NCBI GenBank assembly: GCA_051531975.1
Contig: JAOPTT010000001.1
Location: forward strand, 64,001-128,000
Length of the DNA stretch: 64,000 nucleotides
Reading direction: 5' to 3'
Source of the DNA: Spirochaetaceae bacterium
GTDB lineage: Bacteria; Spirochaetota; Spirochaetia; DSM-2461
In this document: positions 1 through 64,000 of the stretch, piece by piece
Layout: every line of letters starts with the position of its first letter
How positions within the stretch are numbered: position 1 is the stretch's first letter
Position numbers and translations under genes: made by a program
Notes under the pieces: generated by a model
What the model saw: only the letters and a program-made list of their open reading frames with translations
What the model was told of the DNA's origin: nothing
Database searches by the model: none

Positions 1-406
1 TACCAACGATCATATAAGTATACTCTATCTCACCTTTAACTAATTCCGATTTTAATAGGTCAGTAATTAAAGATTCAACATCCACATCATCATCTTCATC
101 TGCATCTTCGTCTGTATCATCATAGTCATAGTCATCTAAAACACTATCCATATCATCAAGAACATCTGAAGATACATTTCTAAGATCTATACCTGCAGCT
201 AAATATTCTGCAGAGACTGGGTAATCAGCATGACCTGTAAATACTGATATAATACTATCGCTTGGGTAAACTTGTTTCTCTCCAACAGTTTCATAACTTA
301 TTCGACTCTCTGTAGTTCTAATAGATCTTGTTAAATCCTCTGATGTACTATTTGCAAAAAGTCCTACTGACATAACTGCTAACATTGTTAAAATAATTCG
401 TTTCAT
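1..406 (-). CDS. Secreted hypothetical protein with a highly acidic tract (3' end runs off the window)
   Basis: Not in the ORF track. Translated by hand from ATG at 406 with AGGAG at 413-417: MKRIILTMLAVMSVGLFANSTSE…LDDYDYDDTDEDADEDDDVDVE…, open to position 1. Confidence 0.8.
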   Translation of the reverse strand, partial: MKRIILTMLAVMSVGLFANSTSEDLTRSIRTTESRISYETVGEKQVYPSDSIISVFTGHADYPVSAEYLAAGIDLRNVSSDVLDDMDSVLDDYDYDDTDEDADEDDDVDVESLITDLLKSELVKGEIEYTYMIVG

Positions 407-480
407 ATAACGCTCCTAATAATTCTGTGGTTATTTCCTAACCATCGAATATAAGTTACTCCGAAATATAATTTCATGGG

Positions 481-559
481 TTAAGTCTTGTTTAAATGAA
501 ATATAAAGGTAAGTTAAATGTTTTTGGATAAATTTAACCTCGATTTAAACTTGTTTATA
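481..559. promoter_or_regulatory. 11-bp-phased TTAAR repeats, candidate OmpR/PhoB-family boxes in the divergent promoter
   Basis: TTAAG/TTAAA/ATAAA/TTAAA at 481, 492, 503, 514; opposite-orientation TTTAA/TTTAA/TTATA at 533, 544, 555. Confidence 0.5.
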
Positions 560-593
560 TTGAAAATAGTTTAATAATAAACACAATTAAATA

Positions 594-2204
594 ATGAGAC
601 TAAATCTACAACGATATATTATATATGTTGCACTATTAACAGTAACTATTTTATTCATAGCGCTATATATATATGTAAACAGAGACATAGAAGAGAACAA
701 AATAAAATCTGGGAGGCTTTTAATAAATACAGTCTTATACGAGATAAAAGATATACAAGGGGAAATAATGAACTCTTTTGAAGAGTTTTTAGATTCTAGT
801 AGAGATTATACTGAAACAAACAGTGACATTGAGTTCGAAACATTATATAAACAGTATAATTCTATGATAAATAACAGCGTTTTAAAACAAATAGTTAATT
901 CTATTAGTTATGTAGAAATTGGTGAAGAGATAAAATATCGTAGTATTTTCCAAGGTGACTTAAAGTTTAACTTTCCACAAGATATGGAATTGTCGTTAAG
1001 AAACCTAAGAAGACATAGAGAACAATTATTTATAGAAAACTATATTGGAACATTCATTTTCCCCTTAACTCCTACTGAAAACAATGAATATAAAGCAATT
1101 TTAATTACGATGTCATATGAGCAACTGATTAAAGATAACCTATTAACACAAGTAAATAAAAATATATTACCTGATTTTATTGTGGAGCTAAAAAGAGGTC
1201 GTAATATTAAGTCTGATGATTTAATAAAATATGATCAAGTTTTTAATCTTAATAAAATTTTTAACTTAGAAAAGAGAGATGACTATTATAGAAGGGTTCA
1301 AGGTATTTTTAAAGAAGATTCACTAACAATAACAGAGCAAGATCTCTACCTTCTATGCAGCCACAGATCAGGGAGTATTGAAAAATATTATAATAACAAA
1401 AAAGTTTTATATATTATTGGTATAGGTATTTTATATGTAACGATTATATTTTCATTATTATATATTTATCTTTATGGGATTAATTTAAAACGTAATATAG
1501 ATAGAGAGAAAGAATTTACAGCACTTATTTCCCACGAATTAAAGACCCCTCTAAGTGTTATAAAGTTAGGTTCAGACAATATAAAAAGTGGAGTAATTAA
1601 TGATCCTGATGGTATTAAATATTATGGAAAACTTATTAGTGATGAGTCTGTAAAGTTAAGTAAAATGATTGATAACATTTTAAATATTTCCACAAATAAT
1701 TGGAATAATAAAGATGTAATTATGACTTATATAAATATAGAAGACGTTCTAAACAAAACAATTGTTAATCTTAGGCCAGTTATAGAAAGCAGTAAAACGA
1801 ATATAATTATAAACAATTATTTAAAGGATGATTCACTATATTGCCATTCAGAATCAATAATGTCATGCCTGCAAAATATAATTGATAATGGTATAAAATA
1901 TGGAGTAAAGAGATCTGAAAACAAAGACCTTTTTATTACAGTAAAAGATACAAAAAAAGGGAAACAAAAGGGTATTTCGTTTATTATTCAGGATTTTGGA
2001 CCTGGAATTAAGTCAAATGAATGGGGTGATATATTTAAGAATTATCGTCGCGGGAAAAGTGTAATTAAGGAACAAATCCCTGGTTCTGGACTTGGATTAG
2101 CTATAACCAAAAGGGTAATAGAAAAGTTTAATGGATCGATACATTTTCATAAAACATTAAAAAAAGGTGCAACCTTTGAATTATGGATACCAGAGAGAAA
2201 GTGA
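594..2204 (+). CDS. Membrane sensor histidine kinase (two TM, HisKA, HATPase)
   Basis: H-box ISHELKTPL, N-box NIIDNGIKY, DFGPGI and GSGLGLAI motifs; two hydrophobic segments. Confidence 0.95.
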   Translation: MRLNLQRYIIYVALLTVTILFIALYIYVNRDIEENKIKSGRLLINTVLYEIKDIQGEIMNSFEEFLDSSRDYTETNSDIEFETLYKQYNSMINNSVLKQIVNSISYVEIGEEIKYRSIFQGDLKFNFPQDMELSLRNLRRHREQLFIENYIGTFIFPLTPTENNEYKAILITMSYEQLIKDNLLTQVNKNILPDFIVELKRGRNIKSDDLIKYDQVFNLNKIFNLEKRDDYYRRVQGIFKEDSLTITEQDLYLLCSHRSGSIEKYYNNKKVLYIIGIGILYVTIIFSLLYIYLYGINLKRNIDREKEFTALISHELKTPLSVIKLGSDNIKSGVINDPDGIKYYGKLISDESVKLSKMIDNILNISTNNWNNKDVIMTYINIEDVLNKTIVNLRPVIESSKTNIIINNYLKDDSLYCHSESIMSCLQNIIDNGIKYGVKRSENKDLFITVKDTKKGKQKGISFIIQDFGPGIKSNEWGDIFKNYRRGKSVIKEQIPGSGLGLAITKRVIEKFNGSIHFHKTLKKGATFELWIPERK

Positions 2205-2896
2205 TGAAAAAAGTTTTAATGATAGAAGATGATAAAGGTATTAGTAGAGTTGTTGGTGACAGATTAAAAGCTGAAGGATATGATTTTTATCCTGTTTATA
2301 CAGGGAATGCTGGAATGGAGAAAGTTCTAACAGAAGAGTTCGATATTCTGCTGGTTGATCTTATGTTACCTGGTGTTAGTGGGTTTGATGTAATAAGAGA
2401 GATAAGGTCCAGAGGTAATCATACACCAATAATTATAACTAGTGCTAAGTTTCAAATGAGTGATAAAGTCTCGGGTCTTAGGTTAGGTGCAGATGATTAC
2501 ATTGTAAAACCTTTTGAATTTGATGAACTACTAGCTAGAATTGAAGCCCAAATTAGACGTAAAAGCTACAATGAATTACAAACTGATATTGTAGAAGAAA
2601 AAAATATATCTTTTGATGATTTTGTCATAGATTTTAAAAATTGTAATCTACAAAAAAATGGTACCCAGATACCACTTTCAAAAATAGAATATAAGTTATT
2701 ATCATACCTGACTTTAAATCCAGATAGGGTTATATCAATGGATGAGCTCATTGAAAAGGTTTGGGGATATGAGACTGTAGTATCAACAAGAACAGTTTAT
2801 GTACACATAGCTTGGCTTAGAAAAAAATTGAAAAGTGATAGAGTAATAAATAGGATCAGGACTGTTAGAGGAATAGGTTATCAGTTTATCTTGTAA
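2204..2896 (+). CDS. OmpR-family response regulator
   Basis: REC domain (IEDD, DLMLP, GADDYIVKPF) plus winged helix (TVRGIGY). ATG at 2204 overlaps the kinase stop (TGATG) and is preferred to 2183. Confidence 0.95.
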   Translation: MKKVLMIEDDKGISRVVGDRLKAEGYDFYPVYTGNAGMEKVLTEEFDILLVDLMLPGVSGFDVIREIRSRGNHTPIIITSAKFQMSDKVSGLRLGADDYIVKPFEFDELLARIEAQIRRKSYNELQTDIVEEKNISFDDFVIDFKNCNLQKNGTQIPLSKIEYKLLSYLTLNPDRVISMDELIEKVWGYETVVSTRTVYVHIAWLRKKLKSDRVINRIRTVRGIGYQFIL

Positions 2897-2911
2897 TTAC
2901 TAGTTATATAA

Positions 2912-5900
2912 TTATTCTAATTCAGATATCAATAATTCAATTATTTTTGATGCATCCTTCATTTTATATCGACCTAATAACTTTTGAACTTCTATTATTT
3001 TTGTTCCTGTAATTTCTGGTAGTTCAAATAATAAAATTGAGTCTAAAAGATCTATAGCTGGTTTAGGTTTTCTTTCATTTAGATGCTGAACAGCCTCTCT
3101 AAGTTTTAAGATTAAGAATCCAGTGTTTATTGGTTCCTTCAAAATTATATCTGATGAATCGTTATCAATTTCTAGATTCTTATTAATTGCACTAATAAGA
3201 CTATTTATTTCATCTTTAGCCAACAGTAGATTACTTGAAAGGTCATCACCATTATTAATATCTATCTCAATATTGGCCATTAGTTTTTGTAATTTATTAG
3301 CCCCAAGATTTGCTGATATGCCTTTAACGGTATGGGCTTCCCTAATAGCTTCCTCAATTTTGTTGTTTCCACATAGAGTAGTAATTTTTTCCGTTACATC
3401 TGAATATTCATCGGCAAACTGTCTTAGTAGTTTTTTATATAATTTCTGATTATTCCCAAGCCTAAGCAAACCAGAACTGGTGTCTATTCCTTCTATTTGA
3501 GGAAATTCTATATTTTCAGAGGATTTTTCTCTGGTTTTAAATCCTGAAGGTAATTCTCTATCTCCAGGTTTGATCCAGGAACTAAGTGCTTGCCAAAGTT
3601 GATCTAGGTTTATTGGTTTTGTTACATAGTCGTTCATGCCTGCTTTTTTTACTTTATCTTCGACACCAGTCATTGCATCAGCTGTCATTGCTATAATAGG
3701 TATGTCATTTTTATTTAGTTCTGTTCTTATTCTTTCTGTAGCTTCAAAACCATTCATATTTGGCATCTGTAAGTCCATAAAAATAAGGTCATAATCTTTC
3801 TTTTGAACCATATCGCAAGCTATTTTACCATCATCGGCAATATCAATAACAAAACCTTCTGATTCAAGTAATTCGACTGCTACCTGCTGATTTATTTTAT
3901 TATCTTCTGCAAGAAGAATAGTAGCACCTCTAATTGAGTTTAAAAGTTCAGATGGTATAACATTGATTTTTTTCTTATCAATATTTGATTCATCAACAAC
4001 TGCACATTTTAAAGTGAAATAAAATGTACTACCAACTCCAAGTTCACCTTTTACTCCAACAACTCCACCCATTAATTCAGCTAGTCGTTTAGAAATTGAA
4101 AGCCCTAAACCAGTACCTCCATATTTTCTTGATGTGGAAGTATCAGCTTGAGTAAATGCTTTAAAAAGTTTTTTCTGTTGATCATCAGATAGACCTAAAC
4201 CTGTATCAGAAACACTAAACTTTAATTCAGCAACGTTGTCTTCCATACTAATAAGATTACAAGAGATTGAGATGTCTCCTTCGTCAGTAAACTTTAGTGC
4301 ATTACTAACAAAATTAATAAGAATCTGACCAATTCTTAATGGATCTCCATTTACATAGAGTGGAATATTTTTATCTTTTTCAATTCTTAAATTTAATCCT
4401 TTTGCGCGAACTTTATCACTTACTAAATTGAGTAAATTATCAAATATACTCTCTATTTCAAAGTCTATTTTCTCTATATCCATTTTTCCAGCTTCTATTT
4501 TAGAAAAATCAAGAATATCATTTATAATTCCTAGTAAGCCAGTTGCAGAATGACTAACTTTATCTACATAGTCGGTCTGCTTTTTATTTAATTCAGTTTT
4601 TGTAAGAAGATGATTCAAACCAATTATAGCATTCATTGGTGTCCTAATCTCATGGCTCATATTTGCAAGAAAATCACCCTTTGCTTTTGTTGCAGACTCT
4701 GCTTCTTCTTTTGCAATATGTAACTCTTCGAAGAGTCTAACATTTTTAATTGCAACACCTGCTTGAGTAGCAAATGCTCCACCCATTCTTGCATTATCTT
4801 CGTCATAAAACCCTATCTCCTGTTTATCCAGAGTCAATTTACCTATAACTTCATTGTTATATATTAATGGAATACCAAGCCATGATCGAGTTTTACTGTT
4901 TTTTGATAAATTATCAAATTCCGGAAGTTCATGTATATCATGAACAAAAAGTGGCTTCTTTTCTGCATATATTCTCTGGGTTTGAGTCCCTTCATAAAGT
5001 GGAAATCTTAATCCAAGTATGTTATCAGTAGGACTAAAACCTTCTGCATATATTATTTCAAAACCATCATCTTTTAACTCTTGAATAGAAGCACTGTCAT
5101 ATGGAATAACCTGCTTTAGTTTTTTAAGAATAGTACTAAGTAACTCTTCGAGGTCAAATGTATTCCCTAAAGTTAAGGATGTTTCATAAAGTATATTTAC
5201 TTGATTTAGAGCTTTTGTTAATTTTTGTTCAGCAGTTTTACTCTCTGTGATATCCCATGTGACACCTATAAAGCCTATAGGATTTCCTTTTATATCTTTT
5301 TGAACATTTGCCATAGATTGACAATACCTTATATCATTGTTTGGCGATTGTATTCGGAACTCTACATTATATTCCTTTATCCCACTTAATGCCTCTTTTC
5401 CGACTCTATCAATAGTTATTAAGTCGTCTGGGTGTATACGTTGGTTCCACAACTCTTTATTATCGAGACCATTAGGATTATCGCCAAACATTTCTAATGT
5501 TCTTTCATCCCAAATTCTTTCATGAGTCTCTGGATAATACTCCCATACAGCGATTCCTCCAGCATGGGTAGCGAGAGAAAATCGTTCCGACTTTCTTCGA
5601 AGCTCCAGCTCAATTTTTTTGAGTTCTTCCTCACTCTCTTTCTTTTTTGTTATATCCTCTTGAATAGAAATGAAGTGTGTTAGTTCATTATGTTCATTTT
5701 TAATTGATGAAATTAATATAGAGTTCCAAAAAAGATCACTATTCTTTTTTTTATTTAAAACTTCGCCATGCCAATCTTTTCCGTTTAGTATAGAGTCCCA
5801 CATTGATTTAAAAAATGATTTATCATGATAACCTGAATTAAGTATACTTGGATTTTGTCCAATAGCTTCTTCTTTTGAAAACCCAGTTAAGTCTAAAAAC

Positions 5901-8900
5901 TTCTGATTAACATATTCAATATTCCCCAATTTATCAGTAATAATAACAATAGCAGGTCCCTGCTCTATGGCAACATTCAATTTCCTTAAAGTAATTTCTG
6001 TTTTTTCTTTTTGGGTAATCTCTCTTGATAACTCTTTTGTACGTTTAGCAACTACATCTTCTAGGTCATCTTTAGCGCTAAGTAGAACTCTATTTGTACG
6101 ATCGCCTAAAATAAATAGCAATAAAATTGCACCTATTAACAAAAAGATAGTAACTGCCAGAATTATGAATACAGTTGATCGTATAGAATAAAATGAACTC
6201 AGGGCTTCACTTTCATCAATTTCTGAAATTATTCCTAATCCTATATCAGGAGACCAAAGACCAGCTCCATATACAAAAACCCCTCTATAATCCCTATACT
6301 TGGAGGTCAAGGCTACAATATTTGTATGTTTATGTTCTTCATTATAATATTCAGGTTTATCCTTTATATCTAATAACTGTGAAGTAATATTTGTATATGA
6401 AGTATCTAATGTATCTGGTAAAAGTCCTTTTTTATTTTGAAGATTAACACCAGGATCTAAAACAATGATATTTAATGCTGAAGTCTGGGAATCTTTAAGA
6501 AGACCTATTTCAAATAGATCTTTTTCAAAACGACTTTTTGACATTAATATTCCATTCTCATTTATGGCATAGATATCACTTGATTCACGAATTGCAGAAA
6601 ACTGTAATATATCAGAAAATTCATCCGATGGGTCAATTCGTATTGTGTATACTGATATAACTTTACCATCTTCCTGGGTTACAGGACCCATAAAAAACAT
6701 AGTATCAGGATTTTGTTCGTTTTCTGTACCTATAACTTCAAGTAATGATACATCAGATTCAATTGGTGGAACAAAAAGAACCTCTCCCTCAAAAGCTCTT
6801 TTTAACAGATCAGGATTTACTTTCCCAATAATGTTACTTGTTCCTATATTGTTATTTCGTTTTGATCCAATACTAATATTATCAGGATTTATTATAAAAA
6901 ACCCTATATTGGGAAAATCTATCTCTCTATTTTCAAAAAAAGAACGTATATTTTTGAGTGCTAAAGATGAAAGAAGACTTTCGCTTGATGATTCTTCTTT
7001 TAATAACTGTCTTACTAATTCGATAAGTTCTTGATCTCTGCCTAAGTTTTCCAAGTCATCTTTCTTTTGAGAAATCCAAACGTTTAGACGGTTTTCTGCA
7101 TTCTCTAATGAGATTTTAAGATTAGATTGAGTTTCAAGTATAATTTCATTTTTATTTCGTGTTAAAAGTATACTTCCAAATATTAATACTATTGATATAA
7201 TTAAACTGAGGCTTATTAAAATTATTAGTCGTAGTCTATTAGAACTGAAATTTAGTATAATATTCCTATTTTTTGTTTTCTTCAGTATTAACCAAAAACT
7301 TAAAGTTAACAGTATAAATGTTATTATTATCCCGACTATTATATTTGAATAAGAGTTTTCTTCTATTATTAAGTTTTCATTAGAATTAGATTTATTTGCT
7401 TCAGACTGAAGTAACCACTTCTGTTGTATCTTTTGTATCTGCTGGGGAGTAACTACGTCCATTGCTTTTTTTAATGCTGAATGTAATAGAGGATAATCAT
7501 TTCTGATACCAATATTTAAGTTTTGTAATTCAATATCACCAATACCTGAATCCCCAGAAAACCTTAAATTCGTTAACATATTACGATTGATAATGCTGTA
7601 GACCACTGCTGATTCTCCAAAGGCAGCATCTGCTTTTCCAACAGAAACAGCTTTAAGACACTCAAGAATATTTTGAAGCCGTAGTTGTTTAATCTGGGGA
7701 TATTCTTTAGTTAAGATTTCTTGGTAAAAAAAACCTTCTGGTATTGCAACAGTTTTATCATAGAGTTCTTCAATAGAATCAAAGGGATCTTCTTTAGTAC
7801 TAACAATAACATTAGGGTTTTTTGCATATGGTTCTGTAAACAAAATATATTTTTGTCTATCTTCTGTCTTTACAATATTTAACATTACATCAAGTTCTTT
7901 ATTTTTAATCATATTTAGGAATGTATTCCAACTTGGTCCCGATTTATATTCGACCTTAATACCTAGAATTTCAGATAGTAGATTCATATAATCAATAGAG
8001 AAACCTTTAGGTTCTCCATTTTCATAAAAGTTATATGGTGGCCAATCCTGCTCATTATGTACACCAATAGTAGAATGTTCTCTTAAAAACTGCTTCTCTT
8101 CAATACTTAGGGAAACACTATTATTGTTTTTATATCCAAGCCATTTAGTTCTAATTTTACTTAATTCAAATTCAGAGATAGATTTCATACCCTTATCTAA
8201 TATTCTTCTAAAAATGTCCCAATCTTTTCTTACACCGATATGAGTTGCTATAGGATCATCTTCTCCTACTCCTAATGTTCCTTTTGCATGTAAATTTGTA
8301 ATTAGCAGTTGATCTAAAAAGTAGTTAACAACAGGCATTAAATCCAACATTGCATCTGCGGTTCCATTTGAAACAGCAAGAAGAGCCTCTTTTGTATCTA
8401 ATACTCTAATTAGTTCTACTTGTGGGTGATCCTTAAAATATTCTTCAAAGAAAAATCCTTTTGGTACTGCAAACTTTTTCCCATATAACTCTTCTACACT
8501 ATTTATAATTGGATAATCTTTACGAGTATATAAACCAGGAGCAAATTCAAAATAAGGTTCCGTAAAATTTACAAACTTTGATCTCTCTTCCGAATATGCA
8601 ATATTTAAAATCAGATCAAGCTCTCTGTTTTGAATCTGATTTATGAAATCATTCCATGAAAAACCATTTATAAATTCTATTTCAAATCCTATTTTATCTG
8701 CAAGTAGAAGAATGTAGTCGATTGAAAATCCCTGGGGTATATCATTTTTATTAAAATTAAATGGTGTCCAATCCATCTCGTTTGAAACTTTTATTTTAGT
8801 GTGCTCTTTTAACCAATTTTCTTCTTCAAGAGTTAAATTAATAGGTTCACAAACTAGGTTTGTTAATAGATATAAAAACAAAACTATAAAAAACAATACT

Positions 8901-8908
8901 TTTTTCAA
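2912..8908 (-). CDS. Hybrid histidine kinase: two family-3 PBP domains, Cache-like domain, two PAS, GAF, HisKA, HATPase, REC, HPt
   Basis: Two repeats of 'W.P.NF…PxGFSIDY'; FLANMSHEIRTPMN; YGGTGLGLSIS; MDLQMP; AHTVKG. TTG start with GGAG upstream. Confidence 0.92.
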   Translation of the reverse strand: MKKVLFFIVLFLYLLTNLVCEPINLTLEEENWLKEHTKIKVSNEMDWTPFNFNKNDIPQGFSIDYILLLADKIGFEIEFINGFSWNDFINQIQNRELDLILNIAYSEERSKFVNFTEPYFEFAPGLYTRKDYPIINSVEELYGKKFAVPKGFFFEEYFKDHPQVELIRVLDTKEALLAVSNGTADAMLDLMPVVNYFLDQLLITNLHAKGTLGVGEDDPIATHIGVRKDWDIFRRILDKGMKSISEFELSKIRTKWLGYKNNNSVSLSIEEKQFLREHSTIGVHNEQDWPPYNFYENGEPKGFSIDYMNLLSEILGIKVEYKSGPSWNTFLNMIKNKELDVMLNIVKTEDRQKYILFTEPYAKNPNVIVSTKEDPFDSIEELYDKTVAIPEGFFYQEILTKEYPQIKQLRLQNILECLKAVSVGKADAAFGESAVVYSIINRNMLTNLRFSGDSGIGDIELQNLNIGIRNDYPLLHSALKKAMDVVTPQQIQKIQQKWLLQSEANKSNSNENLIIEENSYSNIIVGIIITFILLTLSFWLILKKTKNRNIILNFSSNRLRLIILISLSLIISIVLIFGSILLTRNKNEIILETQSNLKISLENAENRLNVWISQKKDDLENLGRDQELIELVRQLLKEESSSESLLSSLALKNIRSFFENREIDFPNIGFFIINPDNISIGSKRNNNIGTSNIIGKVNPDLLKRAFEGEVLFVPPIESDVSLLEVIGTENEQNPDTMFFMGPVTQEDGKVISVYTIRIDPSDEFSDILQFSAIRESSDIYAINENGILMSKSRFEKDLFEIGLLKDSQTSALNIIVLDPGVNLQNKKGLLPDTLDTSYTNITSQLLDIKDKPEYYNEEHKHTNIVALTSKYRDYRGVFVYGAGLWSPDIGLGIISEIDESEALSSFYSIRSTVFIILAVTIFLLIGAILLLFILGDRTNRVLLSAKDDLEDVVAKRTKELSREITQKEKTEITLRKLNVAIEQGPAIVIITDKLGNIEYVNQKFLDLTGFSKEEAIGQNPSILNSGYHDKSFFKSMWDSILNGKDWHGEVLNKKKNSDLFWNSILISSIKNEHNELTHFISIQEDITKKKESEEELKKIELELRRKSERFSLATHAGGIAVWEYYPETHERIWDERTLEMFGDNPNGLDNKELWNQRIHPDDLITIDRVGKEALSGIKEYNVEFRIQSPNNDIRYCQSMANVQKDIKGNPIGFIGVTWDITESKTAEQKLTKALNQVNILYETSLTLGNTFDLEELLSTILKKLKQVIPYDSASIQELKDDGFEIIYAEGFSPTDNILGLRFPLYEGTQTQRIYAEKKPLFVHDIHELPEFDNLSKNSKTRSWLGIPLIYNNEVIGKLTLDKQEIGFYDEDNARMGGAFATQAGVAIKNVRLFEELHIAKEEAESATKAKGDFLANMSHEIRTPMNAIIGLNHLLTKTELNKKQTDYVDKVSHSATGLLGIINDILDFSKIEAGKMDIEKIDFEIESIFDNLLNLVSDKVRAKGLNLRIEKDKNIPLYVNGDPLRIGQILINFVSNALKFTDEGDISISCNLISMEDNVAELKFSVSDTGLGLSDDQQKKLFKAFTQADTSTSRKYGGTGLGLSISKRLAELMGGVVGVKGELGVGSTFYFTLKCAVVDESNIDKKKINVIPSELLNSIRGATILLAEDNKINQQVAVELLESEGFVIDIADDGKIACDMVQKKDYDLIFMDLQMPNMNGFEATERIRTELNKNDIPIIAMTADAMTGVEDKVKKAGMNDYVTKPINLDQLWQALSSWIKPGDRELPSGFKTREKSSENIEFPQIEGIDTSSGLLRLGNNQKLYKKLLRQFADEYSDVTEKITTLCGNNKIEEAIREAHTVKGISANLGANKLQKLMANIEIDINNGDDLSSNLLLAKDEINSLISAINKNLEIDNDSSDIILKEPINTGFLILKLREAVQHLNERKPKPAIDLLDSILLFELPEITGTKIIEVQKLLGRYKMKDASKIIELLISELE

Positions 8909-8956
8909 TCATATACTCCAAACTATTACCTTAAAAACTTTAATGTTTCATTATAA

Positions 8957-8985
8957 ATGATAGTTAGTGTTAATATTGCTGTCAA
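8957..8985 (-). promoter_or_regulatory. Sigma70-type promoter of the hybrid kinase
   Basis: Minus strand TTGACA-N17-TATCAT. Confidence 0.7.
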
Positions 8986-9066
8986 TTAAATTTAGTTTTT
9001 ATAAGAACTCTTACTAATATATAATGCTGATATTAGACCTCATTTAACTTATTATTTTATATGTTG

Positions 9067-10539
9067 TCATTTTACAAACATTGTTGAGGCATCAATCTGG
9101 CCAGATGGGCTCTCCCATTTACCAAAAAACTTACTCAAACAGTCCTGCTCAGGATCATTATATTTTATAGAGTTGGCTAATATTCTCTCTCTTAATTCTC
9201 TAACCTTATCTTCATGAACTTTATCGTTTATCAGGTTTTTCATTTCCCAAGGATCATCATTTAAATTATATACTTCATCATAATCACCTGGTGTAAAAAT
9301 ATACTTCCAGTTATCATCTGTTACTATAAATCTTTGGGTACATAGATATCTTAGACCATGGAACTCCATAAACATCTCTTTTCTAGAATTCTCTGGTTTT
9401 TCACCCTTTAAATATGGGAGCATACTTATTCCATCTAGGGATTTTATATCCTCACCTAAGTAATCTAATATTGTTGGCATTATATCCATATTCGATACAA
9501 GTTCAGTACATTCTATACCAGATTTAAATACTCCAGGCCATGAAACTATCTGAGGTATATGGTGTACTTCTTCATAAGGCAGACCTTTATCAAGTAGTCC
9601 TCCATGGCCACCAGTCATATCTCCATGATCAGTTGAAAATATTATAATTGTATCCTCTGAAAGCCCTGACTCTTCTAAATAATCAAGTAAACGTCCTATT
9701 TCAAAGTCTAACATCTCTGTAAAATCATAATATGAAGCTACAATTTCACTGTTTTCTTCCCAGGTAACAGGGTGTTTTCTATAGAAGTCATCCCGTTCCC
9801 TTTTAACACGGTTTGGTTTTTCAGATAAATTATCATTAAAGTTCCCCCACTCTTCCATATCCTCTTTTTTATGTCTTCCTGCAAATTCAGTACAGGGTAG
9901 ATGGGGACCATGTGGAGCCCAATATTGGCAGTTCATCATAAAAGGTTGATCCCTTTCTGCAAACTCTTTAATTTGATCAATTGTAAAATTTGTAAGATAG
10001 TGGGTTGGTGTAGATTCTATAGGGCCATTCCAAACTCCTGTTGCTAACCCTTTGTTTTCATGGTTAAAGTGATAACCTTCAGTGATTGTATATGAAAGAC
10101 TGTTTACAGAAAGGTAATCTTTGAATCCTTTAAAATCTTTTGGATTCCCATATCCAGGAATATTCATACCTTCAAAACCAAAGTCAGCAGGACCTGTTTT
10201 AGTTCCAACATGCCACTTCCCAGAAAATCCACAACTATAACCTTTGTCTAATAGATTGTAATGAAGTAGTGTCTCAGGATTATCTAACTCTTTTGAAAGA
10301 GCATGATACATATCACAATTTGTACCCATCCCATGGTTAAAAGCGTACATTCCGGTGAACATAGTCGCTCTAGCTGGGCTACAAAGGGAACATGTGGTAT
10401 AAGCTCTTTTAAAATTAACACCTGATTTAGCTATTCTATCTATATTTGGGGTATTACAAACTTTGTTTCCATTTGTCGAAAGGGTATCATATCTAAACTG
10501 ATCTGTGCCTATCCATAATATATTGGGTTTTTTATTCAT
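9067..10539 (-). CDS. Formylglycine-dependent (S1) sulfatase, cytoplasmic
   Basis: KPNILWIGTDQ, CSPAR (CxPxR), GKWH, STDHG; no signal peptide. Confidence 0.93.
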   Translation of the reverse strand: MNKKPNILWIGTDQFRYDTLSTNGNKVCNTPNIDRIAKSGVNFKRAYTTCSLCSPARATMFTGMYAFNHGMGTNCDMYHALSKELDNPETLLHYNLLDKGYSCGFSGKWHVGTKTGPADFGFEGMNIPGYGNPKDFKGFKDYLSVNSLSYTITEGYHFNHENKGLATGVWNGPIESTPTHYLTNFTIDQIKEFAERDQPFMMNCQYWAPHGPHLPCTEFAGRHKKEDMEEWGNFNDNLSEKPNRVKRERDDFYRKHPVTWEENSEIVASYYDFTEMLDFEIGRLLDYLEESGLSEDTIIIFSTDHGDMTGGHGGLLDKGLPYEEVHHIPQIVSWPGVFKSGIECTELVSNMDIMPTILDYLGEDIKSLDGISMLPYLKGEKPENSRKEMFMEFHGLRYLCTQRFIVTDDNWKYIFTPGDYDEVYNLNDDPWEMKNLINDKVHEDKVRELRERILANSIKYNDPEQDCLSKFFGKWESPSGQIDASTMFVK

Positions 10540-10571
10540 TATAAAAGTCCTCTAAATTGTTTCATATAGGA

Positions 10572-10622
10572 AATATAACATAGAAAACACTATTCGTAAA
10601 CAAAGATATTCAAATGTATACA
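10572..10622 (-). promoter_or_regulatory. Sulfatase promoter with three 10-bp-phased TGTATA-like boxes
   Basis: Minus strand TGTATACATT-TGAATATCTT-TGTTTACGAA (10622-10593) overlapping TTTACG-N17-TATATT, with an extended -10 TG. Confidence 0.6.
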
Positions 10623-10629
10623 ATCAATA

Positions 10630-11535
10630 TCATGTTTGAAGTTTTTTTCTTAAAGTTATAATACAACCTAGTATTACAATAGCTGCACTTAGAGCTTGAT
10701 AAATGGTTATTCTTTCATTTAGAGTCAAATATCCTACTATTGCTGTTGATAGAGGTATTACCAATTGAATAATGTTAAAGACAGCCACACCTTGTTTTTG
10801 AACTATATAAAATGCCATTAACATTCCTACTAACATTCCATAAATACCTGAAAGACTTAATCCCACTAATAGACCTATGGTAACATCTTGAAGCTGAATA
10901 ATTTTATGGCTGTAAATAGCAAGAGCCATGTATATAATACCGGACAATGTTGCTGTTGAAGCACTAATAACTATAACATGTATTTTTTTTGATAAACTTT
11001 TTACAACTAGATTCTGAATAGATTGAATAAAAATTGCTACTGATAAAAAAACGATTCCTTTTATATAGTTACTATTTTGTTCTAATGGTATTCTACATAA
11101 TATAAAAATTAATGATCCTATAATTGCTAAAATGGCACCAATATAAAATCCTACTTCTTTTACTCTGACTCTTTCATCTTTAAAAAAAATAGCAGCCATA
11201 ATTATAGCTAGAGGCATAGCTATAATACCAAATATACTTCCAGACAGTGCTGTAGTATATTTTAATCCATTAATAAAAAAATACATGTTCCCTGTCATAA
11301 ATATAGCCAAAAGCAATAATTTAAATATAATTTGGGGGTAGATTATTAGTTTATTTAGTTCTTTTCGATATTTAATAAAACAGATAATACTCATTACGAC
11401 TCCACCAGATAAAAACCGAACAGCATTATTATTTATTGTATCAAATTGTAAACTCATAAAACGCATTATTGGCAATGCAAATCCCATTAGGGATATATAG
11501 ATTACAGCAACAAATTTATTTTTATTGAATCTCAC
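10630..11535 (-). CDS. DMT/EamA-family transporter
   Basis: About 10 hydrophobic helices in two repeats; 'FFKDER' and 'LNERIT' EamA-like ends. Confidence 0.85.
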   Translation of the reverse strand: MRFNKNKFVAVIYISLMGFALPIMRFMSLQFDTINNNAVRFLSGGVVMSIICFIKYRKELNKLIIYPQIIFKLLLLAIFMTGNMYFFINGLKYTTALSGSIFGIIAMPLAIIMAAIFFKDERVRVKEVGFYIGAILAIIGSLIFILCRIPLEQNSNYIKGIVFLSVAIFIQSIQNLVVKSLSKKIHVIVISASTATLSGIIYMALAIYSHKIIQLQDVTIGLLVGLSLSGIYGMLVGMLMAFYIVQKQGVAVFNIIQLVIPLSTAIVGYLTLNERITIYQALSAAIVILGCIITLRKKLQT

Positions 11536-11587
11536 TGTTTTCCTTCTGTTATATTATTAGAGATAATTTATTAATACTGAATTTGTT

Positions 11588-11610
11588 AAAAAACCCCACG
11601 AATGTGGGGT
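11588..11610 (-). terminator. Intrinsic terminator after the deacetylase gene
   Basis: Minus strand ACCCCAC-ATTC-GTGGGGT followed by a T run. Confidence 0.75.
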
Positions 11611-11630
11611 AATAGGATATTAGTGATGCC

Positions 11631-11650
11631 TCAGTATACATAATTATACA
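11631..11650 (-). promoter_or_regulatory. TGTATA repeat pair upstream of the DMT gene
   Basis: Minus strand TGTATAATTA-TGTATACTGA, 10-bp phase. Confidence 0.45.
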
Positions 11651-11653
11651 ATT

Positions 11654-12466
11654 TTAAAATAGATCCTTATATGTATCAGGGTTATATAGGTTAAATTCTA
11701 TATCTCTGTAATATTCAACACTTCCGGAAACTCTTGTACTTTCAACTAATACAGCTATTTGAGTTTGGGATTCAAAAGCCAAAATTGAATTAAGTTTCTT
11801 TTCCAACGCAATATCATCACCTGTAATTTTTATGTTAGGTTCTTTGTCAAAATCACAATACACAGCCATTTCATATACATCTGGTAACCACTGTAATGGT
11901 TGTCCAAGGTTAGGCCATATGGTACCTGTTGCATGGAAAATTGACATAAGAAGTTCATCATAAACTACTTTATGATCCATATTAAGATCAGAGCCTGCAG
12001 GAACAAAAATTCTAGTAGGTTTTAGTTTTCTGATATTATATGTATACGCATTTTCAATTCCAGTACAACCATCTATAATACATGGGTCACCAGTCACCGC
12101 AACTCTTCTACCAACAAAATTACTAGTATTGCAATCTGGGAAATTTAACCACTCTGGATTTTTTATACCTAATATTTCCAAACCATTTAACGTTTCATTT
12201 CTTCTTATTTCAATAATATCTTTACGCTGTTCTTCAGTACAATAACCCATTGAACCATCAGTAGTTATTAGAACAGAGACTTTAACCCCCTCTTCCAATG
12301 CTTTTTGAATAATTAAAGCTCCGCCAATTATTACATCGTCGTCATGGGGAACAACAAACAATATATGCTCGTTATCATTACCTTTCCAATTACTAAATAC
12401 TTTATTAAGTGTTTTAGAAACTTCAGTTCTGTTATCAGTTCGTTTATAAAGTGTAAAATTGCTCAT
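11654..12466 (-). CDS. PIG-L/LmbE-family de-N-acetylase
   Basis: PHDDD motif, TDG.MG, RRNE, xxDH, FESQ. Start moved to ATG 12466 (GGAGA RBS). Confidence 0.88.
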   Translation of the reverse strand: MSNFTLYKRTDNRTEVSKTLNKVFSNWKGNDNEHILFVVPHDDDVIIGGALIIQKALEEGVKVSVLITTDGSMGYCTEEQRKDIIEIRRNETLNGLEILGIKNPEWLNFPDCNTSNFVGRRVAVTGDPCIIDGCTGIENAYTYNIRKLKPTRIFVPAGSDLNMDHKVVYDELLMSIFHATGTIWPNLGQPLQWLPDVYEMAVYCDFDKEPNIKITGDDIALEKKLNSILAFESQTQIAVLVESTRVSGSVEYYRDIEFNLYNPDTYKDLF

Positions 12467-12494
12467 ATAATCTCCCATATTTCTTAAGATTCTT

Positions 12495-12535
12495 ACAGTA
12501 TACAAAAATATACAATTATAAATGTGAACTTTCAA
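12495..12535 (-). promoter_or_regulatory. Deacetylase promoter overlapped by a TGTATA repeat pair
   Basis: TTGAAA-N17-TATATT; TGTATATTTT-TGTATACTGT overlaps the -10. Confidence 0.6.
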
Positions 12536-12554
12536 GAGTTTATATAAAGTGGAA

Positions 12555-14828
12555 TTATTTATTTTGACTTAAAGATATATGCCGGTACTCACCAGGGGTG
12601 ATACCATAATACTTTTTAAATACTTTGATAAAATAGTTTGAACTCCAATAACCAATTTTTTTACTTATATCCTGGACTTGCATTGAATGGTCCTCTAATA
12701 ACTCTTTGGCCAATACCATACGTTTATTTTTAAGATAACTTGAAAAAGAGTCATTACATACATTTTTAAAAAGACGGCTAAGGTAGAAGGATGAAATCCC
12801 CATCTCTTCAGCAACACTGGATAGAGAAATATCTTGGCCTAATCTATTATCTATTATTTTTTTTGCTATCTGAACATAATCCTGAGTCTTATCAACATCA
12901 TGATTTGATATGATGCTATCACCTACTTCTTTTATAAAATTAAAAATAAGTTCATGAATACTTTCCCGAGTTTTTACTCTATATAGGGTTACAAAAAACT
13001 CATCGATTTCTTTACTATTTGATCCCATAGTATACCCCTGCTCTTTCAATCTTGATATCAGAGATCTAATCCAATACACATAAAAGCTCAAGACATCATC
13101 TGGACTACTGTTTAAACAACTGTTATCCAAAGAGGTAAACTGTTTATTAAAAAGATTTTTAATATTCTTATTATTATTTTCCTTAAGTGAAATTATGATA
13201 TCGTCTAGTAGACCATCAATTAGTCTTAACTTTTTTGAACTCTCTTTTGGAACTCGGCTTAATTCTGCCATCGATGTACCATAGGGATATTTTATATAAT
13301 TTTTGTTATCAGACTCTATTTGTAATACACCTTTGTGAATAGACTCTATAGGCCAAAAATCTTTACTCACAGCACCATAAACTTTTATAGATTCAGTTTC
13401 ATAGATAAATTTTATAAATGTATCTACAGCTGAACACAGCTCCAGATAATCCAAGTCCATACAATCTACTACTGTATAAATAGCAATATGTTCTTTAACA
13501 CATATTGCGCCATGTGCATATGATTCAGTCCAACTACAAAATGATCTATGTATAATATCCATAGAATCAATAAACTCAGGAAAACATGATATAACTCTTA
13601 GATTCTTAGGATAAAAGGGAAAGTTTAGTAACTTGAACTCACTTTCAACTGTTTCAATATCATCTTTTTCTTCATATTGATCCAACATTTTCCTCATAAA
13701 ATTAATCTGATACGCTGGAATTGCTTTTTCTAACAGTCGCATTTTACTCTCTCTATCAGTTATAGAGTTACCTATCCATGTATCAAGGTTTGCAACATTA
13801 TCTACGTTATTATCTGAAACATGTGTTATAAGTCTGTTTATTGGTGAATATAGTAGTTTTCTTAAAATAAATATTAAAACTAAAGTTAGTAGCATAATAG
13901 GAGCTATAAACAGAAGCAGATATATTCTATTTTGTTTAAACAGTTGTGTAATAGATTTCTGGTCATTTATTGAGTGGAATGAGAGCCCAAAATACAGATT
14001 ATATAAAGAACTAATATAGTGGGTCTCTTCATCTAAAGTTATTTTTGATAAGTCCTCTTTTTTATCTTTATTTATAAGAGCCCATGCAACAGTGTTTATT
14101 AGCCTTAGGTTTTTTTTGACATATACAAAAGGTATACTTTCACTGTTTAAAATAAAAAACTCCTTAGTATTTCTTGGTTGAATTTTTTCCCATAGATATC
14201 TATAAAAGGCATCCATATTAATATTTACAACAAAAACTGATTTACTATTAAGTTGAGATGGAAAAACCATATATATAACCTGGGTATTGTTTCTGTCTGT
14301 ATGGGGACCTGAAAATGATGGGCTGTCCATATTTGGTAAATCTCGAAACCACTCTTTATCTTTAAATTGCTGAATATCTGATGGGATAAATTCTACAGAA
14401 AAGACTTCTTTCACATCTGGGTCATAATAATATACTGATTGAATATATTCTGATGTAGTGGCAAATTGTTCTAGATTATGATTAATTTCAGCTCGTAACT
14501 TTAGAAACCTAGAGTATTCACTTATTCTATCCTCATTGTACTGTTTATGAAAATTTTTAAAATAAAGTTTATCTGAGAAATATTCGTATTCAATAAAATC
14601 ATTATTCATTCTAAGTAGATTAACAGTATCTTTTATATTGTTAAAAATTATACCAGTAGTTTCAGATAGTAGTTCTAGATTGTGATTCCTTGAATCAACG
14701 TCAGCAGAGTTTAGTAAAGAGGTCGTTTTATTATCTATAAAAATCACCAAAAGAATTGATGGTATTATAGATGCGAGGAATAGGAATAGAAGTATTCTAA
14801 AATAGTAATGTTTCTTTAAATCAAATAT
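12555..14828 (-). CDS. Membrane-anchored AraC-family regulator (YesS/YtdP-like), probable non-canonical ATA start
   Basis: C-terminal double HTH (YLSRLFK…IGYWSSNYFIKVFKKYYGITPGEYR). Frame is open upstream of 14750 and encodes the first TM helix; AAGGA-N7-ATA at 14828. Confidence 0.85.
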   Translation of the reverse strand: MFDLKKHYYFRILLFLFLASIIPSILLVIFIDNKTTSLLNSADVDSRNHNLELLSETTGIIFNNIKDTVNLLRMNNDFIEYEYFSDKLYFKNFHKQYNEDRISEYSRFLKLRAEINHNLEQFATTSEYIQSVYYYDPDVKEVFSVEFIPSDIQQFKDKEWFRDLPNMDSPSFSGPHTDRNNTQVIYMVFPSQLNSKSVFVVNINMDAFYRYLWEKIQPRNTKEFFILNSESIPFVYVKKNLRLINTVAWALINKDKKEDLSKITLDEETHYISSLYNLYFGLSFHSINDQKSITQLFKQNRIYLLLFIAPIMLLTLVLIFILRKLLYSPINRLITHVSDNNVDNVANLDTWIGNSITDRESKMRLLEKAIPAYQINFMRKMLDQYEEKDDIETVESEFKLLNFPFYPKNLRVISCFPEFIDSMDIIHRSFCSWTESYAHGAICVKEHIAIYTVVDCMDLDYLELCSAVDTFIKFIYETESIKVYGAVSKDFWPIESIHKGVLQIESDNKNYIKYPYGTSMAELSRVPKESSKKLRLIDGLLDDIIISLKENNNKNIKNLFNKQFTSLDNSCLNSSPDDVLSFYVYWIRSLISRLKEQGYTMGSNSKEIDEFFVTLYRVKTRESIHELIFNFIKEVGDSIISNHDVDKTQDYVQIAKKIIDNRLGQDISLSSVAEEMGISSFYLSRLFKNVCNDSFSSYLKNKRMVLAKELLEDHSMQVQDISKKIGYWSSNYFIKVFKKYYGITPGEYRHISLSQNK

Positions 14829-14902
14829 CGTTTTTTCCTTTGTATAATGCTGTTTTAAATGATTATGATTAAGTCAAATAAAACAACATTATATCATAGT
14901 TT

Positions 14903-15781
14903 TTATCCTTTTACAGATCCAATCATCATTCCTTTAACAAAATATTGTTGTATAAATGGATAGGCACATAATATAGGTACAGTAGAGATAACAATAACAG
15001 CACCTTTAATAGCTTCTCCAGGAGGAGGTGATACCCCAGGGGTTAATACTTCCGCCATAGTAGATGATAATAGTATGGTCCGTAATAGATTTTGTACTGG
15101 TAGTTTACTCTGAGTAATTAAGAAGATTGCAGAATCAAACCAATCGTTCCACTGCCACACAGCGTAAAAAAGACCAATAGTAACTAAAGATGCAATACTA
15201 AGTGGTAATACAATCCTAAAAAATGTAGTAAAGACTGAACATCCATCTAATTTTGCCGACTCTTCTAAACTTGCTGGTATCTGCCTAAAAAAGGCCATCA
15301 TAATGAAAATATATTGAGTATTAATAAGTCTTGGCCATATTAAAGACCATACTGAATCAATAAGTCCTAAATTTTTATTTAATAAAAATAGTGGAACAAT
15401 TTGCACTGGAAATATTATACATAATAGAAGTGCAGAAATTACAAATTTTCTTCCTGGTAAAGTCGCTTTACTTAAACCATAAGCAAATAGCGCCGTTGAC
15501 ATTACCTGAAACAAAGTACCAACTATTGTTCTGAAGATAGTTATTTTATATGCATTAAATACTGCCATGCCCTGAAATAGTAACATCTTGTAGGCTCCAA
15601 AATCTATTTTTCTTGGAAATAGAATAAATGGACCACGTTGTATGTACTCCTGCTCAGAAACAAAACTTGTTGTAAAAACTGTTAAAAAGGGTAATAAAAA
15701 AAGTAGAGAAATAATAATAAGAAATGTAGAATTAAAAACTCCGAATATTTTTTCACCTTTTGTAGGGAATCTAACACTCAT
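14903..15781 (-). CDS. Carbohydrate ABC permease (MalG/LplC-like)
   Basis: EAA motif LEESAKLDGCS; C-terminus PFIQQYFVKGMMIGSVKG. Confidence 0.95.
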   Translation of the reverse strand: MSVRFPTKGEKIFGVFNSTFLIIISLLFLLPFLTVFTTSFVSEQEYIQRGPFILFPRKIDFGAYKMLLFQGMAVFNAYKITIFRTIVGTLFQVMSTALFAYGLSKATLPGRKFVISALLLCIIFPVQIVPLFLLNKNLGLIDSVWSLIWPRLINTQYIFIMMAFFRQIPASLEESAKLDGCSVFTTFFRIVLPLSIASLVTIGLFYAVWQWNDWFDSAIFLITQSKLPVQNLLRTILLSSTMAEVLTPGVSPPPGEAIKGAVIVISTVPILCAYPFIQQYFVKGMMIGSVKG

Positions 15782-15827
15782 ATATTCCTCCTATAGTGGA
15801 ACTAAGGAGCACATTTAATTTTGTCAT
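15771..15827 (-). CDS. Putative 18-aa small ORF (MTKLNVLLSSTIGGIYEC), possible translational coupler
   Basis: AGGAG-N6-ATG directly after the upstream permease stop; ends overlapping the downstream permease start. Confidence 0.4.
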   Translation of the reverse strand: MTKLNVLLSSTIGGIYEC

Positions 15828-15836
15828 AATATACTC

Positions 15837-16757
15837 CTATGCATAAAGGCTGTCTTGGCCTAATCTTTTTGTTACAAAGTTTGATGTTAAAACCAAACCT
15901 AGAGCTAATAGTGATTTAAAAAGTCCAACTGCTGTAGCAAATGAGAAACTCAACTGCTCTAGTCCAACTCTAAAAACGTATGTATCGATAATATCAGCAG
16001 TTTTATATACGGCTGGGCTATAAAGAAGTAGTGTCTCTTCGTACCCTTGGTTTAAAACAACAGAAATACGTAATAAGAACATAATAACAACAGCATAACT
16101 AATACTTGGAAGTGTTATTCTTAAAGTCTGCTGCCACCTGCTAGCACCATCAATTTCTGCAGCTTCATATAACTGAGTATCAATACCAGTTAAAGCGGCA
16201 AGGTAAATAATAGTACCCCAACCAAGATTTTTCCAAACTATAGCTGTTACTAAAACGGGTCTAAATGTTTCAGACATTCCTATATAATATTCTGGCTGAC
16301 CACCAAAAAATTTAATTACTTCAGGTATTAGTCCTCCATGTAAAGATAAAAGGTTAAATACCATACCTGCTAAAACAACATTTGAAATAAAGTAAGGTAG
16401 GTAGGAAATGGTCTGAACTAACTTTTTAAATCTTAATAACCGCACTTCATTTATCATTAATGCAAGTACAATTGGTAGACCAAATTCAAATAACATTCTT
16501 AGCCCAGCAAGGGAGAAAGTATTCCCCATAATATTCCAAAAATAAACAGATGATAAAAATTTCTTGAAATGTTTAAGTCCAACCCATTTAGCTGTAAACA
16601 TTGCTTCTAAACCTTCAAATGGTGCTACATCTTTAAATGCAACTAAAGTTCCAAATAGAGGTATATACCGAAATATAAAGAAATATAATAGACCGGGAAG
16701 CATTAGCCAATAAAGGGCTAGGTAATCACTATTTTTTTTCTTCTTAATTAAACTCAC
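15837..16757 (-). CDS. Carbohydrate ABC permease (MalF/LplB-like)
   Basis: WVGLKHF, QTISYLPYFIS, LYEAAEIDGA. GTG at 16757 with GGAG RBS preferred to TTG 16769. Confidence 0.95.
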   Translation of the reverse strand: MSLIKKKKNSDYLALYWLMLPGLLYFFIFRYIPLFGTLVAFKDVAPFEGLEAMFTAKWVGLKHFKKFLSSVYFWNIMGNTFSLAGLRMLFEFGLPIVLALMINEVRLLRFKKLVQTISYLPYFISNVVLAGMVFNLLSLHGGLIPEVIKFFGGQPEYYIGMSETFRPVLVTAIVWKNLGWGTIIYLAALTGIDTQLYEAAEIDGASRWQQTLRITLPSISYAVVIMFLLRISVVLNQGYEETLLLYSPAVYKTADIIDTYVFRVGLEQLSFSFATAVGLFKSLLALGLVLTSNFVTKRLGQDSLYA

Positions 16758-16770
16758 AGTTCTCTCCAAT

Positions 16771-16800
16771 ATAATCTACCGGAATTAACCGGTAGATTAT
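16771..16800 (-). other. Perfect 12-bp stem-loop between the SBP and permease genes
   Basis: ATAATCTACCGG-N6-CCGGTAGATTAT. Confidence 0.8.
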
Positions 16801-16809
16801 TTTTATTTA

Positions 16810-18342
16810 CTACTTAGCTGCGTTATAGATTTCAGTATGAACGTCAATCCATTCACCTAATCCAGCACTATATAACTCTTTTACAAAGTCATCCCACTCA
16901 GATAAGTCTCTTTCACCGATGATAAACATAATCTGCTCTTCTTCTACCATTCTCTGAATATCATTATATCCAGCGATTTTATCAGAAAGAACATTTGGAT
17001 CATAAGCAACACCTACATCAAATGGCATTTTCCCTCTTGTAAAATCAAGACCTGTAGGAGGAGTATTTCCTTGACCAACAAGACCCCATACTTCGTTCTC
17101 TTTTTGAGATCTAGGATTTTTAGCTCCAGCTGTTGCTGCTGCAGGAAGACCTACTGCAAAGTCAAAGTCTCTAATATAGTTCAAGTTTTCTTCTGTTTCA
17201 TAAACACCAGCAGCTTCATCAACCCATCTCCAGTTTTTACCCATTGGGCCTTTCTGAGAACTAGCAAATGCTTCAGGTGATGAATATAAAAGGTTCATAA
17301 CTTTAATAACAGCTTCAGGATTTTTACTTCTTGAAGAAATTAACATACCGTTACTGTTAGCAGGTTTAACTGTTTCAGCTTTACCCATTGGTCCGTCGAT
17401 ACCTTTTTGAATCATAATAAACTCAGCATTTGGATCAATTTTATTCATGTCATAATGTACGTTAGCAACATTTGAATACCATGTAGCTGTTGATGCAACA
17501 TTACCTGTTTTAACAAGCTCTCTAACTTTTTGTCTATTTAAAGATGCAAACTCAGGATACATATAACCTTTTTCATACCATCTGTTCATAGTTTCTAAAT
17601 AGTCAATATATCCATCCTGTAAATAGTAAGGCTTAAGTTTCCCGTCTTTATCCATCCAGTTTGAAAAACCATTTTTTGTAAAACCACCAACAAATGTTTG
17701 GTATATACCTTGAGAATTATGTTTACCGTTAATTTCAGCTAATAAGATAATAGTATCATCTCCAGCTAATTTATCTTTATTTGCAGATGCAACTTCCATA
17801 AAAGTTTCAAGTTCTGCAATAGTTTCAGGAAATTTAACACCTAAAGTTTTTGCCCAATCCGCTCTTACCCATGGGCTTGCAGCAATTGTTGGAGTTCCTC
17901 TAGGAATACCCCAAAGTGTTCCAGAAGCATCACTCATAGCAGTAACAGATTCTTTTGGCCAGTGTGGTAAAATATCTGCACCATATTTTTTCATTAAATC
18001 ACCGATTGGCATAATTACATCTTTACCTGTAAAATCATCCCATTTACCCCAAAATGCATCAATTTGAATACCACTAGCAAGTAGTAGATTTAATTTCTGA
18101 TTCTCTTGACCAACAACTGGTGGTATAACAATAACGTTAACACCTGTTTTCTCTTTAATATAAGCTCTTAAAAGCTCAACATTTTCAGGATCACTAGATG
18201 CTCCACCTTGGGCTGCACTCATTGCACCACTATTATTGTAAACAACAATTTCAACAGTATCGTCTACTGCTTCAGCTTCTTTATTCCCATTGGCAAATAA
18301 CAACGCCGGTAATAATAAGAACAATAAAAACACTTTTTTCAT
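16810..18342 (-). CDS. Carbohydrate ABC solute-binding protein (family 1, LplA-like)
   Basis: Signal peptide, KLNLLLASG, WVRADW…P.T..EL, WYEKGY, FIIGE…WDDFV.EL. Confidence 0.92.
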   Translation of the reverse strand: MKKVFLLFLLLPALLFANGNKEAEAVDDTVEIVVYNNSGAMSAAQGGASSDPENVELLRAYIKEKTGVNVIVIPPVVGQENQKLNLLLASGIQIDAFWGKWDDFTGKDVIMPIGDLMKKYGADILPHWPKESVTAMSDASGTLWGIPRGTPTIAASPWVRADWAKTLGVKFPETIAELETFMEVASANKDKLAGDDTIILLAEINGKHNSQGIYQTFVGGFTKNGFSNWMDKDGKLKPYYLQDGYIDYLETMNRWYEKGYMYPEFASLNRQKVRELVKTGNVASTATWYSNVANVHYDMNKIDPNAEFIMIQKGIDGPMGKAETVKPANSNGMLISSRSKNPEAVIKVMNLLYSSPEAFASSQKGPMGKNWRWVDEAAGVYETEENLNYIRDFDFAVGLPAAATAGAKNPRSQKENEVWGLVGQGNTPPTGLDFTRGKMPFDVGVAYDPNVLSDKIAGYNDIQRMVEEEQIMFIIGERDLSEWDDFVKELYSAGLGEWIDVHTEIYNAAK

Positions 18343-18601
18343 TTTGTAACTCCTCAGTTTGATTTACTTAATTATTATCCCTGTACTTTACTATTGGATA
18401 CAGTTAAGTTTTGTCATTGATGACTTTATTTAGATGACAATAAATTACTACTATCACATAATTACACTATAAGAATAGTTTATAAGTTCCTAAAAAGTAT
18501 GTTTTTTTATTGACGGAGGATTTTATATAATTTTACTTTTCAGTGTAAAATATCAATAGATATATTAAGAAATAAAGATGTGACAATAGACTATTTATAA
18601 A

Positions 18602-18645
18602 TAAAAACACCTACACCAAAACATAATTAAAGTTTGGTATAGGTG
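18602..18645 (-). terminator. Intrinsic terminator of the upstream ABC cassette
   Basis: Minus strand CACCTATACCAAA-N12-TTTGGTGTAGGTG-TTTTT. Confidence 0.75.
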
Positions 18646-18672
18646 AAGCAAAATATCTGAATGTTACTTTTA

Positions 18673-19554
18673 TTAGCCTTTTACTGATCCAACCATGAAA
18701 CCTTTAACAAAGTGTTTTTGTACAAAAGGATAAACAGTTAAAATAGGAACTGATGTAATTACTATAACCGCCCCTTTTATACTCTCTGATGGAGGCGGAT
18801 TTGTATTATTTTCTGTTAATACAGAGTCCATAGTAGACGAAACTAAAATAGTTCGTAATAAGTTTTGCACTGGGAACTTCTTTGTATTATTAATAAACAT
18901 TGCTGCGTCAAACCATGAGTTCCACTGCCATACAGCATAAAAAAGTCCTATTGTTGCCATGGATGCTATACTTAATGGTAAAATTATTCTAAAAAATGTT
19001 TGAACATGGGAACATCCATCAATTATGGCAGCTTCTTCTAAAGATTCAGGAATCTGCTGAAAAAATGCCATCATTATAAAAACATACTGGGTATTAATTA
19101 ACCAGGGAAAAACTAATGCCCAAAGTGAATCGATTAAACCAAAGCTTTTTACAACCAGATATTGTGGTATAATTTGAACTGGGAAAACTAAACATATAAC
19201 CAGAGTACTGATTAAAAATTTCCTTCCAATTAAATTTGTCTTTGATAAACCATAGGCTAAAGCTGCAGTTGTCATTATCTGAAAAAAACCACCTATAAAA
19301 GTTCTAAAAAATGTAATTCCAAAGGCAGTGTAAATAGCACTTCCTTTTGCTAATAACATTTTGTAAGCGGAAAAATCTAAATCTCTTGGGATTATTATAA
19401 GTCCACCTCTAGATAAATATTCACTTTCTGATATAAAAGAACTTGCTAACGTTATTAAAAAGGGCAATAAAAATATTGTGGTAATTATTAGAAGGAAAAT
19501 AGAATTAACATGACGAAAAGTCTTTTCTCCTGTTGTTTCAAAGTTATTTTTCAT
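18673..19554 (-). CDS. Carbohydrate ABC permease (MalG/LplC-like), paralog of 14903-15781
   Basis: LEEAAIIDGCS, KGFMVGSVKG. Start moved to ATG 19554 (AAGGA RBS). Confidence 0.95.
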   Translation of the reverse strand: MKNNFETTGEKTFRHVNSIFLLIITTIFLLPFLITLASSFISESEYLSRGGLIIIPRDLDFSAYKMLLAKGSAIYTAFGITFFRTFIGGFFQIMTTAALAYGLSKTNLIGRKFLISTLVICLVFPVQIIPQYLVVKSFGLIDSLWALVFPWLINTQYVFIMMAFFQQIPESLEEAAIIDGCSHVQTFFRIILPLSIASMATIGLFYAVWQWNSWFDAAMFINNTKKFPVQNLLRTILVSSTMDSVLTENNTNPPPSESIKGAVIVITSVPILTVYPFVQKHFVKGFMVGSVKG

Positions 19555-19564
19555 AGATCTATCC

Positions 19565-20503
19565 TTATTTATACATACTTTGTTGGCCATTTTTCTTAGC
19601 CACATAATTGGATGTTAAAACTAAAACTAATGCTAATAATGATTTAAAAACACCAACTGCAGTCGCAAAAGAATATCTCATCTGTTCTAAACCTACACGC
19701 CAAACATATGTATCTATAATATCTGCAACACTATAAACTCCTGGATTGTAAAGTAATAAAGTCTCTTCCCAACCCTGATTCAAAATTACACTTATTCTAA
19801 GAATAAACATAATTACTACTGCAAATGATATACTAGGTAAAGTAATATGAACTGTCTGGGCAAATCTACTTGCACCATCAATTCTTGCAGCTTCATATAG
19901 TTGTGGGTCAACACCAGATAGTGCTGCTAAATAGACAATTGTCCCCCACCCTATATTTCTCCAAACAATTGCAGAAACTAAAACTGTTCTAAAGTATCTT
20001 GCATCCCCAAGATAATAGATTGAATCACCGCCAAAATATTCAACTAAACTTGGTATTATTCCATTATTCATTGTTAATAACTGAAAAACCAAACCGGCTA
20101 AAACTATATTTGATAAAAAATACGGCATATAAGAAATGGTTTGTATAACCTTCTTATAATGTTTATTTCTAACTTCATTAATTAAAAGGGCCAGTAATAT
20201 AGGACAAAAGAATTCAAATAACATTCTAAGGCCAGCTAGGGTAAATGTATTTCTCATTATATTCCAGAAATAATGGGATGATATAAATGCAGAAAAATGT
20301 TTTAGCCCAACCCATTCCGAGGTAAGAATTGTTAATACATCATCAAAAGGAGCTACATCTTTAAAAGCTACGAGGGTACCAAGTAGTGGTAAATATCTAA
20401 AAAGAAGAAAATATAACAGACCTGGTAACATTAATACATATAAGAATTTATCACTTACAATTTTTTTGATTATATATTGTCTACGATTTAATTTATTGGG
20501 CAT
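19565..20503 (-). CDS. Carbohydrate ABC permease (MalF/LplB-like), paralog of 15837-16757
   Basis: WVGLKHF, LYEAARIDGA. Confidence 0.95.
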   Translation of the reverse strand: MPNKLNRRQYIIKKIVSDKFLYVLMLPGLLYFLLFRYLPLLGTLVAFKDVAPFDDVLTILTSEWVGLKHFSAFISSHYFWNIMRNTFTLAGLRMLFEFFCPILLALLINEVRNKHYKKVIQTISYMPYFLSNIVLAGLVFQLLTMNNGIIPSLVEYFGGDSIYYLGDARYFRTVLVSAIVWRNIGWGTIVYLAALSGVDPQLYEAARIDGASRFAQTVHITLPSISFAVVIMFILRISVILNQGWEETLLLYNPGVYSVADIIDTYVWRVGLEQMRYSFATAVGVFKSLLALVLVLTSNYVAKKNGQQSMYK

Positions 20504-20518
20504 GAACTGCTCCTTAGA

Positions 20519-20549
20519 AATTCCCCTCTCTAAGAAATAGAGAGGGATT
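20519..20549 (-). other. Stem-loop between the SBP and permease genes
   Basis: CCCTCTCTA-N5-TAGAGAGGG. Confidence 0.75.
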
Positions 20550-20553
20550 ATTT

Positions 20554-22086
20554 TTATGATCTTTGTGATTTATACATTTTGGTATAGCTATTTATCCAGC
20601 TATCAAGTCCAATATCATAAAGTTCTGCTATAAAGTTATCCCATTCATCCATAGGTCTTGCACCCATAATAAACATGATAACCTGCTCTTCTTTCATTCT
20701 TTGTAGATCAGAATAGGTAGGTATTTCACTTTCAATAATTTCAGGATCGTATAATACTCCAGCATCCACCGGCATTTTCCCTCTAGAATAATCTAAACCA
20801 TCAGGTGTAATTCCAGAAGAAACAGTACCTACACCTAAATATCCAAAGTGTTTTGCCATGTTTGGACTATCTGTTGAAACTGCTCTTTCCATTGGAAGAC
20901 CCATAGCAAAAGCATAATCTCCTAAATATCCAGTTCTATCTTTGATAATCTCGAATTGTAATGCACTTTCATTAGACCATTTCCATAACTCATTTTCAGG
21001 ACCCATATATGCAACTTGGTGGTTTCCTGGATTTGAGTAGAAAAACTCCATTACTTTAATTACAGCTTCAGGATTTTTACATTTAGAAGAGATTAACATA
21101 CCTTCAGCTGATGCAGGTTTTATAGTTTCGGCTTTCCCATATTTACCTGATAGACCACCTTTTGGGAATACCATATTAATTCCAGGATTATTAGATTCTG
21201 TAATTGCATATGGAACAGTTACATTTGAGTACCATGATGCATTTGAAGCGACTTTTCCAGTCTTAATTAGATCTCTAATAATATTTCTATTAAGAGATGC
21301 AAACTCAGCATAAATATAACCTTTTTTATACCATTCGTTCATTTTCATAATAAAATCTTTATATTCTGGTTGTAACTCCTGTGGTTTAATTTTTCCATCA
21401 GAATCTAACCAATTACTCGCACCATATTTTGTAAATGCTCCAGCGAAAGTATTAAAAAGACCACTTGAACCATGTTTACCTTTAAGCTCTGCTAATAGAG
21501 GAATAATATCTGGTTCATTTGCTTTAATAACTTCAAAATAAGTCTCTAATTCATCAATTGTTGATGGTAGTTTTAAGCCATGTTTAGTTGCAAGATCTTC
21601 TCTAATAAACAGTGGATTTCCCATGAAAGGTGTATGTCTTGGAATACCCCATAAATTACCTTTTGTATCTGACATTGCTTCAAATGATTCTTTAGGCCAA
21701 GCTGTTTCGATTGAAGAACCATACTCATCCATTACATCATTAAGTGGCATTATCATCTTTCTTCCAGAGAAATCAGACCAACTGCCCCAAAATGCATCAA
21801 TTTGTGAACCTGAAGCAAGTAGTAAGTTTAGTTTTTGTGATTCCTGTCCAACAACAGGTGCTATAACTTCTACATCTACTCCAGTTTCTGCTAAAATCCA
21901 GGCTCTCATTGCAGCTATAGCTTGTGGAGAACTTGATGTCTCACCTCCAGCAGCACTAATTACTCCATTATTGTTATAAATAACAATTTTAGGTGCTTCA
22001 CTCTTTTTAGAGTCCTCTTTTGCTCCATTAGAAAACAGAGTTACACTAATACATAATGTAACTAACAACATAATCATTTTTTTCAT
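20554..22086 (-). CDS. Carbohydrate ABC solute-binding protein, paralog of 16810-18342
   Basis: Same length (510 aa); shared KLNLLLASG.QIDAFWG, GKAET.KPA and GLD..RGKMP.D motifs. Confidence 0.92.
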   Translation of the reverse strand: MKKMIMLLVTLCISVTLFSNGAKEDSKKSEAPKIVIYNNNGVISAAGGETSSSPQAIAAMRAWILAETGVDVEVIAPVVGQESQKLNLLLASGSQIDAFWGSWSDFSGRKMIMPLNDVMDEYGSSIETAWPKESFEAMSDTKGNLWGIPRHTPFMGNPLFIREDLATKHGLKLPSTIDELETYFEVIKANEPDIIPLLAELKGKHGSSGLFNTFAGAFTKYGASNWLDSDGKIKPQELQPEYKDFIMKMNEWYKKGYIYAEFASLNRNIIRDLIKTGKVASNASWYSNVTVPYAITESNNPGINMVFPKGGLSGKYGKAETIKPASAEGMLISSKCKNPEAVIKVMEFFYSNPGNHQVAYMGPENELWKWSNESALQFEIIKDRTGYLGDYAFAMGLPMERAVSTDSPNMAKHFGYLGVGTVSSGITPDGLDYSRGKMPVDAGVLYDPEIIESEIPTYSDLQRMKEEQVIMFIMGARPMDEWDNFIAELYDIGLDSWINSYTKMYKSQRS

Positions 22087-22220
22087 TCCAATCTCCTGTG
22101 TAAAATATTTGATTAAGTTAAGTTACACCTGCAAATAGTTGGCGTATATAATGATTTAATGACAATTATAGGCTATTAATTGATAGTATAAATAGTGCTA
22201 TTATTAGATTTTAGTGCTAT

Positions 22221-24545
22221 CTATTGCACTAGTTTCCTATGTTCTCCAGGGGTATGCCCAGTTTTCTTTTTAAAAAGTCTGATAAAATAATTACTATTAA
22301 AATATCCAACTTCTTCTGCAATTTGTGATATTCGTAGTTCTGAATCATGTAATAAAATAATAGCTTTTTTGATTCTAATATCAGTTAAATAATCAATAAA
22401 TGATATATTCATATTTTCTTTAAACAGTCTACTTACATAAGATGGGTTTAAATTTATTTTATCAGCAACAATATTTAGGTTAATATCCTGTCCATATTCA
22501 CTATTAAGAAAAGAAATTATATTATCAATATTTTCATTTTTCTTTATTTCAGATGATACAGATATATTTCTACTTATTTTAATAATGTAGTTACATAACT
22601 GAATATTAACTTCCTTTAAAGTTCTACTTTTAAATATGAGGTCCACTGGATCTTCATCATCTAATAACTTTGTATCATTTGATTTAACAACGCTTAATAT
22701 ATCTAATACAAAAGATAAATATATATGTTTAGCACTAATAAAACTAATTTCTTGCCTTTTATCTGTTAACTCTTTATATACCTCATTTATTAAACTTGTA
22801 GCTTCTTCCAAATTGCCAGTTTTAATAAACTCTTTTAACAGATCAGAACGAATCCCAGGATCAAAGCTATTTTTTTTATCTTTTAATCTATCCATATCAC
22901 CAAAATATATTAGTTGCCCGGTACCAGATAGTGTTCGGAATTTTACAGAGTCAGTAGCTTGAGTAAAAGATAGTGGCAGATCAAAGATTGTTCTTGCAGG
23001 TGTTCCTAATCCAATTGTTACATCAAATCCAGTTACTTCTTTTATTTTACTCATTAATCCATATATTCTTGGATATGTACTATCTATATTTATATCGTTC
23101 AGATTATATATAACACATATTTCAGTTGATGAAAGTGAAAAATATTCACCTTTATACCTTGTAAAAAAATACTCAATTATTAACTGTTGTATTTTAATTA
23201 AAACTAGGATCTTTTCCTCTAACGAGATTGAATTAATTGTATAAAAATCTGCTAAAATTATAAATGTTCCTAGGTTTTCCATTTGTAAATCAGATTTTAT
23301 AAACTGTAACCTTTCAGTAATATCATCAATTTTATAATCATTATTATTTGTTATTTTTGCAAAAAAGTCCTTTTTATACGATGGAAGACTCTCCTCAAAC
23401 TGTTTCTTTAATTCTAATCTTTGAGACCTGTATCTATTTAAAGATTTTTGTATCAATGTTAAATCTCCATAAGTGGGTACATTCTCATCATCTATAGATC
23501 CTGCATACTTAGAAAGTTTATTTATTGGAGAGTATAGTCGCTTACTTAGAAAATATACTAAAAAAAGAGATATTATAAAGAATATTAGAGAAATTAGAAA
23601 TATACGAAGTTTAAAAGGTTTAATTATATTAGTAAGATTTTCTGATCCAGATACTGAGTAAATAGTCCAACCTAATCCTGTAACATTCAGACTATTTATC
23701 ATATATTTTTTGTCATAAATAGTTTGAAAGTCATCAAAACTAGTAACGTTTGATGATAATATTGATATATGATTTATAATATCTTCATTTTCTGATGAAT
23801 AGAGTAGTGGATCTCCAGTTTTAGATAATATAAAGAAAAAATCATTGTTATTCCAATTAACACTATCTAGTATCTTTTTATACAAAATTTCTGTATCAAT
23901 ATTAATTACAAAAGGAATTTCATCTGTAATATTCTCAAATATGATCGATATAACATTCTTTTTAGATTTAACATTTTCACCTACAAATCTGCTAGGCATA
24001 ATGTAAGGTAAAAGGTTTCCATCTTTTATAACATTTAACCACTCTTTATCTTCAAAGATATTAAGATCAACTGGTAATTTCCCATTTTTAAATATTTTTT
24101 TTCTAGAAGTATCATAAAAGTATATAGAATCAATAAAAGGATTAGACAGCGTTATAGTATCCAATTTACTATATATTTCACCACGAAGTTTTAAGTATTC
24201 GTAAAACCTTTTAAAATCCTTGGTTGTATAATCTTTTGATTTATATGAAAAGTCTTCAAAGTACTCTTTATCCAAAATCCTAACATAGTCACTAAAACTA
24301 TCATCAATGGATAATAACTTTGAAAAATCTAAAATATTATCTATAGCAATTTCCAGGGAGTTACTCATCTGTTCCAGGTATATGGTGTTTGCCTCTTTTG
24401 CTTTAATTGTTATTAACTGGATATAATTTTGTGAAAAAATGAATGTAACTATAAGTGAAGGGAATACTGAAATAATTAGAATGTTTAAAATTATTTTATA
24501 ATAATAGTTCCCTCTATTTTTAATTATATGGTCTAGTTTTTTCAT
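22221..24545 (-). CDS. Membrane-anchored AraC-family regulator with extracytoplasmic Cache-like sensor
   Basis: Two TM helices flanking a ~280-aa domain; C-terminal AraC HTH (VGYFNSNYFIRLFKK). Confidence 0.9.
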   Translation of the reverse strand: MKKLDHIIKNRGNYYYKIILNILIISVFPSLIVTFIFSQNYIQLITIKAKEANTIYLEQMSNSLEIAIDNILDFSKLLSIDDSFSDYVRILDKEYFEDFSYKSKDYTTKDFKRFYEYLKLRGEIYSKLDTITLSNPFIDSIYFYDTSRKKIFKNGKLPVDLNIFEDKEWLNVIKDGNLLPYIMPSRFVGENVKSKKNVISIIFENITDEIPFVINIDTEILYKKILDSVNWNNNDFFFILSKTGDPLLYSSENEDIINHISILSSNVTSFDDFQTIYDKKYMINSLNVTGLGWTIYSVSGSENLTNIIKPFKLRIFLISLIFFIISLFLVYFLSKRLYSPINKLSKYAGSIDDENVPTYGDLTLIQKSLNRYRSQRLELKKQFEESLPSYKKDFFAKITNNNDYKIDDITERLQFIKSDLQMENLGTFIILADFYTINSISLEEKILVLIKIQQLIIEYFFTRYKGEYFSLSSTEICVIYNLNDINIDSTYPRIYGLMSKIKEVTGFDVTIGLGTPARTIFDLPLSFTQATDSVKFRTLSGTGQLIYFGDMDRLKDKKNSFDPGIRSDLLKEFIKTGNLEEATSLINEVYKELTDKRQEISFISAKHIYLSFVLDILSVVKSNDTKLLDDEDPVDLIFKSRTLKEVNIQLCNYIIKISRNISVSSEIKKNENIDNIISFLNSEYGQDINLNIVADKINLNPSYVSRLFKENMNISFIDYLTDIRIKKAIILLHDSELRISQIAEEVGYFNSNYFIRLFKKKTGHTPGEHRKLVQ

Positions 24546-24652
24546 AAATTCCCTTAAAAAAAAGTATTTTTGATTAATCTATTATATACCATTTTATTGG
24601 CTTTATATAATAAAATAAAGTATAATATACAAAAATATAGAGGTGTATACAT

Positions 24653-25309
24653 ATGGAAAGTTTCATTATTAATAATTATATAAATTTAATCTGGGACTAT
24701 CATCAGCTTTATAACAAACCTGAAAAAGCTGACTGTATTTTTACCCTAGGAAGTAATGATCAACGTATTGCAGAGTATGCTTCAAATCTTTATCTAGATG
24801 GTTTTGCTCCATATCTAATATTCTCTGGAGGAATTGCTCATAGTGGAGATCTGTTATCAACAGGTTGGGATAAAAGTGAAGCTGAAATATTTGCTGACGT
24901 AGCTATTAATATGGGAGTTCCAAAAGATAAAATAATCATAGAAAAGCAAGCAAAAAATACAGGAGAAAATGTTCTGTTTACAGAAAAGATTTTAAAAGAA
25001 AAAAACATTAAATTTGATAAAATTATCGCAGTTCAAAAACCGTATATGGAAAGAAGAACATACGCGACTATTAAAGTTCATTGGCCACATAAAAATGTAA
25101 TAGTAACTTCTCCTAATATAAGTCTCGAAGAGTACCCAACTTCCAATATTAAAAAAGGAGACGTAATTAATATTATGGTTGGGGATCTTCAAAGGATAAT
25201 GGATTATCCGGCTTTGGGTTATCAAATAAAGCAGGAAGTTCCGGATAACGTAAAACATGCTTATAAAAAACTAGTTGAATTTGGTTTTGATAAGCACCTA
25301 ATACATTAA
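24653..25309 (+). CDS. YdcF/DUF218-family protein
   Basis: [25 protein letters not shown] motifs. Confidence 0.88.
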
Positions 25310-27144
25310 ACTGTTTGAAACTCATTAACCTCGTCATTAATTTCTCTACTTACAACTTCAACTCGATCTGTTATCTCTTTTAATCCAGACATAGCATCTG
25401 TTATCTCTCTAAATCCAATATTTACTTCTGAAATTGAACATGTAACAGAGTTAGATATATCTGAAACATTTGATATTAAGGAATTTATCGACATTGCACT
25501 ACTGTTCATAGATTCTGATTTATCCTGAACTGTTGATGATATATTTTCCAATCTTTCCATGGTTTTTAATATTTGATCACCATCGATATTAAGTTTCGAA
25601 GTACTATGTGAAACTTTATTAAGTTCTTCAGAAATTACTTTTATTCTCTCATTTATTTTTAAAAATGCCTCTCTTGTATTTTGACCAGCTGATGAGGCAT
25701 TTTCAAATTTAGTAATTATATATTTCAAATTCGAACTAATATCCTTACTATTCTGCGTTGATGCAACAGCAAGTTTTCTTATTTCATCTGCAACTACTGC
25801 AAATCCCTTTCCCGCATCACCTGCGTGAGCGGCTTCAATTGCAGCATTCATAGATAATAAATTAGTCTGATCTGAAATATTCTGAATTATCTCAGTCATA
25901 CTGTTTATCTCATTTACTGATGAGTTTATATCATCAATTATATCGTTTGTCTCTGAAAGTTTTTCATCACCTTCTAAGACAGTACGTTCAAGTAATTTTA
26001 GAATATCCTTATTATGATTAGTCATTAAGGATATCTCAGAAATGGAGCTAATCATATTTGATATGGAGTCCCCGGACTCTTTAACCATTGTTATCTGTTT
26101 AAAAATGTACTCATTTAATTCACTTGAGAACTCAGAAATCTCTACTGAATCCTGTTTCGATTGATTTATATGGTTATCTAACATAGAAATTTTACTATCT
26201 ATGGAATTTATATTTGCTGATATTTCTACTGCCGCTGCTGAAGTTTCTGTTGTTGTAGCTACTAACTCTTCTTTAACTTCTTCGTTAATTCTAGAAGAAT
26301 TTTTTATTTTATTTAACGAGCTGCTTAACCATGATTGGAATGTACTCATTTTATCACTAAGTAATCCAATCTCATCACTGGATTTAACATGAATATTATG
26401 GATAAGATTACCTGTAGCCATCACTGATAGGCTACTCTCCAGTTTTTTTATAGATTTTGTAATTTTAGAAGCACTTGTTATAGAAACAATTACTGAAATA
26501 AGTAGTGTCGATAACATTATTCCCATAGTAATAAATAGTCCTATTCTTTTAAAATAGGCAGCATAATTATCAATAATAATATATTGATCATGAATAGCTC
26601 TTTCCGAGGATTCAAGAGTTAGGATTACAACTCCCAGTTGTTTTTTTATTGTATTATTTAACCCTGATAGCTCATTAAAATATGGTAATAATTTTGTTTT
26701 TGACCTGTTTATATCCTGGATTGCAAATGATGAATCTAAACTATCAATTGTATTAAATAAAGCGTTTATTGATGTATATAATTTATCTTCCGCTTTACTC
26801 TGAAGTAACTCTAGATCAACTATTGTATCTAAAGCAACTTTTACATCTAAACTAAGGTTAGGAAGTGATTTGAAATCTTTAACTCTAAAGATAGAAGTTT
26901 TTTTAAGGTTAACAATATCTTTTAGTTCCTTGGATTGTTTTAAAATAGGAGTTCTATCTGTTAGGAATTTAGTTAATTCGATTATTTCCATTTTCATTAA
27001 AGAGCTTATTGTTTCAAGTTCTTTTTTTTCGTTTTCAATTTTAGTTATTCTGAGTTGAAAACCAATATATGAACCCATTGATATGATCATAGCGGTTAAA
27101 ATTGAAAAAATTAGGGTCAGTAATTTTGCCTTAATTTTCATCAT
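25306..27144 (-). CDS. Methyl-accepting chemotaxis protein
   Basis: Two TM helices, HAMP (DEIG.L), signalling hairpin [34 protein letters not shown]. Confidence 0.95.
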
Positions 27145-27595
27145 TTACTCTTATTTTAAACACCAATTTTTTAACCATAGATTTTTGATTATATAATAGT
27201 GCTGGAGTATGCAACTCTCCTGGCATTACTAATACAAAGTAACCATTTTTCAGATGGAAATTATATCCTTCAGATAATTTAAAAAACTCAATATCATTAT
27301 CTTTGTTATATTCCTCTTTGATCTCCTGGTTATTAAAAGGTAAAACTCTAAATAGTTCATCACCTTCAACTAAGAGTTGTATATCAATATAGTTTTTATG
27401 GGATTCATATACGCAGTCGATACTATCTTTGGTTTCATACTCAAATAACATGACAAATACTTTATCACCATCAATCTCATATTTCCCAGGTTTTAATTTG
27501 TTAAAATCCATGTCTTTCATATAATTAAGTGCAATATCAAGGTTATTAGAAAGCCCTAAGTATTGATCAGTATTTTCTATCTTGTCATATATCAT
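27131..27595 (-). CDS. YhcH/YjgK/YiaL (NanQ-like) family protein
   Basis: GKYEIDG, ESH..YIDIQ..V.G.E, PGELH.P motifs; follows the nanA-like gene. Confidence 0.9.
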
Positions 27596-27605
27596 AATAT
27601 CTCCT

Positions 27606-27648
27606 AAATAAAACCTCTGCCCATCTGTGGAGGATTCTAGGCAGAGGT
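27606..27648 (-). terminator. Terminator-like or stabilising hairpin between the nanA-like and yhcH-like genes
   Basis: Minus strand ACCTCTGCC-N18-GGCAGAGGT-TTTATTT. Confidence 0.6.
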
Positions 27649-27655
27649 AAAAAAT

Positions 27656-28582
27656 TTAAATAACGTCTAAAAAGTCTATTCCTGTTATGTTATATTCTTT
27701 TTTAAGAGCTCTAAACTCTTCTTTCATTACTTCTTCTTCCTGAAGTGTATAGTTCTTAAAAGGTCTTCTACAGTATCCAGCATCTACACCCATCCAAGCT
27801 AATGCACGTTTCATAGTTCCTACATAGTTTTTTTGAACAGCATGCATAATTATTGCATTGGCAAATTTTTGTTTCTCTTTTGCAGTTGGTAGATCGTTAT
27901 TATTCATAGCGTTATATATATCAATAAATACTTCTGGCATTAAGTTGTAAAATGAACCAATTAGACCATCTGCTCCAAATGCCATTCCTGACATTGACAT
28001 CTCATCACTACCTGAATAGATTAAAAAATCATCTCCAAGGTCCTTTTTTAATCTCATGATATCAAAGTGAGTTGAAGCCGTAAATTTCAGACCTTTAACA
28101 CCTTCAATCTCTGCAAATCTCTTAACCTGCTCATAACTTTGTAAACCAGCAAGCATTATGTTATATACGATCATTGGTAAAGATGTAGACTCTGTAATAT
28201 CTTTATAATAGTTAAATACATCATCTGCATTAAATCTCCAATAAAACGGAGGCACAGAGGAAATTGCATCTGCACCTTTCTCTTCAGCATGTTTAGCAAG
28301 ATCAATAGAAATTTTTGTTCCAATAGCACCTACGTGTACAATTATTGGAATTCTTCCTGCAGCCTGATCAATAACAACTTCAACAACAGTTTTTCTCTCT
28401 TCCGGAGTCATTAAAAAACCTTCACCAGTACTACCTGTTAGGTATAAACCATCAACTTTTTTACTAATTAAATGCTCAACAACAGCTCGCATTCTCTTTT
28501 CATCAAAGTTCTCGTTTTCATCAAACGTTGTAATTAACGCTGGGATAACACCTTTAATATCCTTAATCTCAAAATTAGCCAT
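27656..28582 (-). CDS. nanA: N-acetylneuraminate lyase-like aldolase (DHDPS/NAL family)
   Basis: GSTGE, IVYN, Schiff-base KFT, GSDEM and IGSFYN (NAL-type rather than DapA-type); yhcH neighbour. Start ATG 28582. Confidence 0.78.
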   Translation of the reverse strand: MANFEIKDIKGVIPALITTFDENENFDEKRMRAVVEHLISKKVDGLYLTGSTGEGFLMTPEERKTVVEVVIDQAAGRIPIIVHVGAIGTKISIDLAKHAEEKGADAISSVPPFYWRFNADDVFNYYKDITESTSLPMIVYNIMLAGLQSYEQVKRFAEIEGVKGLKFTASTHFDIMRLKKDLGDDFLIYSGSDEMSMSGMAFGADGLIGSFYNLMPEVFIDIYNAMNNNDLPTAKEKQKFANAIIMHAVQKNYVGTMKRALAWMGVDAGYCRRPFKNYTLQEEEVMKEEFRALKKEYNITGIDFLDVI

Positions 28583-28596
28583 ATATTCCTCTCTTC

Positions 28597-29598
28597 TTAT
28601 TTTATAAAATGACAAGATGCAAAATGTTCTATTCCATCTGTGCCATAATTTTTTAGTTTTGGTACTACTGTTTTGCAAATATCTTTGCATTCAGGACATC
28701 TAGGATGAAATGGGCAACCTGATGGTGGATTAACTGGACTTGGGACATCCCCTTCCAGAATTATTCTTTTAGTTTTTTTATTCAGGTCTGCTACTGGGAT
28801 TGCCGATAAAAGTGCTCTTGTATATGGGTGCAAAGTATTTTTATATAGCTCTTCACTCTCGGTTAATTCAACAATTTTACCAAGATACATAACTGCAACT
28901 CTGTCACTTATATACTCAACAACACTTAGGTCATGGGTAATAAACAGATAGGTTAAATTACGTTCATCCTTTAACTTTTTGAGTAGCTTAAGAACTTGAG
29001 CCTGAATTGATACATCTAAAGCACTTACTGCTTCATCGCAAATTATAACTTCAGGATTAATACTAAGTGCTCTAGCAATTCCAATTCTTTGTCTCTGACC
29101 ACCGGAAAATTCATGGGGATAACGGTCCATATATTCAGGTCTTAAGTTAACAGCTTCTAAAAGATCACCTATAATTTTTCTTCTCTCTTCTCTGGTTTTA
29201 ACACCATACTTTTTTAATGGATCAGATAGAGATCCAAAGACAGTAAACGCAGGATTCAGTGATGAATGAGGATCCTGAAATACTATTTGTAACTTCTTTC
29301 TATATGGATCCATCTCTTTATGGTTTAGAGTACGAAGGTTAACCTCTGTATCACTGTTTTTATAGATAATATCGCCACCAGTGGACTCAATTAATTGAAG
29401 AATAGATTTACCAAGTGTTGTTTTTCCACAACCACTCTCACCTACAATTCCTAATGTTTCACCTTTATATATATCAATATCAATACCATCTACAGCTTTG
29501 ACATGACCTGTAATTTTTTTGAATACACCTGTTCGGATCGGAAAATGGGTTTTCATACCTCGAAGTTTTAAAATAACCTCTCTCTTCTCTTTAGTCAT
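28597..29598 (-). CDS. Opp/Dpp-type ABC ATP-binding protein (OppF-like)
   Basis: GESGCGKT, FSGGQRQR, DEAVSALD, GCPFHPRC. Start ATG 29598. Confidence 0.95.
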   Translation of the reverse strand: MTKEKREVILKLRGMKTHFPIRTGVFKKITGHVKAVDGIDIDIYKGETLGIVGESGCGKTTLGKSILQLIESTGGDIIYKNSDTEVNLRTLNHKEMDPYRKKLQIVFQDPHSSLNPAFTVFGSLSDPLKKYGVKTREERRKIIGDLLEAVNLRPEYMDRYPHEFSGGQRQRIGIARALSINPEVIICDEAVSALDVSIQAQVLKLLKKLKDERNLTYLFITHDLSVVEYISDRVAVMYLGKIVELTESEELYKNTLHPYTRALLSAIPVADLNKKTKRIILEGDVPSPVNPPSGCPFHPRCPECKDICKTVVPKLKNYGTDGIEHFASCHFIK

Positions 29599-30595
29599 TT
29601 TTAGTTGCCTCCATATAATTCCAGCACATAACCTTGTGACTTTCTGAAATATCAACATTTTTAGGAATGTTAAAGCATGTTTCAGTCGCAAAATCGCATC
29701 TTGGACTAAACTGACAACCTTTTGGTCTATTTAACGGGTCAGGTGTAGAGCCTTTAATGGCTTCAAGTTCCTGATTTTTCCCTAGTCCTAATACAGGAAT
29801 TGATGTTAAAAGAGCTTTAGTATATGGGTGTGTAGGTCTATTAAGAATATCTTCTACAGTTCCACTCTCTACAATATTACCCATATACATAACTGCTACG
29901 TCGTCTGCTAACTCTGTAACAACACCCATGTCGTGGGTTATCAACATAATTGCGGTGTTATAGTCCTTCTTTAACTTCTCCATAAGCTCAAAAATTTGTG
30001 CCTGAATAGTGACATCCAAAGCAGTTGTAGGTTCATCGGCTATTAAAACCTGGGGATTACAAGACATTGCCATTGCGATCATAGCTCTCTGTCTCATTCC
30101 TCCTGAAAATTGGTGAGGATACTCTTTTGCCCTTAGTTCAGGAGAAGGTATTCCCATTGACTTAAGTAGTTCAACAGCTTTAAATCCTGCTTCTTTTTTT
30201 GATAATTCAGAATGATAGATAATATTTTCAGCTATCTGGTCTCCAACTTTAAATACTGGATTAAGTGCAGTCATAGGGTCTTGGAAAATCATTGCAATTT
30301 CCCCTCCGCGAATTGATCGCATCTTTGAACCATTTTGTTCCAATTCGTCAATTCTTAGAGCACCACCATCTCTATGGTATATGATCTCTCCCTCTTCAAT
30401 TCTAGAGAGTTTAGGTAGCAGCCCCATAATTGATGCAGCAGTAACACTTTTACCACATCCACTCTCACCAACTATGCAGAGAGTTTTTCCCTTTCTTACT
30501 TTAAAAGAGACTCCATTTAGAGCTTTATTACATCTTTTGTTAGTATAGAAGAATGTTTTTAAGTTATTAACTTCTATTATTGTATCGTTATTCAT
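29591..30595 (-). CDS. Opp/Dpp-type ABC ATP-binding protein (OppD-like)
   Basis: GESGCGKS, FSGGMRQR, DEPTTALD. Confidence 0.95.
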   Translation of the reverse strand: MNNDTIIEVNNLKTFFYTNKRCNKALNGVSFKVRKGKTLCIVGESGCGKSVTAASIMGLLPKLSRIEEGEIIYHRDGGALRIDELEQNGSKMRSIRGGEIAMIFQDPMTALNPVFKVGDQIAENIIYHSELSKKEAGFKAVELLKSMGIPSPELRAKEYPHQFSGGMRQRAMIAMAMSCNPQVLIADEPTTALDVTIQAQIFELMEKLKKDYNTAIMLITHDMGVVTELADDVAVMYMGNIVESGTVEDILNRPTHPYTKALLTSIPVLGLGKNQELEAIKGSTPDPLNRPKGCQFSPRCDFATETCFNIPKNVDISESHKVMCWNYMEATKND

Positions 30596-30605
30596 TAATA
30601 TCCCC

Positions 30606-31535
30606 CTATCCCTGTTGTGATGGATCTGTAGAATCTCTTAGTCCATCTCCAATAAAGTTAACACTTAGTACAAAAAGGGATATAACTATTCCTACTGGTA
30701 GCCATAACCACCAACTATTCTGAAGTATTCTTAATTCCTGTGCAGAGTTTAGGATATTACCCCAAGTTGCAATATTCATTGGAACACCTAGACCTAAAAA
30801 GCTTAGAGCAGCTTCCTGAAGAATAAACATAGCAGTACTAAGTGTTATATTTACCATAATTGGTCCTAAAGCATTAGGTAGTATATGTTTATAACATATT
30901 GTAAAAGTATTTAGACCAAATGCATTTAAAGCCTGTACATACTCCTCTTCTCTTAATGACAACATCTTAGCTCTAGACATCCTGTACATAGGAGCCCAAC
31001 CAGTAAGAACAAATATTACAATCAGATTCATTAAACTCTGACCTAATATTGAAACTAATAGAAGAACAAGTATTATTTGTGGAAATGACATAAATATTTC
31101 TGATAGTCTCAAAAATAGACCATCAATTAGCCCACCCTTATATCCTGCATAACAACCAATAGTTACACCTATTAATGCTGCTCCTAATGCTGATCCCAAA
31201 CCAACTAATATAGAAACACGACCACCATAAATTATTCTTGAATAAATATCTCGACCAACCCTATCGGTACCTAAAAAATGGTCAGCTGATGGAGGCCTAA
31301 GTGCACTTTTTAAATTAATCGCCAATGGATCATGTGTTGATATTAGCGGAGCAAATATTGTACATAACATTATTATTAAAAAGATTATTATTCCCGATAC
31401 TGCGAGTTTATTATTTAACATCTTTCTTAATTGTCGATTCATACTACTTTTTTTTAGTAGACCTGCTTCTTCCTGAGCTCTCAACTTATCGAAACTCTTA
31501 TGTAATTTTCTGTTTTTTTGCTTAAATATACTCAT
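30606..31535 (-). CDS. Opp/Dpp-type ABC permease (OppC-like)
   Basis: HFLGTD..GRD, HILPN, LSFLGLG, NFIGDGLRD. Confidence 0.95.
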   Translation of the reverse strand: MSIFKQKNRKLHKSFDKLRAQEEAGLLKKSSMNRQLRKMLNNKLAVSGIIIFLIIMLCTIFAPLISTHDPLAINLKSALRPPSADHFLGTDRVGRDIYSRIIYGGRVSILVGLGSALGAALIGVTIGCYAGYKGGLIDGLFLRLSEIFMSFPQIILVLLLVSILGQSLMNLIVIFVLTGWAPMYRMSRAKMLSLREEEYVQALNAFGLNTFTICYKHILPNALGPIMVNITLSTAMFILQEAALSFLGLGVPMNIATWGNILNSAQELRILQNSWWLWLPVGIVISLFVLSVNFIGDGLRDSTDPSQQG

Positions 31536-31543
31536 AAGGCCCC

Positions 31544-32503
31544 CTACTTTAATTTAACTCTTGGATCTAAAAGAGCTGTAAATAGATCTACTAAAAAACT
31601 TGCGAGAAGAACTGCAAATACAGAAAATAATGCAATCATCATTACTAATGGATAATTTTGACCTCTTACAGCAACAATAAATTCGTTACCTATTCCAGGC
31701 CACTGAAATATCTGTTCGATTACAACTGCTCCACCAATTAGTGTTGGTAGTCTAAATCCAACTAAAACTATTACAGGAGTCAATGCAACTCTAAAACCAT
31801 GAACAAGGTTTACTCTCCACGCTGGAAGACCTTTACTTCTGGCAGTTTTGATATATTCTTTATTTAATGAATCCAGCATACTGGATCTTGAATAACGCAT
31901 TACACCTGCTGTCAAAGTAGACGCTAGTACTAATGCTGGCATAACTAGATGTGGTAATCGGTCTAAAAAGGTATTGTAATGAGGCAATATTCGACCTCCT
32001 ACAGGTAACCATTCTAGGTTTAATGCAAATATAAGAATTGCGACAAGTCCAAAGAAAAACTGTGGTATAGATACACCTAACATACCTACAATAGTTAATG
32101 TATTATCTGCTATGGAACCTTTATTTATAGCACTTATACAACCTAGAATACTTCCAAATATGGTTGAAAGAATCAGAGATACAAAAGCTAACTCTAACGT
32201 TGCAGGTAGTCTATCAAAAACTATATTCTTAATTGGAACACCACTAGATATACTGTATCCAAAATCACCTTTAAGGATACCTTTTCCCCACTTAGCATAA
32301 CGTATTAAAAATGGATCATTTAAGCCAAGAGATTCTCTTAATGCATCAAGTTTTTCCGGTGATAACTCTGCAGCTGCTTCTGGATCTATCAAAAATGATA
32401 CTGCATCCCCAGGCATCAGGTCTAATCCTGTATAGATTAAGAAACTGATAATAATTAGCATAGGAATTAGAATTAAAATTCTTCTAATTGCATAGGATAA
32501 CAT
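31544..32503 (-). CDS. Opp/Dpp-type ABC permease (OppB-like)
   Basis: MPGD, GDFG.S, YIKTARSKGL, IFQWPGIG, LDPRV. Confidence 0.95.
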   Translation of the reverse strand: MLSYAIRRILILIPMLIIISFLIYTGLDLMPGDAVSFLIDPEAAAELSPEKLDALRESLGLNDPFLIRYAKWGKGILKGDFGYSISSGVPIKNIVFDRLPATLELAFVSLILSTIFGSILGCISAINKGSIADNTLTIVGMLGVSIPQFFFGLVAILIFALNLEWLPVGGRILPHYNTFLDRLPHLVMPALVLASTLTAGVMRYSRSSMLDSLNKEYIKTARSKGLPAWRVNLVHGFRVALTPVIVLVGFRLPTLIGGAVVIEQIFQWPGIGNEFIVAVRGQNYPLVMMIALFSVFAVLLASFLVDLFTALLDPRVKLK

Positions 32504-32533
32504 AACTTTAAACTCCTCTTAATTGGATATAAC

Positions 32534-32557
32534 CCCTGAAGTTTTTACACTTCAGGG
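32534..32557 (-). other. Stem-loop between the SBP and permease genes
   Basis: CCCTGAAGT-N6-ACTTCAGGG. Confidence 0.75.
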
Positions 32558-32578
32558 AACTTAATTACTAAAAACTGA

Positions 32579-34249
32579 TTAGTTCTTTGGGAATTTATTT
32601 ACGTAAAATAGTCTTGTATAAGGAATATCTACAGGAGTAACTCTCATGTTATCCATCTCTTCAAGTGCTATAACATCTGCAACACTTTTAGTAAAACCAT
32701 AACTTAATTTTCCAGCCATAGCATTTTTAACTACGTTTCCATCATTTTCACCACTTGGGTAGATAACGATTTTATCGATACTAGTTGAACCGCCATAATA
32801 ATTATCAGAAGGAACTAATACAATATAATCATTCATTTGAACTTCATCTATTTTATATGGACCATTTCCAATAGGAGACTGCCAGAAAGAACTCTGTTGG
32901 AACTGTAAAGGATCAACTTTTCCTAAATGTTTTTTTGGCATTGGCGCGAATTGTGTAAATGTTAATAACATATTTGGATCAAGAGTATCAAAAGTAAAAG
33001 TAACAGTATTACCTTTAATTACTATTCCAGAAATGTCACTTGCACTTCCATCTAAAAATGCTGTTGCACCTTTTAATGATTTAAAGGTTGTAGAAAATAC
33101 AGAGTGAATTGTAGGAATCTGTAGAGCATACTCTACACTCCATTTAATATCTTCTGGAGTAAATTCTGCACCATCATGCCACATAATATTATCATTTAAA
33201 GTGAATACAACTTCTTTACCATCAGATGAAACTTTATAATCTTTTGCTAACTGTCCATCTTTTGCCATAATAGCTCCATTTGCTACTATTAAACGGTCAA
33301 AAAGAACTTTGTTATACATTTTGTGTCCAGGGTTAAACCATGGGTGCTCAAAGAATTCTACAGGAGCTGTGTTTGTATATAATACTTGCTCTCCATTTGA
33401 ATCAGCTTTTACAGTCCAGTCTGAAATACCCCAGTCATAGTTATACTGTGCATTTCCATACTCACCACCATTTCTATTTACATCTTTACTTTCGTAGATA
33501 AATAGTTGTTGGTAATAAAGAGGAATTAGTGGAAGATTTTTATTTACATATCTTTGTAACTCATAAAATGCAGCTTTTTGTTTATCAATATCAGCTGTTG
33601 CTTTAGTTGCTGCAATTAATGAATCTAACTCTGCAATTCCAGGTGTATGGGAGTTACCAGGTCCACCTGTAGGTAATTTACCATAATACTCATGCATTGC
33701 AAGAGCAGCACTTCCGGCATAAGCCATATCCCACTTAACATATGATGGGCCATTTACAGGATCAGATGGCGCTGTCCATAGTTGATCACCAATGTCACCT
33801 TCAAGTTTTCTAAAGTCCATTTTAACACCAACAGCCTGAAGATATGCTTGAGTAGCAGTCATTATATCAACTGTTAATTGATCTCCATAATAGAAAACAA
33901 CATCTAATGTATAATTTTTATCCCATCCAGCTTCTTTTAATAGTTCTTTAGCTTTTTCAGGATTGTAACTATAAGAGTTTAAACCATCTGTTTTCCATGG
34001 TCCGTTTGGAACCATACTGTTTGCAACAATTGCTTTACCCTCAAGAAGGGTATCTTTTATTGTTTCCATATCAATTGCGTATGAAATTGCCTGACGAATA
34101 CGATAATCTGAAAGTGGGTTACTATTTTGACCTTCCATAACCTCTTTAACTTCTGCTACTGCTGCAGGCTCATTTTGACCACTTGCAAAAATACCCATAC
34201 CTAAAGTTAACAATAGGCAGGAAACTACTAACAATTTGAATTTACTCAT
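32579..34249 (-). CDS. Family-5 (cluster C) ABC solute-binding protein, circularly permuted
   Basis: All OppA-type motifs are present but the halves are swapped: RQAISYAID and YNPEKAKELLKEAG come first; LFDRL, WHDG.EFT.ED and GNGPYK come later. Confidence 0.9.
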   Translation of the reverse strand: MSKFKLLVVSCLLLTLGMGIFASGQNEPAAVAEVKEVMEGQNSNPLSDYRIRQAISYAIDMETIKDTLLEGKAIVANSMVPNGPWKTDGLNSYSYNPEKAKELLKEAGWDKNYTLDVVFYYGDQLTVDIMTATQAYLQAVGVKMDFRKLEGDIGDQLWTAPSDPVNGPSYVKWDMAYAGSAALAMHEYYGKLPTGGPGNSHTPGIAELDSLIAATKATADIDKQKAAFYELQRYVNKNLPLIPLYYQQLFIYESKDVNRNGGEYGNAQYNYDWGISDWTVKADSNGEQVLYTNTAPVEFFEHPWFNPGHKMYNKVLFDRLIVANGAIMAKDGQLAKDYKVSSDGKEVVFTLNDNIMWHDGAEFTPEDIKWSVEYALQIPTIHSVFSTTFKSLKGATAFLDGSASDISGIVIKGNTVTFTFDTLDPNMLLTFTQFAPMPKKHLGKVDPLQFQQSSFWQSPIGNGPYKIDEVQMNDYIVLVPSDNYYGGSTSIDKIVIYPSGENDGNVVKNAMAGKLSYGFTKSVADVIALEEMDNMRVTPVDIPYTRLFYVNKFPKN

Positions 34250-34280
34250 AACATCTCCTTAAATTTAACTGAAATCAAAA

Positions 34281-34348
34281 TGTATCCGAATGTATACACA
34301 ATGTTTTCTTGTCTGGCTTTATTATTACATACATTTGTATACAGTCAA
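34281..34348. promoter_or_regulatory. Divergent promoter with two TGTATACA palindromes, candidate GntR/FCD operators
   Basis: TGTATACA at 34291-34298 and 34336-34343, each with a degenerate partner 10 bp away. Minus strand TTGACT-N16-AATAAT, with the second palindrome overlapping the -35 end and spacer. Confidence 0.65.
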
Positions 34349-34430
34349 GTCATTTCTTGCCAAATCTTATATTTAAATATACAATAACCTTAAATACTTA
34401 ATAAAACAGACTAAATATGAAGGAAGATAT

Positions 34431-36113
34431 ATGGAAAGCAGAGAAACATCTGGAATGAGTTCTGGAGCTAGTCATCAATTAAGGGTGGATCAACTTAAAA
34501 AAATTGAAAACCGTCCAAATATTCTATTAATAATGACTGACCAACAGAGAGCAGATACAATAAATGCCAGTGGTTCAGAGTTTATGATAACTCCAAATAT
34601 GGATCGTTTGGCTATAGATGGAAGGTTATATAAAAATGGATATTCACCAAACCCTATATGTATGCCTGCAAGACATAATATGTTAACAGGATTAACTGCC
34701 AGATATCATGGATACCCTGATAATGCATGGGGATTTGGTATGCCAGATGGTCTACCAACATTTCCAGAAATTTTATCAGATAATGGATATGAGACTAGAA
34801 CCATTGGGAAAAACCACTTTTATCCTCCAAGAAGGCACAATGGCTATCTTAATATGGAATTAATGCAGGAAGTTCCGGCCTTTAGGGAGCAAGATGAGTA
34901 CTTATTATATTTAAGAGATAATGGATTAGGAAATATACAAAACATTCATGGGGTTAGGAATTTACTCTATATGGTTCCACAGCAGTCTCAAATTCCTGAA
35001 GAGCATCATGGAACAACATGGGTAGCAAATAGAACAATAGATTTTATTGAATCAAACAATGGACGACATCCCTGGTTATTAAAAATGGGTTGGATTGCCC
35101 CACACCCTCCTTTTGATGTACCAAAAGAATTCGCAGACCTATATAAAGATGTAAAGTTTCCAGAACCACTAGTTTCTGAAACCCAGTTAAGTCCTTTAGC
35201 TGAAGAGAATAAACTTCTTGGAGATCTACCATCAAAACAATACATAAGACGGATGAAAGAGTTATATTATGGTGCTATATCCCATGTAGATCATCATCTT
35301 GGTAGAGTTCTAGATAGTTTGGAAAAAACAGATCAGCTTGATAATACCTTAATAATTTTTACTAGTGATCACGGGGAGATGTTAGGGGATTATTCTACTT
35401 ATCAGAAATGGCTACCATATAATGCCTGTTCAAAAATTCCTTTTATAATTCGTTATCCTAAAAAAATTAAACCAGGTGTTATAACTGAAGAGTTTGCAGA
35501 TCTAAACGACATTTTCCCAACAATACTTGAAGCTGCAGGCCTGAAATATCCAGGTAAGCATGAACTCCCCGGTGAGAGTTTAATAACAGATGATCCTAAA
35601 AAGGATAGAAACCAGCAGTATGTGGAGTATTCTGACGGTAATAGAAGATGGATTAGTCTAACAAACCATGATTATAAATATAACTACTACTTTGGTGGAG
35701 GTAGAGAAGAACTTTTTGATCTTAAAAATGATCCTGGTGAGTGTAGGAACCTAATGGAGTTCAAATTAAATACACGGCAACTACAGGCGAAAGATAAACT
35801 TAGAAAAGAGTTAATTAAAACTGAGGACAGATGGGGATTGATTGGCTCTATAGAGAATGGGGACTTAGTTGTAAGAGATAAATTTATACCTACTCCTTAT
35901 AGAAATAAGGCATTTCCTCTTTTCCCAGACAAACTAACAAATGCCAATGAGATTCAGTGTATGAATACACATATGGATGAAGTTATAGCTGTAACAGCCA
36001 ATGAAGATGTTGTTCATTTACAAGATTTAGACTTAAAAGTGTGGCAGTTAAACGGTAACTACAGTGATGAAGATATAGATACATTACTTAAAAAAGAGAA
36101 GGATAAAAAATGA
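34431..36113 (+). CDS. Formylglycine-dependent (S1) sulfatase
   Basis: RPNILLIMTDQ, CMPAR, GKNH, PHPP, TSDHG. Confidence 0.93.
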   Translation: MESRETSGMSSGASHQLRVDQLKKIENRPNILLIMTDQQRADTINASGSEFMITPNMDRLAIDGRLYKNGYSPNPICMPARHNMLTGLTARYHGYPDNAWGFGMPDGLPTFPEILSDNGYETRTIGKNHFYPPRRHNGYLNMELMQEVPAFREQDEYLLYLRDNGLGNIQNIHGVRNLLYMVPQQSQIPEEHHGTTWVANRTIDFIESNNGRHPWLLKMGWIAPHPPFDVPKEFADLYKDVKFPEPLVSETQLSPLAEENKLLGDLPSKQYIRRMKELYYGAISHVDHHLGRVLDSLEKTDQLDNTLIIFTSDHGEMLGDYSTYQKWLPYNACSKIPFIIRYPKKIKPGVITEEFADLNDIFPTILEAAGLKYPGKHELPGESLITDDPKKDRNQQYVEYSDGNRRWISLTNHDYKYNYYFGGGREELFDLKNDPGECRNLMEFKLNTRQLQAKDKLRKELIKTEDRWGLIGSIENGDLVVRDKFIPTPYRNKAFPLFPDKLTNANEIQCMNTHMDEVIAVTANEDVVHLQDLDLKVWQLNGNYSDEDIDTLLKKEKDKK

Positions 36114-37177
36114 TAACATCTAAAACTAGAGTAATGGATACTCTTAACCACAAAGAAACTGATAGAACTCCCCTTATGTATCGGGATGTACCCGAAGTTA
36201 GACAGAGATTAAAAAAAGACCTAAATGTAACAACAGATGATGAGTTATATAAACTATTTGGAATAGATTTCCGATGGGTTGCTCCTGAATATATTGGTCC
36301 AGAATTAAACATATCAGAAACAGAGAAGATAGATCACTGGGGAATCGAGTGGCAATATACAAAATTTAGTGATAGTGCCGGATACTGGAATGAAAAATCA
36401 TTTCCTATGGAAAAAATAGATACAGTCATAGGTGCAGCTTCCTGGCCTATCCCGGATATTAAATCATGGAACTATTCAAACTTAAGCAGAGATTGTGATC
36501 TGTATAAAGACTATGCAATTATGACTGCGCCGGGTTTCAGCTCTCCAGGAATCCTACAATTCCCAATTCAATCTCTTCTTGGAACAGAGAAAAGCCTAAT
36601 GGATCTATATATAAATCCTGAATTTTACAAAGCTCTTATAAGCCGTGTATTAGAGTTTCAGATTCCCTTTATTGATAAGATGATGGAATCTGCAGACGGA
36701 AAGATAGATCTTTTTCGATTAGGTGATGACTTTGGAACACAGGAAGGCCTATTAATGGGATTAGACCAATGGAAAGAATTCTTTCAGCCAGCACTAAAAA
36801 AAATGGCTGATAAAGCTAAATGTTATGGGGCTAAATATTATCAACACTCCTGTGGAGCTATCCGGGAACTAATCCCATCATTTATCGAAACAGGTGTAGA
36901 TGTTATCGACCCGGTTCAGGTAAAAGCAAACGGAATGATTCCAAAGGAATTAAAAAAAGAATTTGGTAATAAAATATGTTTTTCAGGTGGTGTTGATGAG
37001 CAGGATCTCCTACCCCATGGAAGTGAAAAAGATGTTAGAGAAGCTGTTTGGAAGTTACTTGATGATATGAGTGGTAATGGAGGATTTATACTAGGGCCAA
37101 CCCACAATTTCCAGGATGATATTCCTACAAAAAATATTGTTGCCATGTATGAAGCAGTCCACAACTGGAAAGGATAA
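36110..37177 (+). CDS. URO-D/MtaA-CmuA superfamily protein of unknown function
   Basis: MxSKxRV N-terminus, DxWG, GDDFGTQ, HSCG, GGVD.Q..L, GGFILGPTH; ATGA overlap with the sulfatase. Confidence 0.85.
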   Translation: MITSKTRVMDTLNHKETDRTPLMYRDVPEVRQRLKKDLNVTTDDELYKLFGIDFRWVAPEYIGPELNISETEKIDHWGIEWQYTKFSDSAGYWNEKSFPMEKIDTVIGAASWPIPDIKSWNYSNLSRDCDLYKDYAIMTAPGFSSPGILQFPIQSLLGTEKSLMDLYINPEFYKALISRVLEFQIPFIDKMMESADGKIDLFRLGDDFGTQEGLLMGLDQWKEFFQPALKKMADKAKCYGAKYYQHSCGAIRELIPSFIETGVDVIDPVQVKANGMIPKELKKEFGNKICFSGGVDEQDLLPHGSEKDVREAVWKLLDDMSGNGGFILGPTHNFQDDIPTKNIVAMYEAVHNWKG

Positions 37178-37210
37178 ATAGTTGGAGGAGTATTGTCCCT
37201 CCAGTTATTT
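37176..37210. terminator. Bidirectional terminator between the convergent URO-D genes
   Basis: AAATAGTTGGAGG-N9-CCTCCAGTTATTT. Confidence 0.7.
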
Positions 37211-37211
37211 A

Positions 37212-38342
37212 TTACTTTATAGTTTTAAGCATCTTATTAAATTGTTCTAATGACATAGTTGGAGGTATAGAGTGATCAGTGTGACAAATCCAGCCTCCAT
37301 CTTTAAACATCTCTTTTCGTGTTGTTAATTCCTGCTGGAGTTGTTCACAATCCCCATCCAGAATATGAGCATCAATATTTCCATAAAATGCCAGTCTATT
37401 TTGATATTTATCTTTTAACTGCCTAATATCCAATCCTGCAGAGGCCTGTAGAGGATTCATAACCTTAACTCCACAATCGATAAAATCATCAAACATTATC
37501 TCAGCATTTCCACATGAGTGCATCCAGAAATCAATATCGTTTTCTTTAAGAAAAGTACCAAGTTCTTTAACCATATCTTTATATACAGATGCCCACATGG
37601 TTGGAGACATTAAAGGTCCGTTACTTCCACCTAAGTCATCAACCATAAAATATCCATCAGGTTTCATTCCTTCAGAAATAGACTTTTTTAAAACATCAAT
37701 TGTAAGATCCACATGAACTCTACCCATATCCCTCACCCATTCTGGTTCAAGGGCAACATCCATTAATAAGTTAGAGAAATCTCGATGTCTCCATGTAGCC
37801 TCCCATGGACCATAATTTTTGAATAGAATATACCTGCCATTGTTCTCCATAATATCAAACTTAATTTTTGCTTCTTTCCATGATGGATAATCATCAAAAT
37901 GTTCAAAATAGTTCTGATCATCAATTCTAGAAGATTCAGATGGATCTTCATTTAGTTTCCATCTGTGTTTTGTAGATTCCCAAGTCTCTATATCTTTAGT
38001 TTTAACAGATACGTAGTGAATTGAACCTGACTTCTTCCATGGTTTTTCTGCTGTATATCCATATCTATCCTCATAAATATAATAATCGTCTTTATGGGAT
38101 AATATTTTTTGTTCATACCTTGGAGAACAATCAAGATACATAACAGCGATATCAAAATCAAAATATTCATCAACGGCCTGGCTTTTATTATCATTTAATG
38201 ATGGAGGATATATAGTTATATTCTGTGGGAATCCCTGTTCCTTCCAAACCTCTAAAGTATCTGTCCAGAAATCCTCATGTACAGGTATTCTATCTGGTTT
38301 CTCCCAATTGATTGCCGCTTTTACTCTCTCTTTTGAAGTCAT
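37212..38342 (-). CDS. URO-D/MtaA-CmuA superfamily protein of unknown function
   Basis: MTSKERV…PDRIP, DDLG, HSCG, GNID, GGWICHTDHSIP. Confidence 0.85.
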   Translation of the reverse strand: MTSKERVKAAINWEKPDRIPVHEDFWTDTLEVWKEQGFPQNITIYPPSLNDNKSQAVDEYFDFDIAVMYLDCSPRYEQKILSHKDDYYIYEDRYGYTAEKPWKKSGSIHYVSVKTKDIETWESTKHRWKLNEDPSESSRIDDQNYFEHFDDYPSWKEAKIKFDIMENNGRYILFKNYGPWEATWRHRDFSNLLMDVALEPEWVRDMGRVHVDLTIDVLKKSISEGMKPDGYFMVDDLGGSNGPLMSPTMWASVYKDMVKELGTFLKENDIDFWMHSCGNAEIMFDDFIDCGVKVMNPLQASAGLDIRQLKDKYQNRLAFYGNIDAHILDGDCEQLQQELTTRKEMFKDGGWICHTDHSIPPTMSLEQFNKMLKTIK

Positions 38343-38489
38343 GATCTTCTCCTGATAATTAGTGTGAATACTTTAATTATCTCATATCATTATCAGAATG
38401 TATTTGTTGTTTATTACCATAAACGCCTATTTTTTATCTTTAAAGAGTTTTTAAACTGTATTATAATATTTTTATTACCAGGAAGGTTT

Positions 38490-39263
38490 ATGGGATCATT
38501 TGCCACAATAATCAGTAAATATGGAAGTTTTAAAAAAAACTACAGATCAAATTTAATAAAATGGGACTACTGGGATCTGTTATTTGTACATTCAGGTGAG
38601 TTAACTATTTCTTTTAATAATATTTTAATAGTTGTAAAGCAGGGTCAATCAATTTTGATACCTCCTGGAACATATTTCACAATTACAAGTAGAAATTTTG
38701 AGACCACAGCGTCTGTTCAATATTTTAATTCTGATAATTCAGAAGTAAATAAAACACTGTGCAGATTTTCGAAACCATTATTACATAAAGATAAAGATGG
38801 TTTAGCTCTAGAATCCCACATTAAGGAATTAATTGAAGTATACGATAGTAATAAACATATATTAAAAAGACAGGAACTTCTTCTTGAATTAGTTTTAGAA
38901 AAGATATTAGCGGTAAAATATGGCAGAAAAGAATCAAATAGCCCCTGGTCTGATATTTCAATAAGATATAAAAACAGACTGTATAACCCACCATCTATTA
39001 CAGAAATTGCATCCTGGGCTGGTTATTCACCAAGCAGATTTAGGTTTATATTTAAAAGAGATACAGGTTTAAAACCAGCGGTATTCTTTTTTAACATAAA
39101 AATACAAAGTTCAGCCAAAATGTTAATAGAAACAGTTCTACCAATTAAAGAGATAAGTCAAAAACATGGATATAACGAAGTAGCTCATTTTAATCGGGCA
39201 TTTACTAGATTTTATAATATTAGCCCAGGTAAATATAGAAAAAAGAATACATTTTGCGGCTAA
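38490..39263 (+). CDS. AraC-family regulator (cupin sensor plus HTH)
   Basis: C-terminal GY…HFNRAF….SPG.YRK. Start moved to ATG 38490 (GGAAGG RBS). Confidence 0.88.
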   Translation: MGSFATIISKYGSFKKNYRSNLIKWDYWDLLFVHSGELTISFNNILIVVKQGQSILIPPGTYFTITSRNFETTASVQYFNSDNSEVNKTLCRFSKPLLHKDKDGLALESHIKELIEVYDSNKHILKRQELLLELVLEKILAVKYGRKESNSPWSDISIRYKNRLYNPPSITEIASWAGYSPSRFRFIFKRDTGLKPAVFFFNIKIQSSAKMLIETVLPIKEISQKHGYNEVAHFNRAFTRFYNISPGKYRKKNTFCG

Positions 39264-39274
39264 CTACATTTTTA

Positions 39275-39304
39275 TGTATAATACTGTATAATATTGTAGA
39301 ATAT
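39275..39304 (+). promoter_or_regulatory. Three tandem 10-bp repeats upstream of gntR copy 1
   Basis: TGTATAATAC-TGTATAATAT-TGTAGAATAT. Confidence 0.6.
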
Positions 39305-39366
39305 ACCTTCCCAATATAATAATTTTATTACTATAGTAAATAATACAGAGACAAGAGGTGGCAAAT

Positions 39367-40044
39367 ATGGCTAAAGAGAAAAAAGAGAAATCATCATATG
39401 AACTTTTAAAAGATTTAATTCTAAATTTCCATATTAAACCTAATGAGAGAATGACTGAAGTTTTTCTAGCTGAAAAAATGAATATGTCTCGAATCCCAGT
39501 CCGGGAGGCTATTCAACAACTTGTCCATGAGGGATTTATTGAACGTACCGGTAAAACTGGATATCAAATAAAAGAGTATAATGAACAGGATATTATTGAT
39601 TTATATAACTATAGAGAAGCTATGGATGGAATGTTAACTAGACTATTTACCCAGAGAGTTGATGAATCACAAATATACTTTCTTGGTATGAATGTTGAAT
39701 CAATGGGAAATAAACTTGAGGATTTTGACCATACTACGTTTTCAAAAATTGATCATGATTTTCATAGAATAATTGCCAGAGGTGCAAGAAACCGATACAT
39801 GGAGCACCAACATGAGATAATTCTTGAAAAAGTTTTGTACGTCGCTGATCTAGTTTTTAAAGTAGCAGAAGAGAAAGAAATAGAGTTATTAACTAAAGAT
39901 AGTTACCAAGAAACATATAAGCAGCACTGTGAAATATTTAAATACATAGAAGAGAAAAATCCTGATATGGCAGAAAAGACCGCTCGGGAGTCTGTTCAGA
40001 TAGGACTTAAAAAAGCACTGTTAGTCCTATCCAAACGTGGTTGA
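39367..40044 (+). CDS. GntR-family regulator with FCD domain (copy 1)
   Basis: SRIPVREA, D..FH..I…A.N, QH.EI. ATG 39367 after GAGG. Confidence 0.92.
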   Translation: MAKEKKEKSSYELLKDLILNFHIKPNERMTEVFLAEKMNMSRIPVREAIQQLVHEGFIERTGKTGYQIKEYNEQDIIDLYNYREAMDGMLTRLFTQRVDESQIYFLGMNVESMGNKLEDFDHTTFSKIDHDFHRIIARGARNRYMEHQHEIILEKVLYVADLVFKVAEEKEIELLTKDSYQETYKQHCEIFKYIEEKNPDMAEKTARESVQIGLKKALLVLSKRG

Positions 40045-40088
40045 ATCAGATATAAAATACTGTAAATTACAAACATAATATTTTGATA

Positions 40089-42236
40089 TTACTTTATCAA
40101 GAATGTATAAGCACCATTCCAATTAGCAGGAGGTGGATTGTTTTTGAAATTGATGCATCTATCCAGGAATATTTGAGAAGCATAATCGAATGGAAGGATT
40201 TCAAGACATTCTCTAAATAGTTTAATTGAATCGTCCCAATTTTTAGAAAAATATTGGTCTAATGCGTTATTATATGTTTTTAGAATTTGCTGTTTACTTG
40301 TCTTTATATTTGTTTCATTTGAATTAAAAACTTCATATATGGTTTCAGGGTTGTCCTTACCTTTAACATTTACATAGTCTAATTTTCTCCAAAGTATTGA
40401 GCTATCTTCTTTAATAAGTGCCCAGGTGGCTGAGCTTATTATAATTTGAACATTATATTGCTTTGTTAAACTTTCCAAACGTGCTGCCAAATTTACAACA
40501 TCTCCTAAAACTGTAGAATCCATTCGTTCGTTAGATCCAACGGTCCCAATAATCACACGACCACTATGAATACCAATACCTGTTTTTATAGGAACAGCAC
40601 CATATTCAAGTCTTTTTTGATTATATTCGTGTAGACAATCTTGCATCTCAATAGCCGCATGAACAGCACAATTTGCCTCTTTTTCTGAACCATCCTCAGA
40701 GAGGTCGAAAAGAGCCATAATTGCATCACCAATAAATTTATCAATAAATCCTCTATTCTTATGAATTGGTCTGCTTAACCTCTCAAAATAGGCGTTTAGA
40801 AAATCTAATACATCTTTAGGTTTCATGTTTTCAGTAAAGTTTGTAAATGAACGAATATCTGAAAACAACACACTAATAAAAGCACTTTCTGCATTTCCAA
40901 GTTTTATACTCTCGATTCCTTTTTTTCCAATCCGTGCCATAAAGTTTGGAGGAACAAACTTCTGAAATGTTTCAGCATATATTTCAATTTTTGTATAAGC
41001 TTTAGAAAACCGAAGAGAAAGAAAAAATGATTGAAATAAAATAAATAGAAACGTACCTAAAGGAACTAAGCGAAATGGACTAATAGGTATTTGATAAATA
41101 AATAATATATCGTGAATAAAAGTAATAACAGGTAGTATTAATCCTAGTATTATAACAATAGCACCTTTCTCTTTTTTCATCGATGTCCCAATTAAAAGAA
41201 ACAGTATGTAAAAACATAATAAGGTAAAATATATTTGATAGAAAAAAGCAAACTTTGAATAAAAGTTAATAGTTGAAACCAGGGTTAATAATGCAAATAT
41301 TCCGCCAATAACTTTTACAGTTGGAAGGATACGGTTCCGGAGGAAAGGACGATAAAAAATTGAATCTACGAATGCTATCCATAGCGGTGGAATTAAATAT
41401 AGTGTTAGGTATTCAACCTTTCTAGCAATCTCCCAATTTAGCGTAGGATAAATAGATACTAAAAAATCTTCACCTTTAATCAATATTCTAAGGCAAATAA
41501 GCAGACAAATAAATCCAAAATATAGAGGGCTCTTGTCTTTTTTACGTAGAATATAAAGTCCAAAATGATAAAAAGCCATAATAATAATGCTACCAAAAAG
41601 TGTCATCTCGAAGGCGAGTTTTTGTCTCATGTTCTGTATTATTTGCCTTTCTTCTCCAAATTCGATATATGACCATGGGCCACCAAGCCTATGGTTATAG
41701 TTAGAAACATTCAGAGTTAGTAGTTTAATGTTTTGTGATAAATCAACAGATACGATATCAGAAGAGTGTTGTGGAACCATTAGTTTTTTTTCTTTTCCAA
41801 CAACACCACTTTGAGAAATTTTTTCCCGATCGATCCATAGTGTATAGGCAGAACTTTGCTCATCTAACTTTAGGGCATACCTTTTACTGGATTCTGGGAA
41901 AATAACCTTCAGTCTAAAGGTAGCATACCCATAACTTCCTAGTTTTTCTCCATTTATTTTATAGTTATTCCATTGTCCTGGTAAATTATAATAACCTTGA
42001 AGCATGGGTTTTGAAGTAGATTGTATCTCAAAGTCCATTGGCACTAATAATTGATCCCAATAGAACTTCCATTCTCCATTTAGTTTTACAACTCCATCAT
42101 TTATAAAATCCCAATCTGAAAGGTCGAGAACACCTTTTATGGCTATTGGCTGAGTTTTTTCTGAATATTGGTTTTGGCAGGAAAATAGAAACAGAAATAA
42201 TAAAAAAGCTATTAAATAAAATCGATGCTTCATCAC
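40089..42236 (-). CDS. Class III adenylate cyclase with 7TM-DISM-like sensor region
   Basis: GVLDL..WDF…LNGEW.FYW extracellular domain, seven hydrophobic helices, FSDIRSFT, DKFIGDAIMA, TVLGDVVNLAARLE. Confidence 0.9.
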   Translation of the reverse strand: MMKHRFYLIAFLLFLFLFSCQNQYSEKTQPIAIKGVLDLSDWDFINDGVVKLNGEWKFYWDQLLVPMDFEIQSTSKPMLQGYYNLPGQWNNYKINGEKLGSYGYATFRLKVIFPESSKRYALKLDEQSSAYTLWIDREKISQSGVVGKEKKLMVPQHSSDIVSVDLSQNIKLLTLNVSNYNHRLGGPWSYIEFGEERQIIQNMRQKLAFEMTLFGSIIIMAFYHFGLYILRKKDKSPLYFGFICLLICLRILIKGEDFLVSIYPTLNWEIARKVEYLTLYLIPPLWIAFVDSIFYRPFLRNRILPTVKVIGGIFALLTLVSTINFYSKFAFFYQIYFTLLCFYILFLLIGTSMKKEKGAIVIILGLILPVITFIHDILFIYQIPISPFRLVPLGTFLFILFQSFFLSLRFSKAYTKIEIYAETFQKFVPPNFMARIGKKGIESIKLGNAESAFISVLFSDIRSFTNFTENMKPKDVLDFLNAYFERLSRPIHKNRGFIDKFIGDAIMALFDLSEDGSEKEANCAVHAAIEMQDCLHEYNQKRLEYGAVPIKTGIGIHSGRVIIGTVGSNERMDSTVLGDVVNLAARLESLTKQYNVQIIISSATWALIKEDSSILWRKLDYVNVKGKDNPETIYEVFNSNETNIKTSKQQILKTYNNALDQYFSKNWDDSIKLFRECLEILPFDYASQIFLDRCINFKNNPPPANWNGAYTFLIK

Positions 42237-42467
42237 CCTATACTTTCTCCTCGATATTATATATCAGACTTCTCATACTAATATTGTAGCTTACTTTATA
42301 CCAAATACAAGTTTTAGGTTAAAATAAAGTAAAAACATACCCTCAATATAGATATCATCGAAGAAGTATCAGAATCCTGGAAAGCCATATCTATTGTCCT
42401 TTATTCCAGCCTTAATTTTCAATATTTCTTTATTAGTAACAGATACTCCTTTCTTTAAGAATACTAT

Positions 42468-42518
42468 TGTATACAGAATTATATTTTAATTGCTTTTTTG
42501 TCTCTTTAGGTATACACT
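42468..42518 (+). promoter_or_regulatory. Promoter of the gntR2-epimerase operon with TGTATACA boxes
   Basis: TTGCTT-N17-TACACT (42490-42518); TGTATACA at 42468-42475 and GGTATACA at 42509-42516 over the -10. Confidence 0.65.
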
Positions 42519-42547
42519 GTCCATAATTCCAGGAAAAAGGAGATATT

Positions 42548-43222
42548 ATGAACGGAGAAAAAAATAGAACATCATATGAATATCTCAAAGATTTGATTCT
42601 CGGGTTCCACATAAAACATGGGCAGAGGATAACTGAAGTATTTCTTTCAGAGAAAATGAACTTATCTAGAATTCCTGTAAGAGAAGCTATTCAGCAAATG
42701 GTATACGAAGGATTTATTGAACGTTCAGAAAAAAATGGATATCAGATTAAAGAGTATAACGAGCAGGATATAATAGACTTATATAACTATAGAGAAGCTA
42801 TGGATGGAATGTTAGTAAAATTGTTTACTGGGAGGGTTGATGAATCCCAACTCTACTTCCTAGAGATTAATGTGGAATCTATGTCTGAGATATTACAGGA
42901 TTTTGACAGAAAAGAGTTTTCAAAGATAGATTTAGAGTTTCATAGAATAATTGCAAGAGGTGCCCGGAACCAGTATATGGAGCATCAACATGAAATTATC
43001 TTAGAAAAAGTTTTATACGTTGCCGAGCTTATGTATAAGGTTGCAGAAGAGAAAAAGATCAACTTATTAGACATAAATAGTTATAAGAATACATACTTAC
43101 AACATAAAGCTATTCTGGAATCTATTAAAAAACGTGATCCTGAAAATGCCGAAAACTTTGCTCGAGAGTCTGTTAGAGAGGGGCTTAAAAAAAGCCTATT
43201 AATACTATCTAAACATCGTTAA
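42548..43222 (+). CDS. GntR-family regulator with FCD domain (copy 2)
   Basis: Close paralog of 39367-40044. Confidence 0.92.
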   Translation: MNGEKNRTSYEYLKDLILGFHIKHGQRITEVFLSEKMNLSRIPVREAIQQMVYEGFIERSEKNGYQIKEYNEQDIIDLYNYREAMDGMLVKLFTGRVDESQLYFLEINVESMSEILQDFDRKEFSKIDLEFHRIIARGARNQYMEHQHEIILEKVLYVAELMYKVAEEKKINLLDINSYKNTYLQHKAILESIKKRDPENAENFARESVREGLKKSLLILSKHR

Positions 43223-43244
43223 TAAATATAGGAGAAGGATATTT

Positions 43245-44414
43245 ATGGATACCAATACTATAAAAAAACTTAAAGAATTTTATAATAACGAACTACTTAA
43301 TAATGTAGTTCCATTTTGGCAAAATAATTCTGTAGACTGGGAATATGGCGGTTTTATGGATTTTCTAGATAGAGAGGGTAAAACACTATCAACTGATAAA
43401 GGTGGTTGGGTTCAAGGACGAGCAGTTTGGATATTTTCAAACCTATATAGGGATATAGAAAAGAGAGATGAATGGCTAAAAGTTGCAGAAAATGGTGTGA
43501 AGTTCATTAGAGAACATCTAATCAGAAAATCTGACGGAAGGGTTTACTTCGAAGTTACTAGAGAGGGTAAACCCCTGTTAATGAGACGTTACCTGTTTTC
43601 TGAACTATTTGCAGCTATGGGTTTAGCAGCATACTCTGAAATATCCGGGGACAGACAGGCTCTTGATGAAGCAAGAACTCTATACTCAACTATAAATAAT
43701 CTAATGGATAAAATGCCTTCAAAAATTGATGTAAATACAAGAAAGTTCAGAGGACATTCCATGACTATGATGTTAATAAACCTCTGTCAGGTTATGCGAG
43801 ATGCGGATATGGAAAGAGCATCAATTTATACAAAACAAATAGATATCCAGATAGATGAGCTTTTTAAATACTTGGTTAAACCTGAGCTAAAATGCCTTCT
43901 AGAAACCGTTGATGAAAATGGAGACCAAACTGAGGGTCCTGAAGGTCGATGTGTAAATCCGGGGCACGCTATTGAAACAGCATGGTTTATATTAGAGGAA
44001 GCAAAGTTACGTAACGATGATGAATTAATTAAGAAGACACTGCTAATTATAGACTGGTCTTTAGAGTTAGGTTGGGACAAAGAGTATGGAGGGATTTTTT
44101 CTTTTGTTGATATAGAAGGAAAACAACCAGCACAAGTTGAGTGGGATATGAAATACTGGTGGCCTCACTGCGAAACCATATATGCACTATTACTAGCCTA
44201 TGATCTGACTAAGGATAAAAAATACGAAGATTGGTTTAATAAAGTACATGATTATACCTGGGATAAATTTCCGGATAGAGAGCATGGTGAGTGGTTTGGA
44301 TATTTAAGACGGGATGGTTCTGTTCAAGTAGATCTGAAAGGAAATCACTTTAAAGGGCCTTTTCATATACCAAGGTTTTTAACAAAAGTTTCAACTTTAT
44401 TAGACAGTATGTAA
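43245..44414 (+). CDS. N-acylglucosamine 2-epimerase (AGE family, Bacteroides NanE-type)
   Basis: K..W.QGR, PGHAIE.AW, K.WWPH.E, GEWFGYL.RDG, KGPFHIPR. Confidence 0.88.
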   Translation: MDTNTIKKLKEFYNNELLNNVVPFWQNNSVDWEYGGFMDFLDREGKTLSTDKGGWVQGRAVWIFSNLYRDIEKRDEWLKVAENGVKFIREHLIRKSDGRVYFEVTREGKPLLMRRYLFSELFAAMGLAAYSEISGDRQALDEARTLYSTINNLMDKMPSKIDVNTRKFRGHSMTMMLINLCQVMRDADMERASIYTKQIDIQIDELFKYLVKPELKCLLETVDENGDQTEGPEGRCVNPGHAIETAWFILEEAKLRNDDELIKKTLLIIDWSLELGWDKEYGGIFSFVDIEGKQPAQVEWDMKYWWPHCETIYALLLAYDLTKDKKYEDWFNKVHDYTWDKFPDREHGEWFGYLRRDGSVQVDLKGNHFKGPFHIPRFLTKVSTLLDSM

Positions 44415-44417
44415 TAA

Positions 44418-44445
44418 AAATCCCGGATAGAAATCTGGGGTTTAT
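44418..44445 (+). terminator. Terminator-like hairpin after the epimerase
   Basis: CCCGGAT-AGAA-ATCTGGG followed by GTTTAT. Confidence 0.6.
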
Positions 44446-44526
44446 ATGGTTTACTATATCCTCTAACAAGAACTTAGTTGTGTAATATCGAAAGTGGTAT
44501 TATTATTTATTGAAGCTGAGGTATAA

Positions 44527-44889
44527 ATGTTTAGATTATCATATAAAATCATGTTACTTTTCACCATTCTTGTCACAATTGCAGGAATAATTACACTATT
44601 CCCAAGTAGCGCAGCTAATTATCCTAATTTAATAGGATATAAATCAGTATGTACATTTACACCTGCAGCAACATTTTTTTGTTTTTTTATCGCAGGTTTA
44701 AGTTGTTTTATACGTTCAACATTCATAAAAGACCAAAGTGGTAGTAAAACTGAAAGGTTTCATAGACATAAAAAAAGTCTGATCGCACTTAGTTTGGTTT
44801 TTATTGTTGCATCTCTATTTACATATAAATACATTGAAATAAAAACACCATATATAGATGGAACGGCAGCAGCTAGTTTTGAAATTTAA
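44527..44889 (+). CDS. Small Cys-containing membrane protein, hypothetical
   Basis: GAGG RBS, three hydrophobic segments, NLIGYKSVCTFTP. Confidence 0.7.
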   Translation: MFRLSYKIMLLFTILVTIAGIITLFPSSAANYPNLIGYKSVCTFTPAATFFCFFIAGLSCFIRSTFIKDQSGSKTERFHRHKKSLIALSLVFIVASLFTYKYIEIKTPYIDGTAAASFEI

Positions 44890-44903
44890 CAAAGGGAGAT
44901 AAT

Positions 44904-45368
44904 ATGAGCAACAAAAGGGAAGCTATAGATACATTCTTATCTGTAAAAAAGTTTGCAATAGCAGGGGTATCTAGGAACGAAAATAAAACAGGTTCTGCTT
45001 TTTTAAAAGAGTTAACAGGAAAAGGTTTAGATGTTGTAGGTGTTAATCCACATATGAAAGTGATACATGGTAAACCATGTTTTCCATCTGTTTCAGAACT
45101 ACCTGATGGTATTGAGTCTATACTTACAACTGTAAAACCAGAGCAGACACTTTCCATTGTAAAAGAAGCGTATAAAAAAGGTATAAATAATATATGGATG
45201 CAACAGGGTTCTGCTTCGCCAGAGGCTATTCAGTTTGCAGAAAATAACAAAATGAATGTAATCTATAAAGAGTGTATCATGATGTATTGTGATCCAGTGA
45301 AATCAGTTCATAAGTTCCACCGTGGAATTAAAAAAATATTTGGTGGTTACCATAAGGCCTTAGCCTAA
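44904..45368 (+). CDS. CoA-binding protein (YccU-like)
   Basis: AIAGVSR, VNP, IWMQQG, ECIMM. Confidence 0.85.
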   Translation: MSNKREAIDTFLSVKKFAIAGVSRNENKTGSAFLKELTGKGLDVVGVNPHMKVIHGKPCFPSVSELPDGIESILTTVKPEQTLSIVKEAYKKGINNIWMQQGSASPEAIQFAENNKMNVIYKECIMMYCDPVKSVHKFHRGIKKIFGGYHKALA

Positions 45369-45398
45369 TAAGCAGGGATTGTTGATTAGTTGAAAGGA

Positions 45399-46142
45399 TT
45401 AATTAACATTCCACGGCATGAGTTTTTTTTCTACAACATCTAATAAACCGTATAGTCCTAATCCAGTTAAACTTAACATAATAATCCCAACATACATTTG
45501 AGGATAATCGATCATTACCCAGCTATTCATAATATAATAACCAATACCATAAACTGTTGCGAAGTTTTCGCTAAAAAAAAGTACAGACAGACTGATTCCA
45601 ATACTTATACGAATTGCAGATAAAATAGCAGGCAGTATCCCAGGTAGTGTAATTTCAAAAAGTATCTGCTTTTTATTTAATAAAAATATTTTTGATAAAT
45701 AATCATATTCCTTAGGTAACTGTTTTGTTCTATCCCTAACAGCAATAGTAATAGGGAAAAATAATATTGTACTAATAAGAATAATCTTTGGTGTATTTCC
45801 CAAGCCAAATAGAACCATTAAAATAGGTAAAAAAGCGATCTTAGGAATTGGATATAATAGGTATAATATAGGAGAAAACAGGGAATTTAATTTTTTTATT
45901 TTTGCTGTTATTATTCCGATGGGAATTCCAATAGACAGGGAAATTAATAAACTACATAAAATACGCAAAATACTTACAAAAAGATGTAAAAAAAGAGTTC
46001 CTTTACGAGCCTCAAAAAGCAGCTGTTTTAAAACTACAATAGGTGAAGGTATTATTGGTTTATTGATAATAATGAAAAACAGAAACCACACAGATAATAT
46101 AACCAGTATACCAAATAAAATAGACCTTTTATTCATAAGCAT
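45399..46142 (-). CDS. NitT/TauT-family ABC permease
   Basis: PIPKIAFLP, LFGLG, LPGILP, G.GYYI. Confidence 0.9.
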   Translation of the reverse strand: MLMNKRSILFGILVILSVWFLFFIIINKPIIPSPIVVLKQLLFEARKGTLFLHLFVSILRILCSLLISLSIGIPIGIITAKIKKLNSLFSPILYLLYPIPKIAFLPILMVLFGLGNTPKIILISTILFFPITIAVRDRTKQLPKEYDYLSKIFLLNKKQILFEITLPGILPAILSAIRISIGISLSVLFFSENFATVYGIGYYIMNSWVMIDYPQMYVGIIMLSLTGLGLYGLLDVVEKKLMPWNVN

Positions 46143-46842
46143 TAGCCTCTTTCAAAGCCTGACGAACACTGCAGCAGACATCAAAAAATGATGAATCACT
46201 CCGGGAGTTCTTAACATGGTAACTAGGGTTATCAATCTCTTTCAAGATTCTTTTTTGTTCCATTATTAAAATTCTTTTACCAAGATAAACAGCTTCTTCT
46301 ATGTTATGAGTAACAAGTATAAGTGTTAAGCCAAGGGCTTCAGCGGTCTTCTTTAGTTGATCTTGTAATTGTTCTTTAGTTATCTCATCTAAAGCGGATG
46401 TTGGCTCATCTAAGAGCAGTAGATCAGGATTGTGGATTATTGTTCTAGCTAGAGCCGCCCTCTGTCTTTGACCACCACTTAATTGTGATGGAAACTTATA
46501 GGCCTGATCCTGAATATTATACATTTTAAGTAAATTATTTGCTTTCTCTTTGTTACTTTTATTCTTTTTAAAACCTAATAAGGTATTGTTAATAATATTT
46601 TTCCAAGGAAGCAGCATATCTGTTTGGAACAGTAACCCCTTCTTCATAGATAAATCATTAGTAGTGATAATAGAGCCAGAGGTGGGTTTTAAAAGTTCAG
46701 CAAGTAGATATAAAAGAGTTGTTTTTCCACAGCCACTGGCTCCTACAATGGCTAAAGATTCACCTCTGTTTACACTAAAGTTAACGTCCTGTAGAGCTTG
46801 TTCATCGTCATACCATAAGTTAACATCTTGAAGTTTGATCAC
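46129..46842 (-). CDS. NitT/TauT-family ABC ATP-binding protein
   Basis: GASGCGKT, LSGGQRQR, DEPTSALD, THNIEEAV.L. Confidence 0.93.
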   Translation of the reverse strand: MIKLQDVNLWYDDEQALQDVNFSVNRGESLAIVGASGCGKTTLLYLLAELLKPTSGSIITTNDLSMKKGLLFQTDMLLPWKNIINNTLLGFKKNKSNKEKANNLLKMYNIQDQAYKFPSQLSGGQRQRAALARTIIHNPDLLLLDEPTSALDEITKEQLQDQLKKTAEALGLTLILVTHNIEEAVYLGKRILIMEQKRILKEIDNPSYHVKNSRSDSSFFDVCCSVRQALKEANAYE

Positions 46843-47735
46843 TATTTAATAAATCTGGTATCAAACAGATCCTTATTTGATAGTTCTATTTTTTTATTAG
46901 TAATTTTTGATGTCCACTCTATAATTTTTTTAGTGAATTCTGCACTTGGAACTGAAGGATTAGTATAAATAGGCAGTTCAATAGAGTCTTTAATTATTGG
47001 TGGTATATTTGGGATTGAACGAATTAAGACTTCCCTAGCTAAATCTGGGTTTTTCTGAAGTTCTAATACTGCCTCAGCATAAACTGAATGAAATATTTTT
47101 ATAGATTTCTTTTTATCTTTTAATGACTGGCTAGTAAAAACCAAAATATCAAGGCTTTCTTCTGGTATGCCTTGATATGTTTTTTTAATTAAGCCTTTTA
47201 ATACACCTATTGAAGCTAATGGTTCAGGGAACAGTCCCATATCAATGTGGCCTGCGGCAACAGCTTCTAACCGTGTAGGAATAGCATTAATAAATACTTT
47301 AGAATAATCTTGATCCTTCATATATTCTGAAACTAGATAATTAGAAACACTAACTTCCATCATTCCAATTTCTGGTTTAGTTTTAAGATCATATTTTGGG
47401 TTAATTAGCAGTGGAAACGATCCGTTTGTAGATAAAGTTCCTTTAATTGGAAACCCAGCTGCAACATTACTTATTAGAGCAACCATATCTGTCATTGCTG
47501 CATCTATACTATTAGTCTGGAGAGCTGTTTGTCTATTTTGGGCATTTGTAAAGATAGTGAACTCTACTTCTATCCCCGCTTTAGTAAAAAGCCCTTGTTC
47601 ATGGGCATAAAAAAACGGTGCGATATCTACAGCTGGCATTAGTCCAACTTTTAATGTCTTATTATCAGCATTGTTATTACAAGAAGTTAATACAAATACC
47701 AATGTTAAAAGTAATACTATGTTATTTTTTTTCAT
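46842..47735 (-). CDS. NitT/TauT-family ABC substrate-binding lipoprotein
   Basis: Lipobox LTSC, LKVG.MP..D.AP, G.F…G..VE, PEP.AS. Confidence 0.85.
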   Translation of the reverse strand: MKKNNIVLLLTLVFVLTSCNNNADNKTLKVGLMPAVDIAPFFYAHEQGLFTKAGIEVEFTIFTNAQNRQTALQTNSIDAAMTDMVALISNVAAGFPIKGTLSTNGSFPLLINPKYDLKTKPEIGMMEVSVSNYLVSEYMKDQDYSKVFINAIPTRLEAVAAGHIDMGLFPEPLASIGVLKGLIKKTYQGIPEESLDILVFTSQSLKDKKKSIKIFHSVYAEAVLELQKNPDLAREVLIRSIPNIPPIIKDSIELPIYTNPSVPSAEFTKKIIEWTSKITNKKIELSNKDLFDTRFIK

Positions 47736-47871
47736 TTAATTTAATCCTATATATTTTTATTTATTTCTGTAAAAAAACTATAACACAATCTTATTGATAA
47801 TAGGAATAGAATGTTCAGATTGATTGCCTGAAGAACAATAATATGAAATACTTCCCATATAGGAGATTCCC

Positions 47872-48786
47872 TTGAATATAAAAAAATTACTGGTTTTTGG
47901 TAAAATGTATTTTATTGCTCTAAGACCCTTTTCATTAACCCTCGCTTTAGCTTCCACGACCTATGGAATTCTAGCTGCATTTATAAATGGTTTACTTTTT
48001 ACAGACCGTATATGGCATGATATATTATTAATTATCTTAATTACTGGTGCAGGAATCGCTTCTCAAGCCGGAGCGAATCTTATTAATGACTATTTTGAGG
48101 GAAGTTTTAAATATAACAATACTTCTACTAAAACACGAAAATTTCTTGGTAGAGAAAGAACTTATTTTGATATATTTGTATTTATGTCCGGTATAGCAGC
48201 CCTTGGTTTAGCAGGGTTAGTTGGTATCTATCTGATATATATAACGGATCTGTGGATGTTGGTAATTGGTTTAATAGGTTTAATTGGGTCATATGCTTAT
48301 ACTGGAGAGCCATTTGTATATAAAAGGAAAGCTTTAGGTGTACCTTTATCATTTATCTTAATGGGACCTCTTATGACCTTGGGAGCATATTATGCTATTA
48401 CGGGAAGTTTTTCATTAACACCGATGTTATTAAGTCTGCCTGGGTCACTACTTATTCCAGCATTAATGGTTAGTAATGAACTACGGGACTTTAAACACGA
48501 CGAAAAATTTAGCCTTGGAACCTTAACTGTTTTAATAGGAAGTTTTTGGAGTAATCGGCTATTTGAGTTCTTAATACTAACAATGTATGTTTTAACTATA
48601 ATATTTGTAATTATTGGTTATTATCCCATTTATGCACTAATTTCCCTACTAACGATTCCAGTGGCAATAATAGCTTGGAACCGTGTAAGAAAATCAAAAA
48701 ACCTGAGTATTCCATCAACAAACAGGCTTCATTTATGGTTTAATACAATAATCTTAGTTAGCTTAATAATATCTATAACAATATAG
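47872..48786 (+). CDS. menA: UbiA-family prenyltransferase, DHNA prenyltransferase-like
   Basis: RPFSL, N.INDY, YT..P..YK..ALG, NELRD..HD…TL. TTG start with AGGAG. Confidence 0.75.
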   Translation: MNIKKLLVFGKMYFIALRPFSLTLALASTTYGILAAFINGLLFTDRIWHDILLIILITGAGIASQAGANLINDYFEGSFKYNNTSTKTRKFLGRERTYFDIFVFMSGIAALGLAGLVGIYLIYITDLWMLVIGLIGLIGSYAYTGEPFVYKRKALGVPLSFILMGPLMTLGAYYAITGSFSLTPMLLSLPGSLLIPALMVSNELRDFKHDEKFSLGTLTVLIGSFWSNRLFEFLILTMYVLTIIFVIIGYYPIYALISLLTIPVAIIAWNRVRKSKNLSIPSTNRLHLWFNTIILVSLIISITI

Positions 48787-48808
48787 TTAATTCAAATTAT
48801 TATATAAA

Positions 48809-50326
48809 TTATTCCTCTCTCTTTTTAATCCAGATTGGGGAACTCCATGCCCACTGATTATTTTTCTGTGCGATACGGACATAATAAAAATCCTCCCTGT
48901 CCCCTTCTGAAATATCAGAGACTAAAATCTCTTTTTTATATTCACTTTCAGGTATAAACCTTCCAATCCTGTAAGAACCACTAATAAAGCCACCTAGAAA
49001 GTGCCCAACTGAACCGTCTATGATTCCTGAAATAGGGATAAGATGTTCTTTCCCATTTATATCCAGCTTAATTTTTGTATCTTTGTTTCCTTCAAGCTCA
49101 ATTGTTACTGCCTGGTTAGAGTTGGTCGTAGTTGTTGGATTACCCCAGGTAGATGTGGTAAATGAGAACTCACTATTATCATCCTTTTTAATTCTAGTAA
49201 ACTGGTATTCGTTCCCATGTTTATCATTTGGTTCCACTACATCAATACCATGGAAATGAGGTTCTGAACTTAATATAGAACCATCTTCTAATTGAAGTCT
49301 TACATTCCAGTCCTGACGTATATTTTTTTCACCCCAGCCAAGCTCCAGTCTAAATTTACCTTTAAACAGACCAACATCTGAATATGCGTCATAATTTGCA
49401 TAGTTTAATCGTTTTAAAACACGGTTATTTTTTAATAACTCAACTTTATCAATACTATGGTTACCTTTAACATTTATTTTAATATTCCTACTACTTTCAA
49501 AAGTAGAAATGGAACCCATAGGTTTGTTATTTATCAAAAAATCCAACTCTATTTTATCACCGGATATTGCGTACGTTCTTCTATTAATAATTGCATCCCA
49601 GATAGATTCCCTAGTTAAACTCTCTGACAATACAGCCATAACACCATGTCCGTAACTGCCGGGATGGGCACTATGATGGTCAGTTGAACCGATAATACCA
49701 AAATGGTGCCCTGCTTCCAAACCGGCCTGCATTGTATTTTCATAATTTCGTGGCCCCATTGTATGAAGTGAGGAGAAAGGTGCATCTTCACTCTCTGAGC
49801 AGCCATGCATGGAGATTATTTCAACAACTGGGCTTACATCTTCATTAAAAGTTTTCCAGTTTATACCCCGGAACCCCTGTTTATACCCTATATGGTGTGG
49901 AATCATAATAGATTTGACTTCACTACTATTTTTCTCTCTAATAAAACCCTGAACCTCTTCAAATGTATGTGGTTTTACCATTTTATCAATTCCATCAATA
50001 GAATAAATAACATAATCACCATGTTCAAATGAGTGCATTTCATAACTCGAAAATGTTACAAAATTACCCGGATCATTATATTGGTTTATAGATTTATTAT
50101 ACTCTGGCCACTCTTTCTCCAGCTTGTTAAAACCTTTAACATGATAATCAACAATTGGTTTCATTCTGCCAATTGGTTCAGGAATGTCCGGCCAGAAGGA
50201 GTGTCCTGTTACACTTACGATATCCAGCTGAAGTTTTGCATTATCAAGAGCCTCTTTTAGAGGACCATGTCCATAACTAATATTACAATGGTTGTGAATA
50301 TCCCCAAAATATATCTTATTTTTCAT
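48809..50326 (-). CDS. PHP-like metallohydrolase (DUF3604/CehA-like)
   Basis: GDIHNH, TGH, PHH, VEI.S.HG, GSTD.H, RRTYA, YYVR..Q….AWSSP. Start ATG 50326. Confidence 0.8.
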   Translation of the reverse strand: MKNKIYFGDIHNHCNISYGHGPLKEALDNAKLQLDIVSVTGHSFWPDIPEPIGRMKPIVDYHVKGFNKLEKEWPEYNKSINQYNDPGNFVTFSSYEMHSFEHGDYVIYSIDGIDKMVKPHTFEEVQGFIREKNSSEVKSIMIPHHIGYKQGFRGINWKTFNEDVSPVVEIISMHGCSESEDAPFSSLHTMGPRNYENTMQAGLEAGHHFGIIGSTDHHSAHPGSYGHGVMAVLSESLTRESIWDAIINRRTYAISGDKIELDFLINNKPMGSISTFESSRNIKINVKGNHSIDKVELLKNNRVLKRLNYANYDAYSDVGLFKGKFRLELGWGEKNIRQDWNVRLQLEDGSILSSEPHFHGIDVVEPNDKHGNEYQFTRIKKDDNSEFSFTTSTWGNPTTTTNSNQAVTIELEGNKDTKIKLDINGKEHLIPISGIIDGSVGHFLGGFISGSYRIGRFIPESEYKKEILVSDISEGDREDFYYVRIAQKNNQWAWSSPIWIKKREE

Positions 50327-50329
50327 TAT

Positions 50330-50373
50330 AGTCTCCTCGTTCATTCTGTTATTACAGAATATACGAGGAGACT
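50330..50373 (-). promoter_or_regulatory. Long hairpin sequestering the RBS of the metallohydrolase gene
   Basis: Minus strand AGTCTCCTCGT…ACGAGGAGACT 11-bp stem, plus a 7-bp inner stem ATTCTGT/ACAGAAT; ATG 3 nt after the stem. Confidence 0.7.
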
Positions 50374-50468
50374 CAAAACCGTAAATTGTTAATAAACAAC
50401 AGATGTGCCATATACCTACAAATTAGAAGTAATTAGAAAAATTCAGATCATCATTTCTAAACAGATAT

Positions 50469-51284
50469 TCATTTAAGTAACAAAATACCCTGTAGGGATG
50501 AAATCCTGCTTGAATTTGACCAGGAACCAACATATTTTCCATTTGTATCAAACTCTACCAGCTGTCTACCTTTATTACCATTATCCTTACCATGCCCCTG
50601 CCAGTTGGCAACTAAGACTCCACCATTAGGTAGAATTTCAAAGGCAGCATAGAAAAATGGTGATACAATCTCTGGAACATCTTTTTTAGATCCAAATGTA
50701 TTTTCTAAATTACCCTGGTAATCAAAATTTGCCATAAAAGCACCATAACCAGCAGAAAGAAGGGTTGTTCCATCAGAATATCGGTGGGCTAACCACGCAT
50801 GTTCAAAGCCGGGAGCCTGAAGAGTACGGTTGTATTTAAGGTCTTTATCTACTTCAAGAAAGTGATCATCAGAACCTAATAGATATGTACCTGTATCTGT
50901 TGGCCTCATCATCCTGACATAGTCACCTGTCCTATATACTGTATTAATTATTTCATCATTAGGATCTAGAGTTATTACATTAATACCCTTTTTAATTAGA
51001 TCCTGTCCGGTAATAAGAGTATTCCCGTTTTTAAGTCTTCTAGCTGAAGTAACATTGCTCCATCTATCTACAATTTTAGTTGGTTTACCACTGTTTATAT
51101 CTATTTCAAAATATCCTCTATCAAAACCAACTAAGACAATATTACTCTCTACCAACTGTAGATCTCGGCCCATGGGGAGATCTTTTAAAGAAAAGGACCA
51201 CCCCCAATTTGTATCTGTAGTATCGTAAGTACCCAGAGTCTGATTACCTTCATCATAACCAAGAAATTTATATTTTAGTTCCAC
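50469..51284 (-). CDS. Hypothetical protein, likely beta-propeller-like
   Basis: AAGGAG RBS with GTG start; repeated 'L.NG..L' beta-hairpin units. Confidence 0.7.
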   Translation of the reverse strand: MELKYKFLGYDEGNQTLGTYDTTDTNWGWSFSLKDLPMGRDLQLVESNIVLVGFDRGYFEIDINSGKPTKIVDRWSNVTSARRLKNGNTLITGQDLIKKGINVITLDPNDEIINTVYRTGDYVRMMRPTDTGTYLLGSDDHFLEVDKDLKYNRTLQAPGFEHAWLAHRYSDGTTLLSAGYGAFMANFDYQGNLENTFGSKKDVPEIVSPFFYAAFEILPNGGVLVANWQGHGKDNGNKGRQLVEFDTNGKYVGSWSNSSRISSLQGILLLK

Positions 51285-51299
51285 TTTATCTCCTTTATT

Positions 51300-52478
51300 T
51301 TACCAGTACATTTTCCAGTCCCGATCGAGTCTCATTAATGCTTCAAAATAATAATAATCACCCCATATATTACACTCATCAATACCATTTTTCTGGGGCA
51401 TAGCATATACAGCATGTAGTAATATACCATTAGATTTTGGTTCCGTCACCGTTGTATAGTTTTCTGATAAGGACTTAATCATTTTAATAGCCGCATTTTT
51501 ATAGATGTCTTTTTTAGGATCAGCATCTTTTATATTTTTATCATACTCTAATAATCCACAAGCTGTTATAGCGGCAGAAGATGAGTCCCTCTCTACATCG
51601 CCTTCTGTAAAGATAAGGTCCCAGTAACAAACTTCATCGACTGGAAGTCTGTTTAGATAATAATTTGTAACATTGTCTGTTAATCCTAAAATCTTTTCAT
51701 CTTTAATATAACCATAACTCAGTGGAAATCCATATATTGCCCATGCCTGTCCTCTAGCCCAACAGGAATCGTCAGAAAATCCCTGACAGGTTCTACCAAA
51801 TTTTGGTTCTCCTGTTTCTACATCCATATAGAAAGTATGGTAAGTAGAAGAGTCTTCTCTAATGATGTATTTAGCGGCCTGTCTAACGTGGGATGTTGCA
51901 GCATCTCTGTATTTTGGGTCTCCTGTCATCTCTGTTGCCCAAAATAGAAGTGGAAGATTCATACAACAATCAATTATCATTCGCCCCTGTTGTTCTGGAT
52001 CGTTAATATCACCCCAGGCCTGGATAATTCCAGCTATTGGTAAATATCTATCCATTAATCTGTCAGCTGCCATTAAAGCAGTCTCTTTAGCAAACTCATC
52101 ACCTGTAATTTTATATGCCGCAACACAGGATAATGAATATAAAAAACCAAGGTCATGATGATTTGTCAACTTCTCAGACTTCAGTCTCTCTCTAAAACTC
52201 CGAACCTGTATCATAGCAATATTTTTATATTTTTCATCATTTGTATACTCATAGGCAAGCCATAACATACCGGTCCAAAATGATGAAGTCCAACATGTAT
52301 TATCTATAGCTGGATATACAAGATCTATACTTGCTGCCCTAGGGAATTTATCTGTAAAAACATCTAAGTTTTCATCCATCTTTTTTAATATAAAATTAAT
52401 TGAGTCTTTTATATCCTGTTTCGAAAAATCCGGTTTATTAATATACCGATCCCTATTCTTTATTTCTTCTTTTATCAT
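51300..52478 (-). CDS. ugl: GH88 unsaturated glucuronyl hydrolase
   Basis: WT..FW.G.LW, HHDLGF, IIDCCMNL, WARGQAW, DSSSAAI, GDYYY.EAL. Confidence 0.92.
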   Translation of the reverse strand: MIKEEIKNRDRYINKPDFSKQDIKDSINFILKKMDENLDVFTDKFPRAASIDLVYPAIDNTCWTSSFWTGMLWLAYEYTNDEKYKNIAMIQVRSFRERLKSEKLTNHHDLGFLYSLSCVAAYKITGDEFAKETALMAADRLMDRYLPIAGIIQAWGDINDPEQQGRMIIDCCMNLPLLFWATEMTGDPKYRDAATSHVRQAAKYIIREDSSTYHTFYMDVETGEPKFGRTCQGFSDDSCWARGQAWAIYGFPLSYGYIKDEKILGLTDNVTNYYLNRLPVDEVCYWDLIFTEGDVERDSSSAAITACGLLEYDKNIKDADPKKDIYKNAAIKMIKSLSENYTTVTEPKSNGILLHAVYAMPQKNGIDECNIWGDYYYFEALMRLDRDWKMYW

Positions 52479-52561
52479 ATGATTTCCTTTATCAACAATT
52501 GATATTAAATTTGTTTACGACAATTATAATATTGCACCCTAGGTTGGTATGTGAATTCAGT

Positions 52562-54775
52562 TTAGTAATTTTCCCCCAGAGCATATGCTCCTGGGGATAA
52601 CCCTACATACTTTTTAAATACTCTGATAAATGTATTTGAACTATTAAATCCAACTCTACCTGCCAATTCTTGAATCTGTATATTACTGTTTTTTTCAAGT
52701 AACTGTTTTGCTTTTGTTATTCTGTGTTTATTAAGCACATCCTTAAAATTTGAGCCTGTTACCCGTTTAAAAAGTATACTGCTGTATTTCTCTGTTATAT
52801 CTAAATGTTGTGAAATATCATATAGACTGATATCCCTGCTATAATTTTTATGGATATATGCCATAATCTCTTGAGCCATAAGATTGTTACTATTATTCTT
52901 GTCAGATGAAACAGTACCAATTATCTGTTCAAATAGTTCATGAACTTTACTTCTAATCTGTTTATTATCCTCTAATGATAAAATTTCAAGAACATACCGC
53001 ATCTCATTATCAAATAGTTCACCTTCAATTTTTTTCTCTTGCTGAATTCTATTAATAGTGGACATAAGTGAGAAAAGGAAATTACGTTTTCTATCATAAC
53101 TTAACCTTCTAACAAGTAGGTTTTCGTCAAGTAGAAGTTCCACGACCTTTTTAGTTTCAGATCTATTGCCATTTAAAATCCCGCTTATAAGTCTGTTTTC
53201 CACATTTAATGGAAAAAAGTAGTGATAATCTCTAAATGACTTTAAGTCATCTATGGTCAAGATCTGTTTTATTCCTACAGAGTTTTTATACTCCATAATC
53301 CTGTTTGCCTCATTAAATGATATTTTAACCTTTTTCATATCATCTACTTTTCTACCTACAGAGGCAATAACTACAACATCATACTCCTCTTCTATATTGA
53401 TTATCAGACTTTTAACTGTGTCTTCAATATCTACTGAATCAACTTTAAGAATTAATACAAAACTATTATAATCAATATTTACAAATTGTATTTTTTCACT
53501 ATTTAAAGTTGCGGCTCTAATTATGTTTTTTGCTAAAAAAACTGTATCGTTTTCAAGAGTATTATCCCACTCTTCAATATTAAACAGAATAACCTGAAAA
53601 TCACCCTTTTCTATTCTGAAATCTTTATATGAATCAAACTTAGCGGTATTTATTCCATAAAGTAGATCTTTGTGGAATTTCTCCAGTAATAAATTTGAAT
53701 TTTTTAGAATAAGACTTTTTAATTGTAAATTATCATTTTGAATCTCTTCAGCTTTTAAATTAATAAATTCAAACTCATTAAAACCTTTATCACCTATACT
53801 TTCACCAGAGAAAGTATCAATAACAGTTGATACAGGCTTATACAAAAAGGATGTAATAAATTTTGCAATACCTAAACAGAGAATACATAGAAGGACATAC
53901 GGTATTAAAATTAGTAGTAGAGTTTTTAATATAAAAGATTTATCTTCCTGGTATAGGTAGATATAATTCATATTCTGATTAGTTGAAGGTAAAACATATC
54001 CATCCAACTCTCCATAGCTAAAATATCTATTATCATTTTTTACAGGCAGTGAAGAGTCTATAATATTGTCAAAATCTGTAGTCTGCAGATATGATAGAGA
54101 GTTTGAGATATATTTACTTATAAGATTACTGTTATATGTTATTAACCACCCATCATTTAGGTCCAGTATAGATGAATAATAGTTCTCCTCATCTATTGTA
54201 AGATAAAAAAAGACTTCTCTATCTCCATATTTCTGAAGAGTAATATAGTTGATCTTTTTTTTGCCCTTCACAATCCCATTTTTAATTAGATATTTATTAT
54301 ATCCTCTTAAATTTTTTAATTCTGTATGTAACTCATTACGTTTTTTATCATTTAAACCTAAAACATTTTTATAATATTCATCTTTTGACAAACTACTGGA
54401 TTGAGTAATCACAGAGTAGTTTTCATCCTGAATTGTGACTCCTATCTGAAAATCAAGGGCTCCTAGACTAAGTTGCTGCTTTGCAATGTCATCCTGAACT
54501 TTTAACAGGTAGTAGTAATACTCATCCTCACTGGAGTATGCCCATGTCTCAATAAGTGAGGAAGTCCTAAAGTTAATAAGGGATGTGAACGCTATATTTA
54601 TCTGGAGATCAAGCTGCTGTTTCTTAGATGAAATCAGTTGTTCCCTATTATGTTTTTTTTCTTTCTGGGATATTTTTAAACCATAAAAAACAACTCCACC
54701 TGTAATAATAGTTGTTAAAAAAAGGAGGAGTGTTAAGTAGATTACAAATATCTTTTTTTCATAAGTTCCGTGCAT
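52562..54775 (-). CDS. Membrane-anchored AraC-family regulator
   Basis: Two TM helices; C-terminal VGFNSSNTFIRVFKKYVG.SPG. Confidence 0.9.
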   Translation of the reverse strand: MHGTYEKKIFVIYLTLLLFLTTIITGGVVFYGLKISQKEKKHNREQLISSKKQQLDLQINIAFTSLINFRTSSLIETWAYSSEDEYYYYLLKVQDDIAKQQLSLGALDFQIGVTIQDENYSVITQSSSLSKDEYYKNVLGLNDKKRNELHTELKNLRGYNKYLIKNGIVKGKKKINYITLQKYGDREVFFYLTIDEENYYSSILDLNDGWLITYNSNLISKYISNSLSYLQTTDFDNIIDSSLPVKNDNRYFSYGELDGYVLPSTNQNMNYIYLYQEDKSFILKTLLLILIPYVLLCILCLGIAKFITSFLYKPVSTVIDTFSGESIGDKGFNEFEFINLKAEEIQNDNLQLKSLILKNSNLLLEKFHKDLLYGINTAKFDSYKDFRIEKGDFQVILFNIEEWDNTLENDTVFLAKNIIRAATLNSEKIQFVNIDYNSFVLILKVDSVDIEDTVKSLIINIEEEYDVVVIASVGRKVDDMKKVKISFNEANRIMEYKNSVGIKQILTIDDLKSFRDYHYFFPLNVENRLISGILNGNRSETKKVVELLLDENLLVRRLSYDRKRNFLFSLMSTINRIQQEKKIEGELFDNEMRYVLEILSLEDNKQIRSKVHELFEQIIGTVSSDKNNSNNLMAQEIMAYIHKNYSRDISLYDISQHLDITEKYSSILFKRVTGSNFKDVLNKHRITKAKQLLEKNSNIQIQELAGRVGFNSSNTFIRVFKKYVGLSPGAYALGENY

Positions 54776-54829
54776 TATTTAATCCTTAAAACATGATAAC
54801 AAAGGTTGTAGTATTCAACAAGTTTTTTG

Positions 54830-56197
54830 TTAATTCTCTCCACCCATCAGAGTCCTCTTTTTCCTATAAACCCCTCTCATATACTCCAGTTGTAGTTTAT
54901 ACTCTTTATTATATATAAGATTATTTTGTTCAAGAGGATCCTCTTCCAAGTGAAATAACTCCTCGATATCATTTGGGGTATATATATATTTATATCCTTT
55001 GTAAACAACTGCTCTTCGAATCTGTCCATACCATGAAATACCTGAGAATTGCAAAAAAATCGGACTGTGATCTATAGGTTCAGTCCCAGTAATTGTCCCA
55101 AGGAGAGATCTTCCTTCAAGGGGTTGCCCAGTAGTAGAAGTTGATATTAGATCCAATATTGTTGGAACTACATCCAGATGGGATACTGGAATATCTGATT
55201 TTCCACTAGGATATCCTGGAATCTTCAAAATAAATGGTACTCTGACAGCCTGTTCATATAACTCCATCTTTTGATACATTTTATGTTGACCAAGATGATC
55301 CCCATGATCGGAAGTAAACAAGATAGCTGTACTGTCCCATAAACCTCTATCTTTTAAACTCTGAATAACCCTTCCTATTGCTTTATCCGCCATGTGTACA
55401 AGTCCAAGATGGGCAGACCATGCCTCTCGCCAATCTTCTTCCGATCTATTTTCCGCCAGAATAGCAGGGACTGCTTCCCGTCTTTTTGGCGGTTCATTGG
55501 AAGCTGGTATTCCCACATTAGCTGGGAGAGTTATATCAGCCGGTGGAAACATTGAAAAATAAGGTTCTGGAACAATCAAAGGTGGATGAGGTGCCCACAA
55601 ATTAAGAAACATAGCAAAAGGATTTTCTTTCTCAGAATCAATATAATCAATTGCCCTGTCGACAAACCAGTTATCCATAAAACAGTTTTCATTATATGGG
55701 AAAAGGGATTTTCTGGAATTTGAATACTTACGCTCAACTATCTCACCCTCTTTCTCCAGTATTAAACATTTGGTTTTATTCCTTTCATCCGGTGTCATAT
55801 CAATACCATTAACCTGTGCCCACTGCTCATATTCAGAATTCCCAATCCAATAGTCAAATTTAACATCCTCTACAAGAGGGGGTAAAACACGAATATGATG
55901 AACACCAATGTGGGCTACATCATAATTTGCTTCTTTAAGATATTTGTGTATGGTTTTCTGCTCAGATGCGGTATCCCCTGCCCAGTCATTATATACAACA
56001 CCACTATCCAACGGGGCAACTCCCGTAGCTAACGCTGTTCTTGCTGGTACACAGAGAGGGGAAGCGTTGTAGCAGGTTGAAAACTGGTAAGATTCCTCCA
56101 TTAATCTGTTTAAATTAGGAGTTACTTCTATTCCACACTGAACCATACCTAAACTATCAGCTCTCTGATGGTCAGTCATAATATGTATTATATTCAT
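54830..56197 (-). CDS. S1 sulfatase
   Basis: MNIIHIMTDH, CVPAR, PHPP, TSDHG. Confidence 0.92.
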   Translation of the reverse strand: MNIIHIMTDHQRADSLGMVQCGIEVTPNLNRLMEESYQFSTCYNASPLCVPARTALATGVAPLDSGVVYNDWAGDTASEQKTIHKYLKEANYDVAHIGVHHIRVLPPLVEDVKFDYWIGNSEYEQWAQVNGIDMTPDERNKTKCLILEKEGEIVERKYSNSRKSLFPYNENCFMDNWFVDRAIDYIDSEKENPFAMFLNLWAPHPPLIVPEPYFSMFPPADITLPANVGIPASNEPPKRREAVPAILAENRSEEDWREAWSAHLGLVHMADKAIGRVIQSLKDRGLWDSTAILFTSDHGDHLGQHKMYQKMELYEQAVRVPFILKIPGYPSGKSDIPVSHLDVVPTILDLISTSTTGQPLEGRSLLGTITGTEPIDHSPIFLQFSGISWYGQIRRAVVYKGYKYIYTPNDIEELFHLEEDPLEQNNLIYNKEYKLQLEYMRGVYRKKRTLMGGEN

Positions 56198-57618
56198 TGT
56201 TCTCCTCCAAATGGATCGTTAATCTCTTTAAGTTTTTTATAGAGTTTCTCTTCAAGCTGCCGGGATACAGGGTGATCAAAACAATTTTTTAATTCAATTG
56301 GAGATAGTTGATATGGGTCTACAATCAGATCGTATAAATACCTTTTAGTATCTTCACCGGGGACATAACCACGATGAATAACATAACAGTACTGTTTAGT
56401 TCTAAGTCCTCGCCAGCCATATTCAAGACTGTTCAGGTTCTGTTTTTCAAACTCTTTAATAGCAGTGGCACGGCCAGGATAAGCTGTAATTAATGCACTC
56501 TCAGGAATGTTTAGACACTGCTCTCCAATCATATATGGACCAAGATTGCTTCCCTCTACATCTGCTCCATACTCTATTCCCATTATTGAGAGGATTGATG
56601 GTAGATGATCGGGACTGTTTAAAAGGATATCTGTCTGTTTTGCCTCTATTTTTTCTGGCCAGCGTATAATAAACGGAATACCAATAGACTCTTCGTACCA
56701 TACATGTTTATGAAGTAAATTATGGGAACCAAGCATCTCTCCGTGATCAGCCGACAGAACAACTATTGTATTATCCCTCTGATTTGACTTTTCAAGATAA
56801 TCCAGAATACGCCCTACATTATCATCAATTCCTGATACTGCTGCATAGTAGTCTTTTGTATTGGTAAAAAGTTCAGCTTCCGTTAAAGACTCCCACTGAC
56901 CTGTATGGTCTTTTACTTTTCCATGGTGGGCATTTTTCCTAAACTCTTTTGGAAGATCTTTATAAAGCTCTTTATACTTCTGGGGAACCTCATCAAATGG
57001 TGTATGTGGTGGATTATAGGAGATAAACATTGCAAATGGTTTGTTATCAGTCTGCTTAGTTTTCATAAAATTAAGGGCAATATCTGTTTCATGACTTACA
57101 GACCACTCACCTGGTTCTATTTTTTTACTAGTGTCCATCCAGTAGTGGGGATTATTGTGTCTGTTCATAGCTCCATAGGAGTACCAGAAATCAAAACCTT
57201 GCCGTCCCTCCCCAGGGGGAGTAAAAGCATCCCATTCTACAGCTTCTGATTCGGGGTTATCTGAATTGTTTAATTCAGGATCATCCAGATGCCATTTACC
57301 AAGATATGCAGTAGAATATCCACTATTTTTAAGACAATTCCCAAATGAACCAGGATCTGGCTTTAGAAAAACTGAGTTTTTTAATCCCGTTTTACAGTTT
57401 GTCCAGACTCCAGTGCTTATAGGATACTTCCCTGTAATAAGTGAAGCTCTGTGAGGGGAGCAGAGAGGACATGTTGATATTGCATTTTCAAACACCATAG
57501 ACTCAGAAGCAAATTTATCTATATGTGGTGTTATTACAGGATCTTCGTTCATGAATCCAATTGCGTTTCGCCGCCACTGGTCGGCAAATATATATATGAG
57601 GTTTGGTTGAGTTTTCAA
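56194..57618 (-). CDS. S1 sulfatase
   Basis: QPNLIYIFADQ, CSPHR, GKWHL, PPH, ADHG. TTG start with GGAG. Confidence 0.92.
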   Translation of the reverse strand: MKTQPNLIYIFADQWRRNAIGFMNEDPVITPHIDKFASESMVFENAISTCPLCSPHRASLITGKYPISTGVWTNCKTGLKNSVFLKPDPGSFGNCLKNSGYSTAYLGKWHLDDPELNNSDNPESEAVEWDAFTPPGEGRQGFDFWYSYGAMNRHNNPHYWMDTSKKIEPGEWSVSHETDIALNFMKTKQTDNKPFAMFISYNPPHTPFDEVPQKYKELYKDLPKEFRKNAHHGKVKDHTGQWESLTEAELFTNTKDYYAAVSGIDDNVGRILDYLEKSNQRDNTIVVLSADHGEMLGSHNLLHKHVWYEESIGIPFIIRWPEKIEAKQTDILLNSPDHLPSILSIMGIEYGADVEGSNLGPYMIGEQCLNIPESALITAYPGRATAIKEFEKQNLNSLEYGWRGLRTKQYCYVIHRGYVPGEDTKRYLYDLIVDPYQLSPIELKNCFDHPVSRQLEEKLYKKLKEINDPFGGEQ

Positions 57619-57636
57619 ATTATATCTCCATTTTAT

Positions 57637-59214
57637 TTAAGGAACATATCTATTTATATAAATATTGTAGGCGAGTTGATTTATCTCTATAGCTCTATTA
57701 ATCCCTTTTTTTTCTAGACTCTTTATATATGTAGGATACTCTTTTTCAAAATCTGAGCTTCCTACTAACATCCATTTTTGTATCATTTCTAGTGTATAGG
57801 TTGTAATTTGTGACATAATTTTTATATACTCTTTTTCCTGTTCAGGAGTATATTTAAGCAGTAGTATTCCAGAGTTTGAAGGGATTTCCCTTTTAACGTA
57901 TCCACCATCTATATACATTTGCATCCCATTAAGTGCAATCTGGTTCAACCAACCTTTTTCATATGCAAAATCCTGTAACATACCTATTCTAAACTGCACA
58001 CCATTACTCCTTAAACTTGTTAAGGCTGTTTCATCAGATTTCATAATTTTATCTGTATAAACAGGTTCTCCATTTTCAAGATAGTATGTGTCACCTTCTA
58101 TTCCATAGTTAATCAGCTTATGACCATCTGGTGTAAAAAAGAAATTAAAATACTTTATAAGGGTTACTGGATCTTTACAGGCTGTTGATATACCCCATCC
58201 TGGAACGTGGTGTCTTGCAGATTTCTCTAATCTCTCACCATTTTGATTAATTACTGGTATCATGGGTTTAAATTCAAAACCATCTATTTTATCAGTCAGT
58301 TTGTTATAGTTTGCAGTACTACCAAACCAGTCATGTGTAAATCCACCAACATTCTGACCTAGTAGAGTATCCCTTGCAGTATATCCCCTTGTAAAAATCT
58401 CGGGATCTATTAATTCCTCTCTGTACCACTTTATAAGAGTTTCCATCGCAATTTTAAACTCTTCCTCAATGGGTCCATAAACTATTTTACCATCCTTAAG
58501 GTCAAATTCACTGGCTGCACCCCATATTCCAAAAAGATCCCAGATATTAGCATTTCCATTCCTTTTAAACATTGGGATTTCATCTTTTAAACCATTCCCA
58601 TTAGGATCCATGTTTCTAAAAGCCTTTAAAACATTATAGAGTTCTGGGATAGTTTGAGGGACCATAAGATTTAACTTTTTTAGCCAGTCAGTTCTTATGT
58701 AATAACCCATAGCAACTTCCGCTTCCATAAACTTGGGGATAAAATATATGTTCCCATCTAGAGCTGTTGCAGCTGCTTTATAGTCAGAATGTTCATCTAA
58801 AAGTCTCTGTAAATCTGGGGCGTGCTCCTTTATAAGACTGTTTAGAGGGGTAAGTCCTCCATCCCGACCAAGAGCATCTAGTTTAGATGCCTGTGAATGG
58901 CCAATAATATCTGGAAGGTTCCCAGTAGAAATCATAAGATTAAAAGCTGAACTTTCATCGGAAGAACTTTGGGATGCGATACCTATTAAAGATACATTTG
59001 TCAGCTCTGAAGCTCTTTTAAAAACAGGCCATTCAGAGTTAAAAGGCATGTTATTAAATATATTAAAATAGGTAAAACTCACTGGTTCTTCACTAACAAA
59101 ACTGTCTAGTAATGGTCTATCCATAACTGTTTTGGTCTCTTTATCCGCATTTGAAAATAGAGAAAAAATTACAATGTTGAGAGATAAAATAGCAAAAAAC
59201 CTTTTAATATACAT
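57637..59214 (-). CDS. Carbohydrate ABC solute-binding protein (LplA-like), no adjacent permease
   Basis: Signal peptide, YIRTDWL, DPNGNG..DEIP, NYGIEG. Confidence 0.9.
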   Translation of the reverse strand: MYIKRFFAILSLNIVIFSLFSNADKETKTVMDRPLLDSFVSEEPVSFTYFNIFNNMPFNSEWPVFKRASELTNVSLIGIASQSSSDESSAFNLMISTGNLPDIIGHSQASKLDALGRDGGLTPLNSLIKEHAPDLQRLLDEHSDYKAAATALDGNIYFIPKFMEAEVAMGYYIRTDWLKKLNLMVPQTIPELYNVLKAFRNMDPNGNGLKDEIPMFKRNGNANIWDLFGIWGAASEFDLKDGKIVYGPIEEEFKIAMETLIKWYREELIDPEIFTRGYTARDTLLGQNVGGFTHDWFGSTANYNKLTDKIDGFEFKPMIPVINQNGERLEKSARHHVPGWGISTACKDPVTLIKYFNFFFTPDGHKLINYGIEGDTYYLENGEPVYTDKIMKSDETALTSLRSNGVQFRIGMLQDFAYEKGWLNQIALNGMQMYIDGGYVKREIPSNSGILLLKYTPEQEKEYIKIMSQITTYTLEMIQKWMLVGSSDFEKEYPTYIKSLEKKGINRAIEINQLAYNIYINRYVP

Positions 59215-59317
59215 TATTCCTCCAGACCATCAATACAAATACCATATCTTTTATTACTTTATATTTTAAACAGTTTTCTTTACAAAATCTATAAAGAACT
59301 AATTATTACACCTATAT

Positions 59318-60808
59318 CTATTTTTTTGCCCAGCCTTGCAAAAAATAGGGATCATTAGGGTTATACTGGGGCCATTTCCGCTTCTCATAACAACTCTTTT
59401 TGGTTCTTTCAACAGATCCAAGATATGAAGATACAGCTCTCCATTCCAGATATTCAAGTTTTAGTGTTTTGATCTCTTCTTCATAAGATTTATTATCATA
59501 TAAGTTATTAAACTCGTTTGGGTCTTTCTCTATATCATAATATTCCCCGTATTCTTGTCCAGCATAATGTATCATACGTCTAGTCTCTGTTCTAACCATT
59601 GTCAGATAATTATCCTGGCAGTAGACTTTATCTGGAGCTAAAGTTTGATCCCCACATGTTAGACGCTTAAGGTTTGATTTCCCATCAAAATAGTCAGGAA
59701 CTTCTATCTGGGCAAAGTCGAGAATTGTCGGCCCAATATCCATCTGAGTAAATAGCTTATCATCAATACAACCCCCACGGTGTTTTTCAGGTAGGCGGAT
59801 AACCATTGGTACTCGAGTTGTCTGTTCAGTCATAAGCCATTTATATATTAGTTGATGATCCCCAAGATTTTCCCCATGATCACTTGTTAATACAATAATC
59901 GTATTATTTAACATATTTCTCTCTTTTAGTGATTCCATGATCTTGCCTATTTGTTCATCAATAAACGTTATTTTTGCATAATAATGTTTTCTCCATCGTT
60001 TTATATCATCATCTGTTTTGTCCCCTAAATACATGTTTCCAACACCGTATTGAGGTGCAACAGAGTAATCACTATTGTTTTTGTAAAAACGTTCCATAAA
60101 ACGCTTATACTGTTTAGGTTTATCGTCTAATCCGTTTTTCTTGTATACAGGACCTGGAACTTCAATACTGTTGTACATATCGAGTACTCGCCCAGGAGGA
60201 TCAAATGGATCATGGGGACCATGAAATCCTACATGAAGGAAAAATGGTTTATCTTCTTTATAGTCCTGAATCCATCTTGTAGCCATTTGTCCAATAAAGT
60301 GGTCAACATGATACTTTTCTTCTAACTTAAATGTATCACTGGCACACTTCGTAGACCATAAACCATCCTTTGTAAGCTCCTTAAAAGGGTGAGGTTGCCC
60401 TTCAGCTTTCAGATAGTTTGAATAGTCATCCCAATCTGTCATCATTGGAAAATTCTCTGCATTAATTTTGTCATGAAAAGCCATTTTTGCTGATTCATCA
60501 GGGTGATGATGTGTCTTACCAATTCCTGCCAAGTGGTAATTATTATCTTTTAAATTATCTAACCATGTTCTAATATGGGTCCATTGGTCAAAATGATAAA
60601 CACCAGTGTTATGTGCAAACAGACCGGTATAAAAAGCAGCTCTGGAAGCGACACATGTGGCTCCACAGCAAAATGCTTTTGTAAAAGATACACCTTCATT
60701 AACAATCTTATCCATATTAGGGGTTATTACATAGGAATAACCAAGAGCATTAATTGTATCATGTCTCTGCTGGTCAGTTTTTATTATTACGATATTTGGT
60801 CTATTCAC
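59318..60808 (-). CDS. S1 sulfatase with CxAxR signature
   Basis: RPNIVIIKTDQ, CVASR, GKTH, TSDHG. Start uncertain (GTG 60808 or TTG 60826). Confidence 0.9.
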   Translation of the reverse strand: MNRPNIVIIKTDQQRHDTINALGYSYVITPNMDKIVNEGVSFTKAFCCGATCVASRAAFYTGLFAHNTGVYHFDQWTHIRTWLDNLKDNNYHLAGIGKTHHHPDESAKMAFHDKINAENFPMMTDWDDYSNYLKAEGQPHPFKELTKDGLWSTKCASDTFKLEEKYHVDHFIGQMATRWIQDYKEDKPFFLHVGFHGPHDPFDPPGRVLDMYNSIEVPGPVYKKNGLDDKPKQYKRFMERFYKNNSDYSVAPQYGVGNMYLGDKTDDDIKRWRKHYYAKITFIDEQIGKIMESLKERNMLNNTIIVLTSDHGENLGDHQLIYKWLMTEQTTRVPMVIRLPEKHRGGCIDDKLFTQMDIGPTILDFAQIEVPDYFDGKSNLKRLTCGDQTLAPDKVYCQDNYLTMVRTETRRMIHYAGQEYGEYYDIEKDPNEFNNLYDNKSYEEEIKTLKLEYLEWRAVSSYLGSVERTKKSCYEKRKWPQYNPNDPYFLQGWAKK

Positions 60809-60819
60809 TGCTCCTGTAC

Positions 60820-61962
60820 TTACCAAAACAGTTCCTGCTGACCTTTTAGTCGCATTATTGCTTCCACAAAAAAGTAATCACCATAAATAATTGGAGTGTC
60901 ATTTGGATAAAAAGTTGATTTATGATGATAAGACTGTGTTCCGTGCAATAACAATCCCTCTTCATTATCTCCCCATGAACCAACTTCCTGGTCTAGAGCT
61001 TTAAGGATTTTGATCGCTGAACTGCTGTAAAGGACTTTTTCATCTTCTGGTACACTAGCTGCTATCTCCAGTAATCCTGCAGCAATTATAGCTCCGGCAC
61101 TACTATCTTTGTCATTCCCAGCGAGTATAGGGGATCTAAAATCAACTCTTGGAATCCAATCATCACAGATACTGGCAATTACATAATGAGCTGATCGTTT
61201 AGCAGCATCTAGATACCGAACTTCACCTGTGTATCGATAACTAAGGGCAAACCCATAAACAGCCCAAGCCTGTCCTCTAGACCAAGATGAACTAGGAGAA
61301 AAACCCTGGCCATTTTCAACTTTAACAAACTCTCCTGTTTCTTGGTTAAATGAAATTATATGGTTTACTGAACCATCTGGACGCTGAACATAATTTATTG
61401 CAGTATCTGCGTGTGCCATAGCAATATCTCTAAACCTGGAATCTTTAGATTGTTCAGATGCCCAATAGAGTAGAGGTAAGTTCATTAAACAATCGACTAT
61501 TACCCATCCATTATGATCCCCATTCCAGGCTCTAATATAGTTACCCTTTAAATGGAACCGTGAAGCCAATACACTTGCTGCGAGCATACCTCTTCGCCTT
61601 GACTGTTCATTTCCTCTGATTTTATAGGATGCAATACTGGAAAGTGACCATAAAAAGCCTACATCATGGTGTAACCCATCATACTCTGCAAATGCAGCAT
61701 CTAACTGCTCCTCACAAGATTCTGCAGTCTCACGGTAGTACTCATTATCTGTATTCCTGTACATTTGCCATAAAATACCTGACCAAAAAGAATTCGTCCA
61801 CCATGCTGGAGTGAACTCTCTGGCATTATAGCCTTGGTACTTCCCATTTACTGAAACAAAGGGAAAAGTATTTCCAATAGACCGACTTGTCCATTCAATT
61901 TTTTTTTCTATACGGCTGCAGACATCATCTAGCCAGTTATTATCTCCATGATTTAATTTCAT
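60820..61962 (-). CDS. ugl: GH88 unsaturated glucuronyl hydrolase
   Basis: WWTNSFW.G.LW, HHDVGF, IVDCLMNL, WSRGQAW, DSSAGAI, GDYFFVEA. Confidence 0.92.
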   Translation of the reverse strand: MKLNHGDNNWLDDVCSRIEKKIEWTSRSIGNTFPFVSVNGKYQGYNAREFTPAWWTNSFWSGILWQMYRNTDNEYYRETAESCEEQLDAAFAEYDGLHHDVGFLWSLSSIASYKIRGNEQSRRRGMLAASVLASRFHLKGNYIRAWNGDHNGWVIVDCLMNLPLLYWASEQSKDSRFRDIAMAHADTAINYVQRPDGSVNHIISFNQETGEFVKVENGQGFSPSSSWSRGQAWAVYGFALSYRYTGEVRYLDAAKRSAHYVIASICDDWIPRVDFRSPILAGNDKDSSAGAIIAAGLLEIAASVPEDEKVLYSSSAIKILKALDQEVGSWGDNEEGLLLHGTQSYHHKSTFYPNDTPIIYGDYFFVEAIMRLKGQQELFW

Positions 61963-62007
61963 TTTAATTCTCCTTGATTTATATAATGATTAAAATCATT
62001 TATCTAT

Positions 62008-63414
62008 TTATTGGTAACCTGCATTAACATAATTGGAATTACAATTGTCACCAAATCCCAATTCTGCTCTTCGTTGTCTGAACTGTTTAACATACTTAAT
62101 ATAATTTTTATCACTTATATAATTAATTAACTCATCAGGATCATTATGCAAATCAAATAGAACCTCTTCACCATCTTCACCATAAAATTGATATTTTAAG
62201 TTATCTCTCTTAATCATTAGATGTTTATTGTTCATGGTTGATATAGACTCGTTATTCCAATCTTTATTATTCCCATTCATAAGAGGTACCAAACTTCTAC
62301 TATCCAAACCTTCTGGTATTGGAATTTCACATAAATCACAAATCGTTGCATATAGATCACATAAATTCACATTCTCGTTTACTACACGTTTGGAAAAATT
62401 TTTAGGCCAAGAAATAATTAATGGAACTTTTACACTACCTTCAAAAAAGCGAGCTTTTTCCCAAATAGAGTGTTCACCTAACATCTCTCCATGATCAGTA
62501 GTTAAAATAATTATCCAATCATCAAGATTCTCTCCCACATGTTCTATTGTTTCCATAATATCGCCAAATCTTATATCACATTGTTCAATATTTGCATAAT
62601 AAGCTGCTGTTGCTCTTTGCATTTCTCGGTTTGTAACATCATCTCCAACTAAGACCGGTTTGTTATTCCGAGAGCATGTACCAAGAACAGGGTGATCAAA
62701 TGGCTTTTGATTCAGGTAAACTGGAACCCTGTTAAGATAGTATTCAAATTTTTCCTTGTCAGCAAAATATGGGTAGTGAGGGGCATTAAAACCCACATAT
62801 AAAACATGGGGTAAAAAGGACTCATCTTTGTCATACTCTGAACCAAGAAAATACTCGTTGACCATATTTTTTGCGCCTATTGTCGTATAATCATCCCATA
62901 CATTAGTAAATGGACCATCTCCGATACCAGCACGTTTAATCTCTTTTATTGGATCCCAAGCTGGATCTCTAAATTTATGGGGAATATATTTATCTAGCTC
63001 TTCCTGAATCAACCCAGGGATATGCTGTTTCCCCCTTATTGGAGATTGCATATGATCTGAACCAATTCTTCTAAGCCATCCCTGCCTATCATCTATACCC
63101 ATATGGTGTAATTTACCACACGCAGTTGTCATATATGCATATTGTGATAAAAGTGATGCCCAGGTAGGATATCCGGGTGTTAAATCATCGCCATACTTAT
63201 GAACTTTACAAGTTTTTGTTAGTTGACCTGCAGCCAAACATTGTCTAGCCGGAATACAAGCAGGGGATGGGGAATAAACATTTGTAAAAACAACACCATT
63301 TTCTGCGATTCTATCCATAACTGGAGTTCTGATTATTTCATTCCCACTAAAACCATTAACATCAAATCTCTGTTCATCGGTCATTAAAAACAGAATATTC
63401 GGTTTTTTCTTCAT
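62008..63414 (-). CDS. S1 sulfatase (choline-sulfatase-like)
   Basis: KPNILFLMTDE, CIPAR, GKLH, PHYP, TDHGEMLGEH..WEK. Confidence 0.92.
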   Translation of the reverse strand: MKKKPNILFLMTDEQRFDVNGFSGNEIIRTPVMDRIAENGVVFTNVYSPSPACIPARQCLAAGQLTKTCKVHKYGDDLTPGYPTWASLLSQYAYMTTACGKLHHMGIDDRQGWLRRIGSDHMQSPIRGKQHIPGLIQEELDKYIPHKFRDPAWDPIKEIKRAGIGDGPFTNVWDDYTTIGAKNMVNEYFLGSEYDKDESFLPHVLYVGFNAPHYPYFADKEKFEYYLNRVPVYLNQKPFDHPVLGTCSRNNKPVLVGDDVTNREMQRATAAYYANIEQCDIRFGDIMETIEHVGENLDDWIIILTTDHGEMLGEHSIWEKARFFEGSVKVPLIISWPKNFSKRVVNENVNLCDLYATICDLCEIPIPEGLDSRSLVPLMNGNNKDWNNESISTMNNKHLMIKRDNLKYQFYGEDGEEVLFDLHNDPDELINYISDKNYIKYVKQFRQRRAELGFGDNCNSNYVNAGYQ

Positions 63415-63442
63415 AATAATTACAGCCTTTTTATATCCCTAA

Positions 63443-63470
63443 CTAATAAGGAGCCAATGCTCCTTATTAG
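63443..63470 (-). other. Perfect 12-bp stem-loop after the SBP gene
   Basis: CTAATAAGGAGC-N4-GCTCCTTATTAG. Confidence 0.8.
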
Positions 63471-63481
63471 ATAATTAATTT

Positions 63482-64000
63482 TTATTTACCAATAAAAGCT
63501 TGATATGCTTCTTGGTTAATTTCAGTCGCCTTATCAATATTTTTCGATCTGATGTTTTTAACATACTCAGGATATTCAGCATCGAATGTTTCTAGTCCTT
63601 TTAACATCCATGTCTGTATTTTCTCTAAAGTATAGTTTGAAACTTGTGACATGATCTTAGTATATTCCTTCTCTTGTTCAGGTGTATATTTTAATAATAG
63701 TGCACCCTCACCACCAAGAGGAACTTCTCTTTTAACATATCCACCATCGATATACATCTTCATACCTTCTCCGGCAATGTCAGTTAACCATGCTTTCTCG
63801 TATGCAAAATCCTGTACCATACCGATTCTATATTGAACTCCGTAACCTCTTAATGAAGCTATTGCAGTTTTATCAGACTTCATAATTTTATCAGTATAAA
63901 CAGGTGCACCATTTTCTAAAGTATATGTTTCACCTTCGATACCATAGTTTATTAATTTATGTCCCTCTGGAGTAAAGTAAAAATTGAAGTATTTAATTAA
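63482..64000 (-). CDS. C-terminal part of a carbohydrate SBP, close paralog of 57637-59214 (5' end outside the window)
   Basis: Frame open to 64000: LIKYFNFYFTPEGHKLINYGIEG…MVQDFAYEK…LLKYTPEQEKEY. Confidence 0.9.
   Translation of the reverse strand, partial: LIKYFNFYFTPEGHKLINYGIEGETYTLENGAPVYTDKIMKSDKTAIASLRGYGVQYRIGMVQDFAYEKAWLTDIAGEGMKMYIDGGYVKREVPLGGEGALLLKYTPEQEKEYTKIMSQVSNYTLEKIQTWMLKGLETFDAEYPEYVKNIRSKNIDKATEINQEAYQAFIGK

Follow-up and report, generated by a model that had tools for sequence, protein, structure and literature searches.

A sialic acid locus of a marine spirochaete with linked sulfatases and UroD-superfamily proteins suggests removal of substituents from decorated sialic acids

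Do sulfatases and UroD-superfamily (URO-D) proteins that are encoded among the sialic acid (nan) genes of a Spirochaetaceae bacterium belong to a sialic acid pathway, and if so, what do they do there? We examined a 64,000-nucleotide stretch of one contig (the window) from genome G000, the DNA of which came from a marine metagenome. A first-pass annotation of the window had proposed that the genes at 25306-44414 catabolize sulfated or O-methylated sialic acids, and the gene content and order that it described across this interval agree with Pfam and NCBIfam assignments. The nan genes, sulfatases, and URO-D proteins are linked, as seen in gene identities, operon structure, a shared operator, synteny, and co-distribution; the functional link in the proposal is thus supported, while the substrate is one that we infer. 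Joined to the organism's sole sialic acid cluster, the accessory genes suggest an undescribed way to free decorated sialic acids of sulfate and perhaps also of methyl groups. We found no comparable combination of nan, sulfatase, and URO-D genes in the published literature, and passages of a 2023 review state that no microbial sulfatase acting on sulfated sialic acid had been reported (PMC10017367).

The leftward (minus-strand) operon, with intergenic gaps of -14 to 75 nt, encodes a circularly permuted family-5 substrate-binding protein (SBP) with a signal peptide (32579-34249), the ATPase and permease subunits (OppF, OppD, OppC, and OppB; 28597-32503; Pfam/NCBIfam) of an Opp/Dpp-type ABC importer, an N-acetylneuraminate lyase-like aldolase (NAL; 27656-28582), a YhcH/NanQ-type sialate anomerase family protein (27131-27595; PF04074, 148 bits; TIGR00022, 124.8 bits against a cutoff of 45.5), and a methyl-accepting chemotaxis protein (MCP; 25306-27144; Pfam MCPsignal/HAMP), whose start lies within the last 14 nt of YhcH. 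The permutation of the SBP, already suspected in the first pass, was borne out by Pfam and PDB coordinates: residues 43 to 257 correspond to the C-terminal half, and residues 309 to 550 to the N-terminal half, of canonical family-5 SBPs. SBP orthologs share 68 to 73% identity in five genomes and 48% in G028, and OppBCDF is 76 to 85% identical in the loci of G018, G010, G005, and G022. Among the matches listed for NAL, which is also supported by its motifs, the top 33 solved structures are all N-acetylneuraminate lyases (best E value, 1e-52, versus only 6e-34 for DHDPS). It retains the GSTGE, Tyr, Lys, Asp-Glu, and Ser motifs, including those that bind the carboxylate and the glycerol tail, and its actual start codon is the ATG at 28582, which has a ribosome-binding site. 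N-Acylglucosamine 2-epimerase (AGE; 43245-44414, plus strand; Pfam/NCBIfam) is encoded just ahead of a terminator-like hairpin (44418-44443). NAL (267.7 bits; cutoff, 281), AGE (379.7 bits to the AGE model; cutoff, 600), and the anomerase (105.2 bits; cutoff, 160) fall below the curated equivalog cutoffs. NAL and AGE are each present in a single copy in G000, and the cluster is the organism's single sialic acid utilization system.

We propose that free sialic acid would enter the cytoplasm through the Opp/Dpp-type importer and its permuted binding protein, that YhcH would equilibrate the sialic acid anomers, that NAL would release pyruvate and ManNAc, and that AGE would turn the ManNAc into GlcNAc, following the Bacteroides-type route. 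Import of sialyl-oligosaccharides, which had also been suggested, is not favored, and no glycosidase was found in any locus examined.

The accessory genes begin on the other side of a divergent promoter region (34250-34430). Sulfatase A (34431-36113, plus strand) is a leaderless Cys-type (CMPAR) S1 sulfatase, identified by Pfam, motif, and solved-structure matches. URO-D1 (36110-37177, plus strand; Pfam/NCBIfam) follows, and the ATGA coupling of the two genes described in the first pass is present in the G000 sequence. URO-D2 (37212-38342, minus strand; Pfam/NCBIfam) is a second UroD-superfamily protein from a different orthogroup, and sulfatase B (9067-10539, minus strand; Pfam Sulfatase from residue 5) is another leaderless Cys-type S1 sulfatase and an outlying member of the regulon.

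Such genes could simply have drifted as unrelated neighbors into a plain Neu5Ac locus. The genome is crowded with them, with about 46 sulfatase genes (six inside the window) and 18 URO-D hits, and the ancestral operon has clearly been rearranged in G000. URO-D/AraC cassettes, moreover, recur at several loci (L057, L058, L053, and L062). With so many sulfatase genes, adjacency in G000 by itself means little. The comparison with relatives nevertheless makes chance association quite improbable. In 38 genomes of the same spirochaete family, the base locus consists of GntR-AGE-DUF218 divergent from SBP-OppBCDF-NAL-YhcH. Two genomes, G010 and G005, have a sulfatase-free version (DUF218<-AGE<-GntR / SBP-OppBCDF-NAL(-YhcH)), which makes the sulfatases and URO-D1 additions to an already functional sialic acid locus. 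Close orthologs of sulfatase A (72 to 76% identity) were found only in G018 and G028 in a search of 60 relatives, and sulfatase A, URO-D1, and sulfatase B occur in exactly the same 3 of the 38 family genomes, always in or beside the nan locus. The accessory genes lie within operons in two other genera: G018 and G028 share the gene order GntR-sulfatase A-URO-D1-AGE-DUF218, and in both, an ortholog of sulfatase B (55 to 60%) is directly downstream of NAL. Judged by sequence identity, sulfatase A and URO-D1 diverge in step with NAL and AGE (72 to 76% for these four proteins between G000 and G018, and 65 to 72% between G000 and G028). We regard the association as real because of this co-distribution, the position in or beside the locus, and the parallel divergence.

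URO-D2 is more widespread. Its orthologs occur in 6 of 38 genomes, all 6 of which encode NAL, and nan genes adjoin it in four. URO-D2 adjoins the locus regulator in G022 and the opp genes in G028, and in G029 it belongs to the operon GntR-URO-D-AKR-NAL-AGE, which has a different NAL/AGE pair (38 to 43% identity). The synteny evidence is confined to a single spirochaete family: no further orthologous locus was found in 401 Spirochaetota genomes sampled evenly across the phylum or in 301 Verrucomicrobiota genomes.

A shared operator-like motif also speaks against chance association, since it is common to the accessory genes, including those that were relocated. The palindrome TGTATACA occurs 6 times in the window versus 1.9 expected, a count reached in 0 of 100 shuffles, and 5 of the 6 sites are in promoters of genes of the system. 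One (10615-10622) precedes the start codon of sulfatase B by 76 nt; another (24644-24651) lies between a promoter-like match (24597-24626) and the DUF218 start codon, close to the latter; two (34291 and 34336) overlap promoter-like matches on both strands of the divergent promoter region; and the fifth (42468-42475) is upstream of GntR2-AGE. Genome-wide, there are 89 sites, just 21 of which are intergenic. The earlier claim that the AGE promoter shares the motif needs correction in one respect: the site is upstream of GntR2, and AGE begins 22 nt after the end of GntR2, so the motif does not belong to a separate AGE promoter. With one mismatch or none, the longer string TTGTATACAG was not enriched by itself in the window (9 found versus 7.2 expected). 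The core TTGTATAC plus GTCAAGT is kept in the matching promoter region of L009, and a variant is found in L025. Two GntR/FCD regulators assigned by Pfam, GntR1 (39358-40044, plus strand) and GntR2 (42548-43222, plus strand), are about 72 to 73% identical; of the two, GntR1 more closely resembles the regulators of the corresponding loci elsewhere (66 to 72%, versus 63 to 67% for GntR2).

What the sulfatases act on is suggested by the closest solved relative of sulfatase A, BT1918 (PDB 7OZ8; PMC10154620), which matches over the full length with 248 bits. BT1918 is a GlcNAc-3-O-sulfatase of subfamily S1_46, and the N-acetyl group is one of its specificity determinants. Sulfatase B and the further extra sulfatases of G028 have only remote likeness to any characterized enzyme, and the genome encodes one anSME. 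The window makes up a sulfated-glycan island that also encodes GH88 hydrolases, a PIG-L deacetylase, and further leaderless sulfatases. The sulfatases might therefore act on GlcNAc-3S/6S or ManNAc sulfates from glycosaminoglycans or mucin-type glycans, be wired to the nan genes through a common GlcNAc pool, and leave sialic acid to be imported undecorated. The N-acetyl dependence of BT1918 and the island fit this explanation, as does the presence of sulfatase A in the AGE operon rather than the lyase operon. The transporter fits it too: the G000 binding protein is 72% identical to those of both G010 (sulfatase-free) and G018 (sulfatase-bearing), which gives no sign of shifted specificity. We nevertheless consider hexosamine sulfates an unlikely explanation. 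Sulfatase B directly follows NAL in two genomes; sulfatase A, URO-D1, and sulfatase B were found only where a nan locus was found; the conserved locus lacks a second transporter for a hexosamine sulfate; and URO-D1 and URO-D2 would be left unexplained.

For URO-D1, an AF2 model (pLDDT, 95.1) has MtaA as its top fold match (TM score, 0.71 to 0.75, versus about 0.65 for true decarboxylases), and its family profile matches MtaA and CdmB, an MT I. The H-x-C motif is invariant, with H-S-C-G aligned to H-I-C-G of MtaA. The genome encodes a corrinoid hub consisting of an MtaC-like protein, RACo, an MtaA-like enzyme, and CobUTS. Across the family, expansion of URO-D paralogs tracks RACo, which was found in 19 of 22 genomes with at least 3 URO-D hits and in 1 of 16 with at most one. 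No RACo match was found in three URO-D-rich genomes, but these are just 71 to 87% complete; in G018, where URO-D1 is present, an in-frame stop interrupts the RACo match.

These proteins may instead be UroD-fold zinc enzymes that handle a sialic acid-derived intermediate (by decarboxylation, isomerization, or thiol transfer, for example) or serve as sulfatase partners, with no corrinoid involved and the sulfate part of our reading correct. No corrinoid protein is encoded in or near the locus, the genome's only one being on a different contig, and the genes downstream of some URO-D paralogs encode Fe-S/FMN proteins, not corrinoid proteins. Scores of URO-D1 and URO-D2 against curated MtaA/CmuA models (54 to 58 and 30 to 33 bits, respectively) are far under the cutoffs of 235 to 244, and the Pfam URO-D match covers the C-terminal half only. 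The translational coupling of URO-D1 to sulfatase A also fits this reading. The superfamily also includes decarboxylases, MetE, and epoxide:CoM transferase (PMC10418091). The substrates of known corrinoid O-demethylases are aryl methyl ethers, halomethanes, thiols, and amines, and we know of none with demonstrated activity on sugar methyl ethers. Against a corrinoid-free role stand the fold and profile matches, the invariant motif, the parallel with RACo, and the occurrence of URO-D2 in the sulfatase-free nan loci of G022 and G029, and we give it a low probability.

We postulate, with somewhat less than even confidence, a single GntR(FCD)-controlled sialic acid regulon with a sulfatase/URO-D set that strips decorated sialic acids of O-sulfate and O-methyl groups. 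Family resemblance and the natural occurrence of such sugars point to O-sulfated or O-methylated sialic acids as the candidate substrates: sialic acids with O-8 methylation abound in starfish and sea cucumbers, and other echinoderms carry O-8 sulfation (PMC6994554). The cytoplasmic Cys-type sulfatases A and B would most likely remove O-sulfate, and the MtaA-like URO-D1 and URO-D2 would most likely remove O-methyl groups, from echinoderm-type decorated sialic acids. URO-D1 and URO-D2 would be corrinoid dependent, with the sole MtaC-like corrinoid protein of the genome as the putative methyl acceptor, held reduced by RACo. As to the order of steps, the accessory enzymes could act ahead of the lyase or, alternatively, afterwards on the ManNAc/GlcNAc fragment.

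The first-pass reading had included the MCP and proposed chemotaxis toward these substrates. That claim now looks weak, as the MCP is in the nan operon only in G000; the nan loci that we examined in other genomes lack it. Absent from that reading were sulfatase B, a small AraC regulator divergent from URO-D2 (38364-39263, plus strand; Pfam), a 7TMR-DISM sensor fused to an adenylate/guanylate cyclase (40089-42236, minus strand; Pfam), and a DUF218 protein (24653-25309, plus strand; Pfam). The cyclase lies between the two GntR paralogs and was not seen in the loci of other genomes; its membership in the system is uncertain. Orthologs of the DUF218 protein (56 to 58%) are on the 3' side of AGE in G028, G010, and G018; DUF218, which closes the GntR-AGE-DUF218 operon elsewhere, has been relocated in G000.

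The genome that carries the candidate pathway for catabolism of sulfated or O-methylated sialic acids proposed in the first-pass annotation (G000; 5.46 Mb, ~32% GC, 29 contigs; window at C1:64001-128000) has spirochaete MAGs as its closest public relatives, and a marine metagenome run contains DNA of the window. Pfam and NCBIfam upheld every gene identity named in that annotation. The leftward operon, with gaps of −14 to 75 nt, encodes on the reverse strand an MCP (25306 to 27144), YhcH (27131 to 27595), a NanA-like lyase (NAL; 27656 to 28582), OppF, OppD, OppC, and OppB (28597 to 32503), and a circularly permuted family 5 solute-binding protein (SBP; 32579 to 34249). On the forward strand, sulfatase A (34431 to 36113) is coupled to URO-D1, a UroD superfamily protein (36110 to 37177), their stop and start codons overlapping as ATGA, as had been noted. 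A second such protein, URO-D2 (37212 to 38342, reverse strand), is divergent from a small AraC regulator (38364 to 39263). Two GntR regulators follow, GntR1 (39358 to 40044) and GntR2 (42548 to 43222), separated by a 7TMR-DISM sensor fused to an adenylate/guanylate cyclase (40089 to 42236), and then the N-acylglucosamine 2-epimerase (AGE; 43245 to 44414). The GntR proteins, duplicated in G000 and 72 to 73% identical, both have the N-terminal GntR helix-turn-helix (PF00392) and the C-terminal FCD domain (PF07729) that place them in the FadR/FCD subfamily. The AraC regulator and the cyclase, both recognized by Pfam, are additions to the gene list, and the cyclase is missing from other versions of the locus. 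Follow-up also connected a DUF218 protein (24653 to 25309), relocated in G000, and an outlying sulfatase B (9067 to 10539, reverse strand), which in G000 lies 17 kb from the locus. The original observation is confirmed and extended, and its interpretation, decorated sialic acid catabolism, is partly supported.

Judged from sequence, the core of the locus is a predicted sialic acid pathway. NAL is a DHDPS family TIM barrel (PF00701, 251.6 bits); among solved structures, the first 33 matches listed were all NALs (best E value, 1e-52), and the first DHDPS scored 6e-34. In alignment with the NAL structure 4WOQ, GSTGE, the Tyr in IVYNI, the Lys in GLKFTAS, SDE, and GSFYN all match. By analogy with Escherichia coli NAL, we take GSTGE to serve the carboxylate, the Lys the Schiff base, the Tyr catalysis, and the Asp-Glu and Ser binding of the glycerol tail. 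NAL falls below the curated equivalog cutoffs (267.7 versus 281 for NF003164; 231.7 versus 382 for TIGR00683). AGE (PF07221, 173.8 bits) scored 379.7 bits with NF052547, versus 90.3 for cellobiose 2-epimerase and a curated equivalog cutoff of 600. The top NCBIfam models were an anomerase for YhcH and AGE for AGE, and G000 has one NAL and one AGE, both in the locus. The lyase plus AGE-type route is known as “Bacteroides-type” sialic acid catabolism (NanL, the AGE-type NanE-II, and a GlcNAc kinase). The spirochaete locus shares with it a lyase, an AGE family epimerase, the lack of NanK and NanE, and an end point in GlcNAc. It differs in having an Opp/Dpp-type ABC transporter with a permuted SBP, whereas the Bacteroides type relies on MFS/TonB uptake; in having DUF218 as a core member; and in including two sulfatases and two UroD superfamily proteins within its operons and regulon.

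In SBP, residues 43 to 257 resemble the C-terminal half of canonical family 5 proteins and residues 309 to 550 the N-terminal half; SBP orthologs occur in 8 of the 38 same-family genomes. SatABCD (ST3) of Haemophilus ducreyi and bifidobacteria is described as a sialic acid ABC importer with a binding protein of the peptide/oligopeptide family (PMC10017367), a likeness shared by the sialic acid-linked importer here. SatA (5Z99) matched SBP over residues 343 to 494 only (E value, 1.6e-9), with permuted domain order, and this weak partial match and the swapped halves rule out SBP as a SatA ortholog. Sequence comparison gave no sign that SBP specificity differs according to whether a locus has sulfatases. 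The first-pass annotation had allowed for import of sialyl-oligosaccharides; no version of the locus examined encodes a glycosidase, which makes a free monosaccharide the likeliest cargo. Its suggestion of chemotaxis toward the substrate is a weak one, the MCP link being confined to G000.

G000 has ~46 genes for sulfatases along with 18 URO-D hits, so adjacency inside this genome alone carries little meaning, and the test was drawn from other genomes. (Within G000, 5 of the 18 URO-D hits lie ≤5 kb from a sulfatase, versus 6.8% of the genome that close, and two of the five are URO-D1 and URO-D2 themselves.) An orthologous locus, defined by NAL at at least 65% identity, was found in 6 of 38 same-family genomes. 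Its base form, seen in G010 and G005, consists of DUF218, AGE, and GntR genes transcribed divergently from SBP-OppBCDF-NAL(-YhcH), with neither a sulfatase nor a URO-D gene. Two relatives, G018 and G028, have the order GntR-sulfatase A-URO-D1-AGE-DUF218 and, directly after NAL, a second sulfatase that is orthologous (55 to 60% identity) to sulfatase B of the window. Among 60 relatives searched, these two genomes alone had close orthologs of sulfatase A (72 to 76% identity). URO-D1 orthologs were found in 3 of 38 family genomes (a fourth match, in G003, is a 37% paralog), and sulfatase B was found in the same three as sulfatase A and URO-D1 (3/38). The locus proteins diverge in step between genomes. 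All three of the deepest-branching versions of the locus have the sulfatase/URO-D1 insert, which tentatively favors an ancestral module lost later in G010/G005 and in G022. The operon of G000 is broken up: DUF218 and sulfatase B have moved, and URO-D2 with its AraC regulator, a duplicated GntR gene, and the cyclase have been inserted. Decay of the locus was also observed: a member of the same genus, G001, keeps an AGE fragment only, with an in-frame TGA (G001:C1:600020-600388), and the AGE gene of G022 is in two pieces (L062, 6713 to 7878).

The locus of G022 has a GDSL esterase between AGE and NAL. Esterases are frequent in nan clusters, where they act on O-acetylated sialic acids. NanS-type sialate O-acetylesterases share with our proposal the logic of an accessory enzyme that strips an O-substituent ahead of the core pathway; the chemistry here would differ, with sulfate ester hydrolysis and putative methyl transfer carried out by other protein families.

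The expectation that this neighborhood is conserved held within one spirochaete family, where sulfatase and URO-D genes accompany nan genes, but no orthologous locus was found beyond it. A contig search with sulfatase A returned two close loci only, both from spirochaete MAGs, and a metagenome search with URO-D1 returned only distant paralogs (27 to 43%). An even sample of 401 Spirochaetota genomes held no URO-D1 ortholog outside G000, 301 Verrucomicrobiota genomes gave a single 37% match, and a plasmid collection yielded nothing useful. In one MAG, homologs of URO-D1 and sulfatase A are nine accessions apart, a spacing only suggestive of linkage; the other pairs came from different MAGs. A ~50% identical sulfatase found in 11 of 11 genomes of genus g4 was excluded, as no nan genes lie within ~10 kb of it.

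Sulfatase A (PF00884, 172.8 bits) has a Cys-type CMPAR motif and no signal peptide, sulfatase B has a CSPAR motif, and G000 encodes one anSME (TIGR03942, 469 bits, above the cutoff; C4:194275). The best solved relative of sulfatase A is 7OZ8 (248 bits over the full length, with the next relative at 184 bits), listed in a review table as BT1918, an S1_46 GlcNAc-3-O-sulfatase of Bacteroides thetaiotaomicron (PMC10154620), for which a bioRxiv preprint describes the N-acetyl group as the specificity determinant. The two proteins have the metal site motifs TDQQR and SDHG in common. Sulfatase A departs from BT1918 in being Cys-type, in lacking a leader, and in a C-terminal tail of ~75 additional residues; it is set among nan genes and not among heparin/heparan sulfate genes. 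One sugar-contact residue of BT1918 has no like residue in the alignment, its numbering being uncertain. Because the residue numbering could not be reconciled, we claim only overall similarity. Likeness to characterized enzymes is only remote for sulfatase B and for the additional sulfatases in G028. A 2023 review states that a microbial sulfatase acting on sulfated sialic acid had never been reported (PMC10017367).

In all, the window encodes six leaderless sulfatases, set among importers of the ABC sugar type, regulators of the AraC type, a pair of GH88 genes, and a PIG-L deacetylase. Immediately 5′ of sulfatase B, in the same orientation, are genes for an EamA transporter and a PIG-L family de-N-acetylase (10630 to 12535), and the latter could bear on N-acetyl sugar processing. 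A separate island (48809 to 63414) with two GH88 genes, four leaderless sulfatases, SBP_bac_1, an AraC-type regulator, and a DUF3604 protein is probably for sulfated oligosaccharides that contain unsaturated uronates.

Both UroD superfamily proteins exceed the PF01208 cutoff of 23.9 (82.1 bits for URO-D1 and 62.3 for URO-D2) and fall far below the two curated MtaA/CmuA cutoffs of 244 and 235.4 (58.4 and 54.3 for URO-D1; 32.5 and 29.6 for URO-D2). The best fold match of the AF2 model of URO-D1 (pLDDT, 95.1) was MtaA, with a TM score of 0.71 to 0.75, versus ~0.65 for true uroporphyrinogen decarboxylases. The URO-D1 family profile matches MtaA and CdmB, the latter described as the MT I of a corrinoid chloromethane system (PMC13222342). 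More than 120 clusters, with 53 to 79% identity and marine Bacteroidota among them (Puteibacter and Prolixibacteraceae are examples of cluster members), make up the URO-D1 ortholog family; an ESM Atlas search returned generic URO-D clusters only. Across 41 aligned orthologs, H246-x-C248, H332, D206/D207, and R25/D26 are invariant. The H-S-C-G of URO-D1 aligns with the H-I-C-G of MtaA, and URO-D2 also has H-S-C; we take this H-x-C to be a putative zinc motif, on the basis of its ligand role in MtaA.

Six of the 38 family genomes have a URO-D2 ortholog, and each of the six has a NAL. In G022, the regulator of the locus has URO-D2 and the AraC partner of URO-D2 as neighbors, and in G028, URO-D2, a GntR gene, and a gene for an Fe-S protein are next to the opp genes of the locus. 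G029 has an operon, GntR-URO-D-aldo/keto reductase-NAL-AGE, with a different NAL/AGE pair (38 to 43% identity). In G018 and G035, URO-D2 is on short contigs. The occurrence of URO-D2 beside nan genes in differing loci indicates that UroD fold genes became associated with nan genes at least twice, whether or not sulfatases were present. The second operon type (GntR-URO-D-aldo/keto reductase-NAL-like-AGE) spans L065 4428 to 9189 in G029 and was also seen in L064 of G035. Genes for Fe-S proteins lie directly 3′ of some URO-D paralogs (Fer4_16 or FMN_bind plus Fer4; L051 4936 to 5622 in G028), with a further instance in G003 (L053 5395 to 6585), which hints at a redox partner.

A further comparison was with three-component corrinoid methyltransferase systems (an MT I such as OdmB, VdmB, or CdmB, a corrinoid protein, an MT II, and an activator). 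URO-D1 shares the UroD fold with them, G000 encodes a corrinoid protein and the corrinoid activator RACo, and in both, many substrate-specific paralogs would share few corrinoid proteins. Unlike in those systems, neither a corrinoid protein nor an MT II is encoded close to the URO-D genes of the locus, and URO-D paralogs are paired with an AraC regulator or set in sugar operons. The single MtaC-like corrinoid protein of G000 is on contig C5 (79448 to 80104), with none in the nan locus, and its neighbors are a full-length MtaA-like enzyme, CobW, a PocR-AraC regulator, RACo, and CobUTS. RACo was found in 19 of 22 family genomes with at least three URO-D hits and in 1 of 16 with one hit or none, a pattern rather than a statistic, as the genomes are kin and the hub itself adds one URO-D hit. 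The three genomes without RACo among the 22 are 71 to 87% complete, and the RACo matches of G018 and G005 have one in-frame stop. URO-D hits in the family number 18 in G000 and as many as 38 in G028, with expansions also in G026 and G022; the paralogs typically form a divergent pair with a small AraC regulator, often in glycan utilization loci. To our knowledge, there is no precedent for an aliphatic sugar methyl ether as a corrinoid methyltransferase substrate. The substrates described are aryl ethers, halomethanes, thiols, and amines (PMC10418091, PMC13222342).

The first-pass annotation reported an operator-like motif common to the divergent promoter and the AGE side, and we found TGTATACA in both. 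The window has six copies versus 1.9 expected, a count reached in 0 of 100 shuffles. Five are promoter sites: one 76 nt upstream of sulfatase B, one directly before DUF218, two in the divergent promoter, where they overlap the best promoter-like matches on both strands, and one upstream of GntR2-AGE; the sixth is intragenic. (Promoter and terminator scan totals were at chance level, 93 versus 98 and 12 versus 10, and were used only to place single sites.) The sequence fits t.GT..AC.a, which we take to be the pattern of FadR-type GntR operators. Its presence at DUF218 and sulfatase B indicates that relocation has not cut these genes off from the system. The core TTGTATAC and the flanking GTCAAGT are kept in the matching promoter of another version of the locus (L009), with a variant in L025. 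The longer motif TTGTATACAG, allowing one mismatch, was not enriched in the window.

Of the 89 sites in the whole of G000, 21 fall between genes; apart from those at a separate GntR regulon (C14) and at an oxidoreductase (C3), the intergenic sites beyond the five above have unrelated genes as neighbors. This genome-wide map did not place nagA/nagB, a kinase, or a sialidase in the regulon. The C3 site precedes, by 22 nt, the gene for a GFO/IDH/MocA oxidoreductase (G000:C3:69308-70328; L067), which may be a further regulon member; we take this to be the family of the 2,7-anhydro-Neu5Ac oxidoreductases. The sole BNR_2 (GH33-like) gene (G000:C20:31783-33288; L055 3783 to 5288) sits in a TetR-GH1-MFS_2 unit within a sulfatase-rich island and was rejected as a sulfatase-linked gene, as it groups with the MFS transporter and GH1 and not with the surrounding sulfatases.

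The explanation with the best support is that GntR proteins control a sialic acid regulon whose accessory sulfatases and UroD fold proteins would strip O-substituents either from decorated sialic acids or from the ManNAc/GlcNAc fragments that these yield. Sialic acids methylated at O-8 are described from starfish and sea cucumbers, and O-sulfated ones from other echinoderms (PMC6994554); these would be the natural substrates. We put forward the full mechanistic reading, putative substrates included, tentatively, as slightly less than an even prospect. In a bolder version, which we consider unlikely, the sulfatases of the locus would be the first sialate O-sulfatases known from microbes, a URO-D protein would be an O-demethylase that depends on a corrinoid and cleaves an aliphatic sugar methyl ether (8-O-methyl sialic acid), and the 18 to 38 URO-D paralogs of these marine spirochaetes would be a sugar demethylase toolkit feeding one shared corrinoid protein. 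A literature search of full texts, with most subscription journals outside its scope, found nothing on URO-D in nan clusters or on sialate demethylation and no report of a microbial enzyme that removes a sulfate or methyl group from sialic acids.

If true, the bolder version would add an anaerobic counterpart to the oxidative route by which methylated sugars of algae and animals are demethylated. Should the URO-D proteins demethylate sugars, corrinoid chemistry would extend past aryl ethers, halomethanes, amines, and thiols, and the large paralog families of anaerobic glycan degraders would be explained. The locus offers clonable candidates, two sulfatases and two UroD fold proteins, with a built-in comparative control in the same locus without accessory genes, and the enzymes could serve as analytical tools for sialic acid modifications.

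Elsewhere in the window, a gene at 2912 to 8908 encodes a 1,998-residue hybrid sensor kinase with two SBP_bac_3 domains and PAS, GAF, HisKA, receiver, and Hpt domains.

Follow-up and report, generated by a model that had tools for sequence, protein, structure and literature searches.

Our analysis revealed that the gene at positions 32579-34249 of the window (the whole stretch of 64,000 nucleotides analysed here) encodes a solute-binding protein of family 5 (cluster C), named P0001, whose chain is naturally circularly permuted, as identified from its sequence, the PF00496 profile and a structure model. The canonical N-to-C domain order of PF00496 binding proteins is reversed in this protein: aa 42-281 correspond to the canonical C-terminal half and aa 280-551 to the N-terminal half, both by sequence and by structure. 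The gene is a single ORF of 556 aa with zero internal stops, in agreement with the initial annotation, which had described one intact full-length reading frame. It lies on the minus strand, a detail missing from that annotation and supplied here. Every motif named there was found at the position given, namely PLSDYRIRQAISYAID at aa 45-60, YNPEKAKELLKEAGW at aa 95-109 and LPLIPLYYQ at aa 239-247, followed by LFDRL at aa 316-320, WHDG at aa 357-360 and PIGNGPYK at aa 459-466. TRLFYVN, which had been taken as the end of the protein, is indeed present (aa 545-551), but the chain runs five residues on to aa 556.

The swapped chain order was seen with PF00496, with DppA and with structural alignment of the halves, and the three agree. 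Specifically, PF00496 matched P0001 with 210 bits (curated cut-off 32.4) in two stretches in reversed order, as had been predicted: the 3′ end of the gene corresponds to profile positions 5-204 and its 5′ end to positions 209-328. The two other family-5 genes of the same genome matched this profile in one piece. Aligned to E. coli DppA, P0001 aa 43-117 correspond to DppA 301-376 and aa 278-496 to DppA 20-244. An AlphaFold model of P0001, based on 96 homologs, reached a mean pLDDT of 91, a pTM of 0.85 and a pLDDT of 96 at the new junction, and in this model the fold of the permuted protein appears intact. Foldseek comparison of the model with solved structures gave only 228-298 aligned columns and a TM-score to the query of at most 0.38 among the matches listed, none of which is a solved permutant or covers the model end to end, whereas the model of an unpermuted sibling, used as control, gave 526-568 aligned columns and TM-scores of 0.61-0.74. 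A collinear full-length alignment, the outcome that would have spoken against a permutation according to the initial annotation, was obtained neither with PF00496 nor among the Foldseek matches listed. Each half of the model, on the other hand, aligned separately to canonical structures with Z near 22: VIA-align placed aa 42-281 on residues 276-504 of 7kz8 (AapF, Z 21.6) and aa 280-546 on residues 1-242 of 4oet (NikZ, Z 21.9), and structural alignment placed aa 40-281 on residues 252-489 of 1uqw and aa 277-545 on residues 1-272 of 1ola (OppA). Overall, both halves match cluster-C structures with Z 19-22 and, in the predicted model, jointly cover the three-domain fold of ~500 residues.

In its present order the chain begins with a putative signal peptide and a low-confidence leader (aa 1-41, positions 34127-34249 of the minus strand, as are all parts of the gene; pLDDT <50 at aa 18-38), in which a simple pattern found no lipobox. 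This leader now precedes the canonical C-terminal half (aa 42-280, 33410-34126), delimited by structural alignment to 7kz8 and 1uqw. A new linker unites the old C- and N-termini (aa 281-287, 33389-33409; pLDDT 96 over aa 281-290, constant spacing among homologs) and leads into the canonical N-terminal half (aa 288-556, 32582-33388), delimited by structural alignment to 4oet and 1ola, which terminates shortly beyond the first hinge strand. The junction of the old termini spans ~K281-E287, with the former last strand (W278-V280) on one side and the former first strand (V289-T295) on the other; the initial annotation had placed this junction at about aa 270-295, which is right in location and wider than what was found. 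The linker shows a 12-residue spacing in all 105 pattern-matched permuted sequences and is shorter in P0125 and P0128, a divergent permuted subgroup, than in the main group. The claim that the chain is cut directly after the '...FN' strand and before a PF.D.RVRQA-type motif holds as well: of 132 matched permuted sequences, 96 have their C-terminus 5 residues past the hinge-strand Asn (4-9 residues across the whole set), and permuted chains begin just upstream of the PL-D-RVRQA motif. Unpermuted siblings bridge the hinge-strand Arg and this next motif with 18 residues (114 of 115 matched), and more distant normal-order relatives carry a long variable loop at the cut position, longer than that of DppA and often with a D/N-G turn. 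The P0001 model contains strands 241-254 and 544-550 as candidate hinge strands, and residue 545 maps to OppA 272, which we take to lie just past the first hinge crossing. With the OppA domain borders set in this way, both hinge strands would be kept in the permuted form.

The reversed order is shared by a large group of proteins. Of 7998 proteins scored in a homolog search, 1084 were retrieved, and order was tested in the 120 homologs that were listed; including P0001, 121 of 121 sequences were permuted. From GTDB species genomes, where 363 of 408 pattern matches were relatives, 80 loci were kept and the order was permuted in all of them. Furthermore, the whole gene lies in one piece on a contig (run X2, record 6) that comes from a second study and shows 240 differing letters over ~2.8 kb. 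Run X1 also contains the stretch unbroken, but may be the origin of this DNA and does not count as an independent case. Since the permuted order is common to the 120 listed homologs and to 80/80 loci, it is not the product of a misassembly within the gene, which had been named as a second outcome that would overturn the finding. An assembly artefact or broken gene, for which no support was found, is refuted by this shared order, the second-study contig and the lack of stops, and retains next to no probability. By record title, the kept permuted loci belong to Pseudomonadota (39), Bacillota (15), Spirochaetota (14) and Myxococcota (4), with one locus each in Moduliflexota, Fidelibacterota, Thermotogota and Methanobacteriota and four without phylum. 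The archaeal record (L080), which resembles single-cell loci of Alphaproteobacteria, may stem from erroneous binning; the permuted form occurs in at least six phyla. The best named homolog of P0001 is from Spirochaeta isovalerica (72%), which makes a spirochaete the probable host. Among relatives of the source genome the gene was found in 7 of 60, and in none of three within the same genus, a patchy spread that suggests transfer and loss.

A normal-order sister family was also identified. An exhaustive search with 150 listed representatives contained 12 permuted, 112 normal and 26 single-half proteins. P0123, a protein of normal order, shares 52% and 51% identity with the respective halves of P0001, on par with several permuted proteins, and together with P0342 (Anaerotruncus) and P0415 (Hungatella) it represents a sibling family with ~45-58% identity per half. 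The order was normal in 119 of 119 P0123 homologs, which by their source names come from Hungatella, Anaerotruncus and other gut Clostridia, as well as in 80 of 80 metagenome loci of this family (80 kept from 166). Both families share family-specific residues, similar permeases and nan-linked loci; the sibling family differs in its normal order and in consisting mostly of lipoproteins. Median identities to the window permeases were 68 vs 67% for OppB and 69 vs 62% for OppC in permuted vs unpermuted loci, and those of permeases and ATPases together ranged from 62 to 74% in both groups. As the transporter components are about equally similar in both groups, the rewiring did not require any obvious adaptation of the membrane components. 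No unpermuted sibling was detected at E 1e-100 in 401 genomes of one order, a search with no positive control, and the ESM Atlas returned generic SBP_bac_5 clusters only.

In trees calculated on reordered halves, permuted and near normal-order sequences formed a single clade (100/100) that excluded the normal-order outgroups, and the normal order is thus ancestral. The simplest reading of the history is one permutation event. Repeated changes of the order, through another permutation at the same loop or through restoration of the normal order in the gut clade or in P0127, seem rather unlikely but deserve consideration. Such a history would fit the main tree, which comprises 32 of 103 dereplicated sequences and requires three changes for the permuted set; this set forms one clade in 0 of 200 bootstrap trees, with normal-order P0127 grouping with permuted P0125 and P0128 (94/89), the subgroup with the shorter linker. 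A mixture model on 23 loci of a five-gene tree kept the split and gave no support for a root between the groups. However, the AU test did not reject a single permuted clade (p 0.094), and the permuted set became one clade, weakly (27/62), when the long rows P0127 and P0147 were removed. The five-gene tree itself (31 loci; L046, L032 and one distant outgroup dropped) recovered a permuted clade with 65/62 and a gut clade with 100/100, and the loop of the gut clade resembles the outgroup loop, as expected if it was retained. As to the mutational route, duplication followed by trimming found no support: no double-length intermediate was found, proteins of 974-2780 aa giving one unrelated fusion among the 7998 scored candidates, which is weak evidence. 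Two strong matches to one half occurred in L160 only and are adjacent pieces of one gene.

The gene for P0001 heads a nanA-like operon on the minus strand, as described in the initial annotation, with the order binding protein, oppB, oppC, oppD, oppF, nanA-like and yhcH-like. A stem-loop between the binding-protein gene and oppB (32533-32558, minus strand) folds in the window, recurs at this place in all 9 loci that were folded and may serve in mRNA stabilisation. The permeases are of OppB type (31544-32503; PF00528, PF19300) and OppC type (30606-31535; PF00528, PF12911), the latter with 309 aa and no ATPase fusion, and are followed by OppD-type (29591-30595) and OppF-type (28597-29691, likely start near 29598) ATPases, both with PF00005 and PF08352. 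The next gene (27656-28690, likely start 28582) encodes a NanA-like N-acetylneuraminate lyase and is the only one found in the genome. Its best PDB matches are NanA with 182 bits vs DapA with 121 bits, and the top 33 PDB sequences are all NanA or putative NanA; NF003164 scored 267.7 bits, a near miss of the cut-off of 281, and the dapA model 167 against a cut-off of 206. The motifs GSTGE, KFT, GxDE and GS, which we take to be catalytic or substrate motifs of NanA, align with those of characterised NanA. The last gene (27131-27595) encodes a YhcH/NanQ-family protein and candidate sialic-acid anomerase that passed TIGR00022 and has a PDB YhcH match, with NF040884 at 105 bits below its cut-off of 160. 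Passages of PMC10017367 describe YhcH as an anomerase supplying NanA.

Upstream of the operon, a promoter-like site on the minus strand (34320-34350, TTGACT-16-AATAAT) lies over the palindrome TGTATACA. Its pattern was found at 11 sites with 10 expected by chance, and its motif also occurs upstream in L001, L002 and L003. A sulfatase gene (34431-36113, plus strand; PF00884) is divergently transcribed, has orthologs in L001 and L056 and is possibly part of the same regulon as the operon, which in the window is also adjoined by a URO-D-like gene. An AGE-family N-acylglucosamine 2-epimerase (43245-44414, plus strand; PF07221) is encoded 9 kb from the operon and scored 380 bits with NF052547, below the cut-off of 600, so that NanA, YhcH and AGE of the window all remain below curated equivalog cut-offs; AGE genes adjoin the operon in L002, L003, L007, L008 and L043. 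The genome additionally contains a BNR_2 sialidase-like gene. No NanE (PF04131) was found in this genome, which is 98% complete, and this fits the AGE route listed for Bacteroides in passages of PMC10017367.

From this gene context we consider it probable that P0001 binds N-acetylneuraminate (Neu5Ac) or a close or modified form and that the operon serves sialic-acid uptake. Neighbourhoods were surveyed in loci of 14 kb or more, 63 permuted and 29 normal (23 and 4 groups at 75% identity), and bear out the sugar-acid context proposed in the initial annotation. A nanA-like gene of at least 140 bits, a threshold lowered from 200 after weaker matches had been seen, most of which keep NanA-type motifs, was present in 54/63 permuted and 15/29 normal loci, these being raw counts. 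The corresponding numbers were 41/63 and 5/29 at the first threshold of 200 bits, and 18/23 and 4/4 after grouping. Any of six nan-type genes occurred in 55/63 permuted and 24/29 normal loci, leaving 8 long permuted loci (4/23 groups) with none of the six, and a nanA-like gene together with nanE or AGE was found in 33/63 permuted loci (11/23 groups). All 63 long permuted loci had matches to oppB, oppC and oppD. The one outgroup operon examined, L161, showed by eye no ORF recognisable as a nan gene. Sampled NanE genes scored above the NCBIfam cut-off in 3/3 cases, and of two sampled NanA from other loci one passed (291 vs 281) and one fell just short (278).

Residues N293, F299, K314, K521, T545, Q268 and D503 are conserved in both chain orders and rare in outgroups, while R546, D123 and Q124 are conserved in the family but common to outgroups; judging from the OppA and DppA structures, these residues presumably lie in the pocket. 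R383 of DppA aligns to a Tyr/Asp (YYxDQ) loop in the permuted and sibling family, and the Arg is not kept; in DppA this peptide-binding residue contacts the peptide carboxylate, according to passages of PMC12136057. Upstream of loci with a NanR-like gene, NanR-type GGTATA repeats were not enriched (1 match in 19 upstream regions). A link to NanOx was considered and rejected, as the one Gfo/Idh/MocA protein tested, from L049, was no closer to RgNanOx than other members (62 vs 63 bits).

Many long permuted loci encode extra enzymes, namely a class-III aminotransferase (27/63), an FAD oxidoreductase (14/63; resembling the NadB/Sdh family only), PhyH (11/63) and a sulfatase (6/63), and the actual ligand may therefore be another nonulosonic acid. 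An unlikely but not negligible alternative is hence a different nonulosonic or keto-deoxy sugar acid, such as legionaminic acid, pseudaminic acid, KDN or a sulfated or methylated sialic acid, varying by subgroup. It would account for the sulfatase and URO-D-like genes beside the window operon, for the aminotransferase, oxidoreductase, PhyH, esterase and aldolase genes that recur in other loci, and for L017 and L028, which have aminotransferase and PhyH genes without a match to nanE, nanK or AGE; NanA-like genes moreover form several subfamilies, some below cut-off. The combination of nanA, nanE and nanK in many loci, on the other hand, indicates the ManNAc-specific route, and the window NanA carries the motifs of characterised NanA. 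This alternative also overlaps with the main reading, which admits modified Neu5Ac.

We regard it as very improbable that P0001 is an ordinary family-5 binder of peptides, nickel or other ligands, with the nan genes as mere neighbours. The ligands of all close solved relatives are indeed peptides, nickel complexes or opines, an oligo_HPY domain is present in the ATPases, and peptidase genes are located near some unpermuted loci. However, the nan link spans phyla, both chain orders and several layouts, including those with a divergent nanA, and the NCBIfam equivalogs for Opp4A, DppA, NikA, GsiB and SapA are far from their cut-offs, the best peptide/nickel model reaching 170 of 650 bits, a score that the permutation itself depresses.

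Canonical cluster C/PF00496 binders (E. coli DppA 1DPP and OppA 1OLA, C. jejuni NikZ 4OET, Listeria CtaP 5ISU) resemble P0001 in fold, motifs and OppBCDF partners, but have the halves in the opposite order and share 16-25% identity in structural alignments; the carboxylate-binding Arg of DppA is absent from the P0001 family. The initial annotation had named SatA (ST3/SatABCD of H. ducreyi, 5Z99) as precedent. The functional parallel by context stands, as SatA is also a cluster-C binding protein in a nan cluster and the ligand is probably of the same kind. Closer kinship is not favoured by the searches: SatA scored 40 bits to P0001 and ranked 33rd among solved sequences against the unpermuted-sibling profile (65 bits vs 108 for the best), and was absent among the Foldseek matches listed for the sibling model. 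SatA also has the normal chain order. SatC of ST3 is a permease-ATPase fusion (PMC8461474, Table 1), whereas the OppC of the window is unfused and accompanied by two separate ATPases. According to passages of PMC10017367 and PMC11364026, SatA binds Neu5Ac via a His-Ser pair and an Arg. ST3 is placed in Actinobacteria and Pasteurellaceae by the main text of PMC8461474, in contrast to the permuted family in Spirochaetota, Bacillota and marine Proteobacteria. In our comparisons, SatA was not nearer to the permuted family than binders of peptides or nickel were. There is about an even chance that the family, in both chain orders, represents a second origin of sialic-acid (nonulosonate) specificity in cluster C, outside the eight sialic-acid transporter families of Severi et al. 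2021. That study reports a single origin of cluster-C binders from a search seeded with known transporters (PMC8461474), so that a second origin would be new; no description of the permuted/sibling transporter family was found in the literature searched.

Natural permutation has been published for binding proteins of other clusters. TpMglB-2 of 'cluster Bc' (Brautigam et al. 2016, passages of PMC4990184) is a natural permutant that still binds and closes, and permutants of its type likewise occur in spirochaetes and Gram-positive bacteria; it belongs to cluster B, and its permutation adds a fourth hinge crossing. Homologs of TpMglB-2 are mostly tethered according to the same source, whereas a lipobox was detected in only 9/119 permuted cluster-C proteins vs 100/119 unpermuted siblings, with a crude pattern and a comparison confounded by taxon. 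Tethering as the reason for the permutation, as proposed for TpMglB-2, is thus not supported, since few of the permuted forms are lipoproteins. The glycine-betaine binders OpuAC and ProX (Lo and Lyu 2008, CPSARST, passages of PMC2395249) are a case of natural permutation between proteins of the same ligand, but belong to a different cluster and are <24% identical, against ~50% between the permuted and sibling forms described here. No published case of a permuted cluster-C protein was found, though supplements and subscription journals outside our reading may hold one, and a term search of the main text of the 2026 CIRPIN survey (PMC13552848) gave no match to any of six terms for binding proteins. 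Judged by these sources, the cluster-C case appears to be new, and the permuted variant is real, widespread and apparently so far undescribed in print.

We propose that P0001 serves as a functional binding protein for an ABC importer of Opp type and that in it the three-domain Venus-flytrap fold of cluster C is started mid-chain. The new termini would have arisen from a long surface loop after the first hinge strand of a normal-order ancestor, the old termini, neighbours in the fold, would have been united by a short turn, and the signal peptide would have shifted to the other lobe. With both hinge strands presumably kept, the protein should still be able to close and to dock on OppBC-type permeases that remained unchanged. 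OppBCDF would then take up the presumed ligand, N-acetylneuraminate or a modified form, the YhcH-like protein would open it and NanA would cleave it to pyruvate and ManNAc; the latter would proceed via the AGE epimerase to GlcNAc in the source genome (an assumed route) and via NanK/NanE in others. Specificity is probably not caused by the permutation, which is likely to be near-neutral, because the normal-order sister family would do the same job.

Natural permutants have usually diverged too far from their normal-order kin for the consequences of the rewiring to be isolated. In the present case the two forms share ~50% identity, similar permeases and the same gene context, so that stability, binding, closing and transport are directly comparable. 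No new chemistry is implied by the permuted binding protein, and the cut site marks a loop of a cluster-C protein that tolerates new termini, a property of use in designing sensors. Provided that the ligand is confirmed, marine Alphaproteobacteria, spirochaetes and gut Clostridia would possess an extra sialic-acid uptake route, one that would escape searches seeded with known transporters. Should the family indeed be a second origin, it would provide a natural matched pair for testing the effect of circular permutation on binding and transport, a marker for sialic-acid use in the sea, and an importer family that extends across marine plankton, sediment and gut bacteria.

Accessory enzymes recur in the homologous loci of 14 kb or more of the two families of solute-binding protein. 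An FAD oxidoreductase similar to NadB/Sdh, often next to nanA, was encoded in 27 of the 29 long loci carrying the unpermuted sister family, compared to 14 of the 63 with the permuted protein. It is a candidate for a new step of sialic acid breakdown, and examples are located at L047:16492-18165 and L105:13863-15509. A class-III aminotransferase gene was identified in 27 of the 63 long permuted loci, marine ones for the most part (e.g. L068:18027-19346), and is accompanied by PhyH, SDR and aldo-keto reductase genes in L012, L016, L017 and L028. In thirteen genomes of Alphaproteobacteria that bear AG- isolate codes (L057 and L068-L079), nanA and nanE come after the permuted operon, and twelve of the thirteen additionally contain nanK. 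Locus L080 carries an archaeal label, yet it is near-identical to these alphaproteobacterial loci and the label is probably a binning error. Four homologous database proteins (P0134, P0136, P0145 and P0152), each with part of an unpermuted sibling protein fused to unrelated sequence, look like chimeric assemblies and were left out of the trees.

Palindromes of the form TGTATAC(A) at 34280-34350 of the window overlap with the promoter-like site upstream of the operon and are also found upstream in L001-L003. The window further encodes a GntR/FCD-type gene (39358-40044) with a similar gene at 42548-43222, and in L001, L003 and L036 a gene of this type adjoins the permuted operon or lies close to it. 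The palindromes and the GntR/FCD-type gene are probably the operator and regulator of the operon.

Glycan utilization genes are abundant across 9067-63414 of the window, where six sulfatases and two GH88 proteins are encoded together with three SBP_bac_1 proteins, as well as several AraC regulators of large size. A hybrid sensor kinase of 1998 aa (2912-8908, minus strand) combines two SBP_bac_3 domains with PAS, GAF, receiver and Hpt domains. Beside the sulfatase next to the operon, URO-D-like proteins are encoded at 36110-37177 (plus strand) and 37212-38342 (minus strand). This family adjoins the operon in L003 and L010 too, and possibly has a role in demethylation of a modified sugar. On the other side, the yhcH-like gene overlaps at its end with a methyl-accepting chemotaxis protein gene (25306-27144, minus strand). 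The latter may be co-transcribed with the operon, which would tie chemotaxis to the operon's substrate.
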